A stretch of 64,000 bases of DNA from NCBI GenBank assembly GCA_016198755.1, contig JACQIB010000004.1:178760-242759 (forward strand). The letters run 5' to 3'. This DNA is from Candidatus Aenigmatarchaeota archaeon (GTDB taxonomy: Archaea > Aenigmatarchaeota > Aenigmatarchaeia > Aenigmatarchaeales > JACQIB01). Of this stretch, positions 1 through 64,000 are shown one piece after another; position 1 is the first letter of the stretch, and the number at the start of each line of letters is the position of its first letter. A model generated the notes under the pieces. That model was not told the origin of the DNA and ran no database searches. It worked only from the letters and a program-made list of their open reading frames with translations. Position numbers and translations under genes: made by a program.

Positions 1-309
1 ACAGCTAATGGGATAGATGTTTTAAAAGCTGCAATTGATAGCGTTGGCGGGAAAAGTCAATATTTGGGAAAAGGCAATACTGGTTTCGGTTCCTCTATTT
101 TACATTCTGGGGAGAAAACAACTTCCGTAGTTTGGAATATGAACGGCGGACAATACAAAATCCGCGTTGAGGGTCCGCAGGAAGGGGAAGTATCAGGATC
201 AATACAGCAAGCTTTGGAAGGCGCTGGAACAGTCTCTTCTTTAAAACCAAGAGAAATGAACGGACCTTATCTAGTAAACGAGCGCGGAACTCCATTGCTA
301 GAGAGTTGA
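1..309 (+). CDS. hypothetical protein, 3' part (starts before the window)
   Basis: Frame is open from position 1 to TGA at 307-309; no recognisable motif. Confidence 0.55.
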   Translation, partial: TANGIDVLKAAIDSVGGKSQYLGKGNTGFGSSILHSGEKTTSVVWNMNGGQYKIRVEGPQEGEVSGSIQQALEGAGTVSSLKPREMNGPYLVNERGTPLLES

Positions 310-319
310 AATATAAAAT

Positions 320-1297
320 TTACAATAGACCTTTTGGAAAGAAATTCAAGGTAAATTCTTCTGTTGTAATCATTGGTTCAATATCCGTTAAAACTCTGAA
401 AAACTTGTTTTTAATATCTCTTACAAGAGCTTCAGCATTTTCCTGTTTATCTGTAGCATACCAGAAATATATTTCAGGCCTTCCAATAACTTTGAATGCC
501 AGATGTATGTCATGTGTACTTTTGATATAATTTACAATTTCTGCTTCTATTTTCTTTGTCATATAACGAAAGTTCATTTGTACAAAATACTGTATAAGGC
601 CTAATTTTTTATGGACAACAAAAGGGAAAAAAGTTCTGATAATACCATCATGTACAAGCCTTCTGAAATGGTTTCTTGCTGTTTCCATTGAGCTTCCAGA
701 AGCTTTCCCAAGCTCCTGATAGTTTGCTAGCCCATCCACAGTATTTAGATGGTGAAGAATCTTTTTGTCTATATCATCCAAAATATATATATTTTCTGTT
801 GGAATCTCTTTATGTATTTTTTTATATGATTTTTTCCTTGTAAAAATCTGATGATCGAGTTTTATATTTTCCATTAAAGTTTTCGAATCATAAGATTCCA
901 AACTATCTCCAAGAAAAGTTAATACATCATCCAGTATATTTTCAAATTCTGCGGGTTTTTTAACAAGAAACTGCACAAATAGATCCCATCTGCCGAATAT
1001 GCTTCCTGCCCAGACAACATTGGGGTGGTTTTTGAAGTACTCTTTTATTTCTTTTTCTCTTTCAGCAGAAGCTCTAAGTTTAATAAAAACATGATATTGA
1101 TAAATATCTAATTTCTTATATTCAACAGGAGCGAAAAATTTCCATATAATTCCCCTTTCCTTGAGTTTTCGTATCCTATATAGTATGGCATTCTTGCTTA
1201 AACCGACTTCTTTTGCCATTATTCCGAGAGGAGTCCTTGAATTTTCAAGCAAAACAGCTAAAAGCTGCTTATCCTTCTGATCAATATTATATATCAT
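320..1297 (-). CDS. Lrp/AsnC family transcriptional regulator with two tandem HTH+RAM units
   Basis: IDQKDKQLLAVLLENSRTP..MAKEVGLS..RIRKLKERGII and a second LDDIDKKIL..LVHDGII unit; ATG at 1297 lies downstream of a TATA box (ORF track starts at 1336). Confidence 0.85.
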   Translation of the reverse strand: MIYNIDQKDKQLLAVLLENSRTPLGIMAKEVGLSKNAILYRIRKLKERGIIWKFFAPVEYKKLDIYQYHVFIKLRASAEREKEIKEYFKNHPNVVWAGSIFGRWDLFVQFLVKKPAEFENILDDVLTFLGDSLESYDSKTLMENIKLDHQIFTRKKSYKKIHKEIPTENIYILDDIDKKILHHLNTVDGLANYQELGKASGSSMETARNHFRRLVHDGIIRTFFPFVVHKKLGLIQYFVQMNFRYMTKKIEAEIVNYIKSTHDIHLAFKVIGRPEIYFWYATDKQENAEALVRDIKNKFFRVLTDIEPMITTEEFTLNFFPKGLL

Positions 1298-1404
1298 ATA
1301 TGGTATATTATTAAACTGTATATTTAAATCTTTCATTTTATAACATAAATATATCCAATGGCTTTATATAATGAACTGATATATCTACTGTAGAGTGATA
1401 AAAT

Positions 1405-2004
1405 ATGATAGAGAAAAAACCTGTTGAAGCAAGAAAAGTAGTTCCGTTTAGAATAGTTCCAAACACTCCTGGAGGATTAGGTGTGTATGTTAACAGTTCA
1501 ATAGATAATCCAGATGGAGCAGAAATATCTGGTGAATTTTCCACTCTTTTACTGCCCAATATACGAGTAGAATCCGGTTCTGTATACGCAGTAGAAGGAA
1601 CTAAAGCAATTTCGATGCTTCTAACAGGTCATGTGCCAAAGGGTGTAGATCTTACAGAAATGTACATTGAAAAAGAACTTGCTGCTCAAGGACTTGGAAC
1701 ATATTACTTAAAAGTAGGGGATGTAAGCGATCATATAGACGTTTCATGGGCAAAGATGGGTACTCTAGATTTAACCCTTTCTACATATTGTCCAAGCCTT
1801 GATATGAGAAGGGGAATTTTTGATACACTAGACTTTGGGTATGATGTGAACAGAAAAGTTCGCGGGCTTGACTTGAGAAGCACTACAATAAAGAATGTAG
1901 AAGGTGTGTTGCCAGCTGACACATCTGATATACAAATGGATAAAAATACGAATGTTCCTGAAAACTTAAGAGCATATTTGAAAAGAATGAGCGCTGTTAT
2001 ATAA
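1405..2004 (+). CDS. hypothetical protein
   Basis: 199-aa ORF with TTTATATAA upstream; no motif recognised. Confidence 0.65.
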   Translation: MIEKKPVEARKVVPFRIVPNTPGGLGVYVNSSIDNPDGAEISGEFSTLLLPNIRVESGSVYAVEGTKAISMLLTGHVPKGVDLTEMYIEKELAAQGLGTYYLKVGDVSDHIDVSWAKMGTLDLTLSTYCPSLDMRRGIFDTLDFGYDVNRKVRGLDLRSTTIKNVEGVLPADTSDIQMDKNTNVPENLRAYLKRMSAVI

Positions 2005-2033
2005 ACACGTAGGTTAGAATTAGTCTTTACAAA

Positions 2034-2315
2034 TCAAGCAGTGGACATAGGAATTATGTTTTGAGGACCAGAAATAAATCTTCTTCCCATATTCGTTGGA
2101 TAATAAATTTTAGACTTTCCTGAAGTACGCTTACCCTCGCCGCGTCTGCGATACACATAATGTCCGCTTTCCAACTTTCTAACAATCTTATAAGTATAGC
2201 TTGGATCTTTTCCTAAACCTCGGCAAATATCAGGAACAGAACTGCTAGGGTTATTTACTATATACCCAAGAACCTGCATCTCAACAGTACCAGTCCTTGG
2301 AACATATTTTACCAT
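2034..2315 (-). CDS. winged-HTH DNA-binding protein (MarR/TrmB-like)
   Basis: SVPDICRGLGKDPSYTYKIVRKLESGHYVYR..IYYPTNMGR wHTH pattern. Confidence 0.7.
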   Translation of the reverse strand: MVKYVPRTGTVEMQVLGYIVNNPSSSVPDICRGLGKDPSYTYKIVRKLESGHYVYRRRGEGKRTSGKSKIYYPTNMGRRFISGPQNIIPMSTA

Positions 2316-2359
2316 GAAAATAATTCGATAGAAAACCTTATTAAGCCTCCTTAACATGC

Positions 2360-3148
2360 CTAAATCAGATTCACATCAGCTGTCCTTCTGGGCTCATATA
2401 CATCCTCTTCTGAATAACCTTCCTGTAGAAAATCTCTTTCCAGTCTCCCACTCCACTTGAATTCCCCCCCAGTGTTAAAGCCCAATTTCTTTATTTTAGC
2501 CCTAGTGCCTATAGGCACAAATTCTTTAGCAAGCGGATTGAAACCTTTCTTTCTAACTGCTTTATGCAAAACAACCACATCCTCCAGAATACACTCCATA
2601 GCAGTTGGTTCTGTTATGTTCCTTTCAATTCTATATCTATAGGGCAAAACCAGCAATGGCAGTTGCCTGCTCATCATAGAACTCAATATTCCTGGGAGAA
2701 AATCATGCGATTGGAAGCTTGTCTCGTACATATCTCTCAGCTCTACCAAAGCACGTGTATGAGGATTTGCAACCCACGGGTCAAATTTCATTTTGTCTCT
2801 TGAAAAATCATTTGCACCCATAAAATCATCAACATAAAATGGACGTATAATACCAGCATCGTCCAGAACAGCATACACGCCAGGATATCGTGTCATCTCA
2901 TCCTGTATTCTCATCTCCCCAATAGCCAGAATAACACCCCTGTTAACCAGCAAGGGTACTCCAGTTATCTTAGCTGGTCTTGACGAGCCTCTGTAAACTA
3001 ATGAACCCGAACCTGAAGAAGTTTCTAATGCAGGCCCCATATCAGGCACAACACCAAAAGTTACATTATAACCTTTCTGCACACTATTCTGCAAAAATGT
3101 TCTCATTCCCTTAATATCCCTGCTGCTTATGTCTACCATGAAATTCAA
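2360..3148 (-). CDS. hypothetical protein
   Basis: 262-aa ORF, no confident motif. Confidence 0.65.
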   Translation of the reverse strand: MNFMVDISSRDIKGMRTFLQNSVQKGYNVTFGVVPDMGPALETSSGSGSLVYRGSSRPAKITGVPLLVNRGVILAIGEMRIQDEMTRYPGVYAVLDDAGIIRPFYVDDFMGANDFSRDKMKFDPWVANPHTRALVELRDMYETSFQSHDFLPGILSSMMSRQLPLLVLPYRYRIERNITEPTAMECILEDVVVLHKAVRKKGFNPLAKEFVPIGTRAKIKKLGFNTGGEFKWSGRLERDFLQEGYSEEDVYEPRRTADVNLI

Positions 3149-3201
3149 ATTATAATCTGTGGAGAAAAGGATAAATGTGTGTGTATTTGTATAGGATTCT
3201 G

Positions 3202-4347
3202 CTATTTTTTAGGAGATTGTTTTCTGGAAGCTAACTCGGCTTCCCTGAGTGTTGTTTCCATCGCATCCAAAGCTGTCTGGAATTTTGTCATATTCTTGTC
3301 AAATATCGAAAGCCTTTCATTCCATGCCGGTATAGAAAACTCTACATAAGGTTTTCCAAGAACTCCGAGTGCAGATTTCCTATTTGACCTTCCGGGGAAG
3401 CACAGGCTAGCATAATTTTCCACTTCCTCTCCAAGACCGAATGCAGTTGCATACACAAGATATTTGTCCCAAATAATCAAAAATTTGGGTGGCCTCTCCT
3501 TTAATATGCTGAAATCTTTGATGAACATTTTCAACCCACTCCATTTTAGGAAATGTTCAGTTCCAAGTTCTGTGTAACACATTAAATATTTCTTATATTT
3601 TGAAACAAGAATTCCATAAAATAGAGCTATAAAAAAGAGACTGAAAATTGAGAAACCTATAGTGGGGATAAATAAAAAGAAGGCAAGGATGAAGTTCAGA
3701 ATAAAAATTATTTTGGTCCAATATACAAACCTTTCTAAGCCTGTAAAATCTACTAGCTTCAGTTTTTTAACATCCTCTTCTACAAGTTTTTCCCAGTTTT
3801 CAATGAATAATTCATATTTTGGGTTCAAATACACCTTCAAAGCCAGTTGGCTCATTTGTATACTATCGCTGACCATGTGTTCAGTATACAACTTATAGAC
3901 AGCTTCCTCATAGGTCTTTAATCCCGGCTTTGAAGTCCTTTTCAGTCTAGTAATTAAGTAGTCCTTCTCCTTTCCGAATATTTTCAAGTATTTCTTGTGC
4001 CCAATTTCCTCTATCTTAAAATACCCCCTTCTAACCAAATCCAGAAATGTAGCTGTTATATCATCCTCCTTCAAGTACATATCCAGAATAAAAGAAGCTA
4101 TAGCAGGTCCATAATCATATGGTATTTCCCTAACATAAGCCGATTCCGTTATCTCTGGCTTTTTCCCATACTTCTTTGAAAGAGAAAAAAATAATAGTGT
4201 TTCCAAACCAGCAAAGATAAAAAACAAGGCCAACGCAAAAGAAAATGATAACAAGAATATTATTCCGAGACCTGAAGCAATAGCTCCTATACAAAAGAAC
4301 ATAAACCATAAAGAGAAGAACAACAGTACAAAAATCACTGGACGCAT
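3202..4347 (-). CDS. DUF2207-type membrane protein
   Basis: TM segments, ITATFLDLVRRGY, WSGLKMFIKDFS, WDKYLVYATAFG. Confidence 0.8.
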   Translation of the reverse strand: MRPVIFVLLFFSLWFMFFCIGAIASGLGIIFLLSFSFALALFFIFAGLETLLFFSLSKKYGKKPEITESAYVREIPYDYGPAIASFILDMYLKEDDITATFLDLVRRGYFKIEEIGHKKYLKIFGKEKDYLITRLKRTSKPGLKTYEEAVYKLYTEHMVSDSIQMSQLALKVYLNPKYELFIENWEKLVEEDVKKLKLVDFTGLERFVYWTKIIFILNFILAFFLFIPTIGFSIFSLFFIALFYGILVSKYKKYLMCYTELGTEHFLKWSGLKMFIKDFSILKERPPKFLIIWDKYLVYATAFGLGEEVENYASLCFPGRSNRKSALGVLGKPYVEFSIPAWNERLSIFDKNMTKFQTALDAMETTLREAELASRKQSPKK

Positions 4348-4365
4348 AAGTATATTTATGATTCC

Positions 4366-6108
4366 CTATAATAAAACCTTTGTACTCCTGAAAACCTTTT
4401 TCAGTTCTGTAAAAGGCAGGGTGTTTACAACATCCTTCTGCTCAAGCCAGCCTCTGCGCGCTGTTTTTATTCCCAGTTCAGTATACCAGAAAGTATTTTT
4501 ATCATGTGAGTCTGTGTCAATTGCAAACTTGCAGTCGAATTCTCTTGCAAGCCTTATGTGATCATCCTTCAAGTCCAGCCTGTTTGGCTGCGAATCTATT
4601 TCTAAAACAACTCCCAGTTCAGCAGCTTTTGCAAAAACCTTTTTCAAATCCAAATCAAAAGGCTTTCTCCGTGTTATTAACCTTCCTGTTGGGTGGCCCA
4701 AAATTGAAATTAATCCTGTTTCCATTGCTGCTAGCACGCGAGCAGTGATTTTTTCCTCCGGAGCTTTAAACCCTGAATGAATAGAACCAACAACAATATC
4801 CAGCTTTTTCAGCAAACTATCAGGATAGTCAAGAGATCCGTTTCCTTTAATGTCTACCTCACTTCCAGAAAGAATTTTTATTCCTTTAATTTTCTTCCTT
4901 GCCTCCTCTATTGCTTTCAGGTATTTTATCAGCCTCTCCTCGCTCATACCATGCGCTTGGTACTCTGATTTTGAATGGTCCGTTATTGCAATATACTCAT
5001 ACCCTAGGGATTTGGCTGCAAGAGCCATCTCCTCAATAGAATGGTTTCCATCAGACCAGTTTGTGTGCAAATGCAAATCCCCGCGGATATCGGAAAGTTT
5101 AACAAGTGCTGGCAGTTTTCCTGCAGCCGCAGCTTCAATCTCCCCATGATTCTCTCTCATCTCAGGCTCTATCCAGTGCAGCCCCAAAGTTTTGTAAACT
5201 TCCTCTTCTGTTTTTCCAGCCAATTGCTTTCCAGTTTTCCTGTCAAATAACCCATATTCGGAGAGTTTATACCCCTTTGCAATAGCCATTGTCCTAAGCT
5301 CTACATTATGATCCATGTTTCCTGTAAAATACTGAAGAGCAGCTCCATAGCTTTCAGCTGGAAGTACCCTCAAGTCAGCCTGCAGCCCATTTTTCAGGAC
5401 AACAGTGCTTTTTGTTGGCCCTTTAGAAAGAACCCTCCCAACTTCAGAAAGTGTTGTGAAAACTTCCATTACAGCAGCAGGCTTCCTGCTTATAACCAAA
5501 ATATCCAAATCCCCCACAGTTTCCTTCCCCCTTCTTGTTGAACCAGCAATTTCCGCCTGTTCTACAGCCGGATTTTTCCTTAATTTTTCAACTATTTGCT
5601 TTGCAATCGGGAGCGCCTCGCCCAGCAAATAGCGTTCTTTGCTTTTCTTCAGCATATCCACAGACTGCAGAATATTTTTTTCAGATTTTTCCCCGAAACC
5701 AGGCAAGTTTCTTAATTTCCCTGCTTTTGCAGCAGCAGCTAAATCCTGCACTGTTTTGACTTTTAGTTTCTTGTAAAGGAAAATAGCTTTCCTCGGCCCA
5801 ATACCTTCCAGTTTCATTAGATTCATCAACCCTTCAGGTATCTTCTTTCCCAGCTGTTCTATCTTATTTATTCTTCCGGTTTTCAAATACTCCTCTATAT
5901 TCGAGGAAATTGTTGCCCCAACCCCTGGTATCTCCTGCAGAGCTTTCACTCCCCCCTGCTTGTAAACTTCAGAAACCTCTGTAGGCAGGCTATCCAATAC
6001 TCTGGCTACCTTCCTGTAAGCTATAGGCTCCCATTTTACTTCTAAAATATCCAGCATATCTGCTATTTCGTACAGCAGAGCAGCTATCTCTTTATTGGCT
6101 GAAGGCAT
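4366..6108 (-). CDS. polX: DNA polymerase X with C-terminal PHP domain
   Basis: AYRK, HhH repeats, GSTRRGKETVGDLDIL, DLR, YFTG, PHP motifs DLHLHT/ITDHS/DSH. Confidence 0.95.
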   Translation of the reverse strand: MPSANKEIAALLYEIADMLDILEVKWEPIAYRKVARVLDSLPTEVSEVYKQGGVKALQEIPGVGATISSNIEEYLKTGRINKIEQLGKKIPEGLMNLMKLEGIGPRKAIFLYKKLKVKTVQDLAAAAKAGKLRNLPGFGEKSEKNILQSVDMLKKSKERYLLGEALPIAKQIVEKLRKNPAVEQAEIAGSTRRGKETVGDLDILVISRKPAAVMEVFTTLSEVGRVLSKGPTKSTVVLKNGLQADLRVLPAESYGAALQYFTGNMDHNVELRTMAIAKGYKLSEYGLFDRKTGKQLAGKTEEEVYKTLGLHWIEPEMRENHGEIEAAAAGKLPALVKLSDIRGDLHLHTNWSDGNHSIEEMALAAKSLGYEYIAITDHSKSEYQAHGMSEERLIKYLKAIEEARKKIKGIKILSGSEVDIKGNGSLDYPDSLLKKLDIVVGSIHSGFKAPEEKITARVLAAMETGLISILGHPTGRLITRRKPFDLDLKKVFAKAAELGVVLEIDSQPNRLDLKDDHIRLAREFDCKFAIDTDSHDKNTFWYTELGIKTARRGWLEQKDVVNTLPFTELKKVFRSTKVLL

Positions 6109-6110
6109 AA

Positions 6111-6368
6111 TTATCTATAAACCTCCTTTCTATGTTCAAACCTGAGCAATATTATTTTATCTCCTTCAATAGAATAAATAAGCCTGTAGGGTTTAATGTA
6201 TATTGTTCTCTCTCCCTTTAGATCATAACTAAGAGGTTTTCCAACTTCTGGCCTTTCGACAATCTTCTTTAACTGTTTTTTTATCTTCTCCTTAAGAGAA
6301 CCATCCTTTATTTTTTTAATTTCTTCCTCAAATTTATCCGTTGGTATAATCAGCTTTATTTCTACCAT
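6111..6368 (-). CDS. RelE/ParE family toxin
   Basis: 85 aa, basic, GKPLSYDLKGER..PYRLIYSI..FEHRKEVYR; overlaps antitoxin stop. Confidence 0.85.
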   Translation of the reverse strand: MVEIKLIIPTDKFEEEIKKIKDGSLKEKIKKQLKKIVERPEVGKPLSYDLKGERTIYIKPYRLIYSIEGDKIILLRFEHRKEVYR

Positions 6369-6643
6369 TTTTCCAGCTCTTTAAAGAACTTTTCTTTAGT
6401 ATAAATTTTATATCTGCCCTCTTCTATATCTTTCCATGCTTCCTCAACGAGCTTTAATGTTCTCAAATCTTCTTCTGTCATTTGTGTATTCAATTTTTTC
6501 AGAATAATAGTATCTTTTCTTGCGCTCACGGCAAATGAGCTACCTTCCCTTATGCCAACCATCTTCCTTATATCACTTGGTATAACTATCTGTCCTTTTG
6601 AGCTGGCGCGTGTTATCTCAGGCAATATGCTCTGTTTTCTCAT
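6362..6643 (-). CDS. AbrB/MazE/SpoVT family antitoxin
   Basis: SSKGQIVIPSDIRKMVGIREG motif and EEAWKDIEEGR C-terminus. Confidence 0.85.
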   Translation of the reverse strand: MRKQSILPEITRASSKGQIVIPSDIRKMVGIREGSSFAVSARKDTIILKKLNTQMTEEDLRTLKLVEEAWKDIEEGRYKIYTKEKFFKELEKW

Positions 6644-6735
6644 ATATGTAAGATATTCTTACTAGTATATAAATATATCCTATTAATATTAGAGAGGAAC
6701 ATAACTCTTATAAACCTTCCCTTCCCATTCTGCGC

Positions 6736-7161
6736 ATGGAAGAGCAATGCATATTTTGTTCAATTGTAGAGGGAAAGATACCCGCCGCAATAATACATGA
6801 GGATGATGTTGGATTGGCTTTTCTGGATATAACTCCGGCAACAAAAGGGCATACTGTACTTATTAGCAAAGAGCATTATGAGGATATTTTTTCTGTACCT
6901 TCTGAAAAACTTGAAAAACTTATTGTATTTGCAAAAGGGCTGATGGAGCATATAAAAGAAAAACTTTCTGCCCAAGGATTCAATATGGAGAGTTTTATAG
7001 GGTCAGCCTCAGGTTCGATGATAAAGCATTTCTCTTTCCACTTAATACCCCGCTATGATGATGATGGACAGGAAAGGCCATTTGCAACGAGAATGAAGTT
7101 TGGGAGCAAAGAAGAGCTAACAAAGTATTTGGAAGAAACTGCTGAGAAAATAACAGAATAA
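6736..7161 (+). CDS. HIT family protein with degenerate triad (HFSFH)
   Basis: CIFC..AFLDITP..GHTVLI..HFSFHLIPR. Confidence 0.85.
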   Translation: MEEQCIFCSIVEGKIPAAIIHEDDVGLAFLDITPATKGHTVLISKEHYEDIFSVPSEKLEKLIVFAKGLMEHIKEKLSAQGFNMESFIGSASGSMIKHFSFHLIPRYDDDGQERPFATRMKFGSKEELTKYLEETAEKITE

Positions 7162-7179
7162 TTAATATTTTCAACACAT

Positions 7180-7587
7180 TTACAAGCTTTGTTGAGGTGC
7201 TTTTGGTATTAACAACTCTTCTAACTGTTCCCTGACAGCCAAAAGTCTAGCCCAATTATCAAGATATGTAACCTGTTCTGTCGGAACCCACTCTTTAGAC
7301 TCTTTGGCTCCGTCAGCAAGAAGTTTTTTCCTGAAGGCATCATAATGATCACTATCCACTCTTCTCGCCGTATAGATTGCAAATATATCTGAAGATGGAG
7401 GTGATGTTCTGGGACTTTCAACAGGTTTTACCAAAAGTTTCAGCGAAGGAATATAAACAACACGTCTTGCACCATGTGACATAGATTTTCCATCAGGAAA
7501 TTCTGTGCTAGTATCATAAGTAAAAACTATGGCCCGTATAGCAGATATTTCTGCAGGACTTCTGCCAGATAAAGAATCACTTTCCAT
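7180..7587 (-). CDS. hypothetical protein
   Basis: 135-aa ORF with upstream TATA. Confidence 0.6.
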   Translation of the reverse strand: MESDSLSGRSPAEISAIRAIVFTYDTSTEFPDGKSMSHGARRVVYIPSLKLLVKPVESPRTSPPSSDIFAIYTARRVDSDHYDAFRKKLLADGAKESKEWVPTEQVTYLDNWARLLAVREQLEELLIPKAPQQSL

Positions 7588-7653
7588 AGAAACAATTAAG
7601 TATACATAAAGGATTTATAGGCTGTTGATATGTAAAATTCCTTTACCGAATAG

Positions 7654-8565
7654 TTATAAAACACATTTTTCTTCAATCAAAATTATTTTCTTGTCTGCAT
7701 CTATTGAAACCTTAGCTCCGATGGGCAGGGTTGCAACAGGAGTATGGTGGCCAAAATCTTCTGTTTTCAGAATTGGAAAATCCTTTCCAGCTGTTAGCTC
7801 CAATAAACTTTGTTCCAGCTGCTTATCTTTGGGCCATTCTTTCTGCAGCCCATAAATAAAACCCACAACAACACCCTTTACTTTATCAAAAACTCCCAAC
7901 TCTTTCAATTTTTCCAGTGCTTTGTAAACGTCATCACACCTCATGTGGTAGTCTTCTAACATTAGGATAGAGTTTGAAAAATCAGGCCAGAATTCTGTTC
8001 CAGCCAATTTAAGCAGAGCCCTCAGGTTCCCTCCCAAAAACTTTCCCTGCGCATGTCCTGCGCGGATTGTTTTTCTCTCTCTCAAAGCAGGAACCTCCCC
8101 TATTTTCCCTTTTACGAGCCTGTCTAGGAAAATTTTCCTGTCATAATCTGTAGAGTATAATCCAAAGCAGTGCCTTATTTCCGGTCCCTGAAAAGTTATA
8201 AGTCCTATTTTTACATAGATTGCATTCAACAAAGCTGCAACATCGCTGAAACCAACAAAAACTTTTGGATTTTTCTTTATTGTTTTCCAGTCTATAAATT
8301 CTAAAGTTTTTTGTATATTATTCCCCCCAACCGTAGAAACAATCCCTTTCACCTCAGGGTTCTGGAACAGCTCATTCAAGTCCTCAGCTTTCTTTTTTGG
8401 GTCTGTGCTGTTAAAGTTTTTGCTCAGTAAAACCTTAAACCCAAGCTTTTCCAGCTCTCCAACACCCTTCAAAAAGCGCGGATCATTTGGCCCACCCTCT
8501 ACTGGGTCAGAAGGAGTGCAGGTTCCCAGTTTATCTCCAATTTTCAAACGCTTTGGTATAATCAT
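7654..8565 (-). CDS. S66 family peptidase (LD-carboxypeptidase/MccF-like)
   Basis: NPKVFVGFSD, GGNL, LED, FGH: Ser-Glu-His triad. Confidence 0.9.
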   Translation of the reverse strand: MIIPKRLKIGDKLGTCTPSDPVEGGPNDPRFLKGVGELEKLGFKVLLSKNFNSTDPKKKAEDLNELFQNPEVKGIVSTVGGNNIQKTLEFIDWKTIKKNPKVFVGFSDVAALLNAIYVKIGLITFQGPEIRHCFGLYSTDYDRKIFLDRLVKGKIGEVPALRERKTIRAGHAQGKFLGGNLRALLKLAGTEFWPDFSNSILMLEDYHMRCDDVYKALEKLKELGVFDKVKGVVVGFIYGLQKEWPKDKQLEQSLLELTAGKDFPILKTEDFGHHTPVATLPIGAKVSIDADKKIILIEEKCVL

Positions 8566-8571
8566 AATGTC

Positions 8572-9270
8572 TCACTCAACAATCTTCTTTGATTCGCAGT
8601 TGTCTGTGCAGGGTTTTGGGATAAATTCCCTTAAAACCATTGTTTCACCCTTCACTAGCTTTGAAAAATTTTCCTCAGCTTCGCGTGCCTTCTCTTTCAA
8701 AACCATTTTATAGTGCATTGGAATTGTAAGCTTTGCCTTAATAGTGTTAGCTGCCTCAGCAGCTTCCTCCACGCCCATTGTAAATTTTCCCCCCATTGGC
8801 AGGAGAGCAACATCTATGTTTTTCAATTCTCTCATCTCAGGGACAAAATCTGTGTCCCCAGCATGGTATAATCTGCCAGCAGGCAGGTTTAGAACAAACC
8901 CAACCCAGTTATTTGCACGTGGATGGAAGCTTAGCCTGTCTTCTTTAGTGTTGTAAGCAGGAATTGTCTCAACTTTAATACCGAAAATATTGTAGGTTTT
9001 TTGCGATTCAACTGGTATAAAACGTGCTGGAGAAACCAGTTCTTGCTGTAGGTTCGCAGGCCCAACCAGAACAGTCTCGGGCTTCAATATTCTTTTCAAA
9101 TCCTGCTCACTAAAATGGTCATAGTGGGCATGGGTAATAAAAATCACATCAGCTTTCTCTTTTGTTTCAGGTATTTGAAACGGGTCTATATACAGGAAGT
9201 TTTTCTTGTTCAGGAAAATGGAAAAGGAAGCATGCCCAAACCAGCGCAGGTCGCGAAGTAAGTCTGACAT
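8572..9270 (-). CDS. metallo-beta-lactamase fold hydrolase
   Basis: WFGHASF, THAHYDH, YHAGDT, IPMHY. Confidence 0.9.
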   Translation of the reverse strand: MSDLLRDLRWFGHASFSIFLNKKNFLYIDPFQIPETKEKADVIFITHAHYDHFSEQDLKRILKPETVLVGPANLQQELVSPARFIPVESQKTYNIFGIKVETIPAYNTKEDRLSFHPRANNWVGFVLNLPAGRLYHAGDTDFVPEMRELKNIDVALLPMGGKFTMGVEEAAEAANTIKAKLTIPMHYKMVLKEKAREAEENFSKLVKGETMVLREFIPKPCTDNCESKKIVE

Positions 9271-9317
9271 GAAACCTATTGGCGAAAAGGATATTTATAG
9301 GTTTGAACCTGCGCAAC

Positions 9318-9527
9318 TCAGCCGCTGCGGTTCATAACAAGTGATAAACTCTCATTCAAAACACCCTTTACTGTTTCATTTACAGTGTGTGTTCCGAGAG
9401 TTGCTGTGTTCTGCAGGTTTAATGTTATCTGGGCGACAGCAACAAGCACAACAGCTGCAACCAAAAGCATTGCCAAGTACTTCAGAGGAAGGCCTTCTAT
9501 TCCCTTTAAACGAAATACTTTCATCAT
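9318..9527 (-). CDS. small pilin-like protein with class III signal peptide
   Basis: RLKG|IEGLPLKY followed by a hydrophobic helix; directly after TadC-like gene. Confidence 0.65.
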   Translation of the reverse strand: MMKVFRLKGIEGLPLKYLAMLLVAAVVLVAVAQITLNLQNTATLGTHTVNETVKGVLNESLSLVMNRSG

Positions 9528-9532
9528 TTATA

Positions 9533-11326
9533 TCACGTCAAACTCTGCAGCAATAGTATGCGCGTTGCCAATAATGTAACAGTAAAGACTATTAAAACCG
9601 CTGGAAATGATTCTGCCAGTTCAATACCGTTTGCAACAGGATCAGAACCCCAGCCTATCTTGCTAACATACCTTACAAGTACAAAGTTCAGTCCAATAGC
9701 ATAAATCCCAACAATAAGTAAAAGTATATCAGGAGTTATGCTTGGTTTTGAAATAAGTGTCGGACCTATGTTAGGAAGGTTCTGGGTTTGTATAGACTTT
9801 GTTATCATTTGAAAGAGCACAATTATAATTGAGGTTACAAGCGGGGAGAAAACCAAAGCTGTTGCCTTCATCATTGTAAGGCTTTTTCTTAAAAGTTCTT
9901 TTATCCAGTCATCAACAGCATTCAACTTCTCTAGATAAGACAAAATAAGGGAAGCTGTGGAAGCTGCAGCAGCTGTTCCTCTGCTAAGGGAAGCTGCAAT
10001 AAGTATAAGGAAAGACCTTATTAATTTTGAATCTATTTTCTCAAACTCAAGCGCTTTATTCAAAGGTAAGGAACCTGCACGCACTTTGTAAACAAGCCTG
10101 TCCAAAAGCCCTGCTATATCGCTCCCTTTGAGCAGTTTAGCTGTATAACTCAGAGCTTCTTCTATTGGCTTTCCCTCTGCAAGCTTGTTGCGTATATGGT
10201 AGAGAGCAGCAGGAAACTGTTCCTCTATCTTTCTAACCTCTTCCCGTTTTGCCTTGAACGGATAATAATTACTATAGTAGTAAACAAAAAACCCTATTCC
10301 AATACCCCATATTATAGGAAAAGTTGAGAGCGGCTTTACAGCAAGCAAAAACCACTGGTTAATAATAACCCCAAAATAACCCAAAAGATAAACAAATCCC
10401 GGGAATGCAACCAGAAGGGAAAGCAAAATAGCAGCAGGCAAGCTTTTGTTTTCCAATTTGAACTCTATACCTCCCATTGAGGGGGGCCTTTTCCTGAGTA
10501 TATGCTCTGAGTAAAGAAAGCTTGCAAAAAGCGTTGTAAAAAGGAAGAGAGAAGTTGGCAAAGGACCAACATCTGCCCCTAAAAACGATATTATTGGAAA
10601 GAGGGAGATTATCATTAGCGGGACGATTGTTCCTATACTGAAAAGCAAAAGTGTTGGTATATGCAGACCTGAAGCATACTCTTTTATTTTTGCTATCGTA
10701 TCCTTCAAAAGCGTTTTTGTTGCCCTATCCAAATCCTTTATTTTAGCTTTTGGGTCAGACTCGCTGAAACTGGCTTCTATAAGAGAAACAGAAGACTGAA
10801 AAGCAGGGGAAAATTTCCCCCATTTCCTTCCAACTTTATCCAGTCCTTCCAAAGCATTCTTATACTTCCCAACAGCAACCTTCCAAACAGCTTTTTTCAG
10901 GTCATCAGCAACTAATCCAGTAGAATTCTCAGCTGCAAATTTCATTGCTCTCTCGGGTGAAGGGCTGCCTCTCAGGTATATGGAAAGCTGTGATAAAACT
11001 AAAGGAGCAGTACCCATGGCCTGCATAGCCTTGTCATTCGCAGCCATTTTAGGGTATTCTGTGAAAAGATAGAAAGTCAGGAAAGCTAAGGGAACTAAAA
11101 GTATAGTGTAGATTGGATTAAAGCCGAATAAAATAAATGAAAGAGACAATATTATTGCTACTGTTGATAAAACAAGTAAATAAAAATAGCCGGCTCCTAA
11201 TATTACCGCAGGCTCTGTTTTCAACTTTAACAATTTAGCAGCATTTATCAGTTCTTTGCTTGGCTCTGATTTTAACAGAGAACCTGGAAAACAGGCTTTA
11301 TCAAAAAGGGAAATATAGTTAACCAA
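9533..11326 (-). CDS. type IV pilus/T2SS platform membrane protein (TadC/GspF-like, two domains)
   Basis: Multiple TMs, EEQFPAALYHIRNKLAEGKPIEEAL; overlaps ATPase gene. Confidence 0.8.
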   Translation of the reverse strand: MVNYISLFDKACFPGSLLKSEPSKELINAAKLLKLKTEPAVILGAGYFYLLVLSTVAIILSLSFILFGFNPIYTILLVPLAFLTFYLFTEYPKMAANDKAMQAMGTAPLVLSQLSIYLRGSPSPERAMKFAAENSTGLVADDLKKAVWKVAVGKYKNALEGLDKVGRKWGKFSPAFQSSVSLIEASFSESDPKAKIKDLDRATKTLLKDTIAKIKEYASGLHIPTLLLFSIGTIVPLMIISLFPIISFLGADVGPLPTSLFLFTTLFASFLYSEHILRKRPPSMGGIEFKLENKSLPAAILLSLLVAFPGFVYLLGYFGVIINQWFLLAVKPLSTFPIIWGIGIGFFVYYYSNYYPFKAKREEVRKIEEQFPAALYHIRNKLAEGKPIEEALSYTAKLLKGSDIAGLLDRLVYKVRAGSLPLNKALEFEKIDSKLIRSFLILIAASLSRGTAAAASTASLILSYLEKLNAVDDWIKELLRKSLTMMKATALVFSPLVTSIIIVLFQMITKSIQTQNLPNIGPTLISKPSITPDILLLIVGIYAIGLNFVLVRYVSKIGWGSDPVANGIELAESFPAVLIVFTVTLLATRILLLQSLT

Positions 11327-13316
11327 GCTCTCCCCTCAGCCATTTCTTCCATCTCTGGAAGAGATTTTTCTTCCCTGATTCCAGAAGGGTATAATACATG
11401 CTGTTTGCACGCGCCAAAAAGTCGGCGCCCATGGCTTTAGGATTTTTCTTTGAAACTTTCAAAAGCTCAGCCTTCATTTTTCCCCTTAATTTAATATTTT
11501 TCAAAACATCTCTTATTCCTATTCCTTTGCTTTCTGCAATCTTTTTCAAAGTCTCAGACTTCTCAAGGCCGGAAACCCTCCATTTTCCTGTCTTCCTGTT
11601 ATATTCCAGCAGTGTTTTGAAAACAGGCTCTCCCTTCCAATTCTTCCCAACCTCCTCTATGCTAAGTAGTTTCCTGTACCTTTTTAGGCTCTCCCCTTTC
11701 CTTATGCTTCCTGCAACAACCACAAAATCCACAGCCTTAAAGCTCGTGGAAGGAACCCCTAAATCATTTACAACCCTGTCCCATGTATCATATGCTGAAG
11801 AACCATGAATAGTTCCCATTACAGCATTTCCAGCTGCACCTATTCTCATTGCTTCAAACAATGCATGTGCTTCCTTCCCTCTTACCTCACCCATAACCAG
11901 CGTGCTTTCTCCCAGCCTTAAGCTCGTTCTGAGAGCATCTTCAGCGGAAATTTCAAACCCTTTTGCAAAAGCCTCCGTTTTCAAATGTTCAATCTTGTAT
12001 CCTATGGTTTGCAAAGCACGCACAGGTATTTCAGCAGTATCCTCTATTGTTACAATTCTTGTAGATTGTGGTATCTCTGCCATTAGAGAAGTTAGTATAG
12101 AGGTTTTACCTGAACCCCTCGAACCAGTAACCAGTATAGAGCTTTGTCCATCAACTAAAAAGCTCAAAAAACCTGCAGCTGCACTATCTAACATTCCTGC
12201 ATTCATGAACTCAACCAAAGTCCATGGGCTTGTTTTTCTCCTTCTGAAAGCAAATCCTGTTCCTGAATAGGTAGAAGGCTGTGTTATACCACAAACCCTG
12301 ATTCCCAGCTCCTCCAGCTCTGTATGTAAAACAGGGGTTGAAGCATCCAGCGGTCTGCCTGAAAGTTCCCTTAGTTTTGAGGAAATTTTCTCAGCACCCT
12401 CTTCAGTTAAAATAATGTTTGTTATGCATTCCCCGTGCTTTTCATGTACAATATGCACTAATTTAGAACTTGAATCTATATACAAATCCTGTATTGCCTC
12501 ATCCCTTAGCAAAGTATCCAGTGCTCCAAACCCTAAAGTATGGCGCAAAAGCATACCTTTCATAACTTCCCTGTCTTCAGGCTCAGCTGCCATTGAAAGC
12601 TCTTCTACCCTTCTCCCAACTTCCTCTTTCAAAAGATCTGCTGAAAAGCTCCAGTCTGCCATTACAAGTTTTTTATAGGCTTCAGCAGCCTGCTTTGCAG
12701 CTTTTGCGGTCAAATCCAATTCAGGAAAATGAATAAAATAAAGTAAATCAGGCCTGTTTTCAATTTTGTGTATGCTAACCCTGATTTTGCTCACAGAATA
12801 GGAATCTATCTCTTCCCCTACTTTTTCTTTGTCCAAAAATGCTGAAACAAAAGAAGGATATCCCCATGCACTGAAAACTTTGTAAGCATCAGAAACTTTC
12901 CCAGCTCTTACAGCCTGCCTTATTAAAACCCAGCTTTTCAGTCTATCCTTTATTTTATCCAATTCAGGATTGCACTGTTTACATGTTCTGTTATGAGCAA
13001 GCAGGAAGAAACGCACAGGATCTTCCCACCTGTTTCCTAAAGTTTGTTCACATCTTGGACAGAGCACAAACTTTCCCAGTTCTTCCAAATACTTTTTATG
13101 CTTTTCCATTGAATAGAACTTGTAAAATCTCTTTTTCAGGGCAATCTGGTCTGCGCCCTTTTGCGCAAGCTGAAAAACCCATTTCCTGCATTGAGGGAGT
13201 TTTAGGCTTGATTTGAAAATACAGTCTTTACAGTCTATTTGTAAGACCTTCCCCTTTGGCAAAACCTGTAAAACCGAAGGGCATACCTCTTCCTGCCCAT
13301 CCTTTGTGCGCAACAT
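11319..13316 (-). CDS. type II/IV secretion (pilus assembly) ATPase with Cys-rich N-terminus
   Basis: Walker A GSRGSGKT, TIEDTAE, GEVRGKEA, GTIHG. Confidence 0.92.
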   Translation of the reverse strand: MLRTKDGQEEVCPSVLQVLPKGKVLQIDCKDCIFKSSLKLPQCRKWVFQLAQKGADQIALKKRFYKFYSMEKHKKYLEELGKFVLCPRCEQTLGNRWEDPVRFFLLAHNRTCKQCNPELDKIKDRLKSWVLIRQAVRAGKVSDAYKVFSAWGYPSFVSAFLDKEKVGEEIDSYSVSKIRVSIHKIENRPDLLYFIHFPELDLTAKAAKQAAEAYKKLVMADWSFSADLLKEEVGRRVEELSMAAEPEDREVMKGMLLRHTLGFGALDTLLRDEAIQDLYIDSSSKLVHIVHEKHGECITNIILTEEGAEKISSKLRELSGRPLDASTPVLHTELEELGIRVCGITQPSTYSGTGFAFRRRKTSPWTLVEFMNAGMLDSAAAGFLSFLVDGQSSILVTGSRGSGKTSILTSLMAEIPQSTRIVTIEDTAEIPVRALQTIGYKIEHLKTEAFAKGFEISAEDALRTSLRLGESTLVMGEVRGKEAHALFEAMRIGAAGNAVMGTIHGSSAYDTWDRVVNDLGVPSTSFKAVDFVVVAGSIRKGESLKRYRKLLSIEEVGKNWKGEPVFKTLLEYNRKTGKWRVSGLEKSETLKKIAESKGIGIRDVLKNIKLRGKMKAELLKVSKKNPKAMGADFLARANSMYYTLLESGKKNLFQRWKKWLRGELG

Positions 13317-13422
13317 GAAAAGTATTGGAACGAAAGCTTTTTAAACCCTGCTCAGGGGGATGTTTTCCACCACAATCTAGACCTCTTTATAAGCTTAAAT
13401 TCATAGCCTGCAAATTTTCCAT

Positions 13423-13896
13423 GTGTTGCGCATGAAGGGGTTTTCAATAACACCTGTTTTAGCTGTTGTACTGATACTTATAGCTGGCTTGACCCTGCTT
13501 ACAATCTATACCATTGACAAAGAACAGGCTGCAGGAATACAGGCTGAGATAGAGGTAAACAGGCTTGGATATGAACTGGACCAGAACCGGACTTCAGAGC
13601 AGAATTTACTATTCCAGTTTGCTGCACAGGAGGCTGCTGATTCTAGTACAGATATAGCCACTTTCAAAACAGCTGTTGAGGGAGATTTGGACTTAAAGAC
13701 AGGAACGCTGCTCTTGGATGGTTGCAGCAGCAAGTGGATAAATGTTTCCATTAACTCAGCTTTTAACTATACTATAGGCAGAGCTGGAATAAACGCACCC
13801 TATTTTGCAAATGCCAGCATTAACTGCGATGCTGTTAAGCTATACGGTTCCACAGCAAACATAAACTGCGGCGGTGAAACTTTCAGCTGCCCTTAA
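13423..13896 (+). CDS. putative pilin-like protein (class III signal peptide)
   Basis: MKG|FSITPVLAVVLIL; divergent from the pilus ATPase. Confidence 0.6.
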   Translation: MLRMKGFSITPVLAVVLILIAGLTLLTIYTIDKEQAAGIQAEIEVNRLGYELDQNRTSEQNLLFQFAAQEAADSSTDIATFKTAVEGDLDLKTGTLLLDGCSSKWINVSINSAFNYTIGRAGINAPYFANASINCDAVKLYGSTANINCGGETFSCP

Positions 13897-13902
13897 CAGA
13901 AT

Positions 13903-14985
13903 CTACCTGCGTTTCCAAGCCCTAGAGCCTTTAAGTCCGTGCGGAAATCCTGGGCGCGGGAAAGCTCTCCAAACACCCATTACACCATCCACTTTCCTTA
14001 TCTCATTTCTGTGGAACCTGCTTACTTCCCTAGCTATTGCAGGTACATCACCATTATACCAAGCATCCACAGCAGGTTGGAGCAAATATTTTGCTCTTCC
14101 AATTGAGCTTCTGCGTTGATGTGTAACGTTTGATAAAGAAACCCTGATAATTGGATTTTGTGATGCCATGATATTCGATCTTACTATCCAGCGATATGGT
14201 TTCACATTATCAACACGAATATGGTCAACATAACGCTGCATCATTCTGAGAGAAAAATGATCGAATATGTTGTATAGACTTCCCATTAAGTCCAGAAAAG
14301 TTCCGTTAGTGGAATATTCAACATTCTTTATATTGAGTCCTGTATTTAATCTCAAAAAATCTAATTCATCTTTTGCATCCATAGAAACGCTGGGGTGATA
14401 AATTGTTCTTTTTACGTCTTCACTGACAACTCCAACTTGTAACCTGTCGCTTGCATGTAAATCCCTGTTGCCAACCAACCCCAAGCTCCAAGCATAGGCA
14501 ACAGCTTTTGTAAGATTGTCTATACTAAACTCTTTATCAGCAAAATCCTCTTCCATTGCTGGTAAAACATGGGTTTTTGCAGAACCTCCGCATGTATATT
14601 CTAACGGCCCACTAAAATCAACACCAGATGATTTACGTAATTCTATCTTGTAAATCTCCGGATCACCGTTATGGAAATTGTTGCCTACAATTATTAGCGT
14701 ACAGTGGAGATCTCTTTTTTTAGAGGCTTCTCCCCGCGCTATAGCCACAGCAGAAAAGTACGGTGACATCCCCTTACTGAAATATACCGGATTATTCAAT
14801 AATTCTTGTATATAATCTACACTTCCAGAACTCACAACCAACGAACCGCCACAGTGATATAGTTTTTGTCTACCATTATACTTATGGTCAGAACCATTGG
14901 CCAAGTCATCTGCTACTACAACGGCATGTTTTGCCCTTGCATTTGTAGTTGGTACAGTAAATGTAAATGCAGCTATATTAGTCAT
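13903..14985 (-). CDS. proteasome-beta-like Ntn hydrolase with C-terminal extension (paralog 1)
   Basis: M-T start, VVVADD, QKLY, SSGS, LIIVG..PEIYKI, GGSA, RD..SDRLQVGVVS. Confidence 0.65.
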   Translation of the reverse strand: MTNIAAFTFTVPTTNARAKHAVVVADDLANGSDHKYNGRQKLYHCGGSLVVSSGSVDYIQELLNNPVYFSKGMSPYFSAVAIARGEASKKRDLHCTLIIVGNNFHNGDPEIYKIELRKSSGVDFSGPLEYTCGGSAKTHVLPAMEEDFADKEFSIDNLTKAVAYAWSLGLVGNRDLHASDRLQVGVVSEDVKRTIYHPSVSMDAKDELDFLRLNTGLNIKNVEYSTNGTFLDLMGSLYNIFDHFSLRMMQRYVDHIRVDNVKPYRWIVRSNIMASQNPIIRVSLSNVTHQRRSSIGRAKYLLQPAVDAWYNGDVPAIAREVSRFHRNEIRKVDGVMGVWRAFPRPGFPHGLKGSRAWKRR

Positions 14986-15075
14986 ACAAAAAGCTAAGAA
15001 TGAAACTTATTTAAACCCAACTTGCTCCCCTGTTAAAGAAAGTTTCAGCTGCTAAGTCTGCACTCATTTATATAT

Positions 15076-15135
15076 GTTTCTAAAACGGAAACGATATGTT
15101 TACAAATAGGAAACACAATGTTTCTATTTTGTTAC
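15076..15135. repeat. three GTTT(C/A)-N7-GAAAC boxes at 22-bp period (third degenerate)
   Basis: gtttctaaaacggaaac at 15076, gtttacaaataggaaac at 15098, gtttctattttgttac at 15120. Confidence 0.55.
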
Positions 15136-15413
15136 CCATGTCCCAGTTTCCAAGTCCTCTGCTGCACATCCACGTCCACAGAAATACCAATTTTCTTTAA
15201 TTTTGATTCAATCTCCTTTACCATTGTCCCTATAGAACCGCAGGCTCCGCAAGCCATATCCGGCGGAATAAGTTTCATGTGCAGCATTTTCCCATCCAGC
15301 TTTAAGTCCTGCAACATTCCCATCTGCAACAGCCCCCCGCCTGTATCAGGATCTTCCACGCTGTCCAAAACAGCCAGTATACTTTCGGGTATCTCTTTAA
15401 CAGCCTGTTCCAT
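15132..15413 (-). CDS. DUF59/FeS assembly domain protein
   Basis: LDSVEDPDTG..QMGMLQD..CGAC. Confidence 0.75.
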   Translation of the reverse strand: MEQAVKEIPESILAVLDSVEDPDTGGGLLQMGMLQDLKLDGKMLHMKLIPPDMACGACGSIGTMVKEIESKLKKIGISVDVDVQQRTWKLGHG

Positions 15414-15438
15414 GTAAAACTATTTAACAGCGTCCTAT

Positions 15439-16194
15439 TTAAGCTTTTTGAGAAGCGTATTTTCCAGCTAAGCTGTTCAGTCTTATCTTAAGTATATCCA
15501 GAAACATTTTTGGCACATCCCTTATTACTGAAAGCTTGCTCTCTCCCTTATCAACCCAGCGCACAGGAACCTCCTTTATTTTCATTTCCTTCTTTTTGGC
15601 TATAAACAATAACTCTGTATCAAAAGCAAACCCAAAAATACTCTGCTTTCTCACTATATCTTTGGCAAGCTCTGTTTTAAACAGTTTAAACCCACACTGG
15701 GTATCTCTTATTCCAGGCAAAAGTAACAGCCTTACAATCAGTGGAAAGCTCTTCCCTGCAAACTGCCTGTGCAAAGGCTGTTTCACAACAATATCCGACT
15801 CCGGAAGGTTTCTTGAGGCTATAACAACATCATATTCCTTTGTATACTGCAAAAATTTTCCCAGCTCTTCTATTGAGGTTGCCAAATCAGCATCCATGAA
15901 CAGAACAAACTGATATTTTGCCTCTAAAATACCTGTGTGTACAGCAAACCCCTTTCCCATGCGCTTTTCATTGTTAATTATTCTTACCCCCTTCCCAAAT
16001 TCCTTGACAATTTCAGGTGTATGGTCCCCTGAATAATCGTTTACAACAATAACCTCAAACTTTTCAAAATTCTTTTTACAAAAGGCTAGAACAGACTCTA
16101 AACAAGCCCTAATCCTTGTCTCTTCCCTGTAAGTCGGGATAACTATAGACATGTCCATAGAACTATAGGCTGGGAAAATAGCTATATAAACCAT
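15439..16194 (-). CDS. GT2 dolichyl-phosphate glycosyltransferase
   Basis: SIVIPTYRE, VNDYSGD, GKG, FMDAD, DTQCGFKLF, FDTELL. Confidence 0.9.
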   Translation of the reverse strand: MVYIAIFPAYSSMDMSIVIPTYREETRIRACLESVLAFCKKNFEKFEVIVVNDYSGDHTPEIVKEFGKGVRIINNEKRMGKGFAVHTGILEAKYQFVLFMDADLATSIEELGKFLQYTKEYDVVIASRNLPESDIVVKQPLHRQFAGKSFPLIVRLLLLPGIRDTQCGFKLFKTELAKDIVRKQSIFGFAFDTELLFIAKKKEMKIKEVPVRWVDKGESKLSVIRDVPKMFLDILKIRLNSLAGKYASQKA

Positions 16195-16416
16195 TCAGAA
16201 TTTCTGCGCTGCAGCCTGTATCCTCAGAAACTCTTCCACCGCGCTTTCTATATCCTTGTCAGAGGCATTGCTTAATCCTCTATTCCTGAGAAACTCCATA
16301 AACATTGATAACAATAGCTTGTTATCATCCAGAGCTTTTCCAATCCTTTCCCTCTCCTCAGGCTCTGAAACCCCCAGTTCCAACAAAATTTGGTCTCCCC
16401 AGCTCATTTTAACCAC
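16195..16416 (-). CDS. small hypothetical protein
   Basis: 73-aa ORF abutting the GT2 gene. Confidence 0.5.
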   Translation of the reverse strand: MVKMSWGDQILLELGVSEPEERERIGKALDDNKLLLSMFMEFLRNRGLSNASDKDIESAVEEFLRIQAAAQKF

Positions 16417-16458
16417 TAAGTATTAGAAGCTTTAATATATAGGCTTTCAAATATTGTT

Positions 16459-17016
16459 ATGGTTGATCCAATTCTTTGGCTGAAAGTCCTGATAAAACCG
16501 AGGGAAACGTTTAGAAAAGCGAAAAATAAGGGGACTGTTGAAGGCATATTATTCAATATTGTTCCTGCGGTAATATCAGGAATTATTTTAGACCTATTGT
16601 CAAGGTTTGTTCTTGATCCCACTCGCGTAGGAACATCAGAAATTTACATAGCAAATTATTTGTTATCAGGCATTGCCACCACCATTATTTTATGGACACT
16701 TATTTCCTACATTACTTATTGGACATCAAAAATTTTCCATGGAAAAGGTACCATTAAAATGCATCTCTGGTTAATCTCCCTGTTCACGGCTCCGATGTTC
16801 CTGTTATTAAATTTAGTCAGCTTCGTACCTTATATATATTACAGCAATGTTTCAAAGGCTATTATTGTTGTGTATTCACTGTATTTGTTGTTTTTGGCGC
16901 TTAAGGAAACACATGGTTATTCTAGTATAAAATCTATTGTAAATATTTTAATACTGTGGATGTTTGCTATTGTTTTGGGTTTTATTATGACTATATTATA
17001 TCCACCGTTGTATTAA
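16459..17016 (+). CDS. Yip1 domain membrane protein
   Basis: VLIKPRETF start, five TMs, ALKETHGYS. Confidence 0.75.
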   Translation: MVDPILWLKVLIKPRETFRKAKNKGTVEGILFNIVPAVISGIILDLLSRFVLDPTRVGTSEIYIANYLLSGIATTIILWTLISYITYWTSKIFHGKGTIKMHLWLISLFTAPMFLLLNLVSFVPYIYYSNVSKAIIVVYSLYLLFLALKETHGYSSIKSIVNILILWMFAIVLGFIMTILYPPLY

Positions 17017-17028
17017 CTAAATAAAAAT

Positions 17029-17158
17029 TGGTGGACTCGGTGGGATTTTCTCCAAACCCTTTTGGGGTTTGCAAAGACCTTTTCGGAAAAGGGATTTGCT
17101 TTGAACCCACAACCTCTTGCTTGCAAAGCAAGCGATCTTCCAGTTGATCTACGAGCCC
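17029..17158 (-). tRNA. tRNA-Ala(TGC) with T-loop intron at 59/60 (17046-17099); CCA encoded
   Basis: GGGCTCG/CGAGTCC acceptor with G3:U70, anticodon arm CTTGC-TTTGCAA-GCAAG; removing the intron restores GTGGG-TTCAAAT-CCCAC. Confidence 0.92.
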
Positions 17159-17281
17159 ATAAAGTTTGGGTAAATAGTGCTTAAATAGGTTTCATCTATA
17201 CTTTTACATATAATATACAAAAATATATCGTATTTGAGAGACCTTTAAATAGGTTGCTGTTCCACATTTTATACAGGCTAT

Positions 17282-20098
17282 TTGATGAACAAATACATTA
17301 AAATTTTGTCTGCGGTTGTCGTTTTATTGCCATTGCTGTCTGTTGGAGCTTATGCTATGGGCCAAACAGAAGTTACTAGTACAACAATTGATCCAACGAG
17401 ATTCACTGGTATGTCAATTGCTCCGGCATTTGGATCTGATGGAATAACATATTTATCAGACACAACAGACATCTCAGCAGGCGTTTATGTTGGTGTAAAT
17501 GGTGCTGACACAGAAAGCTGTAAATATAGTATAGATGGAGGGAATTCTTGGAACGCTGCAAACTGGAATAGCGATACAGGAGAATGTTATGAAAACAATA
17601 TTGACACAACCAATGCCCAGGAAGCTATACAAATGAGAATAAATGATAGTTCCGGAAATCCAGTTTCAATATCCACAGTTGGAGCAATAGTTGTGGATAC
17701 TACAAAACCAACAACCACAGCCACTGCAGATGGATATGTTTTTGGTACATATGCAAATCAGGATGTTGGAGTTACACTCTCCTGTAATGATGGAGACGGA
17801 AGTGGATGTGATTTAGTAGGGTATAAAATAAGGTATTGCACAGATACTTCAGATTTATGCTTTCCAGATTCACAATATGAAAATCCAGTTGTCATAAGCG
17901 ATGAAGGTATTACGTACATAAGATTCTTTGGCAGAGATTATGTTAGTAATACAGAAGATGTGAAGAGCGAGAAAATAATAATAGACAAAACCATACCACA
18001 GGTATCAAGTGCAGAATCTTCAATGTCAACAATTACTGCAGATAATATTGGGAATACTCTTACAATAACATTAACATACAATGAAGAGATGGATCAGGGC
18101 AGTTCGCCTGTTATAGAAGTGGCAAAAACAGGTGTTGAAGGACCATATTCTCTTGGACTTGAAAACCAGAGAGGCGGATGGACAGATTCTACACACTACG
18201 AGGCAGTTTATGACATTTCCTCTGTTGATGGGGAAGGAAATTATGATGTTAATATAGACTCGGCAAAAGACCTTGCAGGCAATACACAGGAATCAAGCTC
18301 AAATTCAAAATTATTCATGATAGATGCTGCTGCACCATCAACAACAGATGATATGCCTATAGATTCTGGATGGACATCAGGTTCTGTAACTGTAATTTTA
18401 ACAGCTACTGATGATGGTAGCGGTGTGTCTTCTATAAGATACTCAATTGATAACGGGGAGTGGCAAATTGCAGATTTCTTAACTGGCAGAGACAGAGTTG
18501 AACAATCTATAAGCATAGAAGGAGACGGGAATCATTCTCTAACATACTATTCTGTTGATGTTTCAGGAAATCCTGAAGATCCGAAAACAATATATATTGG
18601 AATTGACTCTGCGACACCATCAACATCTGTAACAGGAAATGGGGGGGAATATAATTTTGAGGATTGGAGCAATATACCTGTAACTGTTATGTTATCCTGT
18701 ACAGACGAACCAAATGAGAACGGAAACTCAGGCTGCAACACAATATACTATAGGATGAATGAGGATGATGATGTTACAGAATATACTGGTCCTATATTAT
18801 TTCCTGAAGATGGAACATACACACTATATTATTACAGTACAGACGGTGCTGGAAATTATGAGGATGAACAGGAGACTGATATATACGTAGATAGAACACC
18901 TCCTGTAATTTCTGTTTCAAGCCCAGCCAGCGGCACAACCTATACAGAGAATTCCGTTGAACTCAATTATGAAGTGTCAGATGATTTATCTGGTTTGAAC
19001 CTAAGATCAGAAGTAAGTCCATGTTCATATTCATTGGATGATGGAGAAAATGTAAGTGCTACATGCGGCAAGTCAGTAACATTCTCTGAGCTTTCAAACG
19101 GTATGCATATGCTTACACTCTATGCAACAGATTATGTTGGAAATACAAACAAAAATCCTATATCATTCTATGTTATAGTTCCGCAGGGCAATCAGACAGT
19201 TCCATTCGATGAAAGCATGACTATAGATGGAGATATAAATCAAATAATATTCGCTGCCGGCAGCAATCTAAAAAATGTTATAGTGCCTTCAAACATAGCC
19301 GATGATAAAGAAATATTTATGGATTTCTCCTATATTATGAGCGATGGAAAGATCACGCTCTCAAATGAATTTACTCTTGAGAGGAATTCAGATAACGATT
19401 ATACTGTTACAATACCTTCAGGAACTGTTATAGATGGCGGGGCTTTATGGGAAGGAAATATGAATGTTCCAACTCTGAAGAGTATTTCAGACTATACAGC
19501 ACCATCAGGATCCGTTGATATAGCAATAGATGTTGGAGCTGGGGTGTCTTTGAGTTTCTCAAAAGCAGTAAAGGTTGTAATAGGTGGAATGGCTGGCAAA
19601 AGAGCAGGATGGATTAGTGGAACAGGAGCATTGACAGACATAACAACTCTTTGTGACAGCGTGGATAATCCTACTAATATAGCAGCAGATGGAACAAGAG
19701 AATGCTATATAGATTCTGGTAGCGACCTTGTTATATGGACATATCACTTCACAACATTTGCAGCTTACACTCCATCATCTACAACAACTTCAAATTCCAA
19801 CAGCAATAGCGGAAGCGGTTCATATAATTACTTGGAATCTCCAACAACCACAACACTTCCTCCAGTAGTTCCACCAACAGTACCCGAAACAACAACCACA
19901 CAGGTATCTGAAACTCCAACAAACCCAAGCGAAACAACAACTACAACTTCTACCACAACTACAATAAAACAGGGTCCATCTGGTCTTGCAACAGGATTGC
20001 CAACAAGTACTATAGTATCTGGCGCAGTGGTTTCTATTGCAGTATTACTTGGGTTGGTTTATTTTGGAAGAAATAGCATAAGAAAGAAATTCTTTTAA
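17282..20098 (+). CDS. cell-surface protein with Ig-like repeats, Thr-rich linker and C-terminal TM anchor
   Basis: Signal peptide, repeated D..P.T/YYS.D..GN.E units, TM plus RKKFF tail. Confidence 0.85.
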   Translation: MMNKYIKILSAVVVLLPLLSVGAYAMGQTEVTSTTIDPTRFTGMSIAPAFGSDGITYLSDTTDISAGVYVGVNGADTESCKYSIDGGNSWNAANWNSDTGECYENNIDTTNAQEAIQMRINDSSGNPVSISTVGAIVVDTTKPTTTATADGYVFGTYANQDVGVTLSCNDGDGSGCDLVGYKIRYCTDTSDLCFPDSQYENPVVISDEGITYIRFFGRDYVSNTEDVKSEKIIIDKTIPQVSSAESSMSTITADNIGNTLTITLTYNEEMDQGSSPVIEVAKTGVEGPYSLGLENQRGGWTDSTHYEAVYDISSVDGEGNYDVNIDSAKDLAGNTQESSSNSKLFMIDAAAPSTTDDMPIDSGWTSGSVTVILTATDDGSGVSSIRYSIDNGEWQIADFLTGRDRVEQSISIEGDGNHSLTYYSVDVSGNPEDPKTIYIGIDSATPSTSVTGNGGEYNFEDWSNIPVTVMLSCTDEPNENGNSGCNTIYYRMNEDDDVTEYTGPILFPEDGTYTLYYYSTDGAGNYEDEQETDIYVDRTPPVISVSSPASGTTYTENSVELNYEVSDDLSGLNLRSEVSPCSYSLDDGENVSATCGKSVTFSELSNGMHMLTLYATDYVGNTNKNPISFYVIVPQGNQTVPFDESMTIDGDINQIIFAAGSNLKNVIVPSNIADDKEIFMDFSYIMSDGKITLSNEFTLERNSDNDYTVTIPSGTVIDGGALWEGNMNVPTLKSISDYTAPSGSVDIAIDVGAGVSLSFSKAVKVVIGGMAGKRAGWISGTGALTDITTLCDSVDNPTNIAADGTRECYIDSGSDLVIWTYHFTTFAAYTPSSTTTSNSNSNSGSGSYNYLESPTTTTLPPVVPPTVPETTTTQVSETPTNPSETTTTTSTTTTIKQGPSGLATGLPTSTIVSGAVVSIAVLLGLVYFGRNSIRKKFF

Positions 20099-20100
20099 AT

Positions 20101-20424
20101 TTACTTCTGCCCGCGCGCCATAAGCTGTATTCTTATAGAATCTGGTCCAGTAACAAACTCATTCACAACCTTATACCCTAGCGCCTCCATGCTTTTGTAG
20201 ACCTCGTCCAAACTGGAAACCCTAAGAGCAATATGGTTCACAGACTGAGTTATTGGAAGTTCTGTCTTGAACAGGGCTATTGTCTGGCTCCCAATAGAAA
20301 GGAAAACCTCCCCCTCATATCTGCCAGTTACTTTCAACCCCAGCCCTTTAGCAAAAAACTCTTCTGCTTTCTGTAAATCTGTTACATACAGGGCTATATG
20401 GTCTATCAATAAAGGCTCTGCCAT
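20101..20424 (-). CDS. VOC/glyoxalase family protein
   Basis: IDHIALYVTDLQKAEEFF, NHIALRV, GPDSIRIQL. Confidence 0.85.
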   Translation of the reverse strand: MAEPLLIDHIALYVTDLQKAEEFFAKGLGLKVTGRYEGEVFLSIGSQTIALFKTELPITQSVNHIALRVSSLDEVYKSMEALGYKVVNEFVTGPDSIRIQLMARGQK

Positions 20425-20469
20425 AACCCTCCTATTATATAGGAGGAGGATTTAAACCTTGCTGGACTC

Positions 20470-21252
20470 CTATCTCATGTTCTTTCCCAAGAATTTGATA
20501 CTGTTTATTTTTTTTCCATCCAGCTCAATCAGTGTATTAACATGCGAACCAAATCCAGCATTCAGTGCAACCGCACCCTTTATTTTTATTTTTCCAAAGT
20601 GCTCATGTATATGCCCACCAACAGAGACCAACGGTTTGTTCCACTCTATAGCTTTTCTGACTAAAATTGAACCTGCATGTTTCCCATAAGCAGGTGAACG
20701 TTTATCCAGAACTTTGTCTAATTTTGTATTATACGGAACATTATGGGACAAAAAGATAACATGCCCCTTTGCTTTTTCAAACAGCCCCTTTAACTGGGAA
20801 TAAGCTAAAACAAACTCTGCAGGCCCTTCAGGAGCTGTGGAAATTGCCCCTCCCCACACTGGATAACCTATAAGTGTATAGCCCATAAAAGTTTTTGATT
20901 CAAAACTAATATCCCTCAGATTTTTTAGTCCCTTTATCAGCTTTGAATATTCATGGTCCCAGTTTCCCCGAACAATAAACACTGGCTTCCCAAGGGAATT
21001 CAGCTTCTTCAAAACTCTCCTCCCATCTGCAAAAGATTTTTTTATCAGCCCCTTTGCTTTTTTAACTCCAGTAATTTCAACCCAGCTTATTTCCCTTCCT
21101 TCCTTCAAACTTTTCCTATAGGAAATCCACTCATACTTTCTCATAGGATCCGAACAAAAATCCCCCGGAGCTAACACAGCATCAAAATTCTTTACTCCAA
21201 TTTTAGGAACCTGCCCATGCAAATCCCCTATCACTAAAAACCTGAATGCCAT
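20470..21252 (-). CDS. calcineurin-like metallophosphoesterase
   Basis: GDLHG, GDF, GNWD, SHNVP, GHIHE. Confidence 0.9.
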   Translation of the reverse strand: MAFRFLVIGDLHGQVPKIGVKNFDAVLAPGDFCSDPMRKYEWISYRKSLKEGREISWVEITGVKKAKGLIKKSFADGRRVLKKLNSLGKPVFIVRGNWDHEYSKLIKGLKNLRDISFESKTFMGYTLIGYPVWGGAISTAPEGPAEFVLAYSQLKGLFEKAKGHVIFLSHNVPYNTKLDKVLDKRSPAYGKHAGSILVRKAIEWNKPLVSVGGHIHEHFGKIKIKGAVALNAGFGSHVNTLIELDGKKINSIKFLGKNMR

Positions 21253-21301
21253 ACAAAAGATTAGCTATTTACCCATATTTAATAAACCACCTAACTTAAT
21301 T

Positions 21302-21652
21302 ATGTGTATGAAAATTAGCATATTTCCTTTGGTAATTATCTTCCCCCTGATTGTTGCAGGCTGCACTTCCCAGAAACCAACAGAAACAACAACTAATACC
21401 CTAGTACAGCAGCTTTCAGAGCTCTGCATACAGGCCTGCAATAATGTTCTGGCTGCAGGCCAGCCTTTGGAAGAGGGGCCCTGTTTGTTGAATCCGATCC
21501 GTGAGGACAGAATATGGGTCTGCGATGTAGCACATAACCCACGGCAGCCCATAGACGATCTGCCTGAAAACCAGTGCTCTGCCTACATAAGCGGGGAAGC
21601 AAACCATTTTGTGGAAGTTACACCAGACTGTAAATTTATAAGAGCCAAGTAA
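21302..21652 (+). CDS. Cys-rich lipoprotein of unknown function
   Basis: Lipobox VAGC; GPCL, WVCDVAHNPR, NQC, HFVEV. Confidence 0.7.
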   Translation: MCMKISIFPLVIIFPLIVAGCTSQKPTETTTNTLVQQLSELCIQACNNVLAAGQPLEEGPCLLNPIREDRIWVCDVAHNPRQPIDDLPENQCSAYISGEANHFVEVTPDCKFIRAK

Positions 21653-21703
21653 GTCGGTTGTTAGGAATTTTTGGAAATAGCTAAAGCTAAGCTGTAAAAA
21701 TAG

Positions 21704-21739
21704 GTCGCGGCCGATGATATTAGCGCCCCGAATAAAAAA
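21704..21739 (-). other. 3' strand of the pre-16S processing stem (BHB)
   Basis: TTTTTATTCGGGG-CGCT-AAT-ATCATCGGCCGCGAC pairs with 25257-25293. Confidence 0.85.
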
Positions 21740-21781
21740 TTTTGGAGGTGATCCAGCCCCACGTTCCCGTAGGGCTACCTT

Positions 21782-21889
21782 CTCATAGGAGTGCAGCCTG
21801 GCAAAATTATCCCTCTCAATTCACCTCAGTCCCCACTTGGGGCCCGCCTTTCTTTCTTTCATAGAGGAAAAATACAGACTACACTTCCT
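21782..21889 (-). other. 16S intron 8 (108 nt, E. coli 1501/1502)
   Basis: BHB CATA-AC|A...TATG-AG|A with inner stem GGAAGTGTAGTCTG/CAGGCTGCACTCC. Confidence 0.85.
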
Positions 21890-21891
21890 GT

Positions 21892-21922
21892 CTGTCAGTA
21901 TTGCAGCTTTCACTGCAAAACA
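21892..21922 (-). other. 16S intron 7 (31 nt, E. coli 1499/1500)
   Basis: BHB GTCA-TA|T...TGAC-AG|A with hairpin TTGCAG/CTGCAA. Confidence 0.85.
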
Positions 21923-22063
21923 TATGACTTAGCCTTTCTTGTAAGTCTCTGGCTCGACTCTTCCCATACCCATTGCTGGAAACGAAAAAAGCCTCGCCAA
22001 AGGCTCACTCAAATGGCTTGACAGGCGGTGTGTGCAAAGAACAGGGACGTATTCGGCGAACGA

Positions 22064-22908
22064 ATTCATGCTAGAAGCTTCGAAAAAGGTTTTATAATAT
22101 TAATCAACTTATACACTGATTGATTAACAAGAACATCATTATATTCTTCCTTTACAATATCTATAGCATCTTTTTGTATATTGCCTTCTAATATTGCTAT
22201 CAATCTTACATAGGGATATTTTTGTCGAATTTTCATAGCTCTATAAGCAAGTTCTACGGCTTGCAAACGTTTCCTATAATTGAAATTCATTTGCTTTACC
22301 TCAATTATTATTTTGGGTATATTTTCAGAAGGCAAGGCAAAATCTACTACAAAATTTCTATTGGTCCTCACTAGGGCATGAAACTTATGTGAAATGCCCA
22401 ATTTCTGAAAGATTTCTATATATCTTTTTTCTTGTTCTGTAGGACCTTTTATTATTGCACCTTTCAGAGATCTTTCTTTAGACGCCTTTAAACTCATTTT
22501 TCTTGCGCGTTCAGTATCTCTAAAAGTGCCGCGTTCGGAAATTTCATAATACCTGCGTATTAAGATTTCCCTAGAAGGAATTCTTTGCATGCATTTAATT
22601 TCTTCAAACACTTTGTTTATTACTTTTTCGTCTACACTTTTTCTAAATCCTTTCTCTATATTATAGACTGTGCCTTGACTCTTCCCTATAAACTTTGCTA
22701 ATTGCCACTGACTCATATTCAATATTAAACGTAGAATCAGCAATCTCTGCGGTTTTGTATATATAATTTCAGGTTTCAGTTTCCTTAAACTGTCTGTTGT
22801 TCTATATACTTCATCACAGAGATTTTTTAATTTTAGCTTGTTTATGGTAATCACCGATATTATATTATATCGGTAACTACTATTTAACCCTTTACAGAGC
22901 TTCTAACT
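22064..22908 (-). mobile_element. 16S intron 6 (845 nt, helix 43 loop) carrying a nuclease ORF
   Basis: Canonical BHB GCGAACG-TCAT-AA|A-GTTAGAAGCT / AGCTTCTAGC-ATGA-AT|T-CGTTCGC. Confidence 0.92.
22066..22854 (-). CDS. intron-encoded XRE-type HTH plus PD-(D/E)XK-like nuclease (putative homing endonuclease)
   Basis: MSQWQLAKFIGKSQGTVYNIEKG (HTH); TEQE..VVDFALP..IIIEVK (nuclease core). Confidence 0.75.
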   Translation of the reverse strand: MITINKLKLKNLCDEVYRTTDSLRKLKPEIIYTKPQRLLILRLILNMSQWQLAKFIGKSQGTVYNIEKGFRKSVDEKVINKVFEEIKCMQRIPSREILIRRYYEISERGTFRDTERARKMSLKASKERSLKGAIIKGPTEQEKRYIEIFQKLGISHKFHALVRTNRNFVVDFALPSENIPKIIIEVKQMNFNYRKRLQAVELAYRAMKIRQKYPYVRLIAILEGNIQKDAIDIVKEEYNDVLVNQSVYKLINIIKPFSKLLA

Positions 22909-23211
22909 TTATGACGTTCGCCTACTATGAATTCCGGCTTCATGTGGGCGAGTTGCAGCCCACAATCTGGACTAAGATTGGGTTTAGGGGGTTAGCTTTG
23001 CCTTTCGGCATTGCATCCCATTGTCCCAACCATTGTAGGACGCGTGTAGCCCAGAGAATTCGGGCCGTACGGACCTACCGTCGCCCACTCCTTCCTCTGC
23101 TTTAGCAGCAGCGGTCCCGCCATTGTGCTCTCTCCCCGGAGGGAAAGGTGGCAAATGGCAGCGTGGGTCTCGCTCGTTAACGGACTTAACCGCACGCCTC
23201 AAGGTACGAGC

Positions 23212-23372
23212 TTTCTCGTCTTAGCAGCCCTCATACAAAACATTATCTTACTTTTCTCTATGTTTTACATAATTAGCATTCCACCAACGTCGTATCAGTA
23301 TTAAGTTTGAATACTGGTTGCATATCGTTGTTGAAATTTTTCAATATCCCAATTAAATTGAGACTGCCAAGA
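23212..23372 (-). other. 16S intron 5 (161 nt, E. coli 1067/1068)
   Basis: Interrupts CGTCA|GCTCG; TCGT/ACGA central helix, inner stem CTTGGCAGTC/GGCTGCTAAG, relaxed 3' side. Confidence 0.85.
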
Positions 23373-23916
23373 TGACGATGGCCATGCAACTCCTCTCAGC
23401 TTGTCTGGTAAACCCGTTAGGCTGACCCTCATTCTGCTGTCTTCTCTGGTAAGATGTCCGGTGTTAAATCCAATTGAACCGCATCCTCCACTCATTGTGT
23501 GTTCCCCCGCCAATTCCTTTAAGTTTCAGCCTTGCGGCCGTACTCCCCAGGTGGCCCGCTTAACATCTACACTTCGGCACTGCATGTTCACGTAGAACGT
23601 GCAACACCAAGCGGGCATCGTTTACGGCTGGGACTACTGGGGTATCTAATCCCAATCGCTCCCCCAGCTGTCGCCCCTCACTGTCAGACTCGTTTTCGGT
23701 AGACGCCTTCGCCACAGGTGGTCCTCCACGGATTAAAGGATTTAACCCCTACACGTGGAATACCTCTACCGTCTCCCGATCTCAAGGCTTGGAGTATCTC
23801 CAGCGCGCCTGACAGTTAGCTGCCAGATTTCACCAGAGACTTTCAAGCCCAGCTACGGGCGCTTTAGACCCAATAAACGCGATAGCCATTTGGACCGCGG
23901 GTATTACCGCGGCGGC

Positions 23917-23947
23917 GTGTGCGAACAAAGTCTACTGACTTTGAACA
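23917..23947 (-). other. 16S intron 4 (31 nt, E. coli 520/521)
   Basis: Interrupts GTGCCA|GCCGCCGCGG; BHB GTGC-CA|T...GCAC-AC|G. Confidence 0.9.
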
Positions 23948-24159
23948 TGGCACCCGTCTTACCCAGTCCTTATTCGCCTAGGTTTTTAGCCTAAGCAAAA
24001 GCTCGTGCAAAGCACGAGCACTCGAGGTTCCCTTCTCACACGCTAATGCATTGGAAAGTTTTCGCTCCTGCTGCGACCCGTAGGCCCTGCGCTCATGTCT
24101 CAGAGCGCATCTGGAGGCTCACACTCTCATGTCCCCTACCCGTCACAGGCTTGTCAGTT

Positions 24160-24220
24160 TTATAAAGCAGGTAGCTTATGCTACCAAAAATTATTTTGGC
24201 AAACTAAGTTTGCCTATGCA
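24160..24220 (-). other. 16S intron 3 (about 61 nt, helix 11 loop)
   Basis: Removal restores GTCAGT-GTAAAGA-ACTGAC; junction uncertain by 1 nt. Confidence 0.8.
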
Positions 24221-24327
24221 CTTTACACTGACAACAACCTGATAGGCCGCAGTCCCATTCTATGGCGCCGGAGCTTTCACTTTTGGTGCATTCCAGCATC
24301 CAAAAACTATGGGGCATTAGCCTCACT

Positions 24328-24356
24328 TTTGCGTTCACTTTCAAAAGAAAGTGGAA
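24328..24356 (-). other. 16S intron 2 (29 nt, helix 8 loop)
   Basis: BHB TGCG-AA|T...CGCA-AA|A; removal restores TCTTGC-GAAA-GTGAGG. Confidence 0.88.
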
Positions 24357-24402
24357 TTCGCAAGATTATTCCCCACCATAGAGTAGGTTAACTACGTGTT
24401 AC

Positions 24403-25074
24403 TCAGCAGTGCGCCGAGGGCAAGAGCGGATTAAATAGAACCTTACCAGTCTTTTTACAATAAAAATAGTTTTTAAATTCCTTAGAAAGACATCTTACTT
24501 TTTCTAACTTTAGTGGATGTTTAAATTTTATTATTCTACAAAACTTTCTAAAATTTTTAGCACCTTTTATTCGCCACCAATATACATCGTTTTTTCCATA
24601 AACTTTTGATACATGAATACCATATGTTTCTAATAATTCTTTACTCCATATGCAAAAATCCTTAGATTTAATTTGTAGTTCTATTACAGGATATTCATAT
24701 ATAGACATCATGGTCTTTCTCTTATACCTTTGGACTTCTTTGAATACGGAACAATCACCATCAAAAAATCCTATAAGAAAATTCATCTTTTCTTTTCTAT
24801 TTATGTGCACTGGTGGAGTGATGTCATGAGACTTTTTCCCTGGTTTTATATGATAAAGTCTCTTAAATTTTTCGTATAGCTTACGATCACTTACCCTTAT
24901 CTGAAATACTCTTTTTCTTAATTTGTAAGTAACCTTGTTTTTTGCAAATTTTTGAAGATTTTTTACTATATCATCTCTGAAGCGCTTGTTATTTGTGTAG
25001 ACATAGACATACGGTCTATATTTTTCTAAATGACCATCTGCAGCTATTAAACCGGCCATATAAGAAAATTTCAT
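24403..25074 (-). CDS. intron-encoded double-motif LAGLIDADG homing endonuclease
   Basis: YMAGLIAADG and FLIGFFDGDC motifs; linear stop lies in the downstream exon. Confidence 0.9.
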   Translation of the reverse strand: MKFSYMAGLIAADGHLEKYRPYVYVYTNNKRFRDDIVKNLQKFAKNKVTYKLRKRVFQIRVSDRKLYEKFKRLYHIKPGKKSHDITPPVHINRKEKMNFLIGFFDGDCSVFKEVQRYKRKTMMSIYEYPVIELQIKSKDFCIWSKELLETYGIHVSKVYGKNDVYWWRIKGAKNFRKFCRIIKFKHPLKLEKVRCLSKEFKNYFYCKKTGKVLFNPLLPSAHC

Positions 25075-25142
25075 ATATTATTCTATGACGATATACAACT
25101 TATAGATTTCTATGTTTCGTTAGTAGTGTTCTACTTAATCCT
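24422..25142 (-). mobile_element. 16S intron 1 (about 721 nt, helix 6/V1) carrying the LAGLIDADG ORF
   Basis: BHB GGGT-AA|A-GGATTAAGTAGAAC / GTTCTATTTAATCC-GCTC-TT|G. Confidence 0.85.
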
Positions 25143-25256
25143 TTACCCCTCTCGGCTCGCATGGATAAATCGAACCCCGATAACGGCTATCTCCGGCAGG
25201 ATCAACCGGAATTAAATTAGGGGGGATTTCACAAACCTAATGGTTTGCGTTCCCTG

Positions 25257-25293
25257 TTTTCTTACTCGGAGTTTCGCTAACATCAGCCACGAC
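25257..25293 (-). other. 5' strand of the pre-16S processing stem (BHB)
   Basis: GTCGTGGCTGATGTT-AGCG-AAA-CTCCGAGTAAGAAA complementary to 21704-21739. Confidence 0.85.
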
Positions 25294-25518
25294 TTCTAAT
25301 CATGAACTCATCCGCACCCGCGCGCGCTTCCAAATTTCCCTCGCACTGGTCCGCTCATTGCTGCGTAAGCAGCTCGTTTGTATTTTTTCCCACAGGTTGG
25401 AACTGGGATGCTCATAGCGAGTTTACACTCTTGCTTGCAGCCCACACAGAAAGAGATGGAACAGCAGCGCCGTACCATTCATTTTGCCTGTGAGTACAGA
25501 CTATAATAGCGTTATCGA

Positions 25519-25570
25519 AGGCTTTTAAAGGTTACTGCGGATGCCGTTGGCTGGGGTTTAAAAGGTTTTC
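25519..25570 (-). promoter_or_regulatory. two candidate TATA boxes for the 16S transcript
   Basis: Minus strand GAAAACCTTTTAAAC and TAACCTTTAAAAG upstream of a GC-rich leader. Confidence 0.5.
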
Positions 25571-25627
25571 TTACGACCACTTTCTTATGGCAACCTCAAA
25601 ACCACAGCCACAATACATGTTTTTGCC

Positions 25628-26089
25628 CTAAAACCTGACAGCACCCTCCAAAACTTTCAGCAAATTCACAGAGCGCATTTTGATTGTTTTTGTATGTAAA
25701 CCTGGATTGAAAAAAACAAACTCGTTTTCCAGAACAGCATTGCTCAAATACGTTTTTAATTCCGTTTTCAAGCCAAAAGGCCCCACAGCCCCTATCTCCA
25801 CTCCAGCTATCCTTTCAACTTCCTGCGGGTTTGCAAGCCCAATATTTTTGCAGTTTTCTAACAGGCACAGTATTTTGGTGTCTGCCCTGCTGTCTCCTGG
25901 AACTAAAACCAGAATAAACTTTCCAGCATCTGTTTTAAAAATTAAAGACTTAACACCAGCGCGCGCAGATGGCAGGCCGCGCACACGAGATGCATCTTCT
26001 GATGTATAAACATGCTCATGCTCTGTCTCTTCGAATGGGATTTCTTTCTCTTTCAAAAGCTGTACTATTTTGTTGTATACAAAGAACAT
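25628..26089 (-). CDS. YbaK/aminoacyl-tRNA deacylase family protein
   Basis: VKSLIFK, GAVGPFG, FNPG. Confidence 0.88.
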   Translation of the reverse strand: MFFVYNKIVQLLKEKEIPFEETEHEHVYTSEDASRVRGLPSARAGVKSLIFKTDAGKFILVLVPGDSRADTKILCLLENCKNIGLANPQEVERIAGVEIGAVGPFGLKTELKTYLSNAVLENEFVFFNPGLHTKTIKMRSVNLLKVLEGAVRF

Positions 26090-26210
26090 TTTTAGAAGTA
26101 TGCTGGGCAGGTATAAAAGCTTGGTGGGCTAAATTTTTAGCTGTATGATATACAAGTGTAGGTATAACAGAAAAGTAAGCTTTATATACTACTTAATAGT
26201 AATAATTAAT

Positions 26211-26612
26211 ATGTCTGGAGATACATCTAATAGTCCTGAAAATGCTAGGAATAGATTTATAGTTGCACGTCATGTTCAGGGAGGAATAAGATCGCCTGTT
26301 CTACATGGTGATAGCGCATTCTATAAAGAAGATGCTATGAGAAGGGCTGAAGAGCTTAATCATGGAACCTGGCCTTTGGGAGATTCCGGCTGGGGAGTTT
26401 ATAGTGTGAGGGAGGCTGGAAACAGAATTGCTGATTCTGTCAGAACTTTTTTAGGAGGCGGAAGCTATGCTATCGGAAATCCAACAGCATATGGAGGATT
26501 CTATTTACATAAAAAAGATGGTGCAGTACCTGTTTTTGGATGGAGATCACAGGTTGAAAAGGCTGCAGCCAGATCAGATCTTAGGGTACTTGTATTGACA
26601 CCTGTTTTCTGA
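26211..26612 (+). CDS. hypothetical protein
   Basis: ATG at 26211 follows TTTATATA; no motif. Confidence 0.55.
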   Translation: MSGDTSNSPENARNRFIVARHVQGGIRSPVLHGDSAFYKEDAMRRAEELNHGTWPLGDSGWGVYSVREAGNRIADSVRTFLGGGSYAIGNPTAYGGFYLHKKDGAVPVFGWRSQVEKAAARSDLRVLVLTPVF

Positions 26613-26661
26613 TAGTAAGCAGTTTAAATATTTAGCTGTAAAATACTTGTTTAGTGGACTT

Positions 26662-27522
26662 ATGTTAAGCGAAACAGTCTGGAACAGTAACCTGAAAGAA
26701 CTGAAAATAGACTATCTATACCATTTGGGGCTAGATAATACAGAAGATTTAAAAGGCACTTTCAAAGATACTAGATTTGTATGCATGTTCGGGAGCGCTC
26801 TAAGAGCTGAAATGTTTGCAAAAAAAGCAGGAAAACAACTTGGCTTTACTGTTGAGGGACCAATAGGAAAAACTGAGAGATTTTCACTTTACAAAATAGG
26901 GCCAGTTATTTCTGTTTCACATGGTATGGGCATGCCTTCTCTCCTGATTTTGCTTCATGAGATAACAAAATTGCTACAGTATGCTGAAGCCATAGATGTA
27001 GCCTATATAAGAATTGGAACCTGCGGGGGTGTTGGTATTGAACCGGGAACTGTTGTTATAACAACTGAAGCTGTGAATGAAAAATTGGAAGCTGTTTTTG
27101 AGCATATGGAACTGGGAAAAGTTCGCAGATATATAACAAAACTTGATAATAAGCTGGCTGAAAGTATTTTGAAGAGCGCAGGCGATATTAAGGCTGTGCT
27201 TGGAAAAACAATGGGCACTGATGATTTTTATGAGGGTCAGGGAAGGCTGGATGGAGCTTTACAACCTCGATATAAAGCAGAGGAGAAAATGGAATATCTG
27301 AAAAAAGCTGCTGAGATTGGGGTTTTGAATATAGAGATGGAAGCAACAGCTTTTGCTACCTTTTGCTCCAGAGCAGATATAACTGGAGCTATAGTGGATG
27401 CCGCATTGTTAGACAGGCTGAAAGTGGATCAGATTTATGTTGGGAAAGAAGAACTGGCTGGATTTTCTGAAAAGGCACAGCAAGTTGTTCTGAACTATAT
27501 AAAAAGCAAAATAAACGGCTGA
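26662..27522 (+). CDS. uridine phosphorylase, eukaryotic UPP1-like type
   Basis: DYLYHLGL, SVSHGMGMPS..LHEITKLL, RIGTCGG, DFYEGQGRLDGA, NIEME. Confidence 0.9.
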   Translation: MLSETVWNSNLKELKIDYLYHLGLDNTEDLKGTFKDTRFVCMFGSALRAEMFAKKAGKQLGFTVEGPIGKTERFSLYKIGPVISVSHGMGMPSLLILLHEITKLLQYAEAIDVAYIRIGTCGGVGIEPGTVVITTEAVNEKLEAVFEHMELGKVRRYITKLDNKLAESILKSAGDIKAVLGKTMGTDDFYEGQGRLDGALQPRYKAEEKMEYLKKAAEIGVLNIEMEATAFATFCSRADITGAIVDAALLDRLKVDQIYVGKEELAGFSEKAQQVVLNYIKSKING

Positions 27523-27609
27523 GCTGGCTAAGGCTTTTATTCTGCTTTCCCTAGGATTATGTATGGGAAAAACTATTAAAGTTTTTAACACCTCCAAAAC
27601 CAAGAGGTT

Positions 27610-29430
27610 TTGATTGTGGCCAAGACACAGCTCTCGTTCTTTGAGATACTCTCGGTAACTATAGGCACTATACTTACAACAGCAGTGTTTTTGTTGCCAG
27701 GCCAGCTGGCTGCTGAGCATGGATTTTCCTCCCTATATATTTGGATTGCTATTGCTCTGTTAACAATACCAATAGGGCTTTCTTTTGCTGAATTGGCTGG
27801 TATGTTTTCACAGAGCGGAGGGCCTTTCATTTTTGTCAGGAAAGCTTTCGGAGACTTTGCAGGATTTGTTGCAGGCTGGAGCACATGGGTTTACTCTACA
27901 ATTGCTATTGCTGCACTTGCAAAAATCACTGGAAGTTATTTTTCCTTTCTTTTTCCACTTTCAGGATGGGGGATGGCTCTATTTTCTGTTGGGATTATAG
28001 GGATTTTTACCCTGATTAACCTGTTAGGGGCAAAACAGGGAGCTAAGGTAGATATGCTAATGATTTGGGTTTCAATTGGAATTGCGCTGCTTTTTGTTGT
28101 ACTTGGCTTTGGAACAGTGGATATAACTAGGTTTTCAACTCTTCCTTCTGCTTCTTTGCCAGCGCTTGCTTTAGCTGGTATACTGGCTATGGAGCTGTTT
28201 ATTGGCTGGGAATCTGCAACAATTATATCAGAAGAAGTTAAAAGTCCGAAAAGGCTCATACCTCGCGCTTTAGTATGGACAATTTTTATTGCAACAATAG
28301 TTTATCTTTCTGTTATTTTCGTTTTCCTTGGGAATGCTGATATTGGAAAAGTTTCTGAGAGCCTGAACCCGCTTGCTGAAACAGCAAAAAGCTTTGCTGG
28401 AGCTTTTGCGCCCGTGTTTTCAGTAGGAGCTGTAATAATAAGTCTTGCTGTTGTAAACAGCTGGATTCTGACTGTTGCCAGACTTCCATATGCAATGGCC
28501 AAAGGGAAGCTTTTCTTAAAATATTTTGAAAAAGAAAACAAGTACGGAGCTCCATCTCATGCTCTGCTTCTGCAGTTCCTTTTTGCTTCTGCAGCTGTAT
28601 TCTTCGATCTGGAGCATATTCTGCAGGTTTTGCTTTCAGTTGCCTTTATATTGTATATTGTAACCATGGCTGCCTTAATCAAATTGAGGAAAACAAATGA
28701 AAGCAGCTTTAAAGTCCCTAAAATACTTCCCTACATTGGAATTGCACTTCTGCTGGGAATGCTGATTTTTATTCCATGGGAAATACTTGCTGTGGGCTTG
28801 GTTTTGCTTTTTACTGGCCTTCCGGCTTTCTTTGTTGTCAAGCTTTTCACGGACAGGGCTTTTGTGGAAGCTTACTGGGACAGGCTTGGAGGATTAATGG
28901 ATGTCTATTTCCGCAGCCTGCTGGAAGGAGATATACTTGAAAAAGTTATATTAAATGCTGATATAAAGAAAAACCATACTGCACTGGATTATGGATGCGG
29001 TTCAGGGCATACAACAGATGATGTTGCAAAGCTGGCTGGGAAAGTTGTGGCCGCAGATCTATCTGTAAACCAGCTGCATAAAGCTGTTTCAAGCATACAT
29101 AAAAAGGGTAATCTTACAAACATAATTTTTGTAAAACTCTCAAAACCAGCTCCTTTTGAAAAAGAAACCTTTGATAGAATTGTCTGCACACTTGCAACAA
29201 ACTATTTTGTAAACCCTATAAAAGAATTTACAGCTCTTGCAAGGGTTTTGAAGCGGGGAGGAAAAGCCAGCTTTTTGTCTGTTCGCGCTGCAGGTATTCC
29301 GGAACATGATTTCCTGCACAAAGATGGCTCAATAAAATCTGTAATGATAAAAGCAGGATTTTCCAATATTGAAATAGAAAGGCTGAAAAAAGGACACAGG
29401 GAATATATGTTCATTGTTGCTGGCAAATAG
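27610..29430 (+). CDS. APC family amino acid permease fused to a class I SAM-dependent methyltransferase domain
   Basis: FAELAGMF..SGG, GWE..SEEVKSPKR..P; C-terminal LDYGCGSG, ADLS, FDRI, RVLKRGG. Confidence 0.85.
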   Translation: MIVAKTQLSFFEILSVTIGTILTTAVFLLPGQLAAEHGFSSLYIWIAIALLTIPIGLSFAELAGMFSQSGGPFIFVRKAFGDFAGFVAGWSTWVYSTIAIAALAKITGSYFSFLFPLSGWGMALFSVGIIGIFTLINLLGAKQGAKVDMLMIWVSIGIALLFVVLGFGTVDITRFSTLPSASLPALALAGILAMELFIGWESATIISEEVKSPKRLIPRALVWTIFIATIVYLSVIFVFLGNADIGKVSESLNPLAETAKSFAGAFAPVFSVGAVIISLAVVNSWILTVARLPYAMAKGKLFLKYFEKENKYGAPSHALLLQFLFASAAVFFDLEHILQVLLSVAFILYIVTMAALIKLRKTNESSFKVPKILPYIGIALLLGMLIFIPWEILAVGLVLLFTGLPAFFVVKLFTDRAFVEAYWDRLGGLMDVYFRSLLEGDILEKVILNADIKKNHTALDYGCGSGHTTDDVAKLAGKVVAADLSVNQLHKAVSSIHKKGNLTNIIFVKLSKPAPFEKETFDRIVCTLATNYFVNPIKEFTALARVLKRGGKASFLSVRAAGIPEHDFLHKDGSIKSVMIKAGFSNIEIERLKKGHREYMFIVAGK

Positions 29431-29460
29431 GCTTATATTCTGGGCAGGCAAAACATCTCT

Positions 29461-29934
29461 ATGCTTGTTAAAGACCATATGACTAAAAAGGTTATTACAG
29501 CAGAACCTGAGGAAAATCTGGGCTCTATTATAAGGAAGTTTGTAAAATATGATATTTCAGGGATTCCTGTTGTTGACGATAAAAAGAAGGTATTGGGAAT
29601 TGTAACTGAAACAGATGTTGTGAAAGCAATAGACGTTTTCACACCTAAAATACACTTTGATACTGAAACTAGCTTTGCCTTAGTTCTGGCTTTTTTGAAA
29701 AAGGGGAAGGGTATGAAACCGTTTAAGGAAGAAGTAAGGAGGGGAGAATCCGTGAAAGTTAGGGAATTTATGACATCTCCTGTGCGTACTATAGATTCCC
29801 ACAAAACAGTTCTGGAAGCTGCCCAAATGATGAACAACTATGGAATAAACAGGATACCTGTTGTGGAAAGGGAAAAATTGGTTGGTATAATTGCCCGCGC
29901 AGATGTTATCAGAGCTTTCGGCAGCGGACAGTAG
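29461..29934 (+). CDS. CBS domain pair protein
   Basis: ISGIPVVD..GIVTETD; INRIPVV..GIIARAD. Confidence 0.92.
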   Translation: MLVKDHMTKKVITAEPEENLGSIIRKFVKYDISGIPVVDDKKKVLGIVTETDVVKAIDVFTPKIHFDTETSFALVLAFLKKGKGMKPFKEEVRRGESVKVREFMTSPVRTIDSHKTVLEAAQMMNNYGINRIPVVEREKLVGIIARADVIRAFGSGQ

Positions 29935-29969
29935 ATGAGATTTTTATTCTGGTAATATAAGAATTTATA

Positions 29970-30533
29970 ATGGATATGAAAGGTTTCTGGAAACTTATTA
30001 AGAAAGAGGAAATGAAATATGGTAACCTGCTCCTGCTTTTAGTAAGCCTAATTGTTGCCTATATAATTCTAACCCCGTCACTTTTCGGCTCTCTGGTTGA
30101 AGGAATAAAAGAAACTAGGGAATATGGGCTGTTGGGAGTGTTTATAGCAGGATTGTTTTTCTCATATGGATTGACAACGCCTGTTTCTATTGTTGTTTTG
30201 TATGCTTTTGGCTCTGTTTTTAACCCGCTTTCCGTAGCAGCCATTGGAGCTGCAGGCGCTGCCATATCAGACTATATAATTTACTATTTTGTAAAGAGGA
30301 GTTTTTCAAAAGAATTTGATAAAGGCTTGAAAAAATTTGGAAAACTATCAAAATGGCTCCATTACTTTGCCCCTGTTATAGCAGGATTGATAATAGCCAG
30401 TCCCCTGCCGGACGAGCTTGGAGCAGCTTTTTTAGGGATTGTTAAGTTTGAGAAACGCAGGTTTTTTGTGTTCGCCTATTTTGCAAACTTCTTTGGAATA
30501 CTTTTGCTGGCTTGGCTGGGAAGTGCTATCTAG
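29970..30533 (+). CDS. DedA/VTT-like membrane protein
   Basis: GAAISDYIIY, ASPLPDELG, several TMs. Confidence 0.7.
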   Translation: MDMKGFWKLIKKEEMKYGNLLLLLVSLIVAYIILTPSLFGSLVEGIKETREYGLLGVFIAGLFFSYGLTTPVSIVVLYAFGSVFNPLSVAAIGAAGAAISDYIIYYFVKRSFSKEFDKGLKKFGKLSKWLHYFAPVIAGLIIASPLPDELGAAFLGIVKFEKRRFFVFAYFANFFGILLLAWLGSAI

Positions 30534-30541
30534 AATTAAAA

Positions 30542-30701
30542 TGGGGCCCGGACCGAGATTTTCCCGCCCCACCTGAGGGGGTAGGGCTGTAGGGGGAAAC
30601 TTCCCCCTGAGCTTTGAACTCGGGTCTAGGGCTGTCTGCTCCGCACGCCTTAAGCGCGCTGGGCCACAGGCCCACATGCTAACCACTACACCATCCGGGC
30701 C
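30542..30701 (-). tRNA. tRNA-His(GTG) with introns at 37/38 (30634-30663) and 59/60 (30559-30612); G-1 and CCA encoded
   Basis: G-GCCCGGA/TCCGGGC-C-CCA; BHB CTGT-GG|C...GCAG-AC|A. Confidence 0.92.
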
Positions 30702-30706
30702 ATGGT

Positions 30707-31314
30707 TCAGAAATATCTAAGCAGAGGAGATTTAAAAGGTTGCGCGGGATGGAAAAAGTGCTTGGAAACTTCGAAAATGTTGTCTGTTGGAAGAAGTATT
30801 TTTCCTATATTGACAGCTTCGACCATTGGAATATCATTTGCTCCATCTCCAAAAGCCATAGTAATTTTGGCTTCGCAAAAGTCTGAAAAGAAGTGAATCC
30901 AGCTGTCTTTTACAGAAACGTTTACCTGAACATCAAAGAGCTTCCCGCTCCTGAACAAAAGTTTATTGCATGCCAAATAGTCTATTCCTAGCTCTTTGCA
31001 AACCAGTTTGGCCTGCAAATCAAATCCTCCTGTTATAACAGCTGTTGCAAAATTATTTTTCTTAAACATCTTAACAGCTTCTTTTACTCCTTTTTTCAGT
31101 GTATACTTTTCTGATACTCTTAAAATATCCTTATACTCGATTCCCTCAAGGATTTCAATTCTCCTTCTTAACCCATCTTCCCAGTTTATAACTCCGCACA
31201 GACCAAATTCTGTTATTTTCTTTATTTCCTTTTCTTTTCCTGTAAGTTTAGCAATTTCAATTAACATTTCTTCCTCTATCAAAGTCCCTTCTAAATCAAA
31301 AACAACGAGTCCAT
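30707..31314 (-). CDS. HAD phosphoserine phosphatase (SerB-like); start problematic, possibly frameshifted
   Basis: LVVFDLEGTL, ITGGF, AFGDGAND; no in-frame canonical start upstream of motif I. Confidence 0.7.
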
Positions 31315-31501
31315 TGATTGGCTGTACATCGCACTCAGAAAACTATATTGTAACAAGTGCTTTTAAGCCTGTTAGGCAGAACCATTGACCAGTAGAATCA
31401 AACTGGCTTTGCAGGGTATATTGCCACGTAAATCGCGCCAATAATTATAAGCGCAGCTAAAATAAACTGAACAATTCTTTTCAGGTTAATTACCATTCAA
31501 A

Positions 31502-31582
31502 TCAACAGCAGCCACAGCCGCCCTTGCCTGAACAGTCCCCGCAACCGCAGGAACTACCATGCTTTTTCTTTTCTTTTGCCAT
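31502..31582 (-). CDS. 26-aa Cys-rich metallothionein-like micro-protein
   Basis: MAKEKKKHGSSCGCGDCSGKGGCGCC; TTTTTATA box about 22-30 nt upstream; below ORF-track cutoff. Confidence 0.65.
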   Translation of the reverse strand: MAKEKKKHGSSCGCGDCSGKGGCGCC

Positions 31583-31654
31583 TATAAAAATTAGATAATT
31601 AGCTATAAAAAGCTATATCAAAAACCTCTTATTTGTGTAAATACAATAATTTGT

Positions 31655-32110
31655 ATGGCTCTTTCAGCACAAAGGTTGATGCCACCAGAGCCCAGAAGGG
31701 TGGCACCTATCACACCTGCAGAGCTGACAGATAGAGAAAGATTTGGCTGGCTTTACTCACCTCCGCGTGGAAAAACAGTTGGATTTGAGTATATAGAAGG
31801 GGATAAGTTTTGTCTTGTAGTTGGTGAATTAAGTTACAGAAAACCGCCAAAATATTCTACAAGAAAACCATATTCTATAGATGTTACATTTGCAAAATAC
31901 GAAGGTAGGGTACTTGGAGATGTGCTGGACAATACTTCTGCACGCATAGCTCCGGAAGGGCTTTTGTTCCGTTCGCATACCCCTGTTCATCTGTCCAGAG
32001 ATACATTTTTGGAAAAGGTGCAGACTGTGAAGGGAATTATCAAAGGGACTAATGAACAGATAGATTATTTTGAAGGTATAGTTGAGGGAGAAAGATTTGC
32101 AGCAGACTAA
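31655..32110 (+). CDS. orphan-domain protein, copy 1
   Basis: RGKTVGFEY..LVVGEL..TPVHLSRDTF. Confidence 0.7.
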   Translation: MALSAQRLMPPEPRRVAPITPAELTDRERFGWLYSPPRGKTVGFEYIEGDKFCLVVGELSYRKPPKYSTRKPYSIDVTFAKYEGRVLGDVLDNTSARIAPEGLLFRSHTPVHLSRDTFLEKVQTVKGIIKGTNEQIDYFEGIVEGERFAAD

Positions 32111-32144
32111 TGGTTTATTAACCTTTTCTATTGAATAGGATTCT

Positions 32145-32624
32145 ATGGGTATGGGAGGTTGGGGCATTTGGTTTGCCTTAAAAACTGCTGCAGAACAGGA
32201 AACAGCTACTAAGGCAAAATATGAAGTGGTGTTCCCTATAGCTGACATTTTAAGGCCAGCAGAATATGAGAGGTTCATAAATTGGGTAGGTCATAGGGCA
32301 GTTGGAGTTGGTTATGTTAATCCAGACCCTACTATGCCGCAGATGCAACTTGCAGTTGGTAAACTATCTACTATAGCTCCAACGGGAGGAAAACAGGACA
32401 TTTCACTTAATTTTGATGGGGAAGGAACAGTGCTTTCAGCAGGTAGTATTTTTCACTCCGGAACAATGGAACTCCCTAAAAACACTCCTGTATATACGGG
32501 AAAGGCAGATTTTCTGCGAGAGGTAAGGAAACTGGACCCGCTTGTAAATTCTAGAAGGGTTGTGAGAGAACCTTATGAAGCGTTTATGAAAAAAGTGGAA
32601 GAGAGCAGGTTCCCGTTCCAGTAG
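32145..32624 (+). CDS. orphan-domain protein, copy 2
   Basis: GHRAVGVGY..LAVGKL..TPVYTGKADF. Confidence 0.7.
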   Translation: MGMGGWGIWFALKTAAEQETATKAKYEVVFPIADILRPAEYERFINWVGHRAVGVGYVNPDPTMPQMQLAVGKLSTIAPTGGKQDISLNFDGEGTVLSAGSIFHSGTMELPKNTPVYTGKADFLREVRKLDPLVNSRRVVREPYEAFMKKVEESRFPFQ

Positions 32625-32673
32625 TTTCTGGAAAGTAATGGGTTTTTATCCTTTCTTATATAATAACTTTCTT

Positions 32674-33225
32674 ATGGGAATTCTTGGTTGGAGGAATGGA
32701 ACGCGACACGAGCCTAGGACAAAGCCAACCAATGGACAGACAGCAGTCAATTATCAGCAAAAACTTTATGTTAGCTCTCTGCTGGATCAAGCAAACCAAC
32801 CAGCCTATAGGCAGCGGCTTGTTGGGAAAAATGTTGGAATTGCATACGAACAACCTTCTGGAACAGAACCCTGTTTACTTTCTGTTGGAACAGTTATGAC
32901 ACCGCCAGAAGGTGTTATGCCTTGGAGACATATAAATAAAGATGGGATAGATTATGTTGAACTAAAGTTTGCAAATGGTATTTCTGTAGATAGGAATAGA
33001 CTGAAAGTTAATGTTACTGCAGTAAAGGCCGATACTGTTGGGGTAAATGCTGATACTAGTGCAGAACCGTTCCTGCCAAGTGCTGTTATTTGTACTAGGA
33101 GAAAGGAATTCGCAGATTTAGCTGACAGAGTTGCTGGACTTATAATGCGAGATATGACTATGCAAGTTAGAATGGAGGATTATTATACTATACTGAATAA
33201 AGCCAATAAAGATCTGGAAATATAA
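32674..33225 (+). CDS. orphan-domain protein, copy 3
   Basis: VGKNVGIAY..LSVGTV..AVICTRRKEF. Confidence 0.7.
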   Translation: MGILGWRNGTRHEPRTKPTNGQTAVNYQQKLYVSSLLDQANQPAYRQRLVGKNVGIAYEQPSGTEPCLLSVGTVMTPPEGVMPWRHINKDGIDYVELKFANGISVDRNRLKVNVTAVKADTVGVNADTSAEPFLPSAVICTRRKEFADLADRVAGLIMRDMTMQVRMEDYYTILNKANKDLEI

Positions 33226-33268
33226 CAATAGAATAGAGTTTAAAAGCAGGCTTTTAGAATTAGTTTAT

Positions 33269-35863
33269 ATGCCTGAGGTCTGGGAAATAACTGCTGGTGA
33301 GGTTTTAAAAGAGTTAAATGGTTCTGAAGCTGGGTTAAGAACAGAAGAGGCGCAGCGCAGGCTGAAAAAATTTGGGCCAAACACAATAGAAAGAAAGCAT
33401 GGACATGGCCCGTTAACAATTTTTGCAGAGCAGTTCAAGAGCTTTTTGGTTTTGCTTTTGGTTTTTGCAGCTGTAATTTCAGTTTTTTTCGGGGAGTTTA
33501 TTGACTCTGCTGCTATAGCTATAATATTAGTTATAAATGCATTGTTAGGATTCTGGCAGGAATATAAGTCTGAAAAAGCCATAGAAGCCATTAAGAAAAT
33601 GGTTGTTGAAAGAGCTATTGTTCTGAGGGATGGGACTAAATTGGAAATTCCAGCTGAAGAGCTTGTGCTGGGAGATATTGTTTTTATAGAAGCTGGTGAA
33701 AGAATACCAGCAGATATAAGGATTTTGCAGAGTTTTGGATTAAGGCTGGATGAATCTATACTTACAGGAGAGTCTGTTTCTGTTGGAAAAATTACAGAAA
33801 AAGTACAGGGAAAACAACTGGGAGACAGAAAAAATATGCTTTACATGGGAACTTTGGCTGTTGAAGGTACAGGAAAAGGTGTTGTTGTAAGCACAGGTTC
33901 AGGAACAGAAATGGGAAAAATAGCAAAACTTATAGAAGAACCTGAGGAACCTACAAAATTCCAGAAAGATATGGATAAGTTCGGGAAGAGAGTAGGCTAT
34001 ATAATAGTGGTTATTGCACTGGCTGTTTTCCTTTTGGATATGCTGCGCGGTGCTGGTCCAGTTAACTCTGCACTCATTGCAATAACTTTGGCTGTGGCAG
34101 CTGTGCCCGAAGGTTTGCCTGCTGTTGTAACAATAACCCTTGCAATAGGAATCCAAAAAATGGCAAAAAGAAACGCTTTCGTGCGCAGATTATCCTCAGT
34201 GGAAAGTTTGGGTATGATAACTGTTATTTGCGCTGACAAGACAGGCACAATGACTTCTAACCAAATGACAGTCAGGAAAATATGGGCTAAAGGAAAGGAA
34301 ATTGATATTACTGGTCTGGGCTATACTCCTGAAGGGAAATTTTTAGACGGGAAGAAAGAAACAACACTTGGAAAGGAAGAACTTTTGCTTTTGCGCACTG
34401 GTATGCTCTGTAATAATGCTGCACTCAGGCAAAATAAAGGCTGGGAAATTATTGGTGACCCGACTGAAGGGGCATTAATTGTAGCTGCTGAAAAAGCAGG
34501 TGTTAATGTGAAAGTGGAGAGAATATATGAAATACCCTTTAGCTCTGAAAGGAAGATGATGAGTGTTGTTTCTAAAGAAAAAGACGGTTTGTATGTGTAT
34601 ACAAAGGGAGCGCCGGAAATTATTCTTAATCATTGTATAAGAGAAATCGGAGGGCAGATGACATCAAGTAAAAAATACAATATACAGGAAGAGTTCAGGA
34701 AAATGGCTGAATCCGGTTTAAGGGTGCTTGCTCTGGCTTACAAACCTTTTGATGGGAATCTGAAACGAGCAGAAGAAGGCTTGGTTTTCATTGGATTAGT
34801 AGGTATGATTGATCCTCCAACAGAAGAAACAAAACATTCTGTAGCTGTCTGTAAGGAAGCTGGTATAAGGCCAATAATGATAACAGGAGATCATTTGCTT
34901 ACAGCAAAAGCAATATCAAAAGAAGTTGGTATAGAAGGAGAAGCTGTTACAGGGGAGGATTTGGAAAAGACAGATGAGGAATTGACAAAAACTCTGGATA
35001 ATATTTCTATATTCGCAAGGGTTTCCCCGCTACAGAAGCTAAAAATTATAGAAGCTCTGCATAAGCGCGGAGAACTGGTTTCAATGACAGGAGATGGTGT
35101 GAATGATGCACCGGCTCTGAAAAAGGCTGATGTTGGAGTTGCTATGGGCAGGAGAGGAAGCGATGCAGCCAGAGAAGCTTCAGATATAGTGCTTGCTGAT
35201 GATAATTTTTCAACTATTGTTTATGCTGTGGAAGAGGGGAGGGGAATTTTTGACAATATAAAGAAATTTGTACATTATCTTATAGGAGCGAATATTGCAG
35301 AAGTTCTGGCTGTCCTTGGTTCCTTAGTATTTTTCCTTCCACTGCCCTTTACTCCATTGCAGCTTTTATGGATAAATCTTACAACAGATGGTTTGCCTGC
35401 ATTGGCGCTGGGCTTTGAGAAAAAACAGAAAGAAATAATGAAAGAAAAGCCAAAAGGAACTGAATCTGGTATATTGAAAGGGAGCTGGAGTTTCCTGTTT
35501 GCTGTAGCTGTTGTAGGTGCTGCAGCAGTTCTTTTTAGCCTGTTCCTCACACTTCCTCAGGGAATTGAAAAAGCCCGCACCGTGGCGTTCACAACAATGA
35601 CGTTTTTTGAGTTGTTCCTCGTTTTCAGCATACACGCTGGAAAAGATGGGCTGTTAAAAGCAAACCCATTCTCAAACACTAAGCTTGTGCTGGCTGTATT
35701 AACTTCAGTTTTGCTTCAACTCTTAGTTATTTATTTTGTTCCTCTACAGACACTTTTCGATACAGTTCCACTCGCTTTAGGCGATTGGCTAACTATTTTG
35801 CTCTTGTCTGCGACAGGTCTATTTGTTTCTCCAAAGCTTTTCCTCGAGAAAAATCAGGTTTAA
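33269..35863 (+). CDS. cation-transporting P-type ATPase (type IIA, Ca2+-like)
   Basis: LTGES, VPEGLP, DKTGT, KGAPE, TGDGVNDAPALK. Confidence 0.95.
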   Translation: MPEVWEITAGEVLKELNGSEAGLRTEEAQRRLKKFGPNTIERKHGHGPLTIFAEQFKSFLVLLLVFAAVISVFFGEFIDSAAIAIILVINALLGFWQEYKSEKAIEAIKKMVVERAIVLRDGTKLEIPAEELVLGDIVFIEAGERIPADIRILQSFGLRLDESILTGESVSVGKITEKVQGKQLGDRKNMLYMGTLAVEGTGKGVVVSTGSGTEMGKIAKLIEEPEEPTKFQKDMDKFGKRVGYIIVVIALAVFLLDMLRGAGPVNSALIAITLAVAAVPEGLPAVVTITLAIGIQKMAKRNAFVRRLSSVESLGMITVICADKTGTMTSNQMTVRKIWAKGKEIDITGLGYTPEGKFLDGKKETTLGKEELLLLRTGMLCNNAALRQNKGWEIIGDPTEGALIVAAEKAGVNVKVERIYEIPFSSERKMMSVVSKEKDGLYVYTKGAPEIILNHCIREIGGQMTSSKKYNIQEEFRKMAESGLRVLALAYKPFDGNLKRAEEGLVFIGLVGMIDPPTEETKHSVAVCKEAGIRPIMITGDHLLTAKAISKEVGIEGEAVTGEDLEKTDEELTKTLDNISIFARVSPLQKLKIIEALHKRGELVSMTGDGVNDAPALKKADVGVAMGRRGSDAAREASDIVLADDNFSTIVYAVEEGRGIFDNIKKFVHYLIGANIAEVLAVLGSLVFFLPLPFTPLQLLWINLTTDGLPALALGFEKKQKEIMKEKPKGTESGILKGSWSFLFAVAVVGAAAVLFSLFLTLPQGIEKARTVAFTTMTFFELFLVFSIHAGKDGLLKANPFSNTKLVLAVLTSVLLQLLVIYFVPLQTLFDTVPLALGDWLTILLLSATGLFVSPKLFLEKNQV

Positions 35864-35888
35864 ATAGATTTCTTTTTACAACCTAATT

Positions 35889-36911
35889 ATGACTTCGATA
35901 TCAGCTCTGGCTGGCAGTAGGCAAGTAGGTGGGATGCTCGGCAACACTGAAAGGTTTGTAGTCACGCAAACAGACAGCCAGGAAACCTTTGTAGATAACC
36001 ATGGTCCATACCAGAAGGATGGGAACGCACTTAAAACAAGGTATTTGGGCAGATGCCTTGTAATGGGCACTGGCCAGGGATATCTTATTGAACATGCTAC
36101 AGATAATTCACACATATTAGAACAGGATACACCAAAAGAGGTTGCAGAAAAACTTTTTGAAACGACAAACGGGAGAGAATATGGAACAAAGGGTCTGTCT
36201 TTTATAGTTGCCGGGAATGATGGGAAAACCTCAGAAATCTACCATGTACACGCTTCCCCAAAGAAAAGCAGGAGGGTATCAGGACCAGTTGGTTGGATAT
36301 TTGACGGGTCTGGGGCAAGGTTAATGAGGCCTGCATTTGAGAGAGATATAAAAAATGGAGCGCTTAATCTAAATATGGGCACCCTTCAGATGAGCATGGC
36401 AGATCTTATCTCATATCAGTGGAATCTTGGGGACAATGCAGCAAATGATATAGGTGTGAACGATAGGTGGGAAGTTGGATTGGTTACTCCTGATAAAATA
36501 CGGACTCTTATAAGCCCAACAGTTCCTTTATGGAGCACAGCTCTTGAGGAGTATATACAGCTTAATTTAGGTGTGAACGTAACAGATTCGGAAAAGATGG
36601 GTCCTTTCTGGGGGGTAATGAACGACCTGCACCATGCGATAGAAATAGGATGCAGGAGACTGGGTCAGGCAGATTATAGGCTAAATCAAACCTTCGGTAA
36701 TCAAAAATACAGACCCGCTGGTAATAGGGTAGACGAACTGATTAAAAGCAAGCTCTCTGAGAGGGATGAAGAACGCAGAAAACTGGGTGTTCTGGTTGAT
36801 GCATGGTATTCTGGAGAGTTGGAAACTGTTGTAACTGCTCTTGATATGTTTAGCGATGAAAGGAAAACTATGAGAACGAAGGCAGTGGAAATTGCAAGAC
36901 AAGCTGCTTAA
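35889..36911 (+). CDS. proteasome-beta-like Ntn hydrolase with C-terminal extension (paralog 2)
   Basis: M-T start, VVTQTDSQ, LKTR, MGTG, FIVAG..SEIYHV, DGSG, ND..NDRWEVGLVT. Confidence 0.7.
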   Translation: MTSISALAGSRQVGGMLGNTERFVVTQTDSQETFVDNHGPYQKDGNALKTRYLGRCLVMGTGQGYLIEHATDNSHILEQDTPKEVAEKLFETTNGREYGTKGLSFIVAGNDGKTSEIYHVHASPKKSRRVSGPVGWIFDGSGARLMRPAFERDIKNGALNLNMGTLQMSMADLISYQWNLGDNAANDIGVNDRWEVGLVTPDKIRTLISPTVPLWSTALEEYIQLNLGVNVTDSEKMGPFWGVMNDLHHAIEIGCRRLGQADYRLNQTFGNQKYRPAGNRVDELIKSKLSERDEERRKLGVLVDAWYSGELETVVTALDMFSDERKTMRTKAVEIARQAA

Positions 36912-37372
36912 GCCTGTTTAACCTGCTCAGCTAACAAAGGCTTTTTTCCGCCGAGCAAAACAATTATTTTGTCTGCAAAATCCTTAACTTCACTCTCTCC
37001 GGCAGATGTTAGAACTTTCTCACTGTCTTTTGGTATTCCGGCAGAATTTAACAGGGAAACTGCAGTACCGCTGGCTGCAACAATTTTCCCTGCATCAAAA
37101 AAATCCTTTGCCATTTTAACGGCTGCAGGGTTATTTTCCAGTCCTATAAAACCCGGAGAACAGCCAATAAAAACAACACCATCATACTCGTTTACCCTAA
37201 CCTCTTCCAGCCTCATGTTAGGTAGATAGCTTTCCCCTTTCAAAGAAACAAGAGAAGTCTTCTGCGGCCCGCAAACAAGCTGCAGAATACCTGCGGCATC
37301 TATAAGCTTGCGCAGCTCAAAGAACTCTGCATCCGGAAACCCGCGCTGGGGGGTAATTTCTATTATTAGCAT
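36908..37372 (-). CDS. DJ-1/PfpI family protein lacking the nucleophile Cys
   Basis: GFPDAEF, EYDGVVFIG, AGKIVAASGTA. Confidence 0.75.
   Translation of the reverse strand: MLIIEITPQRGFPDAEFFELRKLIDAAGILQLVCGPQKTSLVSLKGESYLPNMRLEEVRVNEYDGVVFIGCSPGFIGLENNPAAVKMAKDFFDAGKIVAASGTAVSLLNSAGIPKDSEKVLTSAGESEVKDFADKIIVLLGGKKPLLAEQVKQA
37280..37340 (+). repeat. 61-bp exact direct repeat, copy 1 (inside the PfpI gene)
   Basis: ctgcagaatacctgcggcatc...gcatccggaaac identical to 41007-41067. Confidence 0.95.
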
Positions 37373-37500
37373 TTACCACATTGGAAAAGAAGGTATAAAA
37401 AGGTATAGTTAACACTCATTGCTTTATTTACAATCTACTATATTATGATTGGGGGGAGAGTGTGAGAACCTTAAATAGTAGCGTCAAAATATTTATAAAT

Positions 37501-40500
37501 ATGTCAAAAAAACTCTCGCCTGCATCTGTTATCGTTGCTGTATTAATTGTTGCCGTTATTTTCCTGACATTTAGTGGGAATATTGTACTACATGCAGTAA
37601 CTCCGGGACAGAATGTAACAGTCTGCGACGTGATAAATGCAGCAGGGAACTACTATATGAATGCCAGTATAGGAAATAGCGGTTCTTCCACCTGCGTAGA
37701 TATAACCCAGGGCAATGTGCTCTTGGACTGCAGGGGATTTGCAATAGATGGAATCGATACTTCTGGCACAAACGGCATAAGAGCAGCAGCCACCAACAAT
37801 GTAACAATAACAAACTGCACAGTTTCAGACTGGGGAACAGGAATAGACCTGTTAGATGTAAAAAACGGGACTGTAACAAATGTTACAGCAAGCTCAAACG
37901 GAAACGGTATATATATAGCTACGCTCGGTCCTGGATCACATAGCATTTTGGTTGAAAATTCTACTCTGAACTCAAATGTGGATGGTGTACATATAGAATC
38001 TGCACATAATGTTACAATAGCCAACAGCACTGTTTTTTCTAACACCGGCTATGGAATATATGATTTTGCAGGCAATAACACAACGATATTCAACAATACC
38101 ATAAGCTTCTCTGCTCTGGATGGAATAGCCATTTTTGCCAATATAACAAACATAACAAACAACACAATAAACTCCAACACAAGATACGGCATAAACATAA
38201 CTACCACATCAGATACAAACGCTAGCATTATGGGTATGAATTTTATAAAAAATAACACAAAAGCCGGCATACGTGCCTATGGATACGGTTACTATATAAT
38301 TAACAACACTCTGCTATCAAATGGATGGGATGGCATAGAAGCGTATATAAACACTAGTGCTGTATTGAACAATACAATAACCTCAAATTTCTACAGCGGA
38401 ATTTTTCTCAATGCTTCCTATAACACAACAATACAAAACAATACATTGGCCTCTAATTCACAGGCAGGCCTGAATACCACAGACTCTAGGAACAATACAA
38501 TAAGGGGAAACATTATAAAATCCAATTCCGCGGGCGGGGTTTTCCTGAACTTCTCTTCTAACAGCAGCATGGAAGGCAATATGATATTTTCCAATTCGGC
38601 GTCAGGCATACAATTTATATTCAACAGCACAAACAACACTGTTGTAAACAATACAATACAGCTTAGCGGCCAGAATGGCATTTATATTTTAGGCAATTCC
38701 ACGAACAACTCTGTGATAAACACACTGTTGCTACAAAACAGTATAGATGCCATAAGAATAGAATCTGTTAGCAATTACACAAACATAACAGGCAACTTTA
38801 TATCAGGCAACAACCGCGGCATTTATATTACAAATACAGGCGGAACAAGGCTGCATAACAATACTATGAGCTCAGATGGCACCGGAATGTATATACAAAA
38901 CTCTGGGGGAGTAAACATGACAAACAACAGCATATCCAGTCTGAATGCAAGATTTGATGTGAGAGGATCTGTTGTTGCCGATTTTGACAACTGGATAGAC
39001 ACCAGCAATAATATAGATTTCAACCCGATATACTACTGGGTAAGGCAGTATAACCAGACAATGGATTCTGCTACAAATGCTGCCTATATAGCTGTGGTAA
39101 GCAGCAGCAACATAACTGTCAGAAATATTAACCTAAAAAATAATGCTCAGGGAATTGTATTTGTAAATGCTTCAGATTCCATAATAAACAACACTAACAC
39201 AACGTCCAGCAGCCAGTATGCGATATATATCCACCTCTCAAACAACAATAGTATTGGAAATCTGTCTGCCGGTTCTAACAGCTTAGCTGATGGCATCTAT
39301 ATGTCAAACTCGACAAACAACACTATTAAAAATATAACAATAAACAGCAATTCGCGGGGAATGAATATTTATTATTCAAACAATAACACAATTTATAACA
39401 ATACATTCAACTCTAACTCAGGCACCGGCGTAGACTTGGAAACTTCACATAACAACACTGTATCAAACAACACTATACGTTCGGGTGGCGGCCATGGTAT
39501 AATACTTGGTGGAGCGAGTAACAATACTGTCTCAAAAAATATTATCAGCCTTGTTAGAAACAGTGGTATACTTCTGCAGGTCTTCAGCAACGGCAATTAT
39601 ATAATAAACAATACACTTTCGAACAACACGCAGGAAGGGATTTTAATGACACAATCCAACAACAATACTGTTAATAACAACACTATATCATCTAATATGC
39701 AAAACGGTATATACATAACTGGTGTGAATACTGTCGGACTGAATAGTATCAACAACAGCATCAACTATAACACCATATTTTACAATGGTAACAACGGAAT
39801 TTATGCAGATACTGCCAGTGATAATAACAGTTTTACAAACAGCACGGTCTCCCACAATATCCTGAGTGGCATAAACCTTAGCCAGTCCAGTAATAATACT
39901 TTCCACAACATAATTCTCTCCAACAACACTCTATGGGACTTCTTTTCTGACAGCAATTCCATGAATAACAGCGCAACTTCAATGGCAGTTGGCTCGACAA
40001 CATTAAGCTTTAGTGGAAGAGATATTGGTTTAAAGAACTCCAGCTCACCTGCTTCATCCCCTAGCGGATATACAGCTCTTGGCAAGTATGTTAATTTGAG
40101 CAATGCTACAACTTCCTCATGGTCTATATTGAACTTTTCCTATTCTGACTCTGACATATCGGGCCTGACAGAAGGGAGTGCTATAATAGGTAGATATACT
40201 GAAAGTGCATGGGGAACTAATGTTTCTGCTTTTTCCTCGGGAGTTACAATAAACACTGCAAACAATTACATATATACAAATGTAAGCAACTTCAGCATCT
40301 TCGGTGCGTTTGCCCCCACTACTACCACTACTCCGTCTTCCCCGTCATCTACGAGCAGCGGGGGTGGAGGAGGTGGTGGATACAGCCCTTACGTACCATC
40401 TTATGATATAAAAGTGCATGCCAGTGAAACTGTTTTTAAGCTGGAAAAGAACCAAAATAAAACAATAACAGTAACTTTGGAAAATAATGGTACAGATAAT

Positions 40501-40974
40501 CTTACAGGCATAATTGTAAGGCTCATTGGGATTAACAATGCAACATATAGGGTAAATGGGCTGCCTGATTCTCTAAATGTAAATGAAAGTGTTGTCTTCA
40601 CAATTACATTTACCTCAGCAGAAGAAGCGTACAATGTAAAGAGATTATTTATAAACACAACGCAGGGTGTGCATACTGAACTGTCCCTTTCAATAACACC
40701 TGATGGTGCAACAACAACCCTGCAAAAGCAGTGCTCTGTCTGCCCTGCTGTCGGGGAATTCGGTATATGTGAAAACTTCAAACAACAACGCACAATATAC
40801 AAGTGCGGTCCTGATACAGACTATGTTTGCAAAGCAAATATAGAGGAAAGTGCATGTATACCACTAACTCCAGAGGAAAGGAAATCTGTTTCTGTTATAG
40901 CCATACTATCGATATTCTCTATAGTAATACTATTCAAACTTAAAGTACACGCTATAAGTTCCTTTGTAAAATAA
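37501..40974 (+). CDS. Asn-rich parallel beta-helix (NosD/CASH repeat) surface protein with C-terminal TM
   Basis: Many GI.L..S.NNTI.NNTI..N repeats, Ser/Gly linker, Ig-like and Cys-rich tail. Confidence 0.9.
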   Translation: MSKKLSPASVIVAVLIVAVIFLTFSGNIVLHAVTPGQNVTVCDVINAAGNYYMNASIGNSGSSTCVDITQGNVLLDCRGFAIDGIDTSGTNGIRAAATNNVTITNCTVSDWGTGIDLLDVKNGTVTNVTASSNGNGIYIATLGPGSHSILVENSTLNSNVDGVHIESAHNVTIANSTVFSNTGYGIYDFAGNNTTIFNNTISFSALDGIAIFANITNITNNTINSNTRYGINITTTSDTNASIMGMNFIKNNTKAGIRAYGYGYYIINNTLLSNGWDGIEAYINTSAVLNNTITSNFYSGIFLNASYNTTIQNNTLASNSQAGLNTTDSRNNTIRGNIIKSNSAGGVFLNFSSNSSMEGNMIFSNSASGIQFIFNSTNNTVVNNTIQLSGQNGIYILGNSTNNSVINTLLLQNSIDAIRIESVSNYTNITGNFISGNNRGIYITNTGGTRLHNNTMSSDGTGMYIQNSGGVNMTNNSISSLNARFDVRGSVVADFDNWIDTSNNIDFNPIYYWVRQYNQTMDSATNAAYIAVVSSSNITVRNINLKNNAQGIVFVNASDSIINNTNTTSSSQYAIYIHLSNNNSIGNLSAGSNSLADGIYMSNSTNNTIKNITINSNSRGMNIYYSNNNTIYNNTFNSNSGTGVDLETSHNNTVSNNTIRSGGGHGIILGGASNNTVSKNIISLVRNSGILLQVFSNGNYIINNTLSNNTQEGILMTQSNNNTVNNNTISSNMQNGIYITGVNTVGLNSINNSINYNTIFYNGNNGIYADTASDNNSFTNSTVSHNILSGINLSQSSNNTFHNIILSNNTLWDFFSDSNSMNNSATSMAVGSTTLSFSGRDIGLKNSSSPASSPSGYTALGKYVNLSNATTSSWSILNFSYSDSDISGLTEGSAIIGRYTESAWGTNVSAFSSGVTINTANNYIYTNVSNFSIFGAFAPTTTTTPSSPSSTSSGGGGGGGYSPYVPSYDIKVHASETVFKLEKNQNKTITVTLENNGTDNLTGIIVRLIGINNATYRVNGLPDSLNVNESVVFTITFTSAEEAYNVKRLFINTTQGVHTELSLSITPDGATTTLQKQCSVCPAVGEFGICENFKQQRTIYKCGPDTDYVCKANIEESACIPLTPEERKSVSVIAILSIFSIVILFKLKVHAISSFVK

Positions 40975-41006
40975 TGCTAAAATAACAATCAAAGAATGAT
41001 ATAATA

Positions 41007-41067
41007 CTGCAGAATACCTGCGGCATCTATAAGCTTGCGCAGCTCAAAGAACTCTGCATCCGGAAAC
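41007..41067 (+). repeat. 61-bp exact direct repeat, copy 2 (intergenic)
   Basis: Identical to 37280-37340. Confidence 0.95.
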
Positions 41068-41106
41068 AAAAGAGTATTTATATGCAGGTTTTGTATAAGT
41101 GTATTC

Positions 41107-42297
41107 ATGCCAGAGAAATACCATGTAAAACTGCTTATACTTGCATTGTCTATATCCATAGCAATTAATCTAGTCAGTGCTTCACATTGGATTTATATTA
41201 CTAGTGCAGAAATACTAGCTGGCCCCCCAAACTCCACGCTAGATGTTGAACATATAGTAGACAATAACTTCCATTTGGATTATAGCAATAGCACATGCGT
41301 AAACACGCATTTTTATATTGTTGCTCACATAGACGATGACTTCACTTTTTTGAACCCAGATGAAGCAATAGATTTACAGAAAACAAATGACAATATAGTA
41401 ATAATGTACCTGACTGCAGGGGACAAGGGAAGCGTATACCCAGACCCTGCAACAAGCAAGTTTTTTTGGCAGTCAAGGGAACTGGGAGGCCAGAAGGTAA
41501 TTGAAACTCTTTTAACTGAAGCAAATAAGTCATGGACAAAAATAAATGTCACAAGTATTATAGATGTGGGGGGGGCAAACAAAACATTATACAACATAAG
41601 ATACACATCTGGGAAGAGGAATATCTATGTATACTACTTCAGGCTTCCTGATGGTTTCCCAAATGGATGCGGCAGGATAAACAACGGGTTCAATTCATTG
41701 CAAAAGTTGTATATAGGTGGTAACAATTCTATAGATAGATGCAGCTCAACTGGAACATATAGCATAAATACAGTAAAATCCTGCGACCCGGAAAGACCAA
41801 ATGAATACTGCACAACGTGGAAAAAAGAGGAACTTACAACAGCAATAACCAGCATACTTAACTATAATTCAGCTCCTCAAGCATGCGATAATATAGTAAA
41901 TATTCCACATCCATTTGAAGATGAATGCTGGGCCCCTAATAATAAGCCTTATGCACATGCTGACCATGAATATACAGGCAAATTTGCATTCGATGCCTAC
42001 AATAACTTTTACAAAAACCATAATAACACTCACTATGCTGCCTATAGAACTGACACACTTGCATTCGTGCAACGCAATGTCACTAAACGGCAGAGGGATG
42101 CTGATTACTTGCTGTTTTGGAATGTTTATGCACCAGAAGTGCTTAAAAACTGGCCAAAATATGTGGATGATGAGGAGTATAAGAGCAGCGGCAGGATTTT
42201 TGAAACCTTCTACCTAAAGCAATGGAAAGCTGTTGATACTGTTTCATGCAATGCTCTACCATATCCCAATCTGGAAAATAACCCAGTATCAAAATAA
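41107..42297 (+). CDS. secreted PIG-L/LmbE family deacetylase
   Basis: Signal peptide, VAHIDDD, YLTAGD, RE, RLPDG, HADH. Confidence 0.8.
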   Translation: MPEKYHVKLLILALSISIAINLVSASHWIYITSAEILAGPPNSTLDVEHIVDNNFHLDYSNSTCVNTHFYIVAHIDDDFTFLNPDEAIDLQKTNDNIVIMYLTAGDKGSVYPDPATSKFFWQSRELGGQKVIETLLTEANKSWTKINVTSIIDVGGANKTLYNIRYTSGKRNIYVYYFRLPDGFPNGCGRINNGFNSLQKLYIGGNNSIDRCSSTGTYSINTVKSCDPERPNEYCTTWKKEELTTAITSILNYNSAPQACDNIVNIPHPFEDECWAPNNKPYAHADHEYTGKFAFDAYNNFYKNHNNTHYAAYRTDTLAFVQRNVTKRQRDADYLLFWNVYAPEVLKNWPKYVDDEEYKSSGRIFETFYLKQWKAVDTVSCNALPYPNLENNPVSK

Positions 42298-42366
42298 CAA
42301 AAGATATCCATGGAAGTTATAACTATAATACTTTGGTTTTTATACTTAATGCATAAAGCTTCTCTT

Positions 42367-43365
42367 ATGATTGAAATTGATGGAAATGATGCTGGAGGGC
42401 AGCTTGTCAGAACCGCTGTTTCTCTGAGCGCCATAACAGGAAAGGCTTTTAGGATTGTTAACATACGCGGGGCGCGACCCCAGCCTGGACTGAAAGCACA
42501 GCATATGGAAGGTATTGGAACTGTGGCAGAACTCTGTTCTGCAAAAGTTTCGGGGTTGGAGTTAGGCTCAAAAGAGCTGGAATTTATTCCTGGAAAGCTG
42601 GAACCAAAAAATTTGGAGGTTAAAATCTCTACAGCAGGTTCAATTGGATTAGTTTTGCAGTCTCTGTTAATTGATGCAACAAAGTTTGAAAAGCCTATTA
42701 ATGTTAAGTTTTCAGGCGGTGGAACATGGGGAAAGTGGGCCCCACCCATGCTTTATCTGGAAAAGGTTTTTCTGCCCTGCTTATGTTCAGGTTTAAAAAC
42801 AAAAGTTAAGAGAGAAGGTTTCTATCCTCGTGGTGGGGCAGAAGTAGAGGTTGAAATAACTCCAATTAAAGTAAAATCTATAGAGATTCTGGAGCATGGA
42901 AAGCTGCTGGAACTGAATATTTTCTCTGTTGCTGCCCAATTGGAAGGGAAAAAAGTAGCTGAGAGGCAGGCTGAGGCTGCGCGCAGTTTCCTAGAGGAGA
43001 GGATTGGGGTAAAGGTTTCTGTGAAAACAACCTATTCTGCAGCAGAAAATCCTGGCTCTGGTATTTTGATTGTTGGGAAGTGTGAAAATTCAGTGATTGG
43101 AGCTGACTCTATTGGAGAGCTAAATGTTCCAGCAGAGGAGGTTGGAAAGAGAGCTGGAAAGGATTTTTTTAATGAGTTTGCAAACGGGGCTGTAGACAGG
43201 CACTGCGCTGACATGCTTTTGCCCTATATTGCTCTGGCTGGAAAGGGAAGAATAAAAACATCAGAGATAACCCAGCATATTGTTACCAGCATAGAACTAA
43301 TAGAAAAGTTTCTGCCTGTAAAGTTTTCGATAGACAGGGAAAAGAAGATTATTTCTGTGCTATGA
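42367..43365 (+). CDS. rtcA: RNA 3'-terminal phosphate cyclase
   Basis: GGQLVRTA, PGLKAQH, TAGSIGLVLQ, GFYPRGG, DRHCAD. Confidence 0.92.
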   Translation: MIEIDGNDAGGQLVRTAVSLSAITGKAFRIVNIRGARPQPGLKAQHMEGIGTVAELCSAKVSGLELGSKELEFIPGKLEPKNLEVKISTAGSIGLVLQSLLIDATKFEKPINVKFSGGGTWGKWAPPMLYLEKVFLPCLCSGLKTKVKREGFYPRGGAEVEVEITPIKVKSIEILEHGKLLELNIFSVAAQLEGKKVAERQAEAARSFLEERIGVKVSVKTTYSAAENPGSGILIVGKCENSVIGADSIGELNVPAEEVGKRAGKDFFNEFANGAVDRHCADMLLPYIALAGKGRIKTSEITQHIVTSIELIEKFLPVKFSIDREKKIISVL

Positions 43366-43399
43366 AAGCTATTTAAAGTTTTCTTACTGTTTATTGAAC

Positions 43400-44371
43400 A
43401 TGGAACTGTCAAGAGAATTCCAAAGACCTGCAACTGTAAAACATTTTATAGGGAAGGACGATATAACAGGCTTACAGGATGCAGTGAGAGGGAGATATGT
43501 TGGCATAACGCCTCCTCTCGGTAAACCTAAAACCGGAGCTTTTGCAATGGGAAGGTTAACAGGAAGAATTAATTCTTGGGAAGGAAATGTGGATTTAGGG
43601 CTTACTGATGGCTATCAAATTAGATGGAAAGATGGTAAGTACATTATTGAATCTCTTGCATCTGGTGTAAAAGTACCTGAAACTTCTATTCTGTATACAG
43701 ATAGCACGCTTTACAGGCAGAATACTGCCCGCTTTTTGAGGGGATATGCTATTGGGAGAAGGTTTAACGAACAAATGGAAAGGGAAGAATTTGGCTGGAC
43801 TTCAGAAAAAAAGAGAGTGGTTTTCCTTGGAGGAGTACATGGAGTTGGAAAAGGGACAGCACTCTCTAAAGCAGATACAAAAGGTCTGGTAGTTAAAGGG
43901 TTCAGCGATGTAATGAAAGGGCTAATTGCTGGTGAAAGTAAAGATTCACTTAACAAAAAAAGCTATGAAGAAAGGAGAATAATGGTTGAAGGTGTATACA
44001 ATATTTTGCTGGATATAGGATCTCCGGGTGTTATTATTGACAGCCACTTTACAATGCCTATTAGAGATCCGCAGGGAATTGGAGTTGAAAGATGGGAGGT
44101 TGGACTGCCTGCACGCTATATACCGTATGTAACAGATTTTGTTGTGGTTACAGCTGATGAATCTCAGGTTTATTCCAGAAGGGCTGGAGATCCAGCTGGC
44201 AGGAGAATAACAACAAGACATTTAATTTCTGAGGAACTTGCAAACGAACTAAGCGGCGGAAGAGCAGCTGCAGGCCTTTCAGGCAGGTCACTGGTTGTTG
44301 TGGACAATAATCAAACTCCGGAAGAAGCCGGAGCACAGCTAACTGAAATATTTGCCTCTGCAGCAGACTAA
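43400..44371 (+). CDS. orphan N-terminal domain fused to an archaeal adenylate kinase-like domain
   Basis: C-terminal GGVHGVGKGT, IIDSHF, GLP, VYSRRAGD..RR. Confidence 0.75.
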   Translation: MELSREFQRPATVKHFIGKDDITGLQDAVRGRYVGITPPLGKPKTGAFAMGRLTGRINSWEGNVDLGLTDGYQIRWKDGKYIIESLASGVKVPETSILYTDSTLYRQNTARFLRGYAIGRRFNEQMEREEFGWTSEKKRVVFLGGVHGVGKGTALSKADTKGLVVKGFSDVMKGLIAGESKDSLNKKSYEERRIMVEGVYNILLDIGSPGVIIDSHFTMPIRDPQGIGVERWEVGLPARYIPYVTDFVVVTADESQVYSRRAGDPAGRRITTRHLISEELANELSGGRAAAGLSGRSLVVVDNNQTPEEAGAQLTEIFASAAD

Positions 44372-44396
44372 GTTTGGTTTATTTTAGAAAATAGTT

Positions 44397-44580
44397 TGGT
44401 GCGGGAGGCAAGATTTTCAGCCCTTTTGGGGTTTGCAAAGACCTTTTCGGAAAAGGGATTTGCTTTGAACTTGCGTAGGGACTAACCCACTAGGTTTCTC
44501 ATGCAGGTCTCTGAGCAACGCCTGCTCCTAAGCTTCGCTTAAATCATCTAGCGCCTTTGACCTGGCTGGGCCACTCCCGC
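44397..44580 (-). tRNA. tRNA-Leu(CAG) with introns at 30/31 (44517-44547), 37/38 (44496-44509) and 59/60 (44414-44463)
   Basis: GCGGGAG/CTCCCGC acceptor, long variable arm; splicing restores CTAGG-CTCAGAA-CCTAG. Confidence 0.9.
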
Positions 44581-44613
44581 AAGAAAAGTATAGGGCAGAA
44601 GGTAATAAAAGCC

Positions 44614-44892
44614 TTACTCAGCCTTTCCAGGAGCCAGTTCTTCCCCTGTATCCATGTTAATAACCTTAATAACACGCACAGGGCAGCCGTTTGCACCTGC
44701 AATAATCCTGTCAATATCATCTGTTTCAATCTCTTTAACCCACTTATCTCCTTCTACTGTTAGCTTTGTTCCCTCAACTAAATCAGCTTTAGCTTCATTA
44801 TCATTCATTGCAAAGTTCTCAGAATCAATGGAAACACATGCCCAAGCTGCTATGCAGCCTCCTCTATCATACTCTATTCTCAGCTTAACCAT
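44614..44892 (-). CDS. ferredoxin (single cluster, 3Fe-4S-like motif)
   Basis: CIAAWAC...CPVRVI. Confidence 0.85.
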   Translation of the reverse strand: MVKLRIEYDRGGCIAAWACVSIDSENFAMNDNEAKADLVEGTKLTVEGDKWVKEIETDDIDRIIAGANGCPVRVIKVINMDTGEELAPGKAE

Positions 44893-44933
44893 GCGGAAAT
44901 AAGGGTAGAGAAGGTATAAAAGCGTTTTGCAGC

Positions 44934-45272
44934 TTAGGTTTTATTCTCTCTCAGCTCTCCCAAAACCTTTTCCAGATCCTGTTTTGTAAGCCCAAATCCT
45001 GGTATTCCATTTGCACGGGAGGTTTCTTTCCCTTCATTGAAAGCTACTATTGTAGGCAAAACGTCGACAGATATTGTATTATATAGGGGGTCATCTGGAT
45101 CATCCAAAAAACACTGTGAAAACTTCAGGTTAGGATTCTCTTTTTCAGCCTTTTCAAACAAAGGAAAAAAAACCTTGCAAAAGCCGCACCAGTGTGCTGT
45201 AAACAAAACAATTGTTTTTTCTTTTTGCTTTATCTCTGTGCCTGAAAAATCTGCTTCTGAAAGGGTTATCAT
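44934..45272 (-). CDS. thioredoxin family protein
   Basis: WCGFC and LPT. Confidence 0.9.
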   Translation of the reverse strand: MITLSEADFSGTEIKQKEKTIVLFTAHWCGFCKVFFPLFEKAEKENPNLKFSQCFLDDPDDPLYNTISVDVLPTIVAFNEGKETSRANGIPGFGLTKQDLEKVLGELRENKT

Positions 45273-45309
45273 GTGAGAAGTTATGATATAAACAAGATAA
45301 ATATGTGTC

Positions 45310-46080
45310 TCAAATGCTATCTGTAAGATTCTTTATTGTTTCAGCCTTGTCGAGGAAGCCAATTGAAGGAGAGCCTTTTTGCAGGGCGCGTAATAAAGTT
45401 GCCCGCAAAAGCGAATCAAGCGTACCAGAATCTGACCAGAACCCGTCAACTTTTATTGCTTTCAGCCTTCCCTGTTTTAGGTACCAGTTGTTCACATCAG
45501 TTATTTCCAGCTCGCCCCTGCCAGAAGGCTTAAGTGTTTTTATAAAATCAAAAACATCTGCCGGGTAAATATACAGACCTGTTACAGCAAAGTTGGATTT
45601 TGGTTGGGCAGGCTTTTCCTCTATTTTTAGAATGTTTCCTGAAGAATCAAACACAGGTACACCAAAGCGTTGGGGTTTTTTCATCTCTTTCAGGAAGATA
45701 TAGGCATTGTCATCTGTAAACGCCTCTGGAGGTATGGAAACCCACTCGAAAATATTGTCCCCAAGAATTGTAATAATCTTCCCATTGTTGGAAAAGTTTT
45801 CTGTCTGCAGCAGGGCATGGGCTATTCCAAGAGCTCCATCCTGTATCTTGTATGTCAGGTTAACTCCGAGATCTGAACCGCTCCCCAAAAACCTCATAAA
45901 ATCTGCCATATACTCCCCGCCCGTTATAATACAAATATCATTTGCCCCAATACTTTTCAGAGTTTCCAGCGGATGTATTATCATTGGGCGATCGAAAACT
46001 GGCAGTAAGTGTTTGTTAGTGACCAGTGTTAATGGTCTGAGCCTCGTTCCTTCACCGCCTGCTAAAATAACTCCTTTCAT
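45310..46080 (-). CDS. rmlA: glucose-1-phosphate thymidylyltransferase
   Basis: LAGGEGTRLRPLT, LGDN, EEKP, SGRGELEITD. Confidence 0.9.
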   Translation of the reverse strand: MKGVILAGGEGTRLRPLTLVTNKHLLPVFDRPMIIHPLETLKSIGANDICIITGGEYMADFMRFLGSGSDLGVNLTYKIQDGALGIAHALLQTENFSNNGKIITILGDNIFEWVSIPPEAFTDDNAYIFLKEMKKPQRFGVPVFDSSGNILKIEEKPAQPKSNFAVTGLYIYPADVFDFIKTLKPSGRGELEITDVNNWYLKQGRLKAIKVDGFWSDSGTLDSLLRATLLRALQKGSPSIGFLDKAETIKNLTDSI

Positions 46081-46153
46081 ACTATCACCAAAATCATAAC
46101 ATGATCTTATGATATTGTAATGTTTAAATACCTAACGGACCACTGTTCTAGAT

Positions 46154-47047
46154 ATGGAAAAATTGCTGGTTATAGGAGCCGGCGGGCTTTTGGGAGGCAG
46201 GGCGTTTGAGCTGGGAAAAGGTAGGTTTGAGGTTTTTGGGACGTATAATTTCCATCCTGTAAAGGGGGAAAAAATGTTTCAGATGGATGTCACAAAAAGG
46301 CAGGAGGTTTTCAGAATTATTGAGAAAATAAAACCCAATATTATAATAGATACACACGCACTCCATCCTGTAGACTACTGTGAAACACATCCTGAAGAAA
46401 CTTGGAATATTACAGTAAATGGAACAAAGAATGTTGCGGAAGCCAGTAAAAGAGTTGGAGCTAAATATGTATTTTTTTCTACTGATTATGTTTTTGACGG
46501 AAAAAGGCTTTCATATACAGAAAAAGACAAACCAAATCCCCTGAACTATTATGGAAAGACAAAATGGGCTGCTGAAATGGTTCTGGAAGCGCTGGGAGTG
46601 AATCATATTGTTGCCCGTGCAGCCGTTCTGTATGGCATGGGAGGACATGGAAAAGTGAGCTTTGTTTCTTGGGTAATTGAAGCACTGAGGAAAGGAGAGA
46701 AGATTAATATCGTTACAGATCAACATAACAACCCGACATTTGCTGACAACCTGATTCAGATAGTGTTCAAGCTTTACGAGAAGGATTCTGAAGGACTGTT
46801 CCATATTACAGGTAAGGAGTGTTTGAGCAGATATGATTTTGCAAAACACATTGCAAAGGTGTTCGGACTGAACAGCAAGCTTATAGTACCCATAACCACA
46901 CCGGATTTGGGTCAGATATCAACTAGGCCTGAAAAAATAAATATATCAACTAAAAAGGTTGAGAGAATATCTGGTATAAAAACGATGGGAATAGATGAGG
47001 GATTAAAAACATTAAAAATGCAACTGGAGGAGAATAAAAGTGATTGA
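46154..47047 (+). CDS. rmlD: dTDP-4-dehydrorhamnose reductase
   Basis: GAGGLLG, VDYCE, STDYVFDG, YGKTK. Confidence 0.92.
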   Translation: MEKLLVIGAGGLLGGRAFELGKGRFEVFGTYNFHPVKGEKMFQMDVTKRQEVFRIIEKIKPNIIIDTHALHPVDYCETHPEETWNITVNGTKNVAEASKRVGAKYVFFSTDYVFDGKRLSYTEKDKPNPLNYYGKTKWAAEMVLEALGVNHIVARAAVLYGMGGHGKVSFVSWVIEALRKGEKINIVTDQHNNPTFADNLIQIVFKLYEKDSEGLFHITGKECLSRYDFAKHIAKVFGLNSKLIVPITTPDLGQISTRPEKINISTKKVERISGIKTMGIDEGLKTLKMQLEENKSD

Positions 47048-47486
47048 TATAGAAAGGAAAGCACCTTTGGCTTCAGTGGAAATTATTATAGAAAAAGATG
47101 GAAAAATAGTTTTGATAAAAAGAGAGGGGCCACCATTTAAAGGGAAGTGGAAACTGCCTGGGGGTATGGTAGAGTATGGGCAGACTGTGGAACAGGCCGC
47201 TGTACTTGAAGCAAAAGAAGAAACAAACTTGGATGTGGAACTGCTGGATATTTTAGGAGTATATTCCAACCCACAGAGGGATCCGCGCTTCCATTCTTTA
47301 GCTACGGTTTTTGTTGCAAAGCCCCTGAACGGAGAGTTGAAAGGTGATATTGTAGAGACAACTGATGCCAAATGGATCGATATAAAGTATCTAACAACAG
47401 ATGATATGGGATTTGATCATGGAAAAATATTGGAAGATTTCAAAAAATGGCTTAGTGGAAAAAAAACATTTTGGACGGGGAGATAA
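47040..47486 (+). CDS. NUDIX hydrolase
   Basis: LPGGMVEYGQTVEQAAVLEAKEETNL; RDPR. Confidence 0.9.
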   Translation: MIDIERKAPLASVEIIIEKDGKIVLIKREGPPFKGKWKLPGGMVEYGQTVEQAAVLEAKEETNLDVELLDILGVYSNPQRDPRFHSLATVFVAKPLNGELKGDIVETTDAKWIDIKYLTTDDMGFDHGKILEDFKKWLSGKKTFWTGR

Positions 47487-48014
47487 ATGGAAACCGGAAT
47501 TGAAGGACTGACAATAACGCTGAATAAAGTTGTAAATGACTGGCGTGGTTCACTTTATGAACTGCTTCCGGGTGGATCTGGAAATCAATCAGTTTCCGAT
47601 GGCATAGGCAACCTATATGTTTCTGTTGGGAAGAAAAAATTTGTATGCAGAGTAGGGCATTATCATAAGAATAATACAGAGAATTTCTTTACACTTGGAG
47701 GTGCTACTCTCTGGATTTTTTGCGATATGAGAAAGGGATCGAAAACAGAGGGAACGGTTTTCGGTGGAATTTTCGGAGATGAATTCCAAAGTAAAACTTC
47801 CTTGCAGGTTATGACTATAGATAAGGGTACACTGGCAAAAGTGCGCGTTCCCACGGGAGTTTGGCATGCATATTGGCCTATCACAGAAAAACCATCAATT
47901 ATTATAGCTGTTGGATCTATCCCATACGAAAAGGAAGATAATGAAAAAGTTGAATATTCTGACATTGATGATGTTGTCAAAATACTGAAAACTGAGGGTG
48001 TAATAGATGAATAA
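47487..48014 (+). CDS. dTDP-sugar epimerase (RmlC-like cupin)
   Basis: DWRGSLYE, GHYH, DMRKGS, VPTGVWHAY; position in rml cluster. Confidence 0.75.
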   Translation: METGIEGLTITLNKVVNDWRGSLYELLPGGSGNQSVSDGIGNLYVSVGKKKFVCRVGHYHKNNTENFFTLGGATLWIFCDMRKGSKTEGTVFGGIFGDEFQSKTSLQVMTIDKGTLAKVRVPTGVWHAYWPITEKPSIIIAVGSIPYEKEDNEKVEYSDIDDVVKILKTEGVIDE

Positions 48015-48972
48015 AAAACTTCTGATAACAGGGGGGGCAGGTTTCATAGGAAGCAATTTTGTACACTACATACTCCAAAATCATCCTGACTATGATATTA
48101 TTGTGCTGGATAAGCTGACTTACGCAGGCAACCTGAATAATCTGAAAGCTGTCACAGACAAAATAAAATTTATCCGCGGGGATATATGCAACACTAAGGA
48201 TGTTGAGATGGCAATGGAAGGTGTGGATTTTGTTGTTTCATTCGCAGCTGAGACTCATGTAGACAGGAGTATATCTGGAGCAAAGGAGTTTGTAATGACA
48301 GAAGTTTTCGGGGCCAACACTCTCTTGGAAGTTGTGAATAGATTTGGGACAAAGAAGTTTGTTTTGGTTTCTACTGATGAGGTTTATGGGGAGATTGAAA
48401 AGGGCTCTTTTAATGAAACTGATCCTCTCCATCCAAGAAACCCTTATGCCGCCACAAAAGCTGGGGCTGACCTGCTTGCGCTATCCTTCTTCGAAACTTA
48501 TGGTCTTCCTGTTATGATAACGCGAACCACAAACAACTTCGGTCCTTACCAGCATCCTGAAAAATTTATTCCGCGCGCCCTTACTTCTGTGATGTCTGGA
48601 AAACCAATACAAATATATGGGGATGGGAAGCAAATAAGAGACTGGATTTTTGTAAAGGACAATTGTGCAGCTATAGACACGGTTTTGCAGAAGGGTAATG
48701 TGGGGGAAGTTTATAATATCTGCGCAAAGAACGAGAAAACAAACATAGAGATTGCCACAAAGGTTTTGCAGCTTTTGGGAAAGCCTGTGGATTCTTTAAA
48801 GTTTGTGCCTGACAGGCCCGGACATGATAAACGATATTCTCTGGACCCATCCAAAATACATGCCCTAGGCTGGACATGTAAAGAGACTTTCGACTCTGGA
48901 ATGAAAAATACTGTAGATTGGTATAAAGAAAATGAATGGTGGTGGAAGCCTCTTATTGAAAATATGGGCTGA
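48007..48972 (+). CDS. rmlB: dTDP-glucose 4,6-dehydratase
   Basis: GGAGFIG, DKLTYAGN, AAETHVDRSI, STDEVYG, DRPGHDKRY. Confidence 0.95.
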   Translation: MNKKLLITGGAGFIGSNFVHYILQNHPDYDIIVLDKLTYAGNLNNLKAVTDKIKFIRGDICNTKDVEMAMEGVDFVVSFAAETHVDRSISGAKEFVMTEVFGANTLLEVVNRFGTKKFVLVSTDEVYGEIEKGSFNETDPLHPRNPYAATKAGADLLALSFFETYGLPVMITRTTNNFGPYQHPEKFIPRALTSVMSGKPIQIYGDGKQIRDWIFVKDNCAAIDTVLQKGNVGEVYNICAKNEKTNIEIATKVLQLLGKPVDSLKFVPDRPGHDKRYSLDPSKIHALGWTCKETFDSGMKNTVDWYKENEWWWKPLIENMG

Positions 48973-49005
48973 GGGTACGGTAAACTTATAAGCGTTCCAC
49001 CATTT

Positions 49006-49965
49006 ATGAGTTGCATGAAAAATCCAAAAACCAGCATTATAATACTTAACTGGAACACGGCTGTAGATACTATAGAATGTTTGGAATCTTTGAAAAAACA
49101 GACTGAGAAGGATTTTGAGATTATATTGGTGGATAATGCCTCTGCACCTTCTGATATCGAGAAGTTAAAATTTTATTGTGAAAAAGAGAGGCAAATGGGA
49201 ATACAACTTCTATTTAACAAGGAAAACATGGGTTTTGCTGGTGGGAGTAATGCTGGCCTTAAACTTGCACGAGGGGAAATAATTATTTCTCTGAACAATG
49301 ATACTGTTGTGACAGAAGATTGGCTGGAAAATCTTCTTATCCCGTTCAAAGATCAGTCTGTGGGGGCTTCTGGATCCAAAGCTATTTACTTTTATGAAAG
49401 GGATAAAAAAATTGTACAATTTTCCGGGGGTAGGGTAACATTCTATGGTGCAGCAGTATGCGATGGTCAGGGAAAACCTGATGATAATATACCTTCTGAT
49501 ACGGTGGAATCGCAGTGGCTGATGGGAGCTGCATTTGCATTCAGGAGGACTATAATAGAAAAAATGGGCGAGTGGTTTTGTGAGTATTTCTTTGCATATT
49601 ATGATGAAGTTGATATCTGCTGGAGGATAAGATCTATGGGATATAGGGTAGTATATTGCCCGAAATCCACACTTTACCATAAGGGTTCTGCCTCAGTTAA
49701 AATAAATAAATTCTCTTACATGCAGCAAAAACTTTCTTTTAGGAACAAATACCTGACTTTCTGGAGAAATTTGCCTGTGTATAAATTCTTGGTTGTTTTG
49801 CCTTTCCTTTGCTCATATGACCTGCTCAGGTGTATAAAATATTCTGTTAGGGGCGAATTTTATTTTGCTAAATCGTATCTAGAAGGCATGATTGGTTTTG
49901 TTCTATCCTTGAATAAAGTGCACAGAATGCGCCTTGGTAAACTGTCCGACCTATCATTAAAATAA
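49006..49965 (+). CDS. GT2 glycosyltransferase (rhamnosyltransferase-like)
   Basis: ILNWN, VDNAS, NMGFAGG, LNND, YYDEVD. Confidence 0.88.
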   Translation: MSCMKNPKTSIIILNWNTAVDTIECLESLKKQTEKDFEIILVDNASAPSDIEKLKFYCEKERQMGIQLLFNKENMGFAGGSNAGLKLARGEIIISLNNDTVVTEDWLENLLIPFKDQSVGASGSKAIYFYERDKKIVQFSGGRVTFYGAAVCDGQGKPDDNIPSDTVESQWLMGAAFAFRRTIIEKMGEWFCEYFFAYYDEVDICWRIRSMGYRVVYCPKSTLYHKGSASVKINKFSYMQQKLSFRNKYLTFWRNLPVYKFLVVLPFLCSYDLLRCIKYSVRGEFYFAKSYLEGMIGFVLSLNKVHRMRLGKLSDLSLK

Positions 49966-49966
49966 A

Positions 49967-51199
49967 CTATACAATCCTTACATCTGGCACCGGAATTATG
50001 AATTTTCCCCCGCTTTTCCGGAATTTTCTTTCCTTTTCTATTATAACCGCGGCATAATTCCATGACAAAAGAAGAGCATAATCTATATGTGATTTGTATA
50101 AGCTGTCTGGTGGCAGGATTTTTATATGTGTTCCGGGTGTGTACAATCCCTGTTTCATCGGTGTGGAATCAGTAACAAAATCTAGAATTTTGCCATCTAT
50201 TCCGCAGTAATTCAGCAATGTGCTTCCCTTTGCAGGTGCACCATATCCTATTATTGTCTTACCATCCCCTTTAAGGCTTAAAAGCAGCTCTACCAGGGCT
50301 TTTTTGTTTTTTTCAACCCTATCTGCAAATTTCATATATGTCTCAATTTTGTCAAGACCTAATTCCTTTTCAAGAGTAATCTGCCCAAGCACTGCTTCAG
50401 ACTGCTCACGCCCTGCGGAAACAAATACTCTCAACGACTCCCCGTGTATGGGCACTTTTTCTACATCGAAAATATCCAAGCCGACAGACTTCACTATGGT
50501 AGATAAAGCGTGGAGAGAAAAATATGAGAGATGCTCGTGATATATCTGATCGAATCCTCCATCACCTATAAGATTTCCAACCCAATGTACTTCAAATACG
50601 AAAACTCCTTCTTTACCTACCAGAGCTTTTACACCGTTGAAAAGTCCCCTAAGGTCGTCTATATGCGCCACAACATTATTTGCAATAACAATCTTCGCAT
50701 TTCCGTATTTTTTTATTATTTCTGCTGCCAGTCTCTCGCTGAAAAATTCTGGTATGGTTTCTATACCCCGTGATACGGAAACTTTAGCCAGATTATCTGC
50801 CGGTTCTATACCGAGAGTTTTACACCTGTTATTTATCGCATACAGTAAAGCCCCGTCATTGCTTCCAATCTCAATAACCAGAGACGAAACCGAATTTACA
50901 AACTTATTGACAAGGTCTTCGCCCATTTTTCTAAAATGTTCCTCCAGCGGTTTGCTTGCTGATGTAGAATATGCATAATTATTGAACAGAATTTTAGGGT
51001 TAACAATATCAACGAGTTGGACAAGATAACAATCCATGCAAAAATAGACTTCCAGTGGAAACTTCTCATCCTCTTGATACGAATTTTTAACGAACGCATT
51101 TGCTAACGCCATTTTTCCAAGATTCAGAAACCTGTAGAGTTTTCGCCCTCCGCATACTCTACATGTTTCTCTGTGAGAAAAATTGTCCATTTTAATCAA
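49967..51199 (-). CDS. NDP-sugar C-methyltransferase (C3'-methyltransferase family)
   Basis: CRVC/CMDC Zn motif, EIGSNDG, IYHEH, HGESLR, GYGAPAKG. Confidence 0.9.
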   Translation of the reverse strand: MIKMDNFSHRETCRVCGGRKLYRFLNLGKMALANAFVKNSYQEDEKFPLEVYFCMDCYLVQLVDIVNPKILFNNYAYSTSASKPLEEHFRKMGEDLVNKFVNSVSSLVIEIGSNDGALLYAINNRCKTLGIEPADNLAKVSVSRGIETIPEFFSERLAAEIIKKYGNAKIVIANNVVAHIDDLRGLFNGVKALVGKEGVFVFEVHWVGNLIGDGGFDQIYHEHLSYFSLHALSTIVKSVGLDIFDVEKVPIHGESLRVFVSAGREQSEAVLGQITLEKELGLDKIETYMKFADRVEKNKKALVELLLSLKGDGKTIIGYGAPAKGSTLLNYCGIDGKILDFVTDSTPMKQGLYTPGTHIKILPPDSLYKSHIDYALLLSWNYAAVIIEKERKFRKSGGKFIIPVPDVRIV

Positions 51200-51310
51200 T
51201 CAACTGTTGTGCGGAACGTTTATAAATCATATACGTATACAACGGATTTCAGGCCAAGAACTTCTGACCTGTCATTATAGGTATTTATATTCTAGATATG
51301 GCTGATTGGA

Positions 51311-51775
51311 TTGATGGATTACAAAATACTTTCCTTTATAGTTGTTCTTGCACTGCTTGCAGCAGGCTGCACAGGACAGGGGGAAAAGAAAGCTGTATCG
51401 GGGGATACTGTTTCAGTTTTTTATACAGGAAAATTGGATGGCGGGACTGTTTTTGACTCAAATGTAGGAAAGGAGGCATTAAAATTCAAAATCGGGGAGG
51501 GACAGGTTATAAAAGGGTTTGAGGATGCTGTTGTTGGACTGAAAGTCGGGGAAACAAAAATAGTAAGAATACCAGCGGAAAAAGCATATGGAAACAGGGA
51601 TGAAAAGCTTGTCATAGAACAGGAACTTGTGAATGGTACACAGATTGAATTGAAACTGCCGCGCCAGCCTTCTGCTGTGGAAAAGATAAACGATACTTAT
51701 GTAAAGGTTGATTATAACCCAAAGTTTGCAGGGCAGGCGCTAAACTTCGAGATTAGGTTATTCTCAATAGAGTAG
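51311..51775 (+). CDS. FKBP-type peptidyl-prolyl isomerase with lipoprotein signal
   Basis: LAAGC, YTGKLDGGTVFDS, VIKGFE, AYG. Confidence 0.9.
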   Translation: MMDYKILSFIVVLALLAAGCTGQGEKKAVSGDTVSVFYTGKLDGGTVFDSNVGKEALKFKIGEGQVIKGFEDAVVGLKVGETKIVRIPAEKAYGNRDEKLVIEQELVNGTQIELKLPRQPSAVEKINDTYVKVDYNPKFAGQALNFEIRLFSIE

Positions 51776-51816
51776 CAGTATTTATACTATCTGTTTTAAT
51801 TGGTATTCTGACTTTT

Positions 51817-53046
51817 ATGCCAACATTAAAAGAGAATGCGCTAGTTTATCATAAGAAAGGAAAGCATGGTAAATTGGAAGTGCGGGGAACAAAGCCTGCG
51901 CGCACAATGAAAGATTTGAGCTTAGCTTACACTCCGGGAGTTGCTGAGGTTTGCAGGGCAATAGTTGAAAATCCTGAGAGAGTTTATGACTATACAATAA
52001 AGGGGAACTGCATAGCTATCCTAACTAATGGAACAAGAGTTTTGGGATTGGGAAATATTGGGCCCAGCGCAGGGCTGCCTGTAATGGAAGGGAAGGCGTT
52101 AATTTACAAACTGCTGGGGGGTGTAGATGCTTTCCCTGTTTGCATTAAAGCTGATTCCGTGGAAGAATTTATTGCAGTTGCAAAAGCACTGGAACCTACT
52201 TTTGGTGGTTTTAATTTGGAGGATATACGCTCTCCAGACTGCTTTGATATTGAAAGAACACTGGAAAATGAGCTGGGTATACCAGTTTTCCATGATGACC
52301 AGCATGGGACTGCTGTTTCTGTCTGCGCTGCCCTGATAAATGCATTAAAAATTATTGGAAAGGATTTTGCTGATGTGAAAATTGCAATAAGCGGAGCCGG
52401 AGCTGCAGGGTTGGCTGTTACAAAGCTTTTGAACTCTGGCTTTGGAGCCAGAAAAATTGTTGTATGTGACAGTAAGGGTATAATTTTTCCCGGAAGGGAC
52501 AATTTAACAGAGGATAAGAATGAAATTGCTATACTTACTGCACCCAAAGAACGCGGTGGACTGAAAGAAGCCATGAAAGGAGCTGATGTTTTTATTGGTC
52601 TATCTTCCGGAGGCATTGTTTCTTCCCAGATGGTAATCTCTATGGCTTCACAGCCAATAATTTTTGCGCTTGCAAACCCTGTACCTGAGATTTCCCCAGA
52701 AGAAGCAAAAAAATCAGGAGCCTATATAGTTGGAACAGCAAGGGCTGATTATCCAAATCAAGTAAACAATTCTGTTGCTTTTCCAGGAATTATGAGAGGT
52801 CTGCTTGACTGTAATGCAAGAAAACTTAACATGGAAATAAAGGTAGCTGCTGCCCGCGCAATTGCTGGCTGTGTGAAGAAACCTACAGTAAATAATATTA
52901 TTCCAACTTCTCTCGACAAAACTGTTGCTCCTAAAGTGGCTGCAGCTGTTGTAAGCGCAGCTCAGGATAGTGAGGTTGCGAGGAGAGGAATAAAAGATTT
53001 GAAACAATATGAAGCAGAAGTTAAGAAACGCATATCATCTGGCTAA
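51817..53046 (+). CDS. NAD(P)-dependent malic enzyme
   Basis: LAYTPGVA, MEGK, HDDQHGTA, GAGAAG, ANPVPE. Confidence 0.95.
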   Translation: MPTLKENALVYHKKGKHGKLEVRGTKPARTMKDLSLAYTPGVAEVCRAIVENPERVYDYTIKGNCIAILTNGTRVLGLGNIGPSAGLPVMEGKALIYKLLGGVDAFPVCIKADSVEEFIAVAKALEPTFGGFNLEDIRSPDCFDIERTLENELGIPVFHDDQHGTAVSVCAALINALKIIGKDFADVKIAISGAGAAGLAVTKLLNSGFGARKIVVCDSKGIIFPGRDNLTEDKNEIAILTAPKERGGLKEAMKGADVFIGLSSGGIVSSQMVISMASQPIIFALANPVPEISPEEAKKSGAYIVGTARADYPNQVNNSVAFPGIMRGLLDCNARKLNMEIKVAAARAIAGCVKKPTVNNIIPTSLDKTVAPKVAAAVVSAAQDSEVARRGIKDLKQYEAEVKKRISSG

Positions 53047-55283
53047 GCTATAATTCCTTTGAAAAAGAAAGCTAACAGGAAAAGTATTGCCCCGAAAGAT
53101 ATTATTGCTGCACCAATATACTTTCCTTTTCCAGATTCCCCCCTTCTTATTTTAGTAACAAAACCAGCAAGCTGTAGAGCTATTACCAGTACTGTAACAG
53201 AAATTAACAAATAGCCTGGGGGAGTGAAAAGAGCCGGAGGGTTCATCCGTGTATAGTGGAGTATAGAGAAAATATAGCCCACATAAATTAGGCGGTGGAT
53301 TGCTTTCCAGCGGGCAAAGCCTAATTTTCGCACAGCCCAATCTGTTGAAGTGGAATAGAGAGGCAAGAAAATAGCGAAAGCAAAGACGCCGAACAAAACA
53401 GCATTTGCAAACGGATTCAGGGAAAAGAACAGTGCAGCAAAATCAAAACCATATACATAAGCTATGGCTGACAGTGCATGTAAAATTATAATAGTAAACC
53501 CCCCGACTCCGAAAGTCCTTCTGTACTCTACAAAATTGTATTTTGGCTTGAGCAGAGATAAAGGCCCGAGCATTATCGCAATACCTATTAACGTTGCACC
53601 AGAGAATGATGAGGCACGAACAAGTGACAGAGAAAGGCTGCCATTGGAAAATGAGAAATACTGATAGACAAACTGCACAGCCCAGAACAAAATTAAAAGG
53701 GCTGCTGTTTTTGCTATATAGGCTTTTTTGCCCCATATTTCCTTTCCAAGGGAATGTTGCTCTGCTTCAGGACTCTGCTTTTCTTGGTCTGCTTTTCCTG
53801 AAAGGTTTATTTCAATATTCTCTCCGGAAACACGGGTTTCGTATGCTTTAACAGGCATAGTGGCTGGCGGCCCTAAAACTTTCCCTGTAGTAACATCAAA
53901 CTTTGCACCATGGTATGGACACTGGACTATTTGTCCTTTTATTTCACCCTCAGAAAGCGGCCCGCCCGCATGTGTACACATGTTGTCTATCGCATAAATT
54001 TTCCCTGAAACATTGAAAAGTGCGATCTTTCTACCGCCAGCAGACGCGCAGAAAGGCTTTCCTTCTACAACATCTTTTGTAGTTGCAACTTTTGTAAATC
54101 CGTGAACAACTTGGGCCTTTGGAATTTCAGGTAATTTAGAACCTGCGCGGGCAAAGGAAAAAATATCTGTATACTCATTGTTTTTCCCTGAAACTAAATC
54201 AGAAAGCAAATTAGCAGCAACAGCTGAAAAAACCAGCCCATTCCCTCCAAAACCTGTCACCAGAAAAATCCTGTCTTTGAACGCTGGATGAGCTGAGATA
54301 TAGGGAAGACCATCTGCTGTTTCAAAAAGGCTGCCAGACCACTTTTTCTGGATTTCAAACTCTCCCGGCAAATAATCCTCCAGAAACTGCTTTAGTGTTT
54401 CATGCGGATCTCCCTCAGTCTTTACTCCAACTGCCCTGTCAGCTCCGCCCAACATTAGAGTTTTGTCATCAATCTTCCTGTAGTAATAATAAGGCCGGAA
54501 AGTATCTGCAAAAGTATTATCTGGTATTGTAAGGTTCTTGTACTTTGCTGTTATTGCAAACGTTATTTTTGGCTCAATTATGTGGGAAAAATTCCCAATA
54601 AAAGCCGGTGGTGAGCCTGTTGTGAAAATAACTTTCTTTGCCTTTACTCTGCCTGAAGCTGTTTTTAAAATAACAGTGTGTCCAATATCCTCGAAGGATA
54701 AAACCTCAGAATTTTCAAAAACCTGAATTTTTGCCCTCTGTACAAGAGACAGGACAAACTTGCGCGGGTTAAATCTTCCTTCATTTGGAAAAACTATAGC
54801 CTGCTTTATTTTTCCTATATCTTCAGAAACAAGCTTGGCAGAAGTGTCAGCTTCCCGCACAGTTTCCCATTCCTTTTTCAGGAAGCTGTCTGTTTTGGAG
54901 TAGGAACAGTAATAAAGTTTGCAGGGAGAAAAATCACATTCTATATTTTCCTTTTTTATCGTCTCAATAAAAACCTCCTGTGCGCGCGCAGTGCAAAAGA
55001 AAAGCCTGCGCAGGAAAGCTTTCCCATACTTTTTCTCAAGGGCTGATATATTTGTGTCTGGAACTCTCGTTAAAAAGCCTGTTGAGTAAGATGTATCACC
55101 GGAAGCTATTTCCTTTTTTTCCAAAAGGACAACTGAAAAACCTTTTTTAGCCAGTGTATATGCTGTGAAAACCCCTGCTATCCCGCCCCCTACAACGCAG
55201 ACATCAGCTGAAATGTCTGAAGAAAGGCTTGGATAACCAATACTCTTTGCTGTAGGAATCCATGGGGAAGAGCTGCTTTCCAT
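53043..55283 (-). CDS. FAD-dependent oxidoreductase + Rieske [2Fe-2S] + MsrQ/ferric-reductase-like membrane domain fusion
   Basis: GGGIAG, DGLPYI, GFGGNG; CTH...CPYH; RRTFG..H, TSTD..WKAIHRLIY..H. Confidence 0.85.
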   Translation of the reverse strand: MESSSSPWIPTAKSIGYPSLSSDISADVCVVGGGIAGVFTAYTLAKKGFSVVLLEKKEIASGDTSYSTGFLTRVPDTNISALEKKYGKAFLRRLFFCTARAQEVFIETIKKENIECDFSPCKLYYCSYSKTDSFLKKEWETVREADTSAKLVSEDIGKIKQAIVFPNEGRFNPRKFVLSLVQRAKIQVFENSEVLSFEDIGHTVILKTASGRVKAKKVIFTTGSPPAFIGNFSHIIEPKITFAITAKYKNLTIPDNTFADTFRPYYYYRKIDDKTLMLGGADRAVGVKTEGDPHETLKQFLEDYLPGEFEIQKKWSGSLFETADGLPYISAHPAFKDRIFLVTGFGGNGLVFSAVAANLLSDLVSGKNNEYTDIFSFARAGSKLPEIPKAQVVHGFTKVATTKDVVEGKPFCASAGGRKIALFNVSGKIYAIDNMCTHAGGPLSEGEIKGQIVQCPYHGAKFDVTTGKVLGPPATMPVKAYETRVSGENIEINLSGKADQEKQSPEAEQHSLGKEIWGKKAYIAKTAALLILFWAVQFVYQYFSFSNGSLSLSLVRASSFSGATLIGIAIMLGPLSLLKPKYNFVEYRRTFGVGGFTIIILHALSAIAYVYGFDFAALFFSLNPFANAVLFGVFAFAIFLPLYSTSTDWAVRKLGFARWKAIHRLIYVGYIFSILHYTRMNPPALFTPPGYLLISVTVLVIALQLAGFVTKIRRGESGKGKYIGAAIISFGAILFLLAFFFKGIIA

Positions 55284-55349
55284 ATACCAGAATTTGCTGT
55301 TTGGAATATAAGCTTTATATGACCGGTTTTTTCCTGTCTATTTTGACAT

Positions 55350-56492
55350 TTACGTCTTGAACCATGTACTATGTTGGGTGGGAGGAGCAGCATTATCTGA
55401 AACCATTGTTACCACTAACCTTGTATCCACTTTTCTAGGCACATCCAGCGATATTTTATACCAACCGCTTCCAGCAGACTCTATATCCAGCGGAGCGCTA
55501 TATTTCTGGCTATATACCTTATTTGGATCTGAAGTTTCAAAAGCCACATAAACCTTTGTGTTCAGAGCTGTTTCTGAGCCCTCATTTGATACATTGACAG
55601 TTATAAGATAGTTAACTTTTTTACTGTCATAACTCACTGACTTTGCAGTCCATTCAAAAGTTAGATAGGGCTTGGCTATCAGAGGCAATACCTCAACCTT
55701 TTGGTCCTTGTATTCCTTTGGTATTTCCCCTATTTTCCAGTTATCTCCGGTTGTTTCAAGATAATAATATTTTTTTCCTTTGAACTCATAGTATGTTCCG
55801 GATTGGCTTTCTAAATTTACGCCGACAGCCATGTGTCTGGGCGGGGATATCATAACAACATCATATCCCATTTCCTTGAGAAGTACAGATGTCAATATAG
55901 CAGTGTCCTCACAGTCCCCGCCATTATCCCAGAGTGTTTCATATGGATATCTCTGATATTCATCAAACCCTGTAGTTACATTGTCTGAAGTGTATGGCAG
56001 ACTTTGAACAAAAGAAATTACAAAATTTATAGTATCGCGGTCATTATATCCTTCCCCTGAAGCTGACTGTTTAAATAATTCAACAATAGTCCGTATTAGT
56101 TCATCATCATAAGGGTCTGTTGCATATGTTGTATATTCATCTGTCCTTTTCTTGGATTTATAGAAATTATAGGTATCTTCTGACAAAGTCAGATCCCAGG
56201 TCCAGTCATTCCCATTAAAGTCTGTCCAGTTAAAATGCCTTACAACTGTACCATTCGCAGGTGCTGGTTGAGTTGTTGTTGTAACCGGAATGTTTACCAT
56301 TGTTGTGGTTGTTGTAGAAGTTGTTGTGGTCGAAGTGGTAGTAGAAGTTGTGGAAGTTTCAACTACTTCCTCTGTGGTAGTTGTTGTCCCTCCATCTCCG
56401 CCAGAATTTGTGTTGTCATAATCATTTGAGCTCTGATCCACACAGCCGGCAACAAAAACAGCCAAAATAAGGATAGCTATTATTTTTTTCAT
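55350..56492 (-). CDS. lipoprotein with transglutaminase-like Cys protease domain
   Basis: VAGC, FVQSLPY, GDCED, HMAVG, YLETT. Confidence 0.85.
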   Translation of the reverse strand: MKKIIAILILAVFVAGCVDQSSNDYDNTNSGGDGGTTTTTEEVVETSTTSTTTSTTTTSTTTTTMVNIPVTTTTQPAPANGTVVRHFNWTDFNGNDWTWDLTLSEDTYNFYKSKKRTDEYTTYATDPYDDELIRTIVELFKQSASGEGYNDRDTINFVISFVQSLPYTSDNVTTGFDEYQRYPYETLWDNGGDCEDTAILTSVLLKEMGYDVVMISPPRHMAVGVNLESQSGTYYEFKGKKYYYLETTGDNWKIGEIPKEYKDQKVEVLPLIAKPYLTFEWTAKSVSYDSKKVNYLITVNVSNEGSETALNTKVYVAFETSDPNKVYSQKYSAPLDIESAGSGWYKISLDVPRKVDTRLVVTMVSDNAAPPTQHSTWFKT

Positions 56493-56616
56493 ATATTATT
56501 ACCTCTCACGCTCTTTTAGACTGTCTATTTTTCTTTGTTTAGAATATAAGGCTTCCTTTGCCTGAAAAACAGGAAGGGATTTAAAGGTTTATCTCCTAAC
56601 TGTTCTCAGTGATAAA

Positions 56617-57222
56617 ATGGAGAAAGGCTTAAGACATTCTCTGGGAACAGCGGCTGGTTCAAACATTAGGGTGGTATTGGGTTGGAAGACAATATTTGAT
56701 ACGAATGTTTCTTATGGGCTTTTTGACCTTTCCAGATATGGAGTACATGGAACAGCTTATGTTTTAAGGGCAGTTTTAATAGGAGATGGAAGATATGAAA
56801 TTGGAAAGGTTGAGACCTACCTAACAGATAAAGGCCCTGTTGTCAGGAACATTGAAAGAACAATACCATTTGGAGCAAGGAACGCCGTTGCGGCGCCGCT
56901 GGTTTCCATTTGCAATGGAGCCGCTATGGTTTATTTGCCTGATGCAGACCAGTTTGACGGGAATGGAAAACCAAGAAATCCTATTTTATATAATGCACCA
57001 ACACTTTCACATATGCCTCCGGGAGGCATTGCTGTTTTTGAAAACCCTGAGAAAAGGAAACTTTCGGATTTTTTTGACGGTCCCCATTGTTTAGATCCTT
57101 CTAATCTTTCAGGACCCAGAATAATGACTGTCAAAACAGAAGAACTTGAAAGACTGCCCGAAATAAAACCGATGGGGGATGTAACTCTGTTCAGAGCTTT
57201 TCAAGAAGCTGTTGTTTTCTAG
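56617..57222 (+). CDS. hypothetical protein
   Basis: 201-aa ORF, no motif. Confidence 0.6.
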   Translation: MEKGLRHSLGTAAGSNIRVVLGWKTIFDTNVSYGLFDLSRYGVHGTAYVLRAVLIGDGRYEIGKVETYLTDKGPVVRNIERTIPFGARNAVAAPLVSICNGAAMVYLPDADQFDGNGKPRNPILYNAPTLSHMPPGGIAVFENPEKRKLSDFFDGPHCLDPSNLSGPRIMTVKTEELERLPEIKPMGDVTLFRAFQEAVVF

Positions 57223-57240
57223 AACTTTATTATACTTCCC

Positions 57241-58551
57241 TCAGGAAACCACTTTTCTTATTTCCTTGGTTAAAACTCCCTCATTCTGGATTTCAATCCA
57301 GTAGCGCACGCGAAAAGCTGGTTTGTTTATTTTTATCAGTTTCTGCAGGTTTATTGGAGTGCCTACAATAACAGAATCGCAGTGAGCAGAATTAATTGTC
57401 TTTTCCAGCTCTTTTAGCTGTTTAGGATAATAGCCCATTGCAGGCAGTACTTTTCCGAGCTGAGGGAATTTTTTATAGATGGCTTTCAGTGAACCTACAG
57501 CATGTTTCCTTGGATCTACTATTTCCAGCCCCAAAGAACGTGCAGCTGAAAAAGCAACTCCAGTATTCATTCCCCCATGGGTTAAAGTTGGCCCGTCCTC
57601 TATGCAAATCACCTTACCCTTTGGCTTTCCATCTATACTGAAAGGCATGCATGCAAATAAAATTTTAGCACTCGGATTTATTGCTTTAATATTCTTTTTC
57701 ACTGTTTTTGCGGCTTCTGCTGTATTTTTATCAACCTTGTTTATTAGAACAATATCAGCCATTCTTGCACAAGCTTCCCCTGGATAATAGCTTATCTCAT
57801 GCCCAGGCCTCTTTGCATCTGCAACTGTTATTGTTAAGTCAGGTTTATAGAAAGAAAAATCATTGTTCCCCCCATCCCATACTATAACATCAGCCTCTTT
57901 CTCAGCAGCTCTCAGTATCTTTTCATAGTCAACGCCAGCATAAACAACTGTTCCTCTTTCTATATGCGGCTCATATTCTTCCCTCTCTTCAATGGTTGTA
58001 TTGTACCTTTTTAGGTCAGCAAAGTTTGAGAAGCGTTCAACCTCTTCCTTTTCAAGCCTGCCATAAGGCATTGGATGGCGTATAACAACAGGCTTCAATC
58101 CAAAGGATTTTATAATATCCACAACCCTGCGGGAGAGCGGACTTTTTCCAGAACCTGTGCGTACAGCACACACAACAATAACAGGCTTTTTGCTTTCCAG
58201 CATGGTTTCCTCAGGCCCCAGCAGTGAAAAGCTTGCACCAGCAGCTAAAACAATTGAAGCTTTCCTCATTACATCTGTATAGTTAAGGTCTGAATAACAT
58301 AGAAAAACCTCCTTCACTCCAAACTTTTTTATTAGCTCAGTTAACTTTGATTCATCGTATATTGGTATTCCTTTCCTGTATAGTTTTCCTGAAAGTCTTG
58401 GAGGATAACACCTGTCTGTTATATCAGGTATCTGGGCTGCTGTGAACGCAACAACATTATAGGCTTTATTCCCGCGGAAGAAAACATTAAAGTTATGGAA
58501 GTCCCTTCCAGCTGCCCCCATTATTATTACAGGCTTTCCATGTTTTTGCAT
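57241..58551 (-). CDS. P-loop NTPase of the cyclic 2,3-diphosphoglycerate synthetase-like family
   Basis: MGAAGRDFHNFN, RTGSGKS, RHPMPYG, WDGGNND, EDGPTLTHGGM. Confidence 0.85.
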   Translation of the reverse strand: MQKHGKPVIIMGAAGRDFHNFNVFFRGNKAYNVVAFTAAQIPDITDRCYPPRLSGKLYRKGIPIYDESKLTELIKKFGVKEVFLCYSDLNYTDVMRKASIVLAAGASFSLLGPEETMLESKKPVIVVCAVRTGSGKSPLSRRVVDIIKSFGLKPVVIRHPMPYGRLEKEEVERFSNFADLKRYNTTIEEREEYEPHIERGTVVYAGVDYEKILRAAEKEADVIVWDGGNNDFSFYKPDLTITVADAKRPGHEISYYPGEACARMADIVLINKVDKNTAEAAKTVKKNIKAINPSAKILFACMPFSIDGKPKGKVICIEDGPTLTHGGMNTGVAFSAARSLGLEIVDPRKHAVGSLKAIYKKFPQLGKVLPAMGYYPKQLKELEKTINSAHCDSVIVGTPINLQKLIKINKPAFRVRYWIEIQNEGVLTKEIRKVVS

Positions 58552-58610
58552 AATAGATATTGCACAGCTGGAATAAAAACTGCATTCATTGACTGTGCAA
58601 TGAATATTAC

Positions 58611-59636
58611 TCAGCAATAACAGCCGTACGGACCTCTACCACATGATACGCAGCTGTTGGATGAGCATCTTTTACAGCCTGAGCATTGGGAATCAGTTGT
58701 GCATTCAACATCCACACACTTTTTGTTGCTGCAAATTTGCTTGTAGCCGCAATCTGATTTGGAGCTGCACTCTTCCGAAGAAACAGTAGTAGTTGTGGCT
58801 TTTGTTGTGGTTGTTGCAGAGATTGTGGTTGTTGTGGGTGGTTTATATTCAAATGTCTGAATGTTAGCTTCGAAAGAAAGTTTAGAGGATTCTTTCCCTG
58901 ATGAGTCTGCAGCAACAGCACTAAACTGAACTATTCCGCTCTCATTCGAAGTAAATATCCAAGTATTAGAGCAGGGTTTTTTATTGTTGCAGTCAAAGGA
59001 GCCTGACTGACCATAGTTTTGAATTGGCTTTGAAGATGTCCACGATATACTCTTGATTGCCCTGTCATCGTTGGCATCGATTGTTAAATTAAATGGTTGT
59101 CCGCGGGCTGGGTTGGAAGGACTCATGCTTCCTTTAATTGTTGGAAACTCGAGATCTGGAGTTACTGTAGAAGCTGGAAGAGTAGTTGTAGAAGATGCGG
59201 GGAATGTGGTTGAAGATATTGTAAATGCGGCAGTTGTTGGAACCAGTGTTGTAGTTGTCTCTACTGGAATTGACTGCGGCTTCTGGTTTATTGCTTCCCT
59301 GACCATGCAAACTGTTTCTAAAGATGCAGAATTTGTCCAGACTGTTAGCTTTGTGTTTGAATCTGGATCTGTCAAGACTGTTTTGTAATAGCTGTATAAT
59401 TTGACATCATTGTTATCGCACTGTTCCCTTATCTGTTCTAGCTGTCCGGAAATAGAATCGTTGCCAAGAAGGTTTGTTGTTAATTTAGCATTAGGATACT
59501 CAGCAAGGAATGCCTTTACTTGAGGGCTGGATTTTACAAGAGAGTCTACTCCAAAGCTCTGGCCTGTACAACCTGCAGCTATAACTACTATTAAAAACAC
59601 GGAAGCGCATAGCAGCGCTAACCTGCTGGAAAACAT
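58611..59636 (-). CDS. lipoprotein with Thr-rich linkers, Ig-like domain and Cys-rich tail
   Basis: IAAGC lipobox; ECSSKSDC..C..C repeats. Confidence 0.75.
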   Translation of the reverse strand: MFSSRLALLCASVFLIVVIAAGCTGQSFGVDSLVKSSPQVKAFLAEYPNAKLTTNLLGNDSISGQLEQIREQCDNNDVKLYSYYKTVLTDPDSNTKLTVWTNSASLETVCMVREAINQKPQSIPVETTTTLVPTTAAFTISSTTFPASSTTTLPASTVTPDLEFPTIKGSMSPSNPARGQPFNLTIDANDDRAIKSISWTSSKPIQNYGQSGSFDCNNKKPCSNTWIFTSNESGIVQFSAVAADSSGKESSKLSFEANIQTFEYKPPTTTTISATTTTKATTTTVSSEECSSKSDCGYKQICSNKKCVDVECTTDSQCSGCKRCSSNSCVSCGRGPYGCYC

Positions 59637-59693
59637 AAGAATAATTTATTTCAGCTTATATAAATAGAAATCGTCTGGTGAGGTTACATTATT

Positions 59694-60320
59694 TTACAAA
59701 CTGGCAGGAGCAACTCTTCTGCCAAATAAAGTGCCTCTGCGATGCTTTTTAAGAAACGGTGTAGGATAAGACAAAAGCCATGGCTCCCTTGTTTCACTAA
59801 AGTTCCAGAGAAGGACTGTATAATCTGTTTTGCCATCAGGTGATGGATCATGGACTGCAGCTTCATCAGCACCAAGTGCTTCCCTCCATTCTGGCGTTAT
59901 TTTATCTCTAGCTTTCGGAGTTTTCAGTACAACAGGAGTTAATCCACTGATATCAAATTTTCCTCCCACGAATATTGCTCCCCTATAAAGCTCTGTATTA
60001 CCCTGTCCATCAGGCTTGCATAGCTCAGCAAAAATACAGTTTTTCAACATCCCTTGATACAGTTCTTCAAATGCCTGAGCCAAATTAGCTTCTGAAAATA
60101 TATCTGTAATAAGCCTCGGGTTTGCACCGTATCTAATAAGAGCAGAATAGTTTGGCCTGTCTCTTTTCAGGCTGCGCAAAACAGCATTTATAGAAAGTGA
60201 AGGATCTATCGGAACTCTTTGTGGATCTGAATAAGAGTGTATATCATTCCAGGAACTGCCGCTCATACCAACAGCAAGTTCCACAGCTCCGGCACCAGGA
60301 ATATCAGCAAATACTGGCAT
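59694..60320 (-). CDS. hypothetical protein
   Basis: 208-aa ORF with upstream TATA. Confidence 0.6.
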   Translation of the reverse strand: MPVFADIPGAGAVELAVGMSGSSWNDIHSYSDPQRVPIDPSLSINAVLRSLKRDRPNYSALIRYGANPRLITDIFSEANLAQAFEELYQGMLKNCIFAELCKPDGQGNTELYRGAIFVGGKFDISGLTPVVLKTPKARDKITPEWREALGADEAAVHDPSPDGKTDYTVLLWNFSETREPWLLSYPTPFLKKHRRGTLFGRRVAPASL

Positions 60321-60367
60321 GCAATCAAAAGTAAATGGTTAGAAAAAGGATTTATATAGGTAAAAAT

Positions 60368-60559
60368 TGGTGCGCCAGCCGAGATTTTCCAGCAAGAAAG
60401 GGACTTTCCCTTACCGCCAACCAAAGGGGGTTAATAGGGCGGTAAGAAGGGGTCTCCCCTTCTTGCGCTTTGAACTCGGGTCGCGAGCTTTCTGCGCTGC
60501 GCGTGGCAAGCATATACCTTGCAAAGCAAGATCGTATCCTACCACTAGACTACTGGCGC
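60368..60559 (-). tRNA. tRNA-Gly(GCC) with introns at 29/30 (60512-60531), 37/38 (60490-60503) and 59/60 (60385-60468)
   Basis: GCGCCAG/CTGGCGC acceptor; splicing restores CGAGC-TTGCCAA-GCTCG. Confidence 0.9.
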
Positions 60560-61208
60560 GTTATTTAAGATTGAGAGTCTATATTTATAAGTGCTATAAG
60601 GTGGTAGATAACCTAATTTTTCTAACACATCCAACTTTGATTTCTGAATAGGATTTAATATTGGCACAAGTTTTATAAAACTGTACAATCTATTACCCTT
60701 TATTGTTATATGATATACATTTTCAAGTTTTCTGTAATGTATATGATAACTGATATTGTTTTTAGAGAGAAATCTTGAGATAATATCTATAAGAACCTTG
60801 GAGGCGCTAACATATGTCATAAGGGGGTACTTATTAATATTGTTCCCGTTTTTACTTATTATAATAGAGCCGTCTCCAGATATCAAACCTGCAATAAAAC
60901 TCTTTTCTTCTATATTGCATTTAGGTTCTTCTATATTTTTATGCTTTTTGCCTTTATATGGAAAGATTGATCTAAATATTTTTTCTATTTTTGATGAGTT
61001 AATAGATAAAACATAATTTCTCTTTATATCATGCCGTAAAGTTGTTTTACAATTAAAAACCTCTGCTATCATAGGCGCTATTATATTTTCAAAAAAAAGG
61101 GCGTTCCTCTTCAGAACAAAAGAATCTGACTCTTGATATATCTAAGTTGCCATCTGAAGCAAAGAGTCCTAATATAAAAGATAATTTATCTACTTGAATT
61201 TCTTCCAT
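60545..61208 (-). pseudogene. free-standing double-motif LAGLIDADG endonuclease split by a +1 frameshift in a T8 run
   Basis: FILGLFASDG in the ATG(61208) frame, FIAGLISGDG in the next frame; CCT TTT TTT TGA near 61089-61100. Confidence 0.8.
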
Positions 61209-61308
61209 ATGTTGAAATTATTATTCACGCTCTTTTATATAGGCTTCGGCTGCCTTGTTGACAAGCATAGACAGCATATTTTTAACCTTTAGCCTACAAC
61301 CCTTCTGA

Positions 61309-62088
61309 ATGCCAGAATCGGAATTTAAAGGAGGAGCTTTCGAGAAGGCGCAGGAAAGGGGGCAGAAGATTAAGGAAAAGCTCGGGAAAATAAAAAAGAA
61401 GATTGCAGTTTACAGCGGGAAAGGTGGTGTTGGGAAGACGATGGTTGCTGTGAACCTTGCTGCTGCGCTGGCTAAAAAAGGATTTTCTGTTGGATTGCTG
61501 GATGCTGATATAGACTGCCCGAATGTTTTCCGCTCTCTTGGGTTGGAAAGCAAAGGAGCTGAAGTGGATGAGAATGGAGATTTTGAGCCTGAAAAAAAGT
61601 TTGGGATAAAAATTGTTTCTGTTTCCCCTTTCCAGAAATCTGAGGAAGAGGCAACAGTCTGGAGGGGACCGCTGATTGCAGGGGCTTTAGTACAGTTGGT
61701 AGAGCATTCAAAATTTGGGGAGCTTGACTATTTAGTTATAGATCTGCCTCCGGGTACCTCAGATTCCCCTTTAACAGTAATGCAGGTTTTGCAGCCTGAT
61801 ATGTTTGTTATCGTAACAACTCCGCAGAAACTGGCTGTGCTCGATGCTAAAAGGTCTGCTAACATGGTTAAAAGGTTGGGAATGAAAATTGCTGGAGTGG
61901 TAGATAATATGGTTTCAGAGGAATTTGGGAAGGATAGCAGGCTGACAGAAGAGCTTGGAGTTCCACTGCTTGCCTCAATTCCGCTGAAAAAAGAGATAAG
62001 AGAAGCTGCAGACAATGGAATTCCGGCTGTTCTGGAAGATAAGGAGCTTGCGCTGTTATTTTCTAATATAGTGGAGAAGATAATTTAA
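61309..62088 (+). CDS. Mrp/ApbC/NBP35 family ATPase
   Basis: SGKGGVGKT, LDADIDCPN, WRGP, DLPPGTSD, VTTPQ. Confidence 0.92.
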   Translation: MPESEFKGGAFEKAQERGQKIKEKLGKIKKKIAVYSGKGGVGKTMVAVNLAAALAKKGFSVGLLDADIDCPNVFRSLGLESKGAEVDENGDFEPEKKFGIKIVSVSPFQKSEEEATVWRGPLIAGALVQLVEHSKFGELDYLVIDLPPGTSDSPLTVMQVLQPDMFVIVTTPQKLAVLDAKRSANMVKRLGMKIAGVVDNMVSEEFGKDSRLTEELGVPLLASIPLKKEIREAADNGIPAVLEDKELALLFSNIVEKII

Positions 62089-63575
62089 GAAACATTAAAG
62101 TCCTTTGAGTCTATATTATTGTTTTCATTTGTTTCAGCTATTTGCATGTCAGAATCAGCGAAAACTCTTACCGTGTATGTACCTGCAGAGGGCATTGTTT
62201 TTGTGCAGGTTCCAGAGACCATAGAGCCAGCATTCAATGCAGTATTAGATGTGCAGCTGTCTATTGGGTTAGGATTAGGCGCCTGATAAAAGCCCACATC
62301 TATCTTAGATGTACCCGAGTTTCCGGCGCCAGTGTTCGAAACACTCCAAGACGCTGAAGCACTTCTGCCAGATATGCTGGGTGCCTGAATAGAGGATGTA
62401 AAGTCAACCGTACTCGGTTGCGTTGTCGTGGTTGTTGTAGTTGTAGATGTTGTAGTAGTTGAAGTAGAAGTTGTTGTAGTTGAAGAGGTGTTTGGTTGAT
62501 CAGCACAAAATCCACTAAAGCAGAAATTACTAGAGCACTCTGAATTGCTCGAACAGCTTTGTCCCTTTGCTTTTAGGCCTGCAGCAGTTGTGGTTGTGGT
62601 TCCACCTGCTGTGGTTGTAGTGCTTGAGGTTGTTGTCTGGCTTTGTACAGGAAGAGAAGTATCAATATTTTCATTTGTAACATTATTATCAATTTCATTG
62701 GTTTCTGGTATAAGCCAATCTGGATCAGCTACAGCTCCGGCAGCATATTTATGCCCTAAAACATACCCCTGAGAAGGATACAAGTAACAGAATGTCCTCT
62801 GAGTTGAACCCACTTCTAAGAGCGGAGTTATATAAGTGCAGTTGGAAAGCATACCATGTTCTGCTATAGCCATTAACATACTTGCATTGGTAGCTGGTTT
62901 ATCTCCTATGTTCCTAAGAGAATATTTTATCCTTAATACAGAAGCATCATAGAATATTTCATCTATGCCTGGAACAAGATTAGGACCGCTTGATAGAATA
63001 GGTACTGTTATTGGTGTTTGACCTGGGACCGATGGAGTTCCTGGAGCAGATGGAGTTCCACCGCTACCGCCAGAGCCTCCGCCTCCGTTTACACCGGAAG
63101 AAAATCTGCCTGGTGTATCATCTGCACAGTATCCAGCTGAACAGAAGGTAGTGGAACATTCTGAATCAGCTGAACATTTATCCCCTTTGGCTTTGGGTCC
63201 TGGAGACATAGTAGAAGTGCTAACTAAATCTGAATTTTTCACAACAACCTCTATCTTTCCTTCAGCCGTTATTTTACAGACTGTACTTCCTATATCATTT
63301 ACCCAGACTGTTGTGGAGCTGTTTGATACGGAATCAGAAAGTGAAACTTTCCAGTATCTTGGTTTTTTCACAACATCCGGACAACCTGATAATATTTCTT
63401 CATATAGAGAAGGAGCTGTTATATTGTTTACCAGTTCAATTCTAACAGTTGCATTAGGATGAAGTGACTTAAAGCCAAAAACATCAGCATTTATTTTTAT
63501 AAAATCCTCTATGCTTTGGCTTACACAAGCTGCTGCAAAGACAACCAGAAAAATTGCTAACAACCAAAATCTCAT
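62085..63575 (-). CDS. lipoprotein with two CARDB domains and two Cys-rich repeats
   Basis: AAAC lipobox; KAKG..CS..SECS..FC..G.CAD twice; ETNE.NN twice. Confidence 0.82.
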   Translation of the reverse strand: MRFWLLAIFLVVFAAACVSQSIEDFIKINADVFGFKSLHPNATVRIELVNNITAPSLYEEILSGCPDVVKKPRYWKVSLSDSVSNSSTTVWVNDIGSTVCKITAEGKIEVVVKNSDLVSTSTMSPGPKAKGDKCSADSECSTTFCSAGYCADDTPGRFSSGVNGGGGSGGSGGTPSAPGTPSVPGQTPITVPILSSGPNLVPGIDEIFYDASVLRIKYSLRNIGDKPATNASMLMAIAEHGMLSNCTYITPLLEVGSTQRTFCYLYPSQGYVLGHKYAAGAVADPDWLIPETNEIDNNVTNENIDTSLPVQSQTTTSSTTTTAGGTTTTTAAGLKAKGQSCSSNSECSSNFCFSGFCADQPNTSSTTTTSTSTTTTSTTTTTTTTQPSTVDFTSSIQAPSISGRSASASWSVSNTGAGNSGTSKIDVGFYQAPNPNPIDSCTSNTALNAGSMVSGTCTKTMPSAGTYTVRVFADSDMQIAETNENNNIDSKDFNVS

Positions 63576-63618
63576 AAATATAGATAGGTGCTTTGTATAT
63601 AAAACTTTGTTCTTATAT

Positions 63619-63792
63619 TGGCGCCGGCGGCAGGATTTTCAGTCCACCCAAAGGGAGAGGGTGGAGGGAGATACGCAGTTTCTCCTCCTTTGAACCTGCA
63701 TGCCCTTGCGGACACCAGTTATCTCTCTTTCTCTACCTTTCAAAGAAAGGCTGTTCGAGACTGGCACGATAACCTGGCTCTGTCACACCGGC
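63619..63792 (-). tRNA. tRNA-Ser(CGA) with introns at 37/38 (63721-63753) and 59/60 (63636-63688)
   Basis: GCCGGTG/CGCCGGC-G-CCA, long variable arm; splicing restores CCAGT-CTCGAAA-ACTGG. Confidence 0.9.
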
Positions 63793-63936
63793 AGTCCAAT
63801 CTGGGGGGAATCTGCTTAAATTCTTTTAAAAATACATAAAATATCTGCGTGATCCTCCTTGAGATACATTTATATACGGGTTCGCTTCATTTTTGTTTAA
63901 ACAGAGTTGCTCTCTGTGCTTTGGGCAAGATTAAAA

Positions 63937-64000
63937 TGAATAAAACAATAATAATTGCTGCACTTGTTGCTTTTGCTTTAGTTGGTTCTGTTACTTTCGC
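63937..64000 (+). CDS. start of a secreted protein (truncated by window end)
   Basis: MNKTIIIAALVAFALVGSVTF signal peptide. Confidence 0.55.

Follow-up and report, generated by a model that had tools for sequence, protein, structure and literature searches.

Near-identical T-loop introns occupy unrelated tRNA genes in the genome of an aenigmatarchaeon

The tRNA genes of the window

The window, a stretch of 64,000 nucleotides from a Candidatus Aenigmatarchaeota archaeon whose sequence derives from a groundwater metagenome, contains five tRNA genes (Ala, His, Leu, Gly and Ser). All are on the minus strand and each is interrupted in the T-loop between positions 59 and 60 (Table 1). The genome-wide tRNA inventory holds no sixth tRNA gene within the window. 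In plain mode, ARAGORN detected none of the five (0/5), and an Rfam search of the window returned tRNA-Ala only, as a partial match. Once the inserts were removed in silico, ARAGORN called a tRNA at 5/5 sites, each with a complete T-stem (5/5) and acceptor stem (7/7). The second introns of the His and Ser genes were placed by a brute-force ARAGORN single-deletion scan, which is over-permissive for placing other introns.

Table 1. tRNA genes and introns of the window
Feature	Position	Strand	Basis
tRNA-Ala(UGC) gene, CCA encoded, T-loop intron the sole insert	17029..17158	-	ARAGORN Ala(tgc) after insert removal; partial Rfam tRNA match
Ala 59/60 intron, 54 nt, family A	17046..17099	-	Pattern and family identity; TTCA helix 3/4
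tRNA-His(GUG) gene, CCA, two introns	30542..30700	-	ARAGORN after removal
His 59/60 intron, 54 nt, family B	30559..30612	-	42-nt core identical in 5 copies
His second intron, 30 nt, at or near 37/38	30634..30663	-	Deletion 37..67 gives His(gtg); helix 4/4, outer helix 4; coordinates from deletion index
tRNA-Leu gene, class II, CCA, T-loop intron and further insert of ~43 nt	44397..44580	-	Isotype from the sequence-only reading and exon similarity to Leu genes
Leu 59/60 intron, 50 nt, family A	44414..44463	-	Helix 4/4; fold with T-stem, 3-nt bulge, 4-bp helix, two hairpins
tRNA-Gly gene, anticodon most likely GCC, CCA, T-loop intron and further insert of ~29 nt	60368..60559	-	Exon 7-24 identical to other Gly genes
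Gly 59/60 intron, 84 nt, family D	60385..60468	-	97% identity over 66 nt with Trp T-loop intron
tRNA-Ser(CGA) gene, CCA, two introns	63619..63792	-	ARAGORN after removal
Ser 59/60 intron, 53 nt, family C	63636..63688	-	Helix 4/4
Ser second intron, 33 nt, at or near 37/38	63721..63753	-	Deletion 39..72 gives Ser(cga); coordinates from deletion index

An earlier, sequence-only reading of the window had proposed that the inserts share their ends, TTCAAA/G...GAAAA/TC, and both the ends and the lengths it gave (54, 54, 50, 84 and 53 nt) were confirmed in all five genes. With a gap of 40–70 nt, the pattern TTCAAAG..GAAAATC occurs four times in the window against a mean of 0.11 in shuffled sequence, where four or more occurrences were found in 0/100 shuffles. 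One further occurrence has a gap of 70–100 nt. The five pattern sites are all on the minus strand and all within tRNA genes. The helix formed between the intron and TTCA is complete (4/4) in Leu and Ser and has one mismatch (3/4) in Ala, His and Gly, in full agreement with that reading, and the side-by-side hairpins it had drawn appear in the minimum-energy folds of the introns. The Ala and Leu introns are a single body with a consecutive identity of 43/50 nt; within the window, the His, Gly and Ser bodies resemble neither this body nor one another. The accompanying claim that the bodies are unrelated is correct for the window apart from Ala/Leu; it fails for the genome as a whole, where the introns fall into families of near-identical copies.

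Genome-wide inventory and intron families

Forty tRNA genes were recognised in the genome. An insert at 59/60 is present in 24 of these and 16 are without one, so that the proposed genome-wide invasion of one site holds for many tRNA genes, though not for all. The T-loop introns range in length from 12 to 103 nt, and those of 12 and 13 nt occupy the 59/60 site without any body. All but two of the 24 belong to four near-identical sequence families that are common to unrelated tRNAs. These families, which were defined from local identities, comprise 5 (A), 7 (B), 7 (C) and 3 (D) copies, and each is represented in the window by one or two. Within families, the median identity is 87–98% and the minimum pairwise identity is 79–90%. 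The host tRNAs of a family differ in isotype and in T-stem, and their introns are more than 70% alike across isotypes, the level that defines a transposed group. In one paralogous gene pair with identical exons (34/34 and 17/17 nt), family C resides in one copy and family A in the other.

The four families have 25 copies in total, 22 of which lie in T-loops, a target of a few hundred bases in a genome of 891 kb. The core of family B is also found in a D-loop intron and at an intergenic spot. All copies share an exact 5' junction and vary in their 3' tails. Terminal inverted repeats were not visible by eye in the copies, and a target-site duplication, considered from the AAA that flanks both sides, was discarded by eye as it fails for TTCGAA loops.

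The exons of the intron-bearing genes are undecayed: the T-stem (5/5), the acceptor stem (7/7) and CCA are kept in all 24. Since the single-copy essential tRNAs (His, Trp, Tyr, both Lys and Ile) are all intron-bearing, those genes must work. Removal of the introns restores the cloverleaf, as judged by ARAGORN calls at 19 sites and by eye at five more. In Glu(CUC) and Leu(GAG), an insert at 53/54 accompanies the 59/60 intron. The two GGGCCGG genes have anticodons that read GGA and UGA, yet a class I body. Two ARAGORN calls, a Glu (C5 162498) and a Trp with a 2196-nt intron, were rejected as false. Intron-less alleles were sought in four DNA runs across positions 44000–63990 of the window, and 0 contigs skipped exactly one intron; the contigs of these runs end at introns, as expected for repeats. 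For positions 59000–64000, the sequencing runs listed as carrying this DNA included no RNA run.

Junction structure

The exon-intron junction is a relaxed bulge-helix-bulge (hBH) with a 3' bulge of 3 nt beside the T-stem and a 5' site at a 2-nt bulge or junction, and supports the proposed identity of the inserts, non-canonical introns with a relaxed BHB at 59/60. In the strict BHB register, the inner helix has merely 0–3 bp. The pairs U54-A, U55-A and C56-G are kept in 23/24 T-loop introns. The 4-bp junction helix is complete in 13 introns, has 3/4 pairs in 10, and 1/4 in the remaining case, Ile-UAU, where the helix is out of register. Among nine junctions of this genome, minimum-energy folds place the 4-bp helix on the T-stem in five (Leu, Gln, Tyr, a GGGCCGG gene and the 12-nt intron), as they do in G009. 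A 3-nt bulge separates this helix from the 5-bp T-stem in Leu, Gln, Tyr, the GGGCCGG gene and G009. The helix is absent from the minimum-energy folds of family D and His. On the 5' side, several helices meet at the splice site, which is not set in a clean 3-nt bulge.

From these features, the 5-bp T-stem of the precursor would stack on the 4-bp helix as exon bases U54-U55-C56-R57 pair with an NGAA close to the intron's 3' terminus. The splice sites would be located in the flanking bulges, A58-A59/G on the 5' side and A-A/U60 on the 3' side. This arrangement would mirror the canonical archaeal BHB intron at 37/38 of the anticodon arm, where a 5-bp stem likewise closes a 7-nt loop, the intron interrupts that loop after its sixth base, and loop bases 1–4 form a 4-bp helix with the intron 3' end. 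However, the exon strand of the canonical intron includes the anticodon and varies among tRNAs, whereas the strand used at 59/60 is the near-universal UUCR. Since this strand is near-invariant in all tRNAs, one body with a ...GAA-AA tail should be spliceable from any of them, a fit that accounts for the common ends as well as for the use of one site. These ends are the strand that pairs with U54-U55-C56 together with two bulge bases, and no special selection is needed. Related genomes have introns of this type at 37/38 in two cases, where the anticodon loops are TTCGGG and TTCGCA. The pairing rule predicts the habitat of these introns: T-loops everywhere, and anticodon loops solely when they begin with UUC.

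Splicing enzymes

The tRNA splicing endonuclease EndA has two subunits, encoded side by side by genes of 173 and 178 aa; each product contains both EndA domains. The genome encodes RtcB as well, and this EndA is also encoded in 148 relatives. The 178-aa protein is nearest to the catalytic subunit of N. equitans, with which it shares an insert that separates the catalytic Tyr from the catalytic His. This insert may correspond to loop L3 of Kaneta et al. The Tyr and His are present in the 178-aa protein and the column of the catalytic Lys is occupied by Ala. Neither subunit has a lysine aligned with the catalytic Lys156 of M. jannaschii (RAN and KSV vs RKK). The relaxed-specificity endonuclease that the sequence-only reading had associated with such introns is consistent with these proteins, which can be typed as a two-gene enzyme, a candidate (alpha-beta)2 heterotetramer, with a putative Nanoarchaeum-like loop and would belong to the type linked in print to non-canonical introns. 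The substrate is relaxed and is assumed to be cut by this EndA; the two-subunit enzyme would make the cuts and RtcB would join the exons.

Distribution among relatives

A covariance model of family A has 5 matches in this genome (G000), 20 in a genome of a sister genus (G002), and 31 in a second genome of that genus (G006), with a few more in three other genera. In G001, which belongs to the same family of organisms, 41 full tRNA matches were found and 0 model matches. The main intron family of the sister genus is a homologue of family A, and the orthologous Ala(UGC) gene is its host in both genera. For family B, a BLAST search of the His T-arm and intron against 40 relatives produced exon pieces only, in G011 and G003, so that the family was seen in none of the relatives searched.

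As judged by eye, G002 has 21 tRNAs with a T-loop intron and 16 with intact T-loops. Orthologues between this genome and G002 were matched by eye from the first 24–26 nt and the T-stem. Six introns found here are absent from the G002 orthologue (two Lys, Trp, Tyr, Arg-GCG and Gly-CCC), and at least two are in the reverse situation. Within the sister genus, Trp differs: its gene is interrupted in G006 and precisely intron-free in G002. Orthologous tRNAs in related genomes have a different intron family or none, a contrast that either gain or loss could produce.

Three families of the order share the 59/60 site, and an architecture of hairpin, A-rich linker and tail also recurs in three families. 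In the first hairpin, pairing is kept through two-sided changes at 5/13 pairs across two genera, although these counts are not independent of relatedness. The covariation that the sequence-only reading had named as a check is thus found, in the helix adjoining the splice site. As this hairpin abuts the splice site, splicing alone would explain its conservation.

Comparison with known intron systems

The openly available literature that was searched yielded no paper on the tRNA introns of Aenigmatarchaeota. The available text of Fujishima et al. 2011 (PMC3239211) describes a 13-nt hBH intron at 59/60 of pre-tRNA-Cys(GCA) from ARMAN-2 (Ca. Micrarchaeum) that is cut in vitro. The site and relaxed junction are those observed here and the minimal lengths are comparable (13 nt in ARMAN-2; 12 and 13 nt here). 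The pairing of a 53/54 with a 59/60 intron, reported there for pre-tRNA-Pro(GGG), has its counterpart in Glu(CUC) and Leu(GAG). Both organisms are DPANN with a broad-specificity EndA, predicted in the present case. The same text describes such introns in single genes of ARMAN-2, served by an epsilon2 enzyme (PMC3239211), whereas here they are found in 24/40 genes, are mostly 50–84 nt long, form multi-copy families and are accompanied by a two-subunit enzyme.

The Thermoproteales provide a second comparison. As summarised in citing papers (PMC4090602, PMC4033280), groups described by Fujishima, Sugahara, Tomita and Kanai in 2010 consist of highly similar introns in evolutionarily distinct tRNA genes and were interpreted as transposition. 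Those genes also resemble the present ones in having introns limited to BHB-competent sites, several introns in many genes and, if the two EndA subunits here assemble as predicted, a heterotetramer-type enzyme. The differences are phylum, the groundwater habitat of the present organism, and one dominant site vs many. In the lineage studied here, one family reaches 20–31 model matches per genome (G002 and G006). In the accessible account of a 2026 preprint on some Asgard archaea (bioRxiv 10.64898/2026.10.13.758758), most tRNA genes are interrupted through repeated gains at BHB-competent sites and, as here, standard annotators overlook many introns. That account presents no general route of arrival and inter-gene copying as not general; here the near-identical families point clearly to copying.

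Origin and spread of the introns

Taken together, the inserts are very probably protein-spliced hBH archaeal tRNA introns at 59/60 that have been copied between tRNA genes. Copying would take place at the DNA level, by recombination through the short conserved flanks of the T-arm. It would be the spread of a protein-spliced intron, as in Thermoproteales; the kind of intron is known, the lineage is new and little studied, and the introns are focused on one site at unusual density. A self-splicing group I or II intron was rejected, given lengths of 12–103 nt vs a ribozyme core of hundreds of nucleotides; Rfam matched none within the window, even with E allowed up to 1.

A bolder form of copying is unlikely. 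The introns would be selfish mobile short RNAs without a gene of their own, with a ...GAA tail that recognises any 5-bp stem whose 7-nt loop starts with UUC. They would spread by reversed EndA/RtcB splicing into pre-tRNAs followed by copy-back to DNA, and in some Aenigmatarchaeota as many as three quarters of the tRNA genes would have been occupied in this way. No match to the reverse transcriptase family PF00078 was found in this 89% complete genome, which is weak evidence against an RNA route.

Near-identity of the copies could also stem from gene conversion among old, vertically inherited 59/60 introns, with no site newly invaded. The constancy of the site across three families of the order and the homology between family A and the sister genus's main family, with the orthologous Ala(UGC) host in both, are what such inheritance would leave, and conversion tracts with one fixed end could yield an exact 5' junction with variable 3' tails. 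Homogenisation alone is nevertheless unlikely, as orthologues in this genome and G002 differ in intron presence in both directions, the Trp intron differs within one genus, and G001 has no model match despite its 41 full tRNA matches. The family B core outside T-loops and the occurrence of the same intron type at 37/38 in other genomes also count against it. A different proposal, that the excised, circular introns act in their own right, perhaps as guides or small regulatory RNAs, with the T-loop as a mere host site, draws on the structured bodies (folds of -14 to -47 kcal/mol), the compensatory changes in hairpin 1 across two genera, and the recurrent hairpin, linker and tail. Against it, no intron has an Rfam family at E up to 1, the four families have no common sequence or fold beyond their ends, the 12- and 13-nt introns have no body to act with, and the conserved hairpin lies where splicing suffices to maintain it. 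A C/D-box guide of the Haloferax tRNA-Trp type was also rejected: box C (RUGAUGA) is present in 0/24 introns, and CUGA in 9/24, eight of these within the 3' pairing strand. An RNA function is thus distinctly unlikely as the reason for these introns.

The suggestion that the introns were selected as a break in the tRNA 3' half, where integrating viruses and plasmids usually attach, follows an idea of Randau and Soll that is published for archaeal tRNA introns, as outlined in the available text of PMC4090602; indeed, 59/60 falls inside the region used by such integrases. Sixteen of the 40 tRNA genes have no such protection, however, and the intron-bearing tRNA-Ser(TGA) gene adjoins an islet of 1,034 bp that is low in GC and carries a Fic-family gene. 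On both sides of the islet stands a 30-bp direct repeat without mismatches, made up of the final 17 intron nt and 13 nt of exon. Since the repeat includes 17 nt of intron, the gene must have been intron-bearing when the recombination happened, although this is one case only. The selection against integration that the sequence-only reading had considered thus finds no support and is very unlikely. DPANN members are often host-dependent, and for such an organism the tRNA genes might be dead, the tRNAs taken from the host, and the inserts a small repeat element; the breaks of DNA contigs at the copies are indeed the behaviour of repeats. This is extremely improbable in view of undecayed exons in all 24 genes, the splicing pairing kept in 23/24, insertion always at one exact bond, the retention of EndA and RtcB, and the concentration of 22/25 family copies in a few hundred bases of the genome. 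The terminal inverted repeats of such an element were also not seen by eye.

Implications

Rfam finds 11 strong tRNA matches in this genome, vs the 40 tRNA genes recognised, and 20/40 related genomes have at most 20 strong matches. Standard tRNA finders see a minority of the genes, and tRNA counts and completeness estimates are therefore biased for these genomes.

In reviews, the mechanism by which tRNA introns arrive at new sites is called unknown (available text of PMC4090602). If reverse splicing were their route, it would be the protein-spliced counterpart of group II intron retrohoming. For the question of intron arrival, this lineage is a clean system with one site, a simple pairing rule and large near-identical families, and the differences in intron presence within one genus add to its value.

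T-loop introns in the window

The pattern TTCAAAG..GAAAATC with a gap of 40–70 nt occurs four times in the window (shuffle mean 0.11; 0 of 100 shuffles reached four), and a fifth occurrence has a longer gap. All five are minus-strand sites within the T-loops of tRNA genes, with inserts between positions 59 and 60 of 54 nt (Ala), 54 nt (His), 50 nt (Leu), 84 nt (Gly) and 53 nt (Ser). When the inserts were removed in silico, ARAGORN called a tRNA at each of the five sites. The genes have fully paired T-stems (5/5) and acceptor stems (7/7) and encode CCA. A helix pairs TTCA with a strand near the 3' end of the intron, fully matched in Leu and Ser and with a single mismatch in Ala, His and Gly. 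The sequence-only reading, in which the site, the shared ends, the lengths and the quality of this helix had been described, was correct in every checkable detail, and all five inserts were found again. The window also holds an archaeal 16S rRNA gene that is 1,626 nt long, compared with the 1,478 positions of the model, with inserts of approximately 30, 62 and 39 nt in the displayed part of the model alignment; these may be spliced introns or expansion segments.

Genome-wide census and intron families

The genome under study (G000) comprises 890,842 bp in six contigs at 40% G+C and is 89% complete by marker genes; the window is positions 178760-242759 of contig C2. Its tRNA inventory was assembled from ARAGORN with introns allowed, the Rfam tRNA model run with permissive cut-offs, custom scans for a paired T-stem and acceptor stem with an encoded CCA, and BLAST of four window introns against the genome, with extra sites judged by eye. 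Forty tRNA genes were recognised; since several expected anticodons are missing from this list, it may not be complete. An insert lies exactly at 59/60 in 24 of the 40, and the T-loop is intact in the other 16. At least one further insert is present in 20 of the 24 genes with a T-loop intron; only five of the 40 are free of any insert, counting two 10-nt introns called by ARAGORN as inserts, and the mean gene length is 144 nt.

Four sequence families account for 22 of the 24 T-loop introns. Family A has five copies (Ala, Leu, Thr-CGU, Ser-UGA and one of two genes with a GGGCCGG acceptor stem), family B has seven (His, Gln, Ile-GAU, Ile-UAU, Lys-CUU, Ser-GCU and Arg-GCG, the last with an extra 49-nt insertion), family C has seven (Ser-CGA, Gly-CCC, Tyr, Lys-UUU, Arg-CCU, Leu-GAG and the other GGGCCGG gene), and family D has three (Gly, Trp and a 34-nt short form). 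The two introns outside all families are 12 and 13 nt long. Within families the median identity is 87–98%, and a 42-nt core of family B is identical in five copies; no real similarity was found when families A–D were compared with each other. The intron bodies had earlier been taken to be largely unrelated. This impression arose because the window holds only one or two members of each family, and it gives way to four shared families at the scale of the genome.

Three copies were found outside T-loops in G000: the family B core within a D-loop intron of tRNA-Glu(CUC), with ends that differ from those of family B, an intergenic family B fragment, and a family C fragment 55 nt upstream of a Leu gene. 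With the T-loop introns masked, the sole other non-exon sequence common to different tRNA genes was one anticodon-region intron, shared by Trp and a gene on contig C3 at 94% identity over 31 nt; the comparison also passed the family B core of Arg-GCG against the Glu(CUC) D-loop intron, the Arg intron being partly unmasked. The two GGGCCGG genes form a near-identical pair with discriminator A. Their anticodons read GGA and UGA (serine), yet the variable region is short, unlike that of the three class II Ser genes.

Locations of features discussed in the text (contigs C1–C5 are those of G000 unless stated)
Feature	Location	Strand	Size
16S rRNA gene	window 22842-24467	-	
tRNA-Glu(CUC), 53/54 insert (T-stem to T54) beside 59/60 intron	C3 17644-17827	-	insert 33 nt
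tRNA-Leu(GAG), 53/54 insert (T-stem to T54) beside 59/60 intron	C5 115577-115740	+	insert 20 nt
GGGCCGG gene	C1 55789-55948	+	
GGGCCGG gene	C1 68563-68732	-	
Gene with the short form of family D	C2 88186-88310		
tRNA-Trp with shared anticodon-region intron	C5 99342-99559		
Gene sharing the Trp anticodon-region intron	C3 21851-21980		
Islet adjoining tRNA-Ser(UGA)	C3 245726-246819		1,034 bp
Two adjacent EndA genes	C1 37748-38807		173 and 178 aa
RtcB	C5 42797-45628		1,010-aa open frame
Composite T-loop intron of G002	G002 C4, offset 405747	-	173 nt

Splice junction and predicted splicing enzymes

The junctions have the relaxed hBH form of the bulge-helix-bulge motif. Their arrangement mirrors that of a canonical anticodon-arm intron: after a 5-bp stem come four loop bases, which pair with the 3' part of the intron. 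Two further exon bases and the first intron base form the 5' bulge, and on the opposite strand the last two intron bases with U60 form a 3-nt 3' bulge adjoining the stem. In minimum-energy folds, a 4-bp helix is placed on the T-stem in the Leu, Gln, Tyr, GGGCCGG-gene and 12-nt introns and in one intron of G009, a genome from another family of the order; a 3-nt bulge separates this helix from the 5-bp stem in all except the 12-nt intron. The short helix is not formed in the minimum-energy folds of family D and His. Pairs U54-A, U55-A and C56-G are retained in 23 of 24 introns, with variation at the fourth pair; 23 of 24 introns start with G.

A precedent is found in ARMAN-2, for which a published report describes a 13-nt 59/60 intron with this hBH motif that was cut in vitro, and draws a tRNA-Pro that has a 53/54 as well as a 59/60 intron (PMC3239211). 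Like this tRNA-Pro, Glu(CUC) and Leu(GAG) of G000 pair a 53/54 insert with a 59/60 intron.

Two adjacent EndA genes are present in G000, each with both EndA domains. A relative is encoded by 148 of 191 candidate stretches, and among the 80 listed almost all of the nearest are 'Candidatus Aenigmatarchaeota' metagenome bins, which places G000 in that DPANN lineage. The 178-aa protein most closely resembles the Nanoarchaeum equitans catalytic subunit and has the catalytic Tyr and His, with an insert between them at a gap in the M. jannaschii sequence. This insert probably corresponds to loop L3, which Kaneta et al. associate with disrupted tRNA genes in DPANN (PMC5829648). At the column of the catalytic Lys156 of M. 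jannaschii, neither EndA has a lysine (RAN in the 178-aa and KSV in the 173-aa protein, against RKK). The histidine, too, is missing from the 173-aa protein. RtcB is encoded as well; two profile matches (1-50 and 48-426) lie approximately 1.4 kb apart in one open frame, which looks like an intein. From these genes, EndA would cut and RtcB would join. Splicing is predicted from intact exons, retained pairing, the encoded enzymes and the ARMAN-2 precedent.

Distribution within the order

Strong tRNA model matches were counted in 41 genomes of the order, G000 included, and ranged from 3 to 54, with 11 in G000, 4 in G009 (98% complete) and 40–43 in G001, G010, G015 and G028. G002, from a sister genus in the same family, was examined nearly whole, and G009 over 310 kb. 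Leaving out rows that by eye had no tRNA-like 5' end, G002 carries a 59/60 intron in 21 tRNA genes (of 32 rows) and an intact T-loop in 16 (of 18 rows). The examined part of G009 has six and two, respectively.

A single family of approximately 71 nt, which can be aligned with family A, accounts for most G002 introns, and this A-type family occupies the orthologous Ala(UGC) gene of both genomes. In the resulting 20-intron alignment, 92.8% of cells pair in the given structure against 79.3% in shuffles, and 28–67% pair when the partner is slid by 1–3 columns. The first hairpin has changes on both sides at 5 of 13 pairs. All these figures are inflated by relatedness, and this hairpin abuts the splice site. 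A covariance model built from this alignment and searched over 42 genomes of the order matched 5 times in G000, 20 in G002, 31 in G006 (same genus as G002), 1 in G003, 3 in G024, 3 in G011 and 1 in G016. Seven matches were inspected: five are 59/60 introns with the hairpin, an A-rich linker and a GAAAA tail, and two are 37/38 introns. One T-loop intron of G002 looks like a fusion of two families, with an A-like section at its 5' end and, after it, the intron type found in a different tRNA of G002; it may be an intron within an intron.

Turnover and probable copying

Orthologues of G000 and G002 were matched by eye over the first 24–26 nt and the T-stem. On this basis, an intron in G000 faces an intact T-loop in G002 for six tRNAs (both Lys, Trp, Tyr, Arg-GCG and Gly-CCC), and the reverse holds for at least two. 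In tRNAs with an intron in both genomes, the two introns often come from different families; Ser-GCU, Gly-GCC, Ile-UAU and Gln have B or D in G000 and an A-like intron in G002. Within one genus, the Trp intron is present in G006 and cleanly absent in G002. The two GGGCCGG paralogues of G000 have identical exon ends and introns of different families (C and A). Intron bodies thus appear, disappear and replace one another at a fixed bond, and the differences in presence may reflect gain or loss. As to the route, no reverse transcriptase domain was found in the 89% complete G000, and a published review supposes a DNA-level process. We lean, with low confidence, toward recombination through the short conserved flanks.

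The sequence-only reading also floated the idea that the introns shield tRNA genes from integrating elements. A single counter-case is provided by an islet of 31% G+C beside tRNA-Ser(UGA), which has one 314-aa ORF of the Fic/DOC family (E = 7e-19) and no integrase inside it. On either side of the islet lies a perfect 30-bp direct repeat, which combines 17 nt from the 3' end of the family A intron with 13 nt of 3' exon. Since the repeat includes intron sequence, the islet was placed by recombination within an intron-bearing gene.

Relation to known introns and a proposed pairing rule

This kind of intron, and the idea that it is copied between tRNA genes, are already known. Relative to the literature compared, what is new is the lineage, the dominance of a single site (60% of genes in G000 and approximately 57% in G002), the size of a single family (up to 31 model matches per genome) and a simple pairing rule. 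In other genomes, the same intron type lies at 37/38 in anticodon loops TTCGGG and TTCGCA, both of which start with UUC like the T-loop; these two cases offer a testable lead toward a rule of pairing with a UUC start. The exon strand of the short helix at 59/60 is U54-U55-C56-R57 and is near-uniform across all tRNAs, unlike the equivalent strand at the canonical 37/38 site, which holds the anticodon. Therefore, any tRNA can form the splice motif with an intron that ends in ...NGAA-AA.

Follow-up and report, generated by a model that had tools for sequence, protein, structure and literature searches.

The 3' strand of helix 44 in the 16S rRNA gene of this archaeon probably carries two BHB introns that flank a retained dinucleotide exon, AC, with the upstream intron removed first. 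The evidence consists of the anatomy of the site, its homology to relatives, the covariation of the motif helices, the recurrence of the layout elsewhere in the phylum and the presence of the enzymes in the genome. The gene lies on the minus strand of the window (the whole 64,000-nt stretch of DNA that was analysed), and the decoding site is ordered on that strand as ...AAGUCAUA, 31 nt, AC, 108 nt and AAGGUAGCC. Labels between 1492 and 1505 follow E. coli numbering and are our own assignment, made by counting from the AAGUC motif. Contiguous AAGTYRTAACAAGG occurred 0 times on both strands of the window and of all six contigs of the genome, and reading of the minus strand located the split at the coordinates given in the original prediction.

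The split 16S rRNA gene and its two decoding-site motifs

The gene (Table 1) is the sole 16S copy in a genome of 0.89 Mb that is 89% complete; genomes of relatives measure 0.3–2 Mb, and the host is probably a small-genome (DPANN-like) archaeon. A cmscan search of the window with RF01959 scored 1035 bits, with an alignment running from 24467 to 22842 only. The Infernal alignment ends at 22842 because the 845-nt insertion cuts off the last 200 nt of the gene. The 3' part was recovered by reading and by BLAST against relatives, and the end of the gene at ~21745 is GGAUCACCUCC. Insertions were mapped by BLAST against ten relatives, combined with a motif check centred on the junctions. The labels of the original prediction implied eight introns; seven insertions were counted against relatives, and the labels 7 and 8 are retained here for the decoding-site pair. 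Apart from intron 8, five of the six insertions (intron 7 counted) have a 4/4 central helix and an inner helix of at least 6/8, placed at homology-defined junctions or a few nt off. The exons are well conserved, the last one showing 89–100% identity to relatives. In BLAST searches of the genome, intron 7, the 530-loop mini-intron and intron 8 matched only themselves, with no further copies found, and as judged by sequence these three introns form no repeated family.

Table 1. Features of the 16S rRNA gene and its decoding-site introns in the window. RNA letters are given for the minus strand; a slash within a bulge marks the cut.
Feature	Position	Strand	Remarks
16S rRNA gene	21745..24467 (approximate ends)	minus	seven insertions; sole copy in genome
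Insertion, 29 nt	24356-24328	minus	
Insertion, 61 nt	~24220-24160	minus	BHB motif ambiguous
Hairpin mini-intron, 31 nt, 530 loop	23917..23947	minus	helix GUGC/GCAC; built like intron 7
Insertion, 157 nt	23371-23215	minus	
BHB intron, 845 nt	22064..22908	minus	helix UCAU/AUGA, inner helix 8/8; carries 262-aa ORF
Helix 44 5' strand, CACACCGCCUGUC	22020..22032	minus	U1404 (22023) faces A1497 (21925); G1401 (22026) faces C1501
Upstream exon end, AAGUCAUA (AAGTCATA)	21923..21930	minus	read from sequence
Exon half of intron 7 helix, GUCA	21928-21925	minus	
Exon half of intron 8 helix, CAUA	21926-21923	minus	positions 1496-1499; 2-nt overlap with GUCA
Intron 7, 31-nt hairpin mini-intron	21892..21922	minus	between 1499 and 1500; bulges UA/U and AG/A
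Intron 7 inner helix, 9 bp	21921-21913 with 21906-21898	minus	one U-U mismatch; loop UGAAAG
Intron 7 helix half, UGAC	21897-21894	minus	
Dinucleotide exon, AC	21890..21891	minus	mature positions 1500-1501
Intron 8, 108 nt	21782..21889	minus	between 1501 and 1502
Intron 8 inner helix, 9 bp	21888-21879 with 21796-21788	minus	one bulged A
Intron 8 conserved core, k-turn-like	21812..21867	minus	stem CCUC 21867-21864, loop UAU, GA 21860-21859
Intron 8 core, 3' side	21817-21812	minus	GA 21817-21816, stem GAGG 21815-21812
Intron 8 helix half, UAUG	21787-21784	minus	
Intron 8 3' bulge, AG/A	21783-21781	minus	final A is exon
Downstream exon start, AAGGUAGCC (AAGGTAGCC)	21773..21781	minus	leads on to helix 45, then to the anti-Shine-Dalgarno end at ~21745

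An assembly or binning artefact, in which reads from different organisms had been joined into a chimera, is barely credible. The genome is a draft in 6 contigs from an environmental source, which leaves some room for such an error; against it, another contig, of 1796 nt and from a metagenome (L071), also contains the region and differs by 1 nt, and the flanking exons are collinear with those of relatives. In addition, a 162-nt contig from a third data set (depth 3.2, ~94% identical, from a run that is possibly DNA) reaches from exon A through intron 7 and AC into intron 8. By these sequence comparisons, the two-intron arrangement is no assembly slip.

A BHB motif comprises a 4-bp central helix and two 3-nt bulges on opposite strands, and is cut after the second bulge base. 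At its homology-defined junctions, intron 7 has the motif that had been described for it, with the central helix GUCA/UGAC paired at 4/4 positions, bulges UAU and AGA, and an inner helix paired at 7/8 in an ungapped count. This inner helix, h', directly adjoins the 5' bulge. The outer helix h is absent, GGCUAA upstream being unpaired with CAGGAA downstream, and by its sequence the motif is of the relaxed HBh' form, not the strict hBHBh' form; the upstream introns of two further loci described below (L136 and L139) likewise have no outer helix. Since intron 7 has no outer helix, its cleavage would depend on a tolerant endonuclease. The intron 7 helix is present in the minimum free energy (MFE) fold of the precursor, with a pair probability of 0.68–0.70.

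The motif of intron 8 also agreed with its earlier description: the helix is CAUA/UAUG, the bulges are ACA and AGA, and CAUA shares 2 nt with the GUCA of intron 7. Read in DNA order the downstream helix is ACAG/UAUG and pairs at 1/4 positions, and with the 31 nt removed it is CAUA/UAUG and pairs at 4/4, which bears out the claim that this motif is contiguous only once intron 7 is out. As GUCA and CAUA overlap by two bases, the central helices of introns 7 and 8 are mutually exclusive. In folding calculations on the window sequence, the downstream helix had a pair probability of at most 0.005 in the precursor; without intron 7, the first three pairs rose to 0.66–0.84 and the fourth to 0.25–0.31. 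The canonical 3-4-3 form of the intron 8 motif lies 1.5 kcal/mol above the MFE fold, and thermodynamics does not set the register, as UCAUA/UAUGA can make 5 bp and the first base of intron 8 competes for the fourth helix pair (0.705 vs 0.25). With the register off by one, the product would lack 2 nt, and only conservation of the product selects the correct register.

Pattern matching alone was dropped as evidence for BHB introns. A generic scan of the 2751-nt precursor, demanding a 4/4 helix (G-U allowed) and at least 4 contiguous inner pairs, returned 993 candidates, where the average over 30 shuffles was 964.5, and was no better than the shuffles; it also overlooked both real introns because each has an inner-helix defect. 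What stands above chance is that the junctions were set independently by homology, that a 4/4 helix and an inner helix lie exactly on them, and that the layout recurs with compensation.

Homology, covariation and recurrence of the layout

The 1492–1505 region was compared in 34 readable relatives, of which 16 are intron-free at this site. Intron-free relatives of the same order read GGCTAAGTCATAACAAGGTAGCC (AAGUCAUAACAAGGUAGCC), and the spliced product predicted for the window proved to be the same as this sequence, including A1497 with U1404. The dinucleotide AC is needed to restore the AAGUCAUAACAAGG found in intron-free relatives. G1401, the pairing partner of micro-exon base C1501 by the E. 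coli structure, is present in the window at 22026. A further argument of the original prediction, that the pair U1404/A1497 (the T in CACACCGCCTGTC) independently supports the reconstruction, held in part: both bases are present and support exon A, but most relatives share the pair, so it does not speak for the micro-exon. By sequence comparison the pair is a clade trait and not peculiar to the gene in the window.

A single intron after ...CATAAC was found in 14 of the 34. G053 has the intron between 1501 and 1502 together with a 32-nt intron between 1492 and 1493, with a 9-nt exon between them; G005, from the same family as the window, has introns between 1492 and 1493 and between 1499 and 1500, with a 7-nt exon between them, and the second of these (350 nt, GUCA/UGAU) shares its position with intron 7. 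Insertions of 754 and 814 nt in G015 and G057 are without a BHB motif. Large insertions at loci L029 and L038 were rejected as BHB introns between 1500 and 1501, with helix scores of 1–2/4, and had no match to Rfam group I families at gathering score.

Intron 8 belongs to a family found between 1501 and 1502 in 19 other genomes of the phylum, namely 15 relatives and G103, G197, G237 and G295; the last four (loci L132, L134, L136 and L139) were added via a phylum-wide pattern search of 371 genomes. In the DNA of family members, CAUAAC is contiguous. Covariation was assessed in 16 sequences, the 15 relatives and the window, whose exon half was taken by coordinates. The central helix was paired in 63 of 64 cells, compared with 1–37 of 64 when the partner was slid by 1–3. 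Thirteen of the 16 sequences have CAUA/UAUG, and the others have CAUA/GAUG (3/4; G002), CGUA/UACG (G008) and UGUA/UACA (G053), such that the helix displays double compensatory changes (C:G to U:A and A:U to G:C). An inner helix of ~9–11 bp, variable in sequence, is present in 16/16, with a single unpaired base on its 5' arm in 15/16. RNAalifold, run on a MAFFT alignment of 15 rows (A1; G002 was omitted for its length), independently predicted the exon-intron and inner helices alike, and 8 of the 11 pairs show compensatory changes. In the same alignment, an insertion of 27–31 columns parts CAUA from AC in the row of the window only. On this sequence evidence, the 108-nt intron is an old, clade-wide BHB intron.

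Within intron 8, the four pairs of the core stem covary (CG/UA/GC/AU/UG) in 12–14 of the 15 A1 rows per pair; with its stem, 3-nt loop and two GA elements the core resembles a k-turn and may form one. No Rfam family, sRNA families included, matched the core at E ≤ 1, and no box C/D guide arrangement was recognised in it. No Rfam group I intron model reached its gathering score in the window, and none matched at E ≤ 1 in 21700–22120. The 3'-motif pattern used in the phylum-wide search matched 30 of 371 genomes, but 10 of the 14 new loci were non-rRNA by inspection (L113, L114, L120, L130, L131, L133, L135, L138, L140 and L141). One further match, in G045, was an intron-free variant.

It is highly improbable that the insertions are not spliced and ligated at all, whether in a decaying gene, as fragmented rRNA or by retention of the insertions. 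RNA evidence for splicing was not obtained from three sequencing runs (word shares of 0.06–0.09, matched at 90% likeness), whose contigs came from other organisms, were 90–95% alike and lay on conserved exon parts, with their joints over other introns being those of the other organisms; across 21794–21981 the runs yielded no RNA cover apart from the 162-nt contig named above. Against an unspliced gene, however, stand its being the only 16S gene in a largely complete genome and the conservation of its exons, both in the last exon and in the score of the aligned part. The site also falls within the decoding centre, and breaks there are known to be inactivating; colicin E3 cleaves at a distance of two bases from the 5' end of this piece of exon. 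Finally, the motif helices covary across genomes, which argues for selection for recognition.

G237 (L136) and G295 (L139), from two further families of the phylum, share the layout of the window and have two introns around the same AC. These loci read ...AAGTCGTA, 79 or 105 nt, AC, 36 or 41 nt, and AAGGTAGCC. Their upstream helices are GUCG/CGAC and their downstream helices CGUA/UACG, both altered to match G1497; the intron sequences are unrelated to those of the window, and G1401, the partner of C1501, is kept in both. The layout pattern matched 3 of 371 genomes; the control, the same pattern reversed, had no match. As BLAST showed a match to this part of 16S in at least 201 but not all of the 371 genomes, the true share of the layout may be higher. 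A narrower pattern, with CATA and TGAC fixed, was rejected, since it missed G237 and G295; of the loci it matched, none of 23 in genomes and 1 of 46 in metagenomes had an rRNA context. In modelled folds, support is less even in these two genomes: in G237 the upstream helix had a probability of only 0.004, and the downstream helix 0.0 before and 0.35–0.95 after removal of the upstream intron; in G295 the upstream helix had 0.41, and the downstream helix 0.15–0.31 in the precursor and 0.37–1.0 after removal.

An alternative treats the 141 nt as a single composite intervening sequence, taken out in one step or at other junctions, with AC absent or positions 1500–1501 altered. A CAUA/UAUG helix with a UG/U bulge would give the right length (19 nt) with other bases at 1500–1501, and MAFFT can shift the placement of the insertion because ACAG is repeated; its parse of 27 nt, AC and 112 nt yields the same product, but no motif lies at those junctions. 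The UG/U reading in turn is without an inner helix beside the bulge. Within the ±8 nt around each junction that the motif check spanned, the only pair of intron 7 junctions joining a 4/4 helix to a 7/8 inner helix is the one originally predicted. G1401 is kept in the window, AAC-AAGG is read in 16/16 intron-free relatives, and G237 and G295 keep the internal AC and the flanking motifs despite their unrelated introns. A composite sequence is therefore very improbable, and the reading with two introns and a retained AC is followed below.

Proposed order of splicing

Cleavage and ligation probably take place, and in upstream-first order. In the primary transcript, only the upstream motif GUCA/UGAC would be able to form. 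A two-subunit splicing endonuclease would excise the 31 nt, and RtcB would ligate ...GUCAUA to AC. The CAUA/UAUG helix would then adjoin the ACA bulge, the endonuclease could cut the 5' site of intron 8, and RtcB would form the last AC-AAGG joint. Because ligation would precede the second round, the dinucleotide would never be free and would always be carried on a larger RNA; simultaneous cutting of all four sites would lose AC. Since the dinucleotide would be lost if AC were cut free on either side ahead of ligation, endonuclease and RtcB would have to alternate strictly.

The enzymes for such a pathway are encoded in the genome. Two adjacent splicing-endonuclease paralogues of 178 and 173 aa lie on contig 1 (locus L002, 1462-1998 and 2000-2521, minus strand), each with PF01974 and PF02778, the N- and C-terminal domains of the tRNA intron endonuclease. 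The best PDB matches of the 178-aa protein are to 3iey_A and the second half of 5x89_A, and that of the 173-aa protein to the first half of 5x89_A, a fusion titled 'EndA-like protein, tRNA-splicing endonuclease'; the predicted pair would fit a two-subunit (alpha-beta)2 enzyme. An RtcB ligase is also encoded (469.8 bits). According to a review, two-subunit endonucleases go with non-canonical and multiple introns and accept relaxed motifs, hBH or HBh' (PMC4090602).

The original prediction called sequential splicing obligatory. Its structural claims were borne out by the comparative data, while the obligation would extend to a single cut: at the 5' site of intron 8, cleavage would strictly have to follow excision and ligation of intron 7, and the 3' cut might precede them. 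That both introns are real and AC is kept, with no obligatory order at all, is improbable. In that case a tolerant endonuclease would use half-motifs while rRNA structure holds the exons, and the unspliced precursor could be cut at the 3' site of intron 8 and perhaps even at the 5' one. The acceptance of relaxed motifs by two-subunit endonucleases would favour such cutting, as would the CGUA/UACG helix of G295; with its precursor probability of 0.15–0.31, this helix may allow an early 3' cut of intron 8. In the window, the downstream helix can be forced in the precursor at a cost of +5.5 kcal/mol, the intron 7 hairpin remaining as an insertion. On the other side, the 5' bulge of intron 8 is replaced in all three genomes by an insertion of ~37 to 111 nt, and therefore no 3-nt bulge lies by the 4-bp helix before the first splicing; with two exon bases in common, the two helices cannot form together; and cuts flanking AC before ligation would free a dinucleotide. 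Upstream-first removal remains the preferred reading.

Comparison with known systems and meaning of the finding

The nearest known cases are archaeal tRNA genes with two or three close BHB introns, found in Thermoproteales and Thaumarchaeota, which use the same enzyme system and logic. The original prediction had cited ordered removal as known for multi-intron archaeal tRNAs, and their close BHB introns are indeed stated to be removed in order (PMC8450103). The present case differs in that the host is the 16S rRNA decoding site and the central helices share two exon bases. The exon here is 2 nt long; no exon size for the tRNA cases was found.

Thermoproteales 16S genes also have a short hairpin BHB intron neighbouring a second BHB intron. 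In Pyrobaculum oguniense, intron loci 1205 and 1213 are 8 nt apart and loci 901 and 908 are 7 nt apart, and hairpin introns of <50 nt are a recognised class in Thermoproteales (PMC4496867). A spacing of 7–8 nt holds the downstream 6-nt exon half-motif, and therefore no order is forced there; in the window, by contrast, 2 nt are left and the motif is split, the site is at 1499–1502, and the lineage is one of small-genome archaea (0.4–2 Mb). Introns also enter this stretch of 16S in other small-genome archaea: a group I intron at SSU/1498 is listed for the Nanohaloarchaeota (PMC6125680). Theirs is a self-splicing ribozyme, whereas the introns of the window are BHB introns without an Rfam group I match.

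In twintrons, known from Euglena plastids and fungal mitochondria, excision of one intron rebuilds the splicing signals of the other, and the two are removed sequentially. Those are group II/III or group I ribozymes in which the inner intron sits inside the outer one; here the first intron sits in the exon-side half of the protein-recognised motif of the second, and a 2-nt exon is kept. A 1-nt exon is reported in Arabidopsis pre-mRNA (PMC4674806). It resembles the present case in being far below the size of the flanking recognition elements, and differs in being spliceosomal and protein-coding, with an unrelated mechanism. The original prediction knew of no 2-nt rRNA exon, and our own search found no precedent for a 2-nt exon or for overlapping BHB motifs in rRNA in the literature searched, coverage of which was incomplete. 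The arrangement is one of known enzymes and a known motif, pushed to the extreme of an exon smaller than the motif's own exon half.

The dinucleotide is the smallest exon found for protein-spliced (BHB) introns in the literature searched, and lies in the most conserved strand of the decoding site. The layout indicates that an interruption is possible even within the exon-side half of a BHB motif, and it offers a natural test substrate. For surveys, covariance-model annotation truncates the 16S gene of the window, ending 1.1 kb early, and both introns split a common reverse primer site that we take to lie at ~1492–1510. With a split primer site and a truncated annotation, such lineages will be missed or mis-annotated.

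A more speculative proposition, which we consider unlikely, is that the dinucleotide exon is maintained as an enforced-order maturation lock on the decoding centre, with the conserved intron 8 serving as an assembly factor or timer. If so, no decoding would be possible until two successive rounds of endonuclease and RtcB had been completed in fixed order, the k-turn-bearing intron 8 would be a likely binding site for L7Ae (predicted), and at least three families of the phylum would have kept or acquired the layout. Such a lock would need ligation to be faster than the second cleavage, and would therefore imply that endonuclease and RtcB are coupled on the pre-ribosome.

At least 20 genomes of this phylum of small-genome archaea have a structured intron between 1501 and 1502, which merits a study of its own. 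The presence of the two-intron layout in three families suggests that the cell handles it reliably, and that it reflects selection and not accident.

Layout and annotation of the 16S 3' end

In a third public data set, a 162-nt contig ~94% identical to window 21809-21956 keeps the upstream exon (exon A), the 31-nt intron 7, the AC dinucleotide exon and part of the 108-nt intron 8. The separate metagenome contig L071 differs from the window solely by a 1-nt insertion in intron 8. Since both contigs carry it, the two-intron layout with its AC exon is common to close strains.

When window 21890-22120 (minus strand) was searched alone with Infernal, the eukaryotic SSU model was the top match, and its alignment treats the intron 7 hairpin as helix 45; over the whole window, the archaeal SSU model terminates the gene 1.1 kb early. 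Because of this misalignment and early stop, standard annotation will mis-call the 3' end of the window 16S.

Other introns and the core of intron 8

Coordinates of further insertions are collected in the table. The mini-intron of the 530 loop equals intron 7 in length and is of like build (UGUU start, 6-7-bp hairpin); BLAST found no sequence match between the two. The ORF inside the 845-nt intron gave the helix-turn-helix domain HTH_3 (25 bits) as its sole Pfam match, the same search finding no LAGLIDADG domain, and may encode an unusual homing endonuclease or be some other passenger gene.

Features of the window 16S gene and insertions in relatives
Feature	Location	Strand	Description
31-nt hairpin mini-intron, 530 loop	window 23917-23947	minus	helix GUGC/GCAC
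845-nt BHB intron	window 22064-22908	minus	helix UCAU/AUGA, inner helix 8/8
262-aa ORF inside 845-nt intron	window 22854-22066	minus	
Insertion at 1499-1501, L029 (G015)	between AAGTCRTA and ACAAGG		754 nt
Insertion at 1499-1501, L038 (G057)	between AAGTCRTA and ACAAGG		814 nt

Introns of the 1501|1502 family, to which intron 8 belongs, share a conserved core of approximate form ...AUGAnnGAAGAAAGGCGG-hairpin-GGAGGUGAAAUGAGAGG (window 21812-21867, minus strand; same columns in the MAFFT alignment A1), in which a 4-bp stem whose pairs covary leads into a 3-nt loop and GA, with a second GA and then stem on the opposite side. By this signature the core appears k-turn-like, and L7Ae is predicted as a protein that may bind it; no Rfam family matched the core in the intron 8 region of the window.

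Elsewhere in the window, a tRNA match at 17089-17151 (minus strand; 30.9 bits, barely over threshold; model positions 8-63) has a 6-nt insertion in its T-loop and may be another interrupted RNA gene.

Insertions in relatives and in RtcB

The L029 and L038 insertions seem to contain long coding stretches, those of L038 being broken up by stop codons. No BHB motif was found at their junctions (1-2 of 4 pairs), and neither matched Rfam group I models at gathering score. Helix 45 holds further insertions after GGTAGCCGTA, just 3' of the AC-exon site, in L040 (G003 contig 56), L134 (G197), L136 (G237) and L139 (G295). Two contigs of genome G003 carry differing 16S 3' ends, of which one has C1404/G1497; the presence of both ends may reflect a binning mix.

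In the genome of the window, the RNA ligase RtcB lies within a single 1010-aa open frame (contig 5, 42797-45628; loci L110 and L111), in which profile positions 50 and 48 are separated by an insertion of ~480 aa that looks like an intein.
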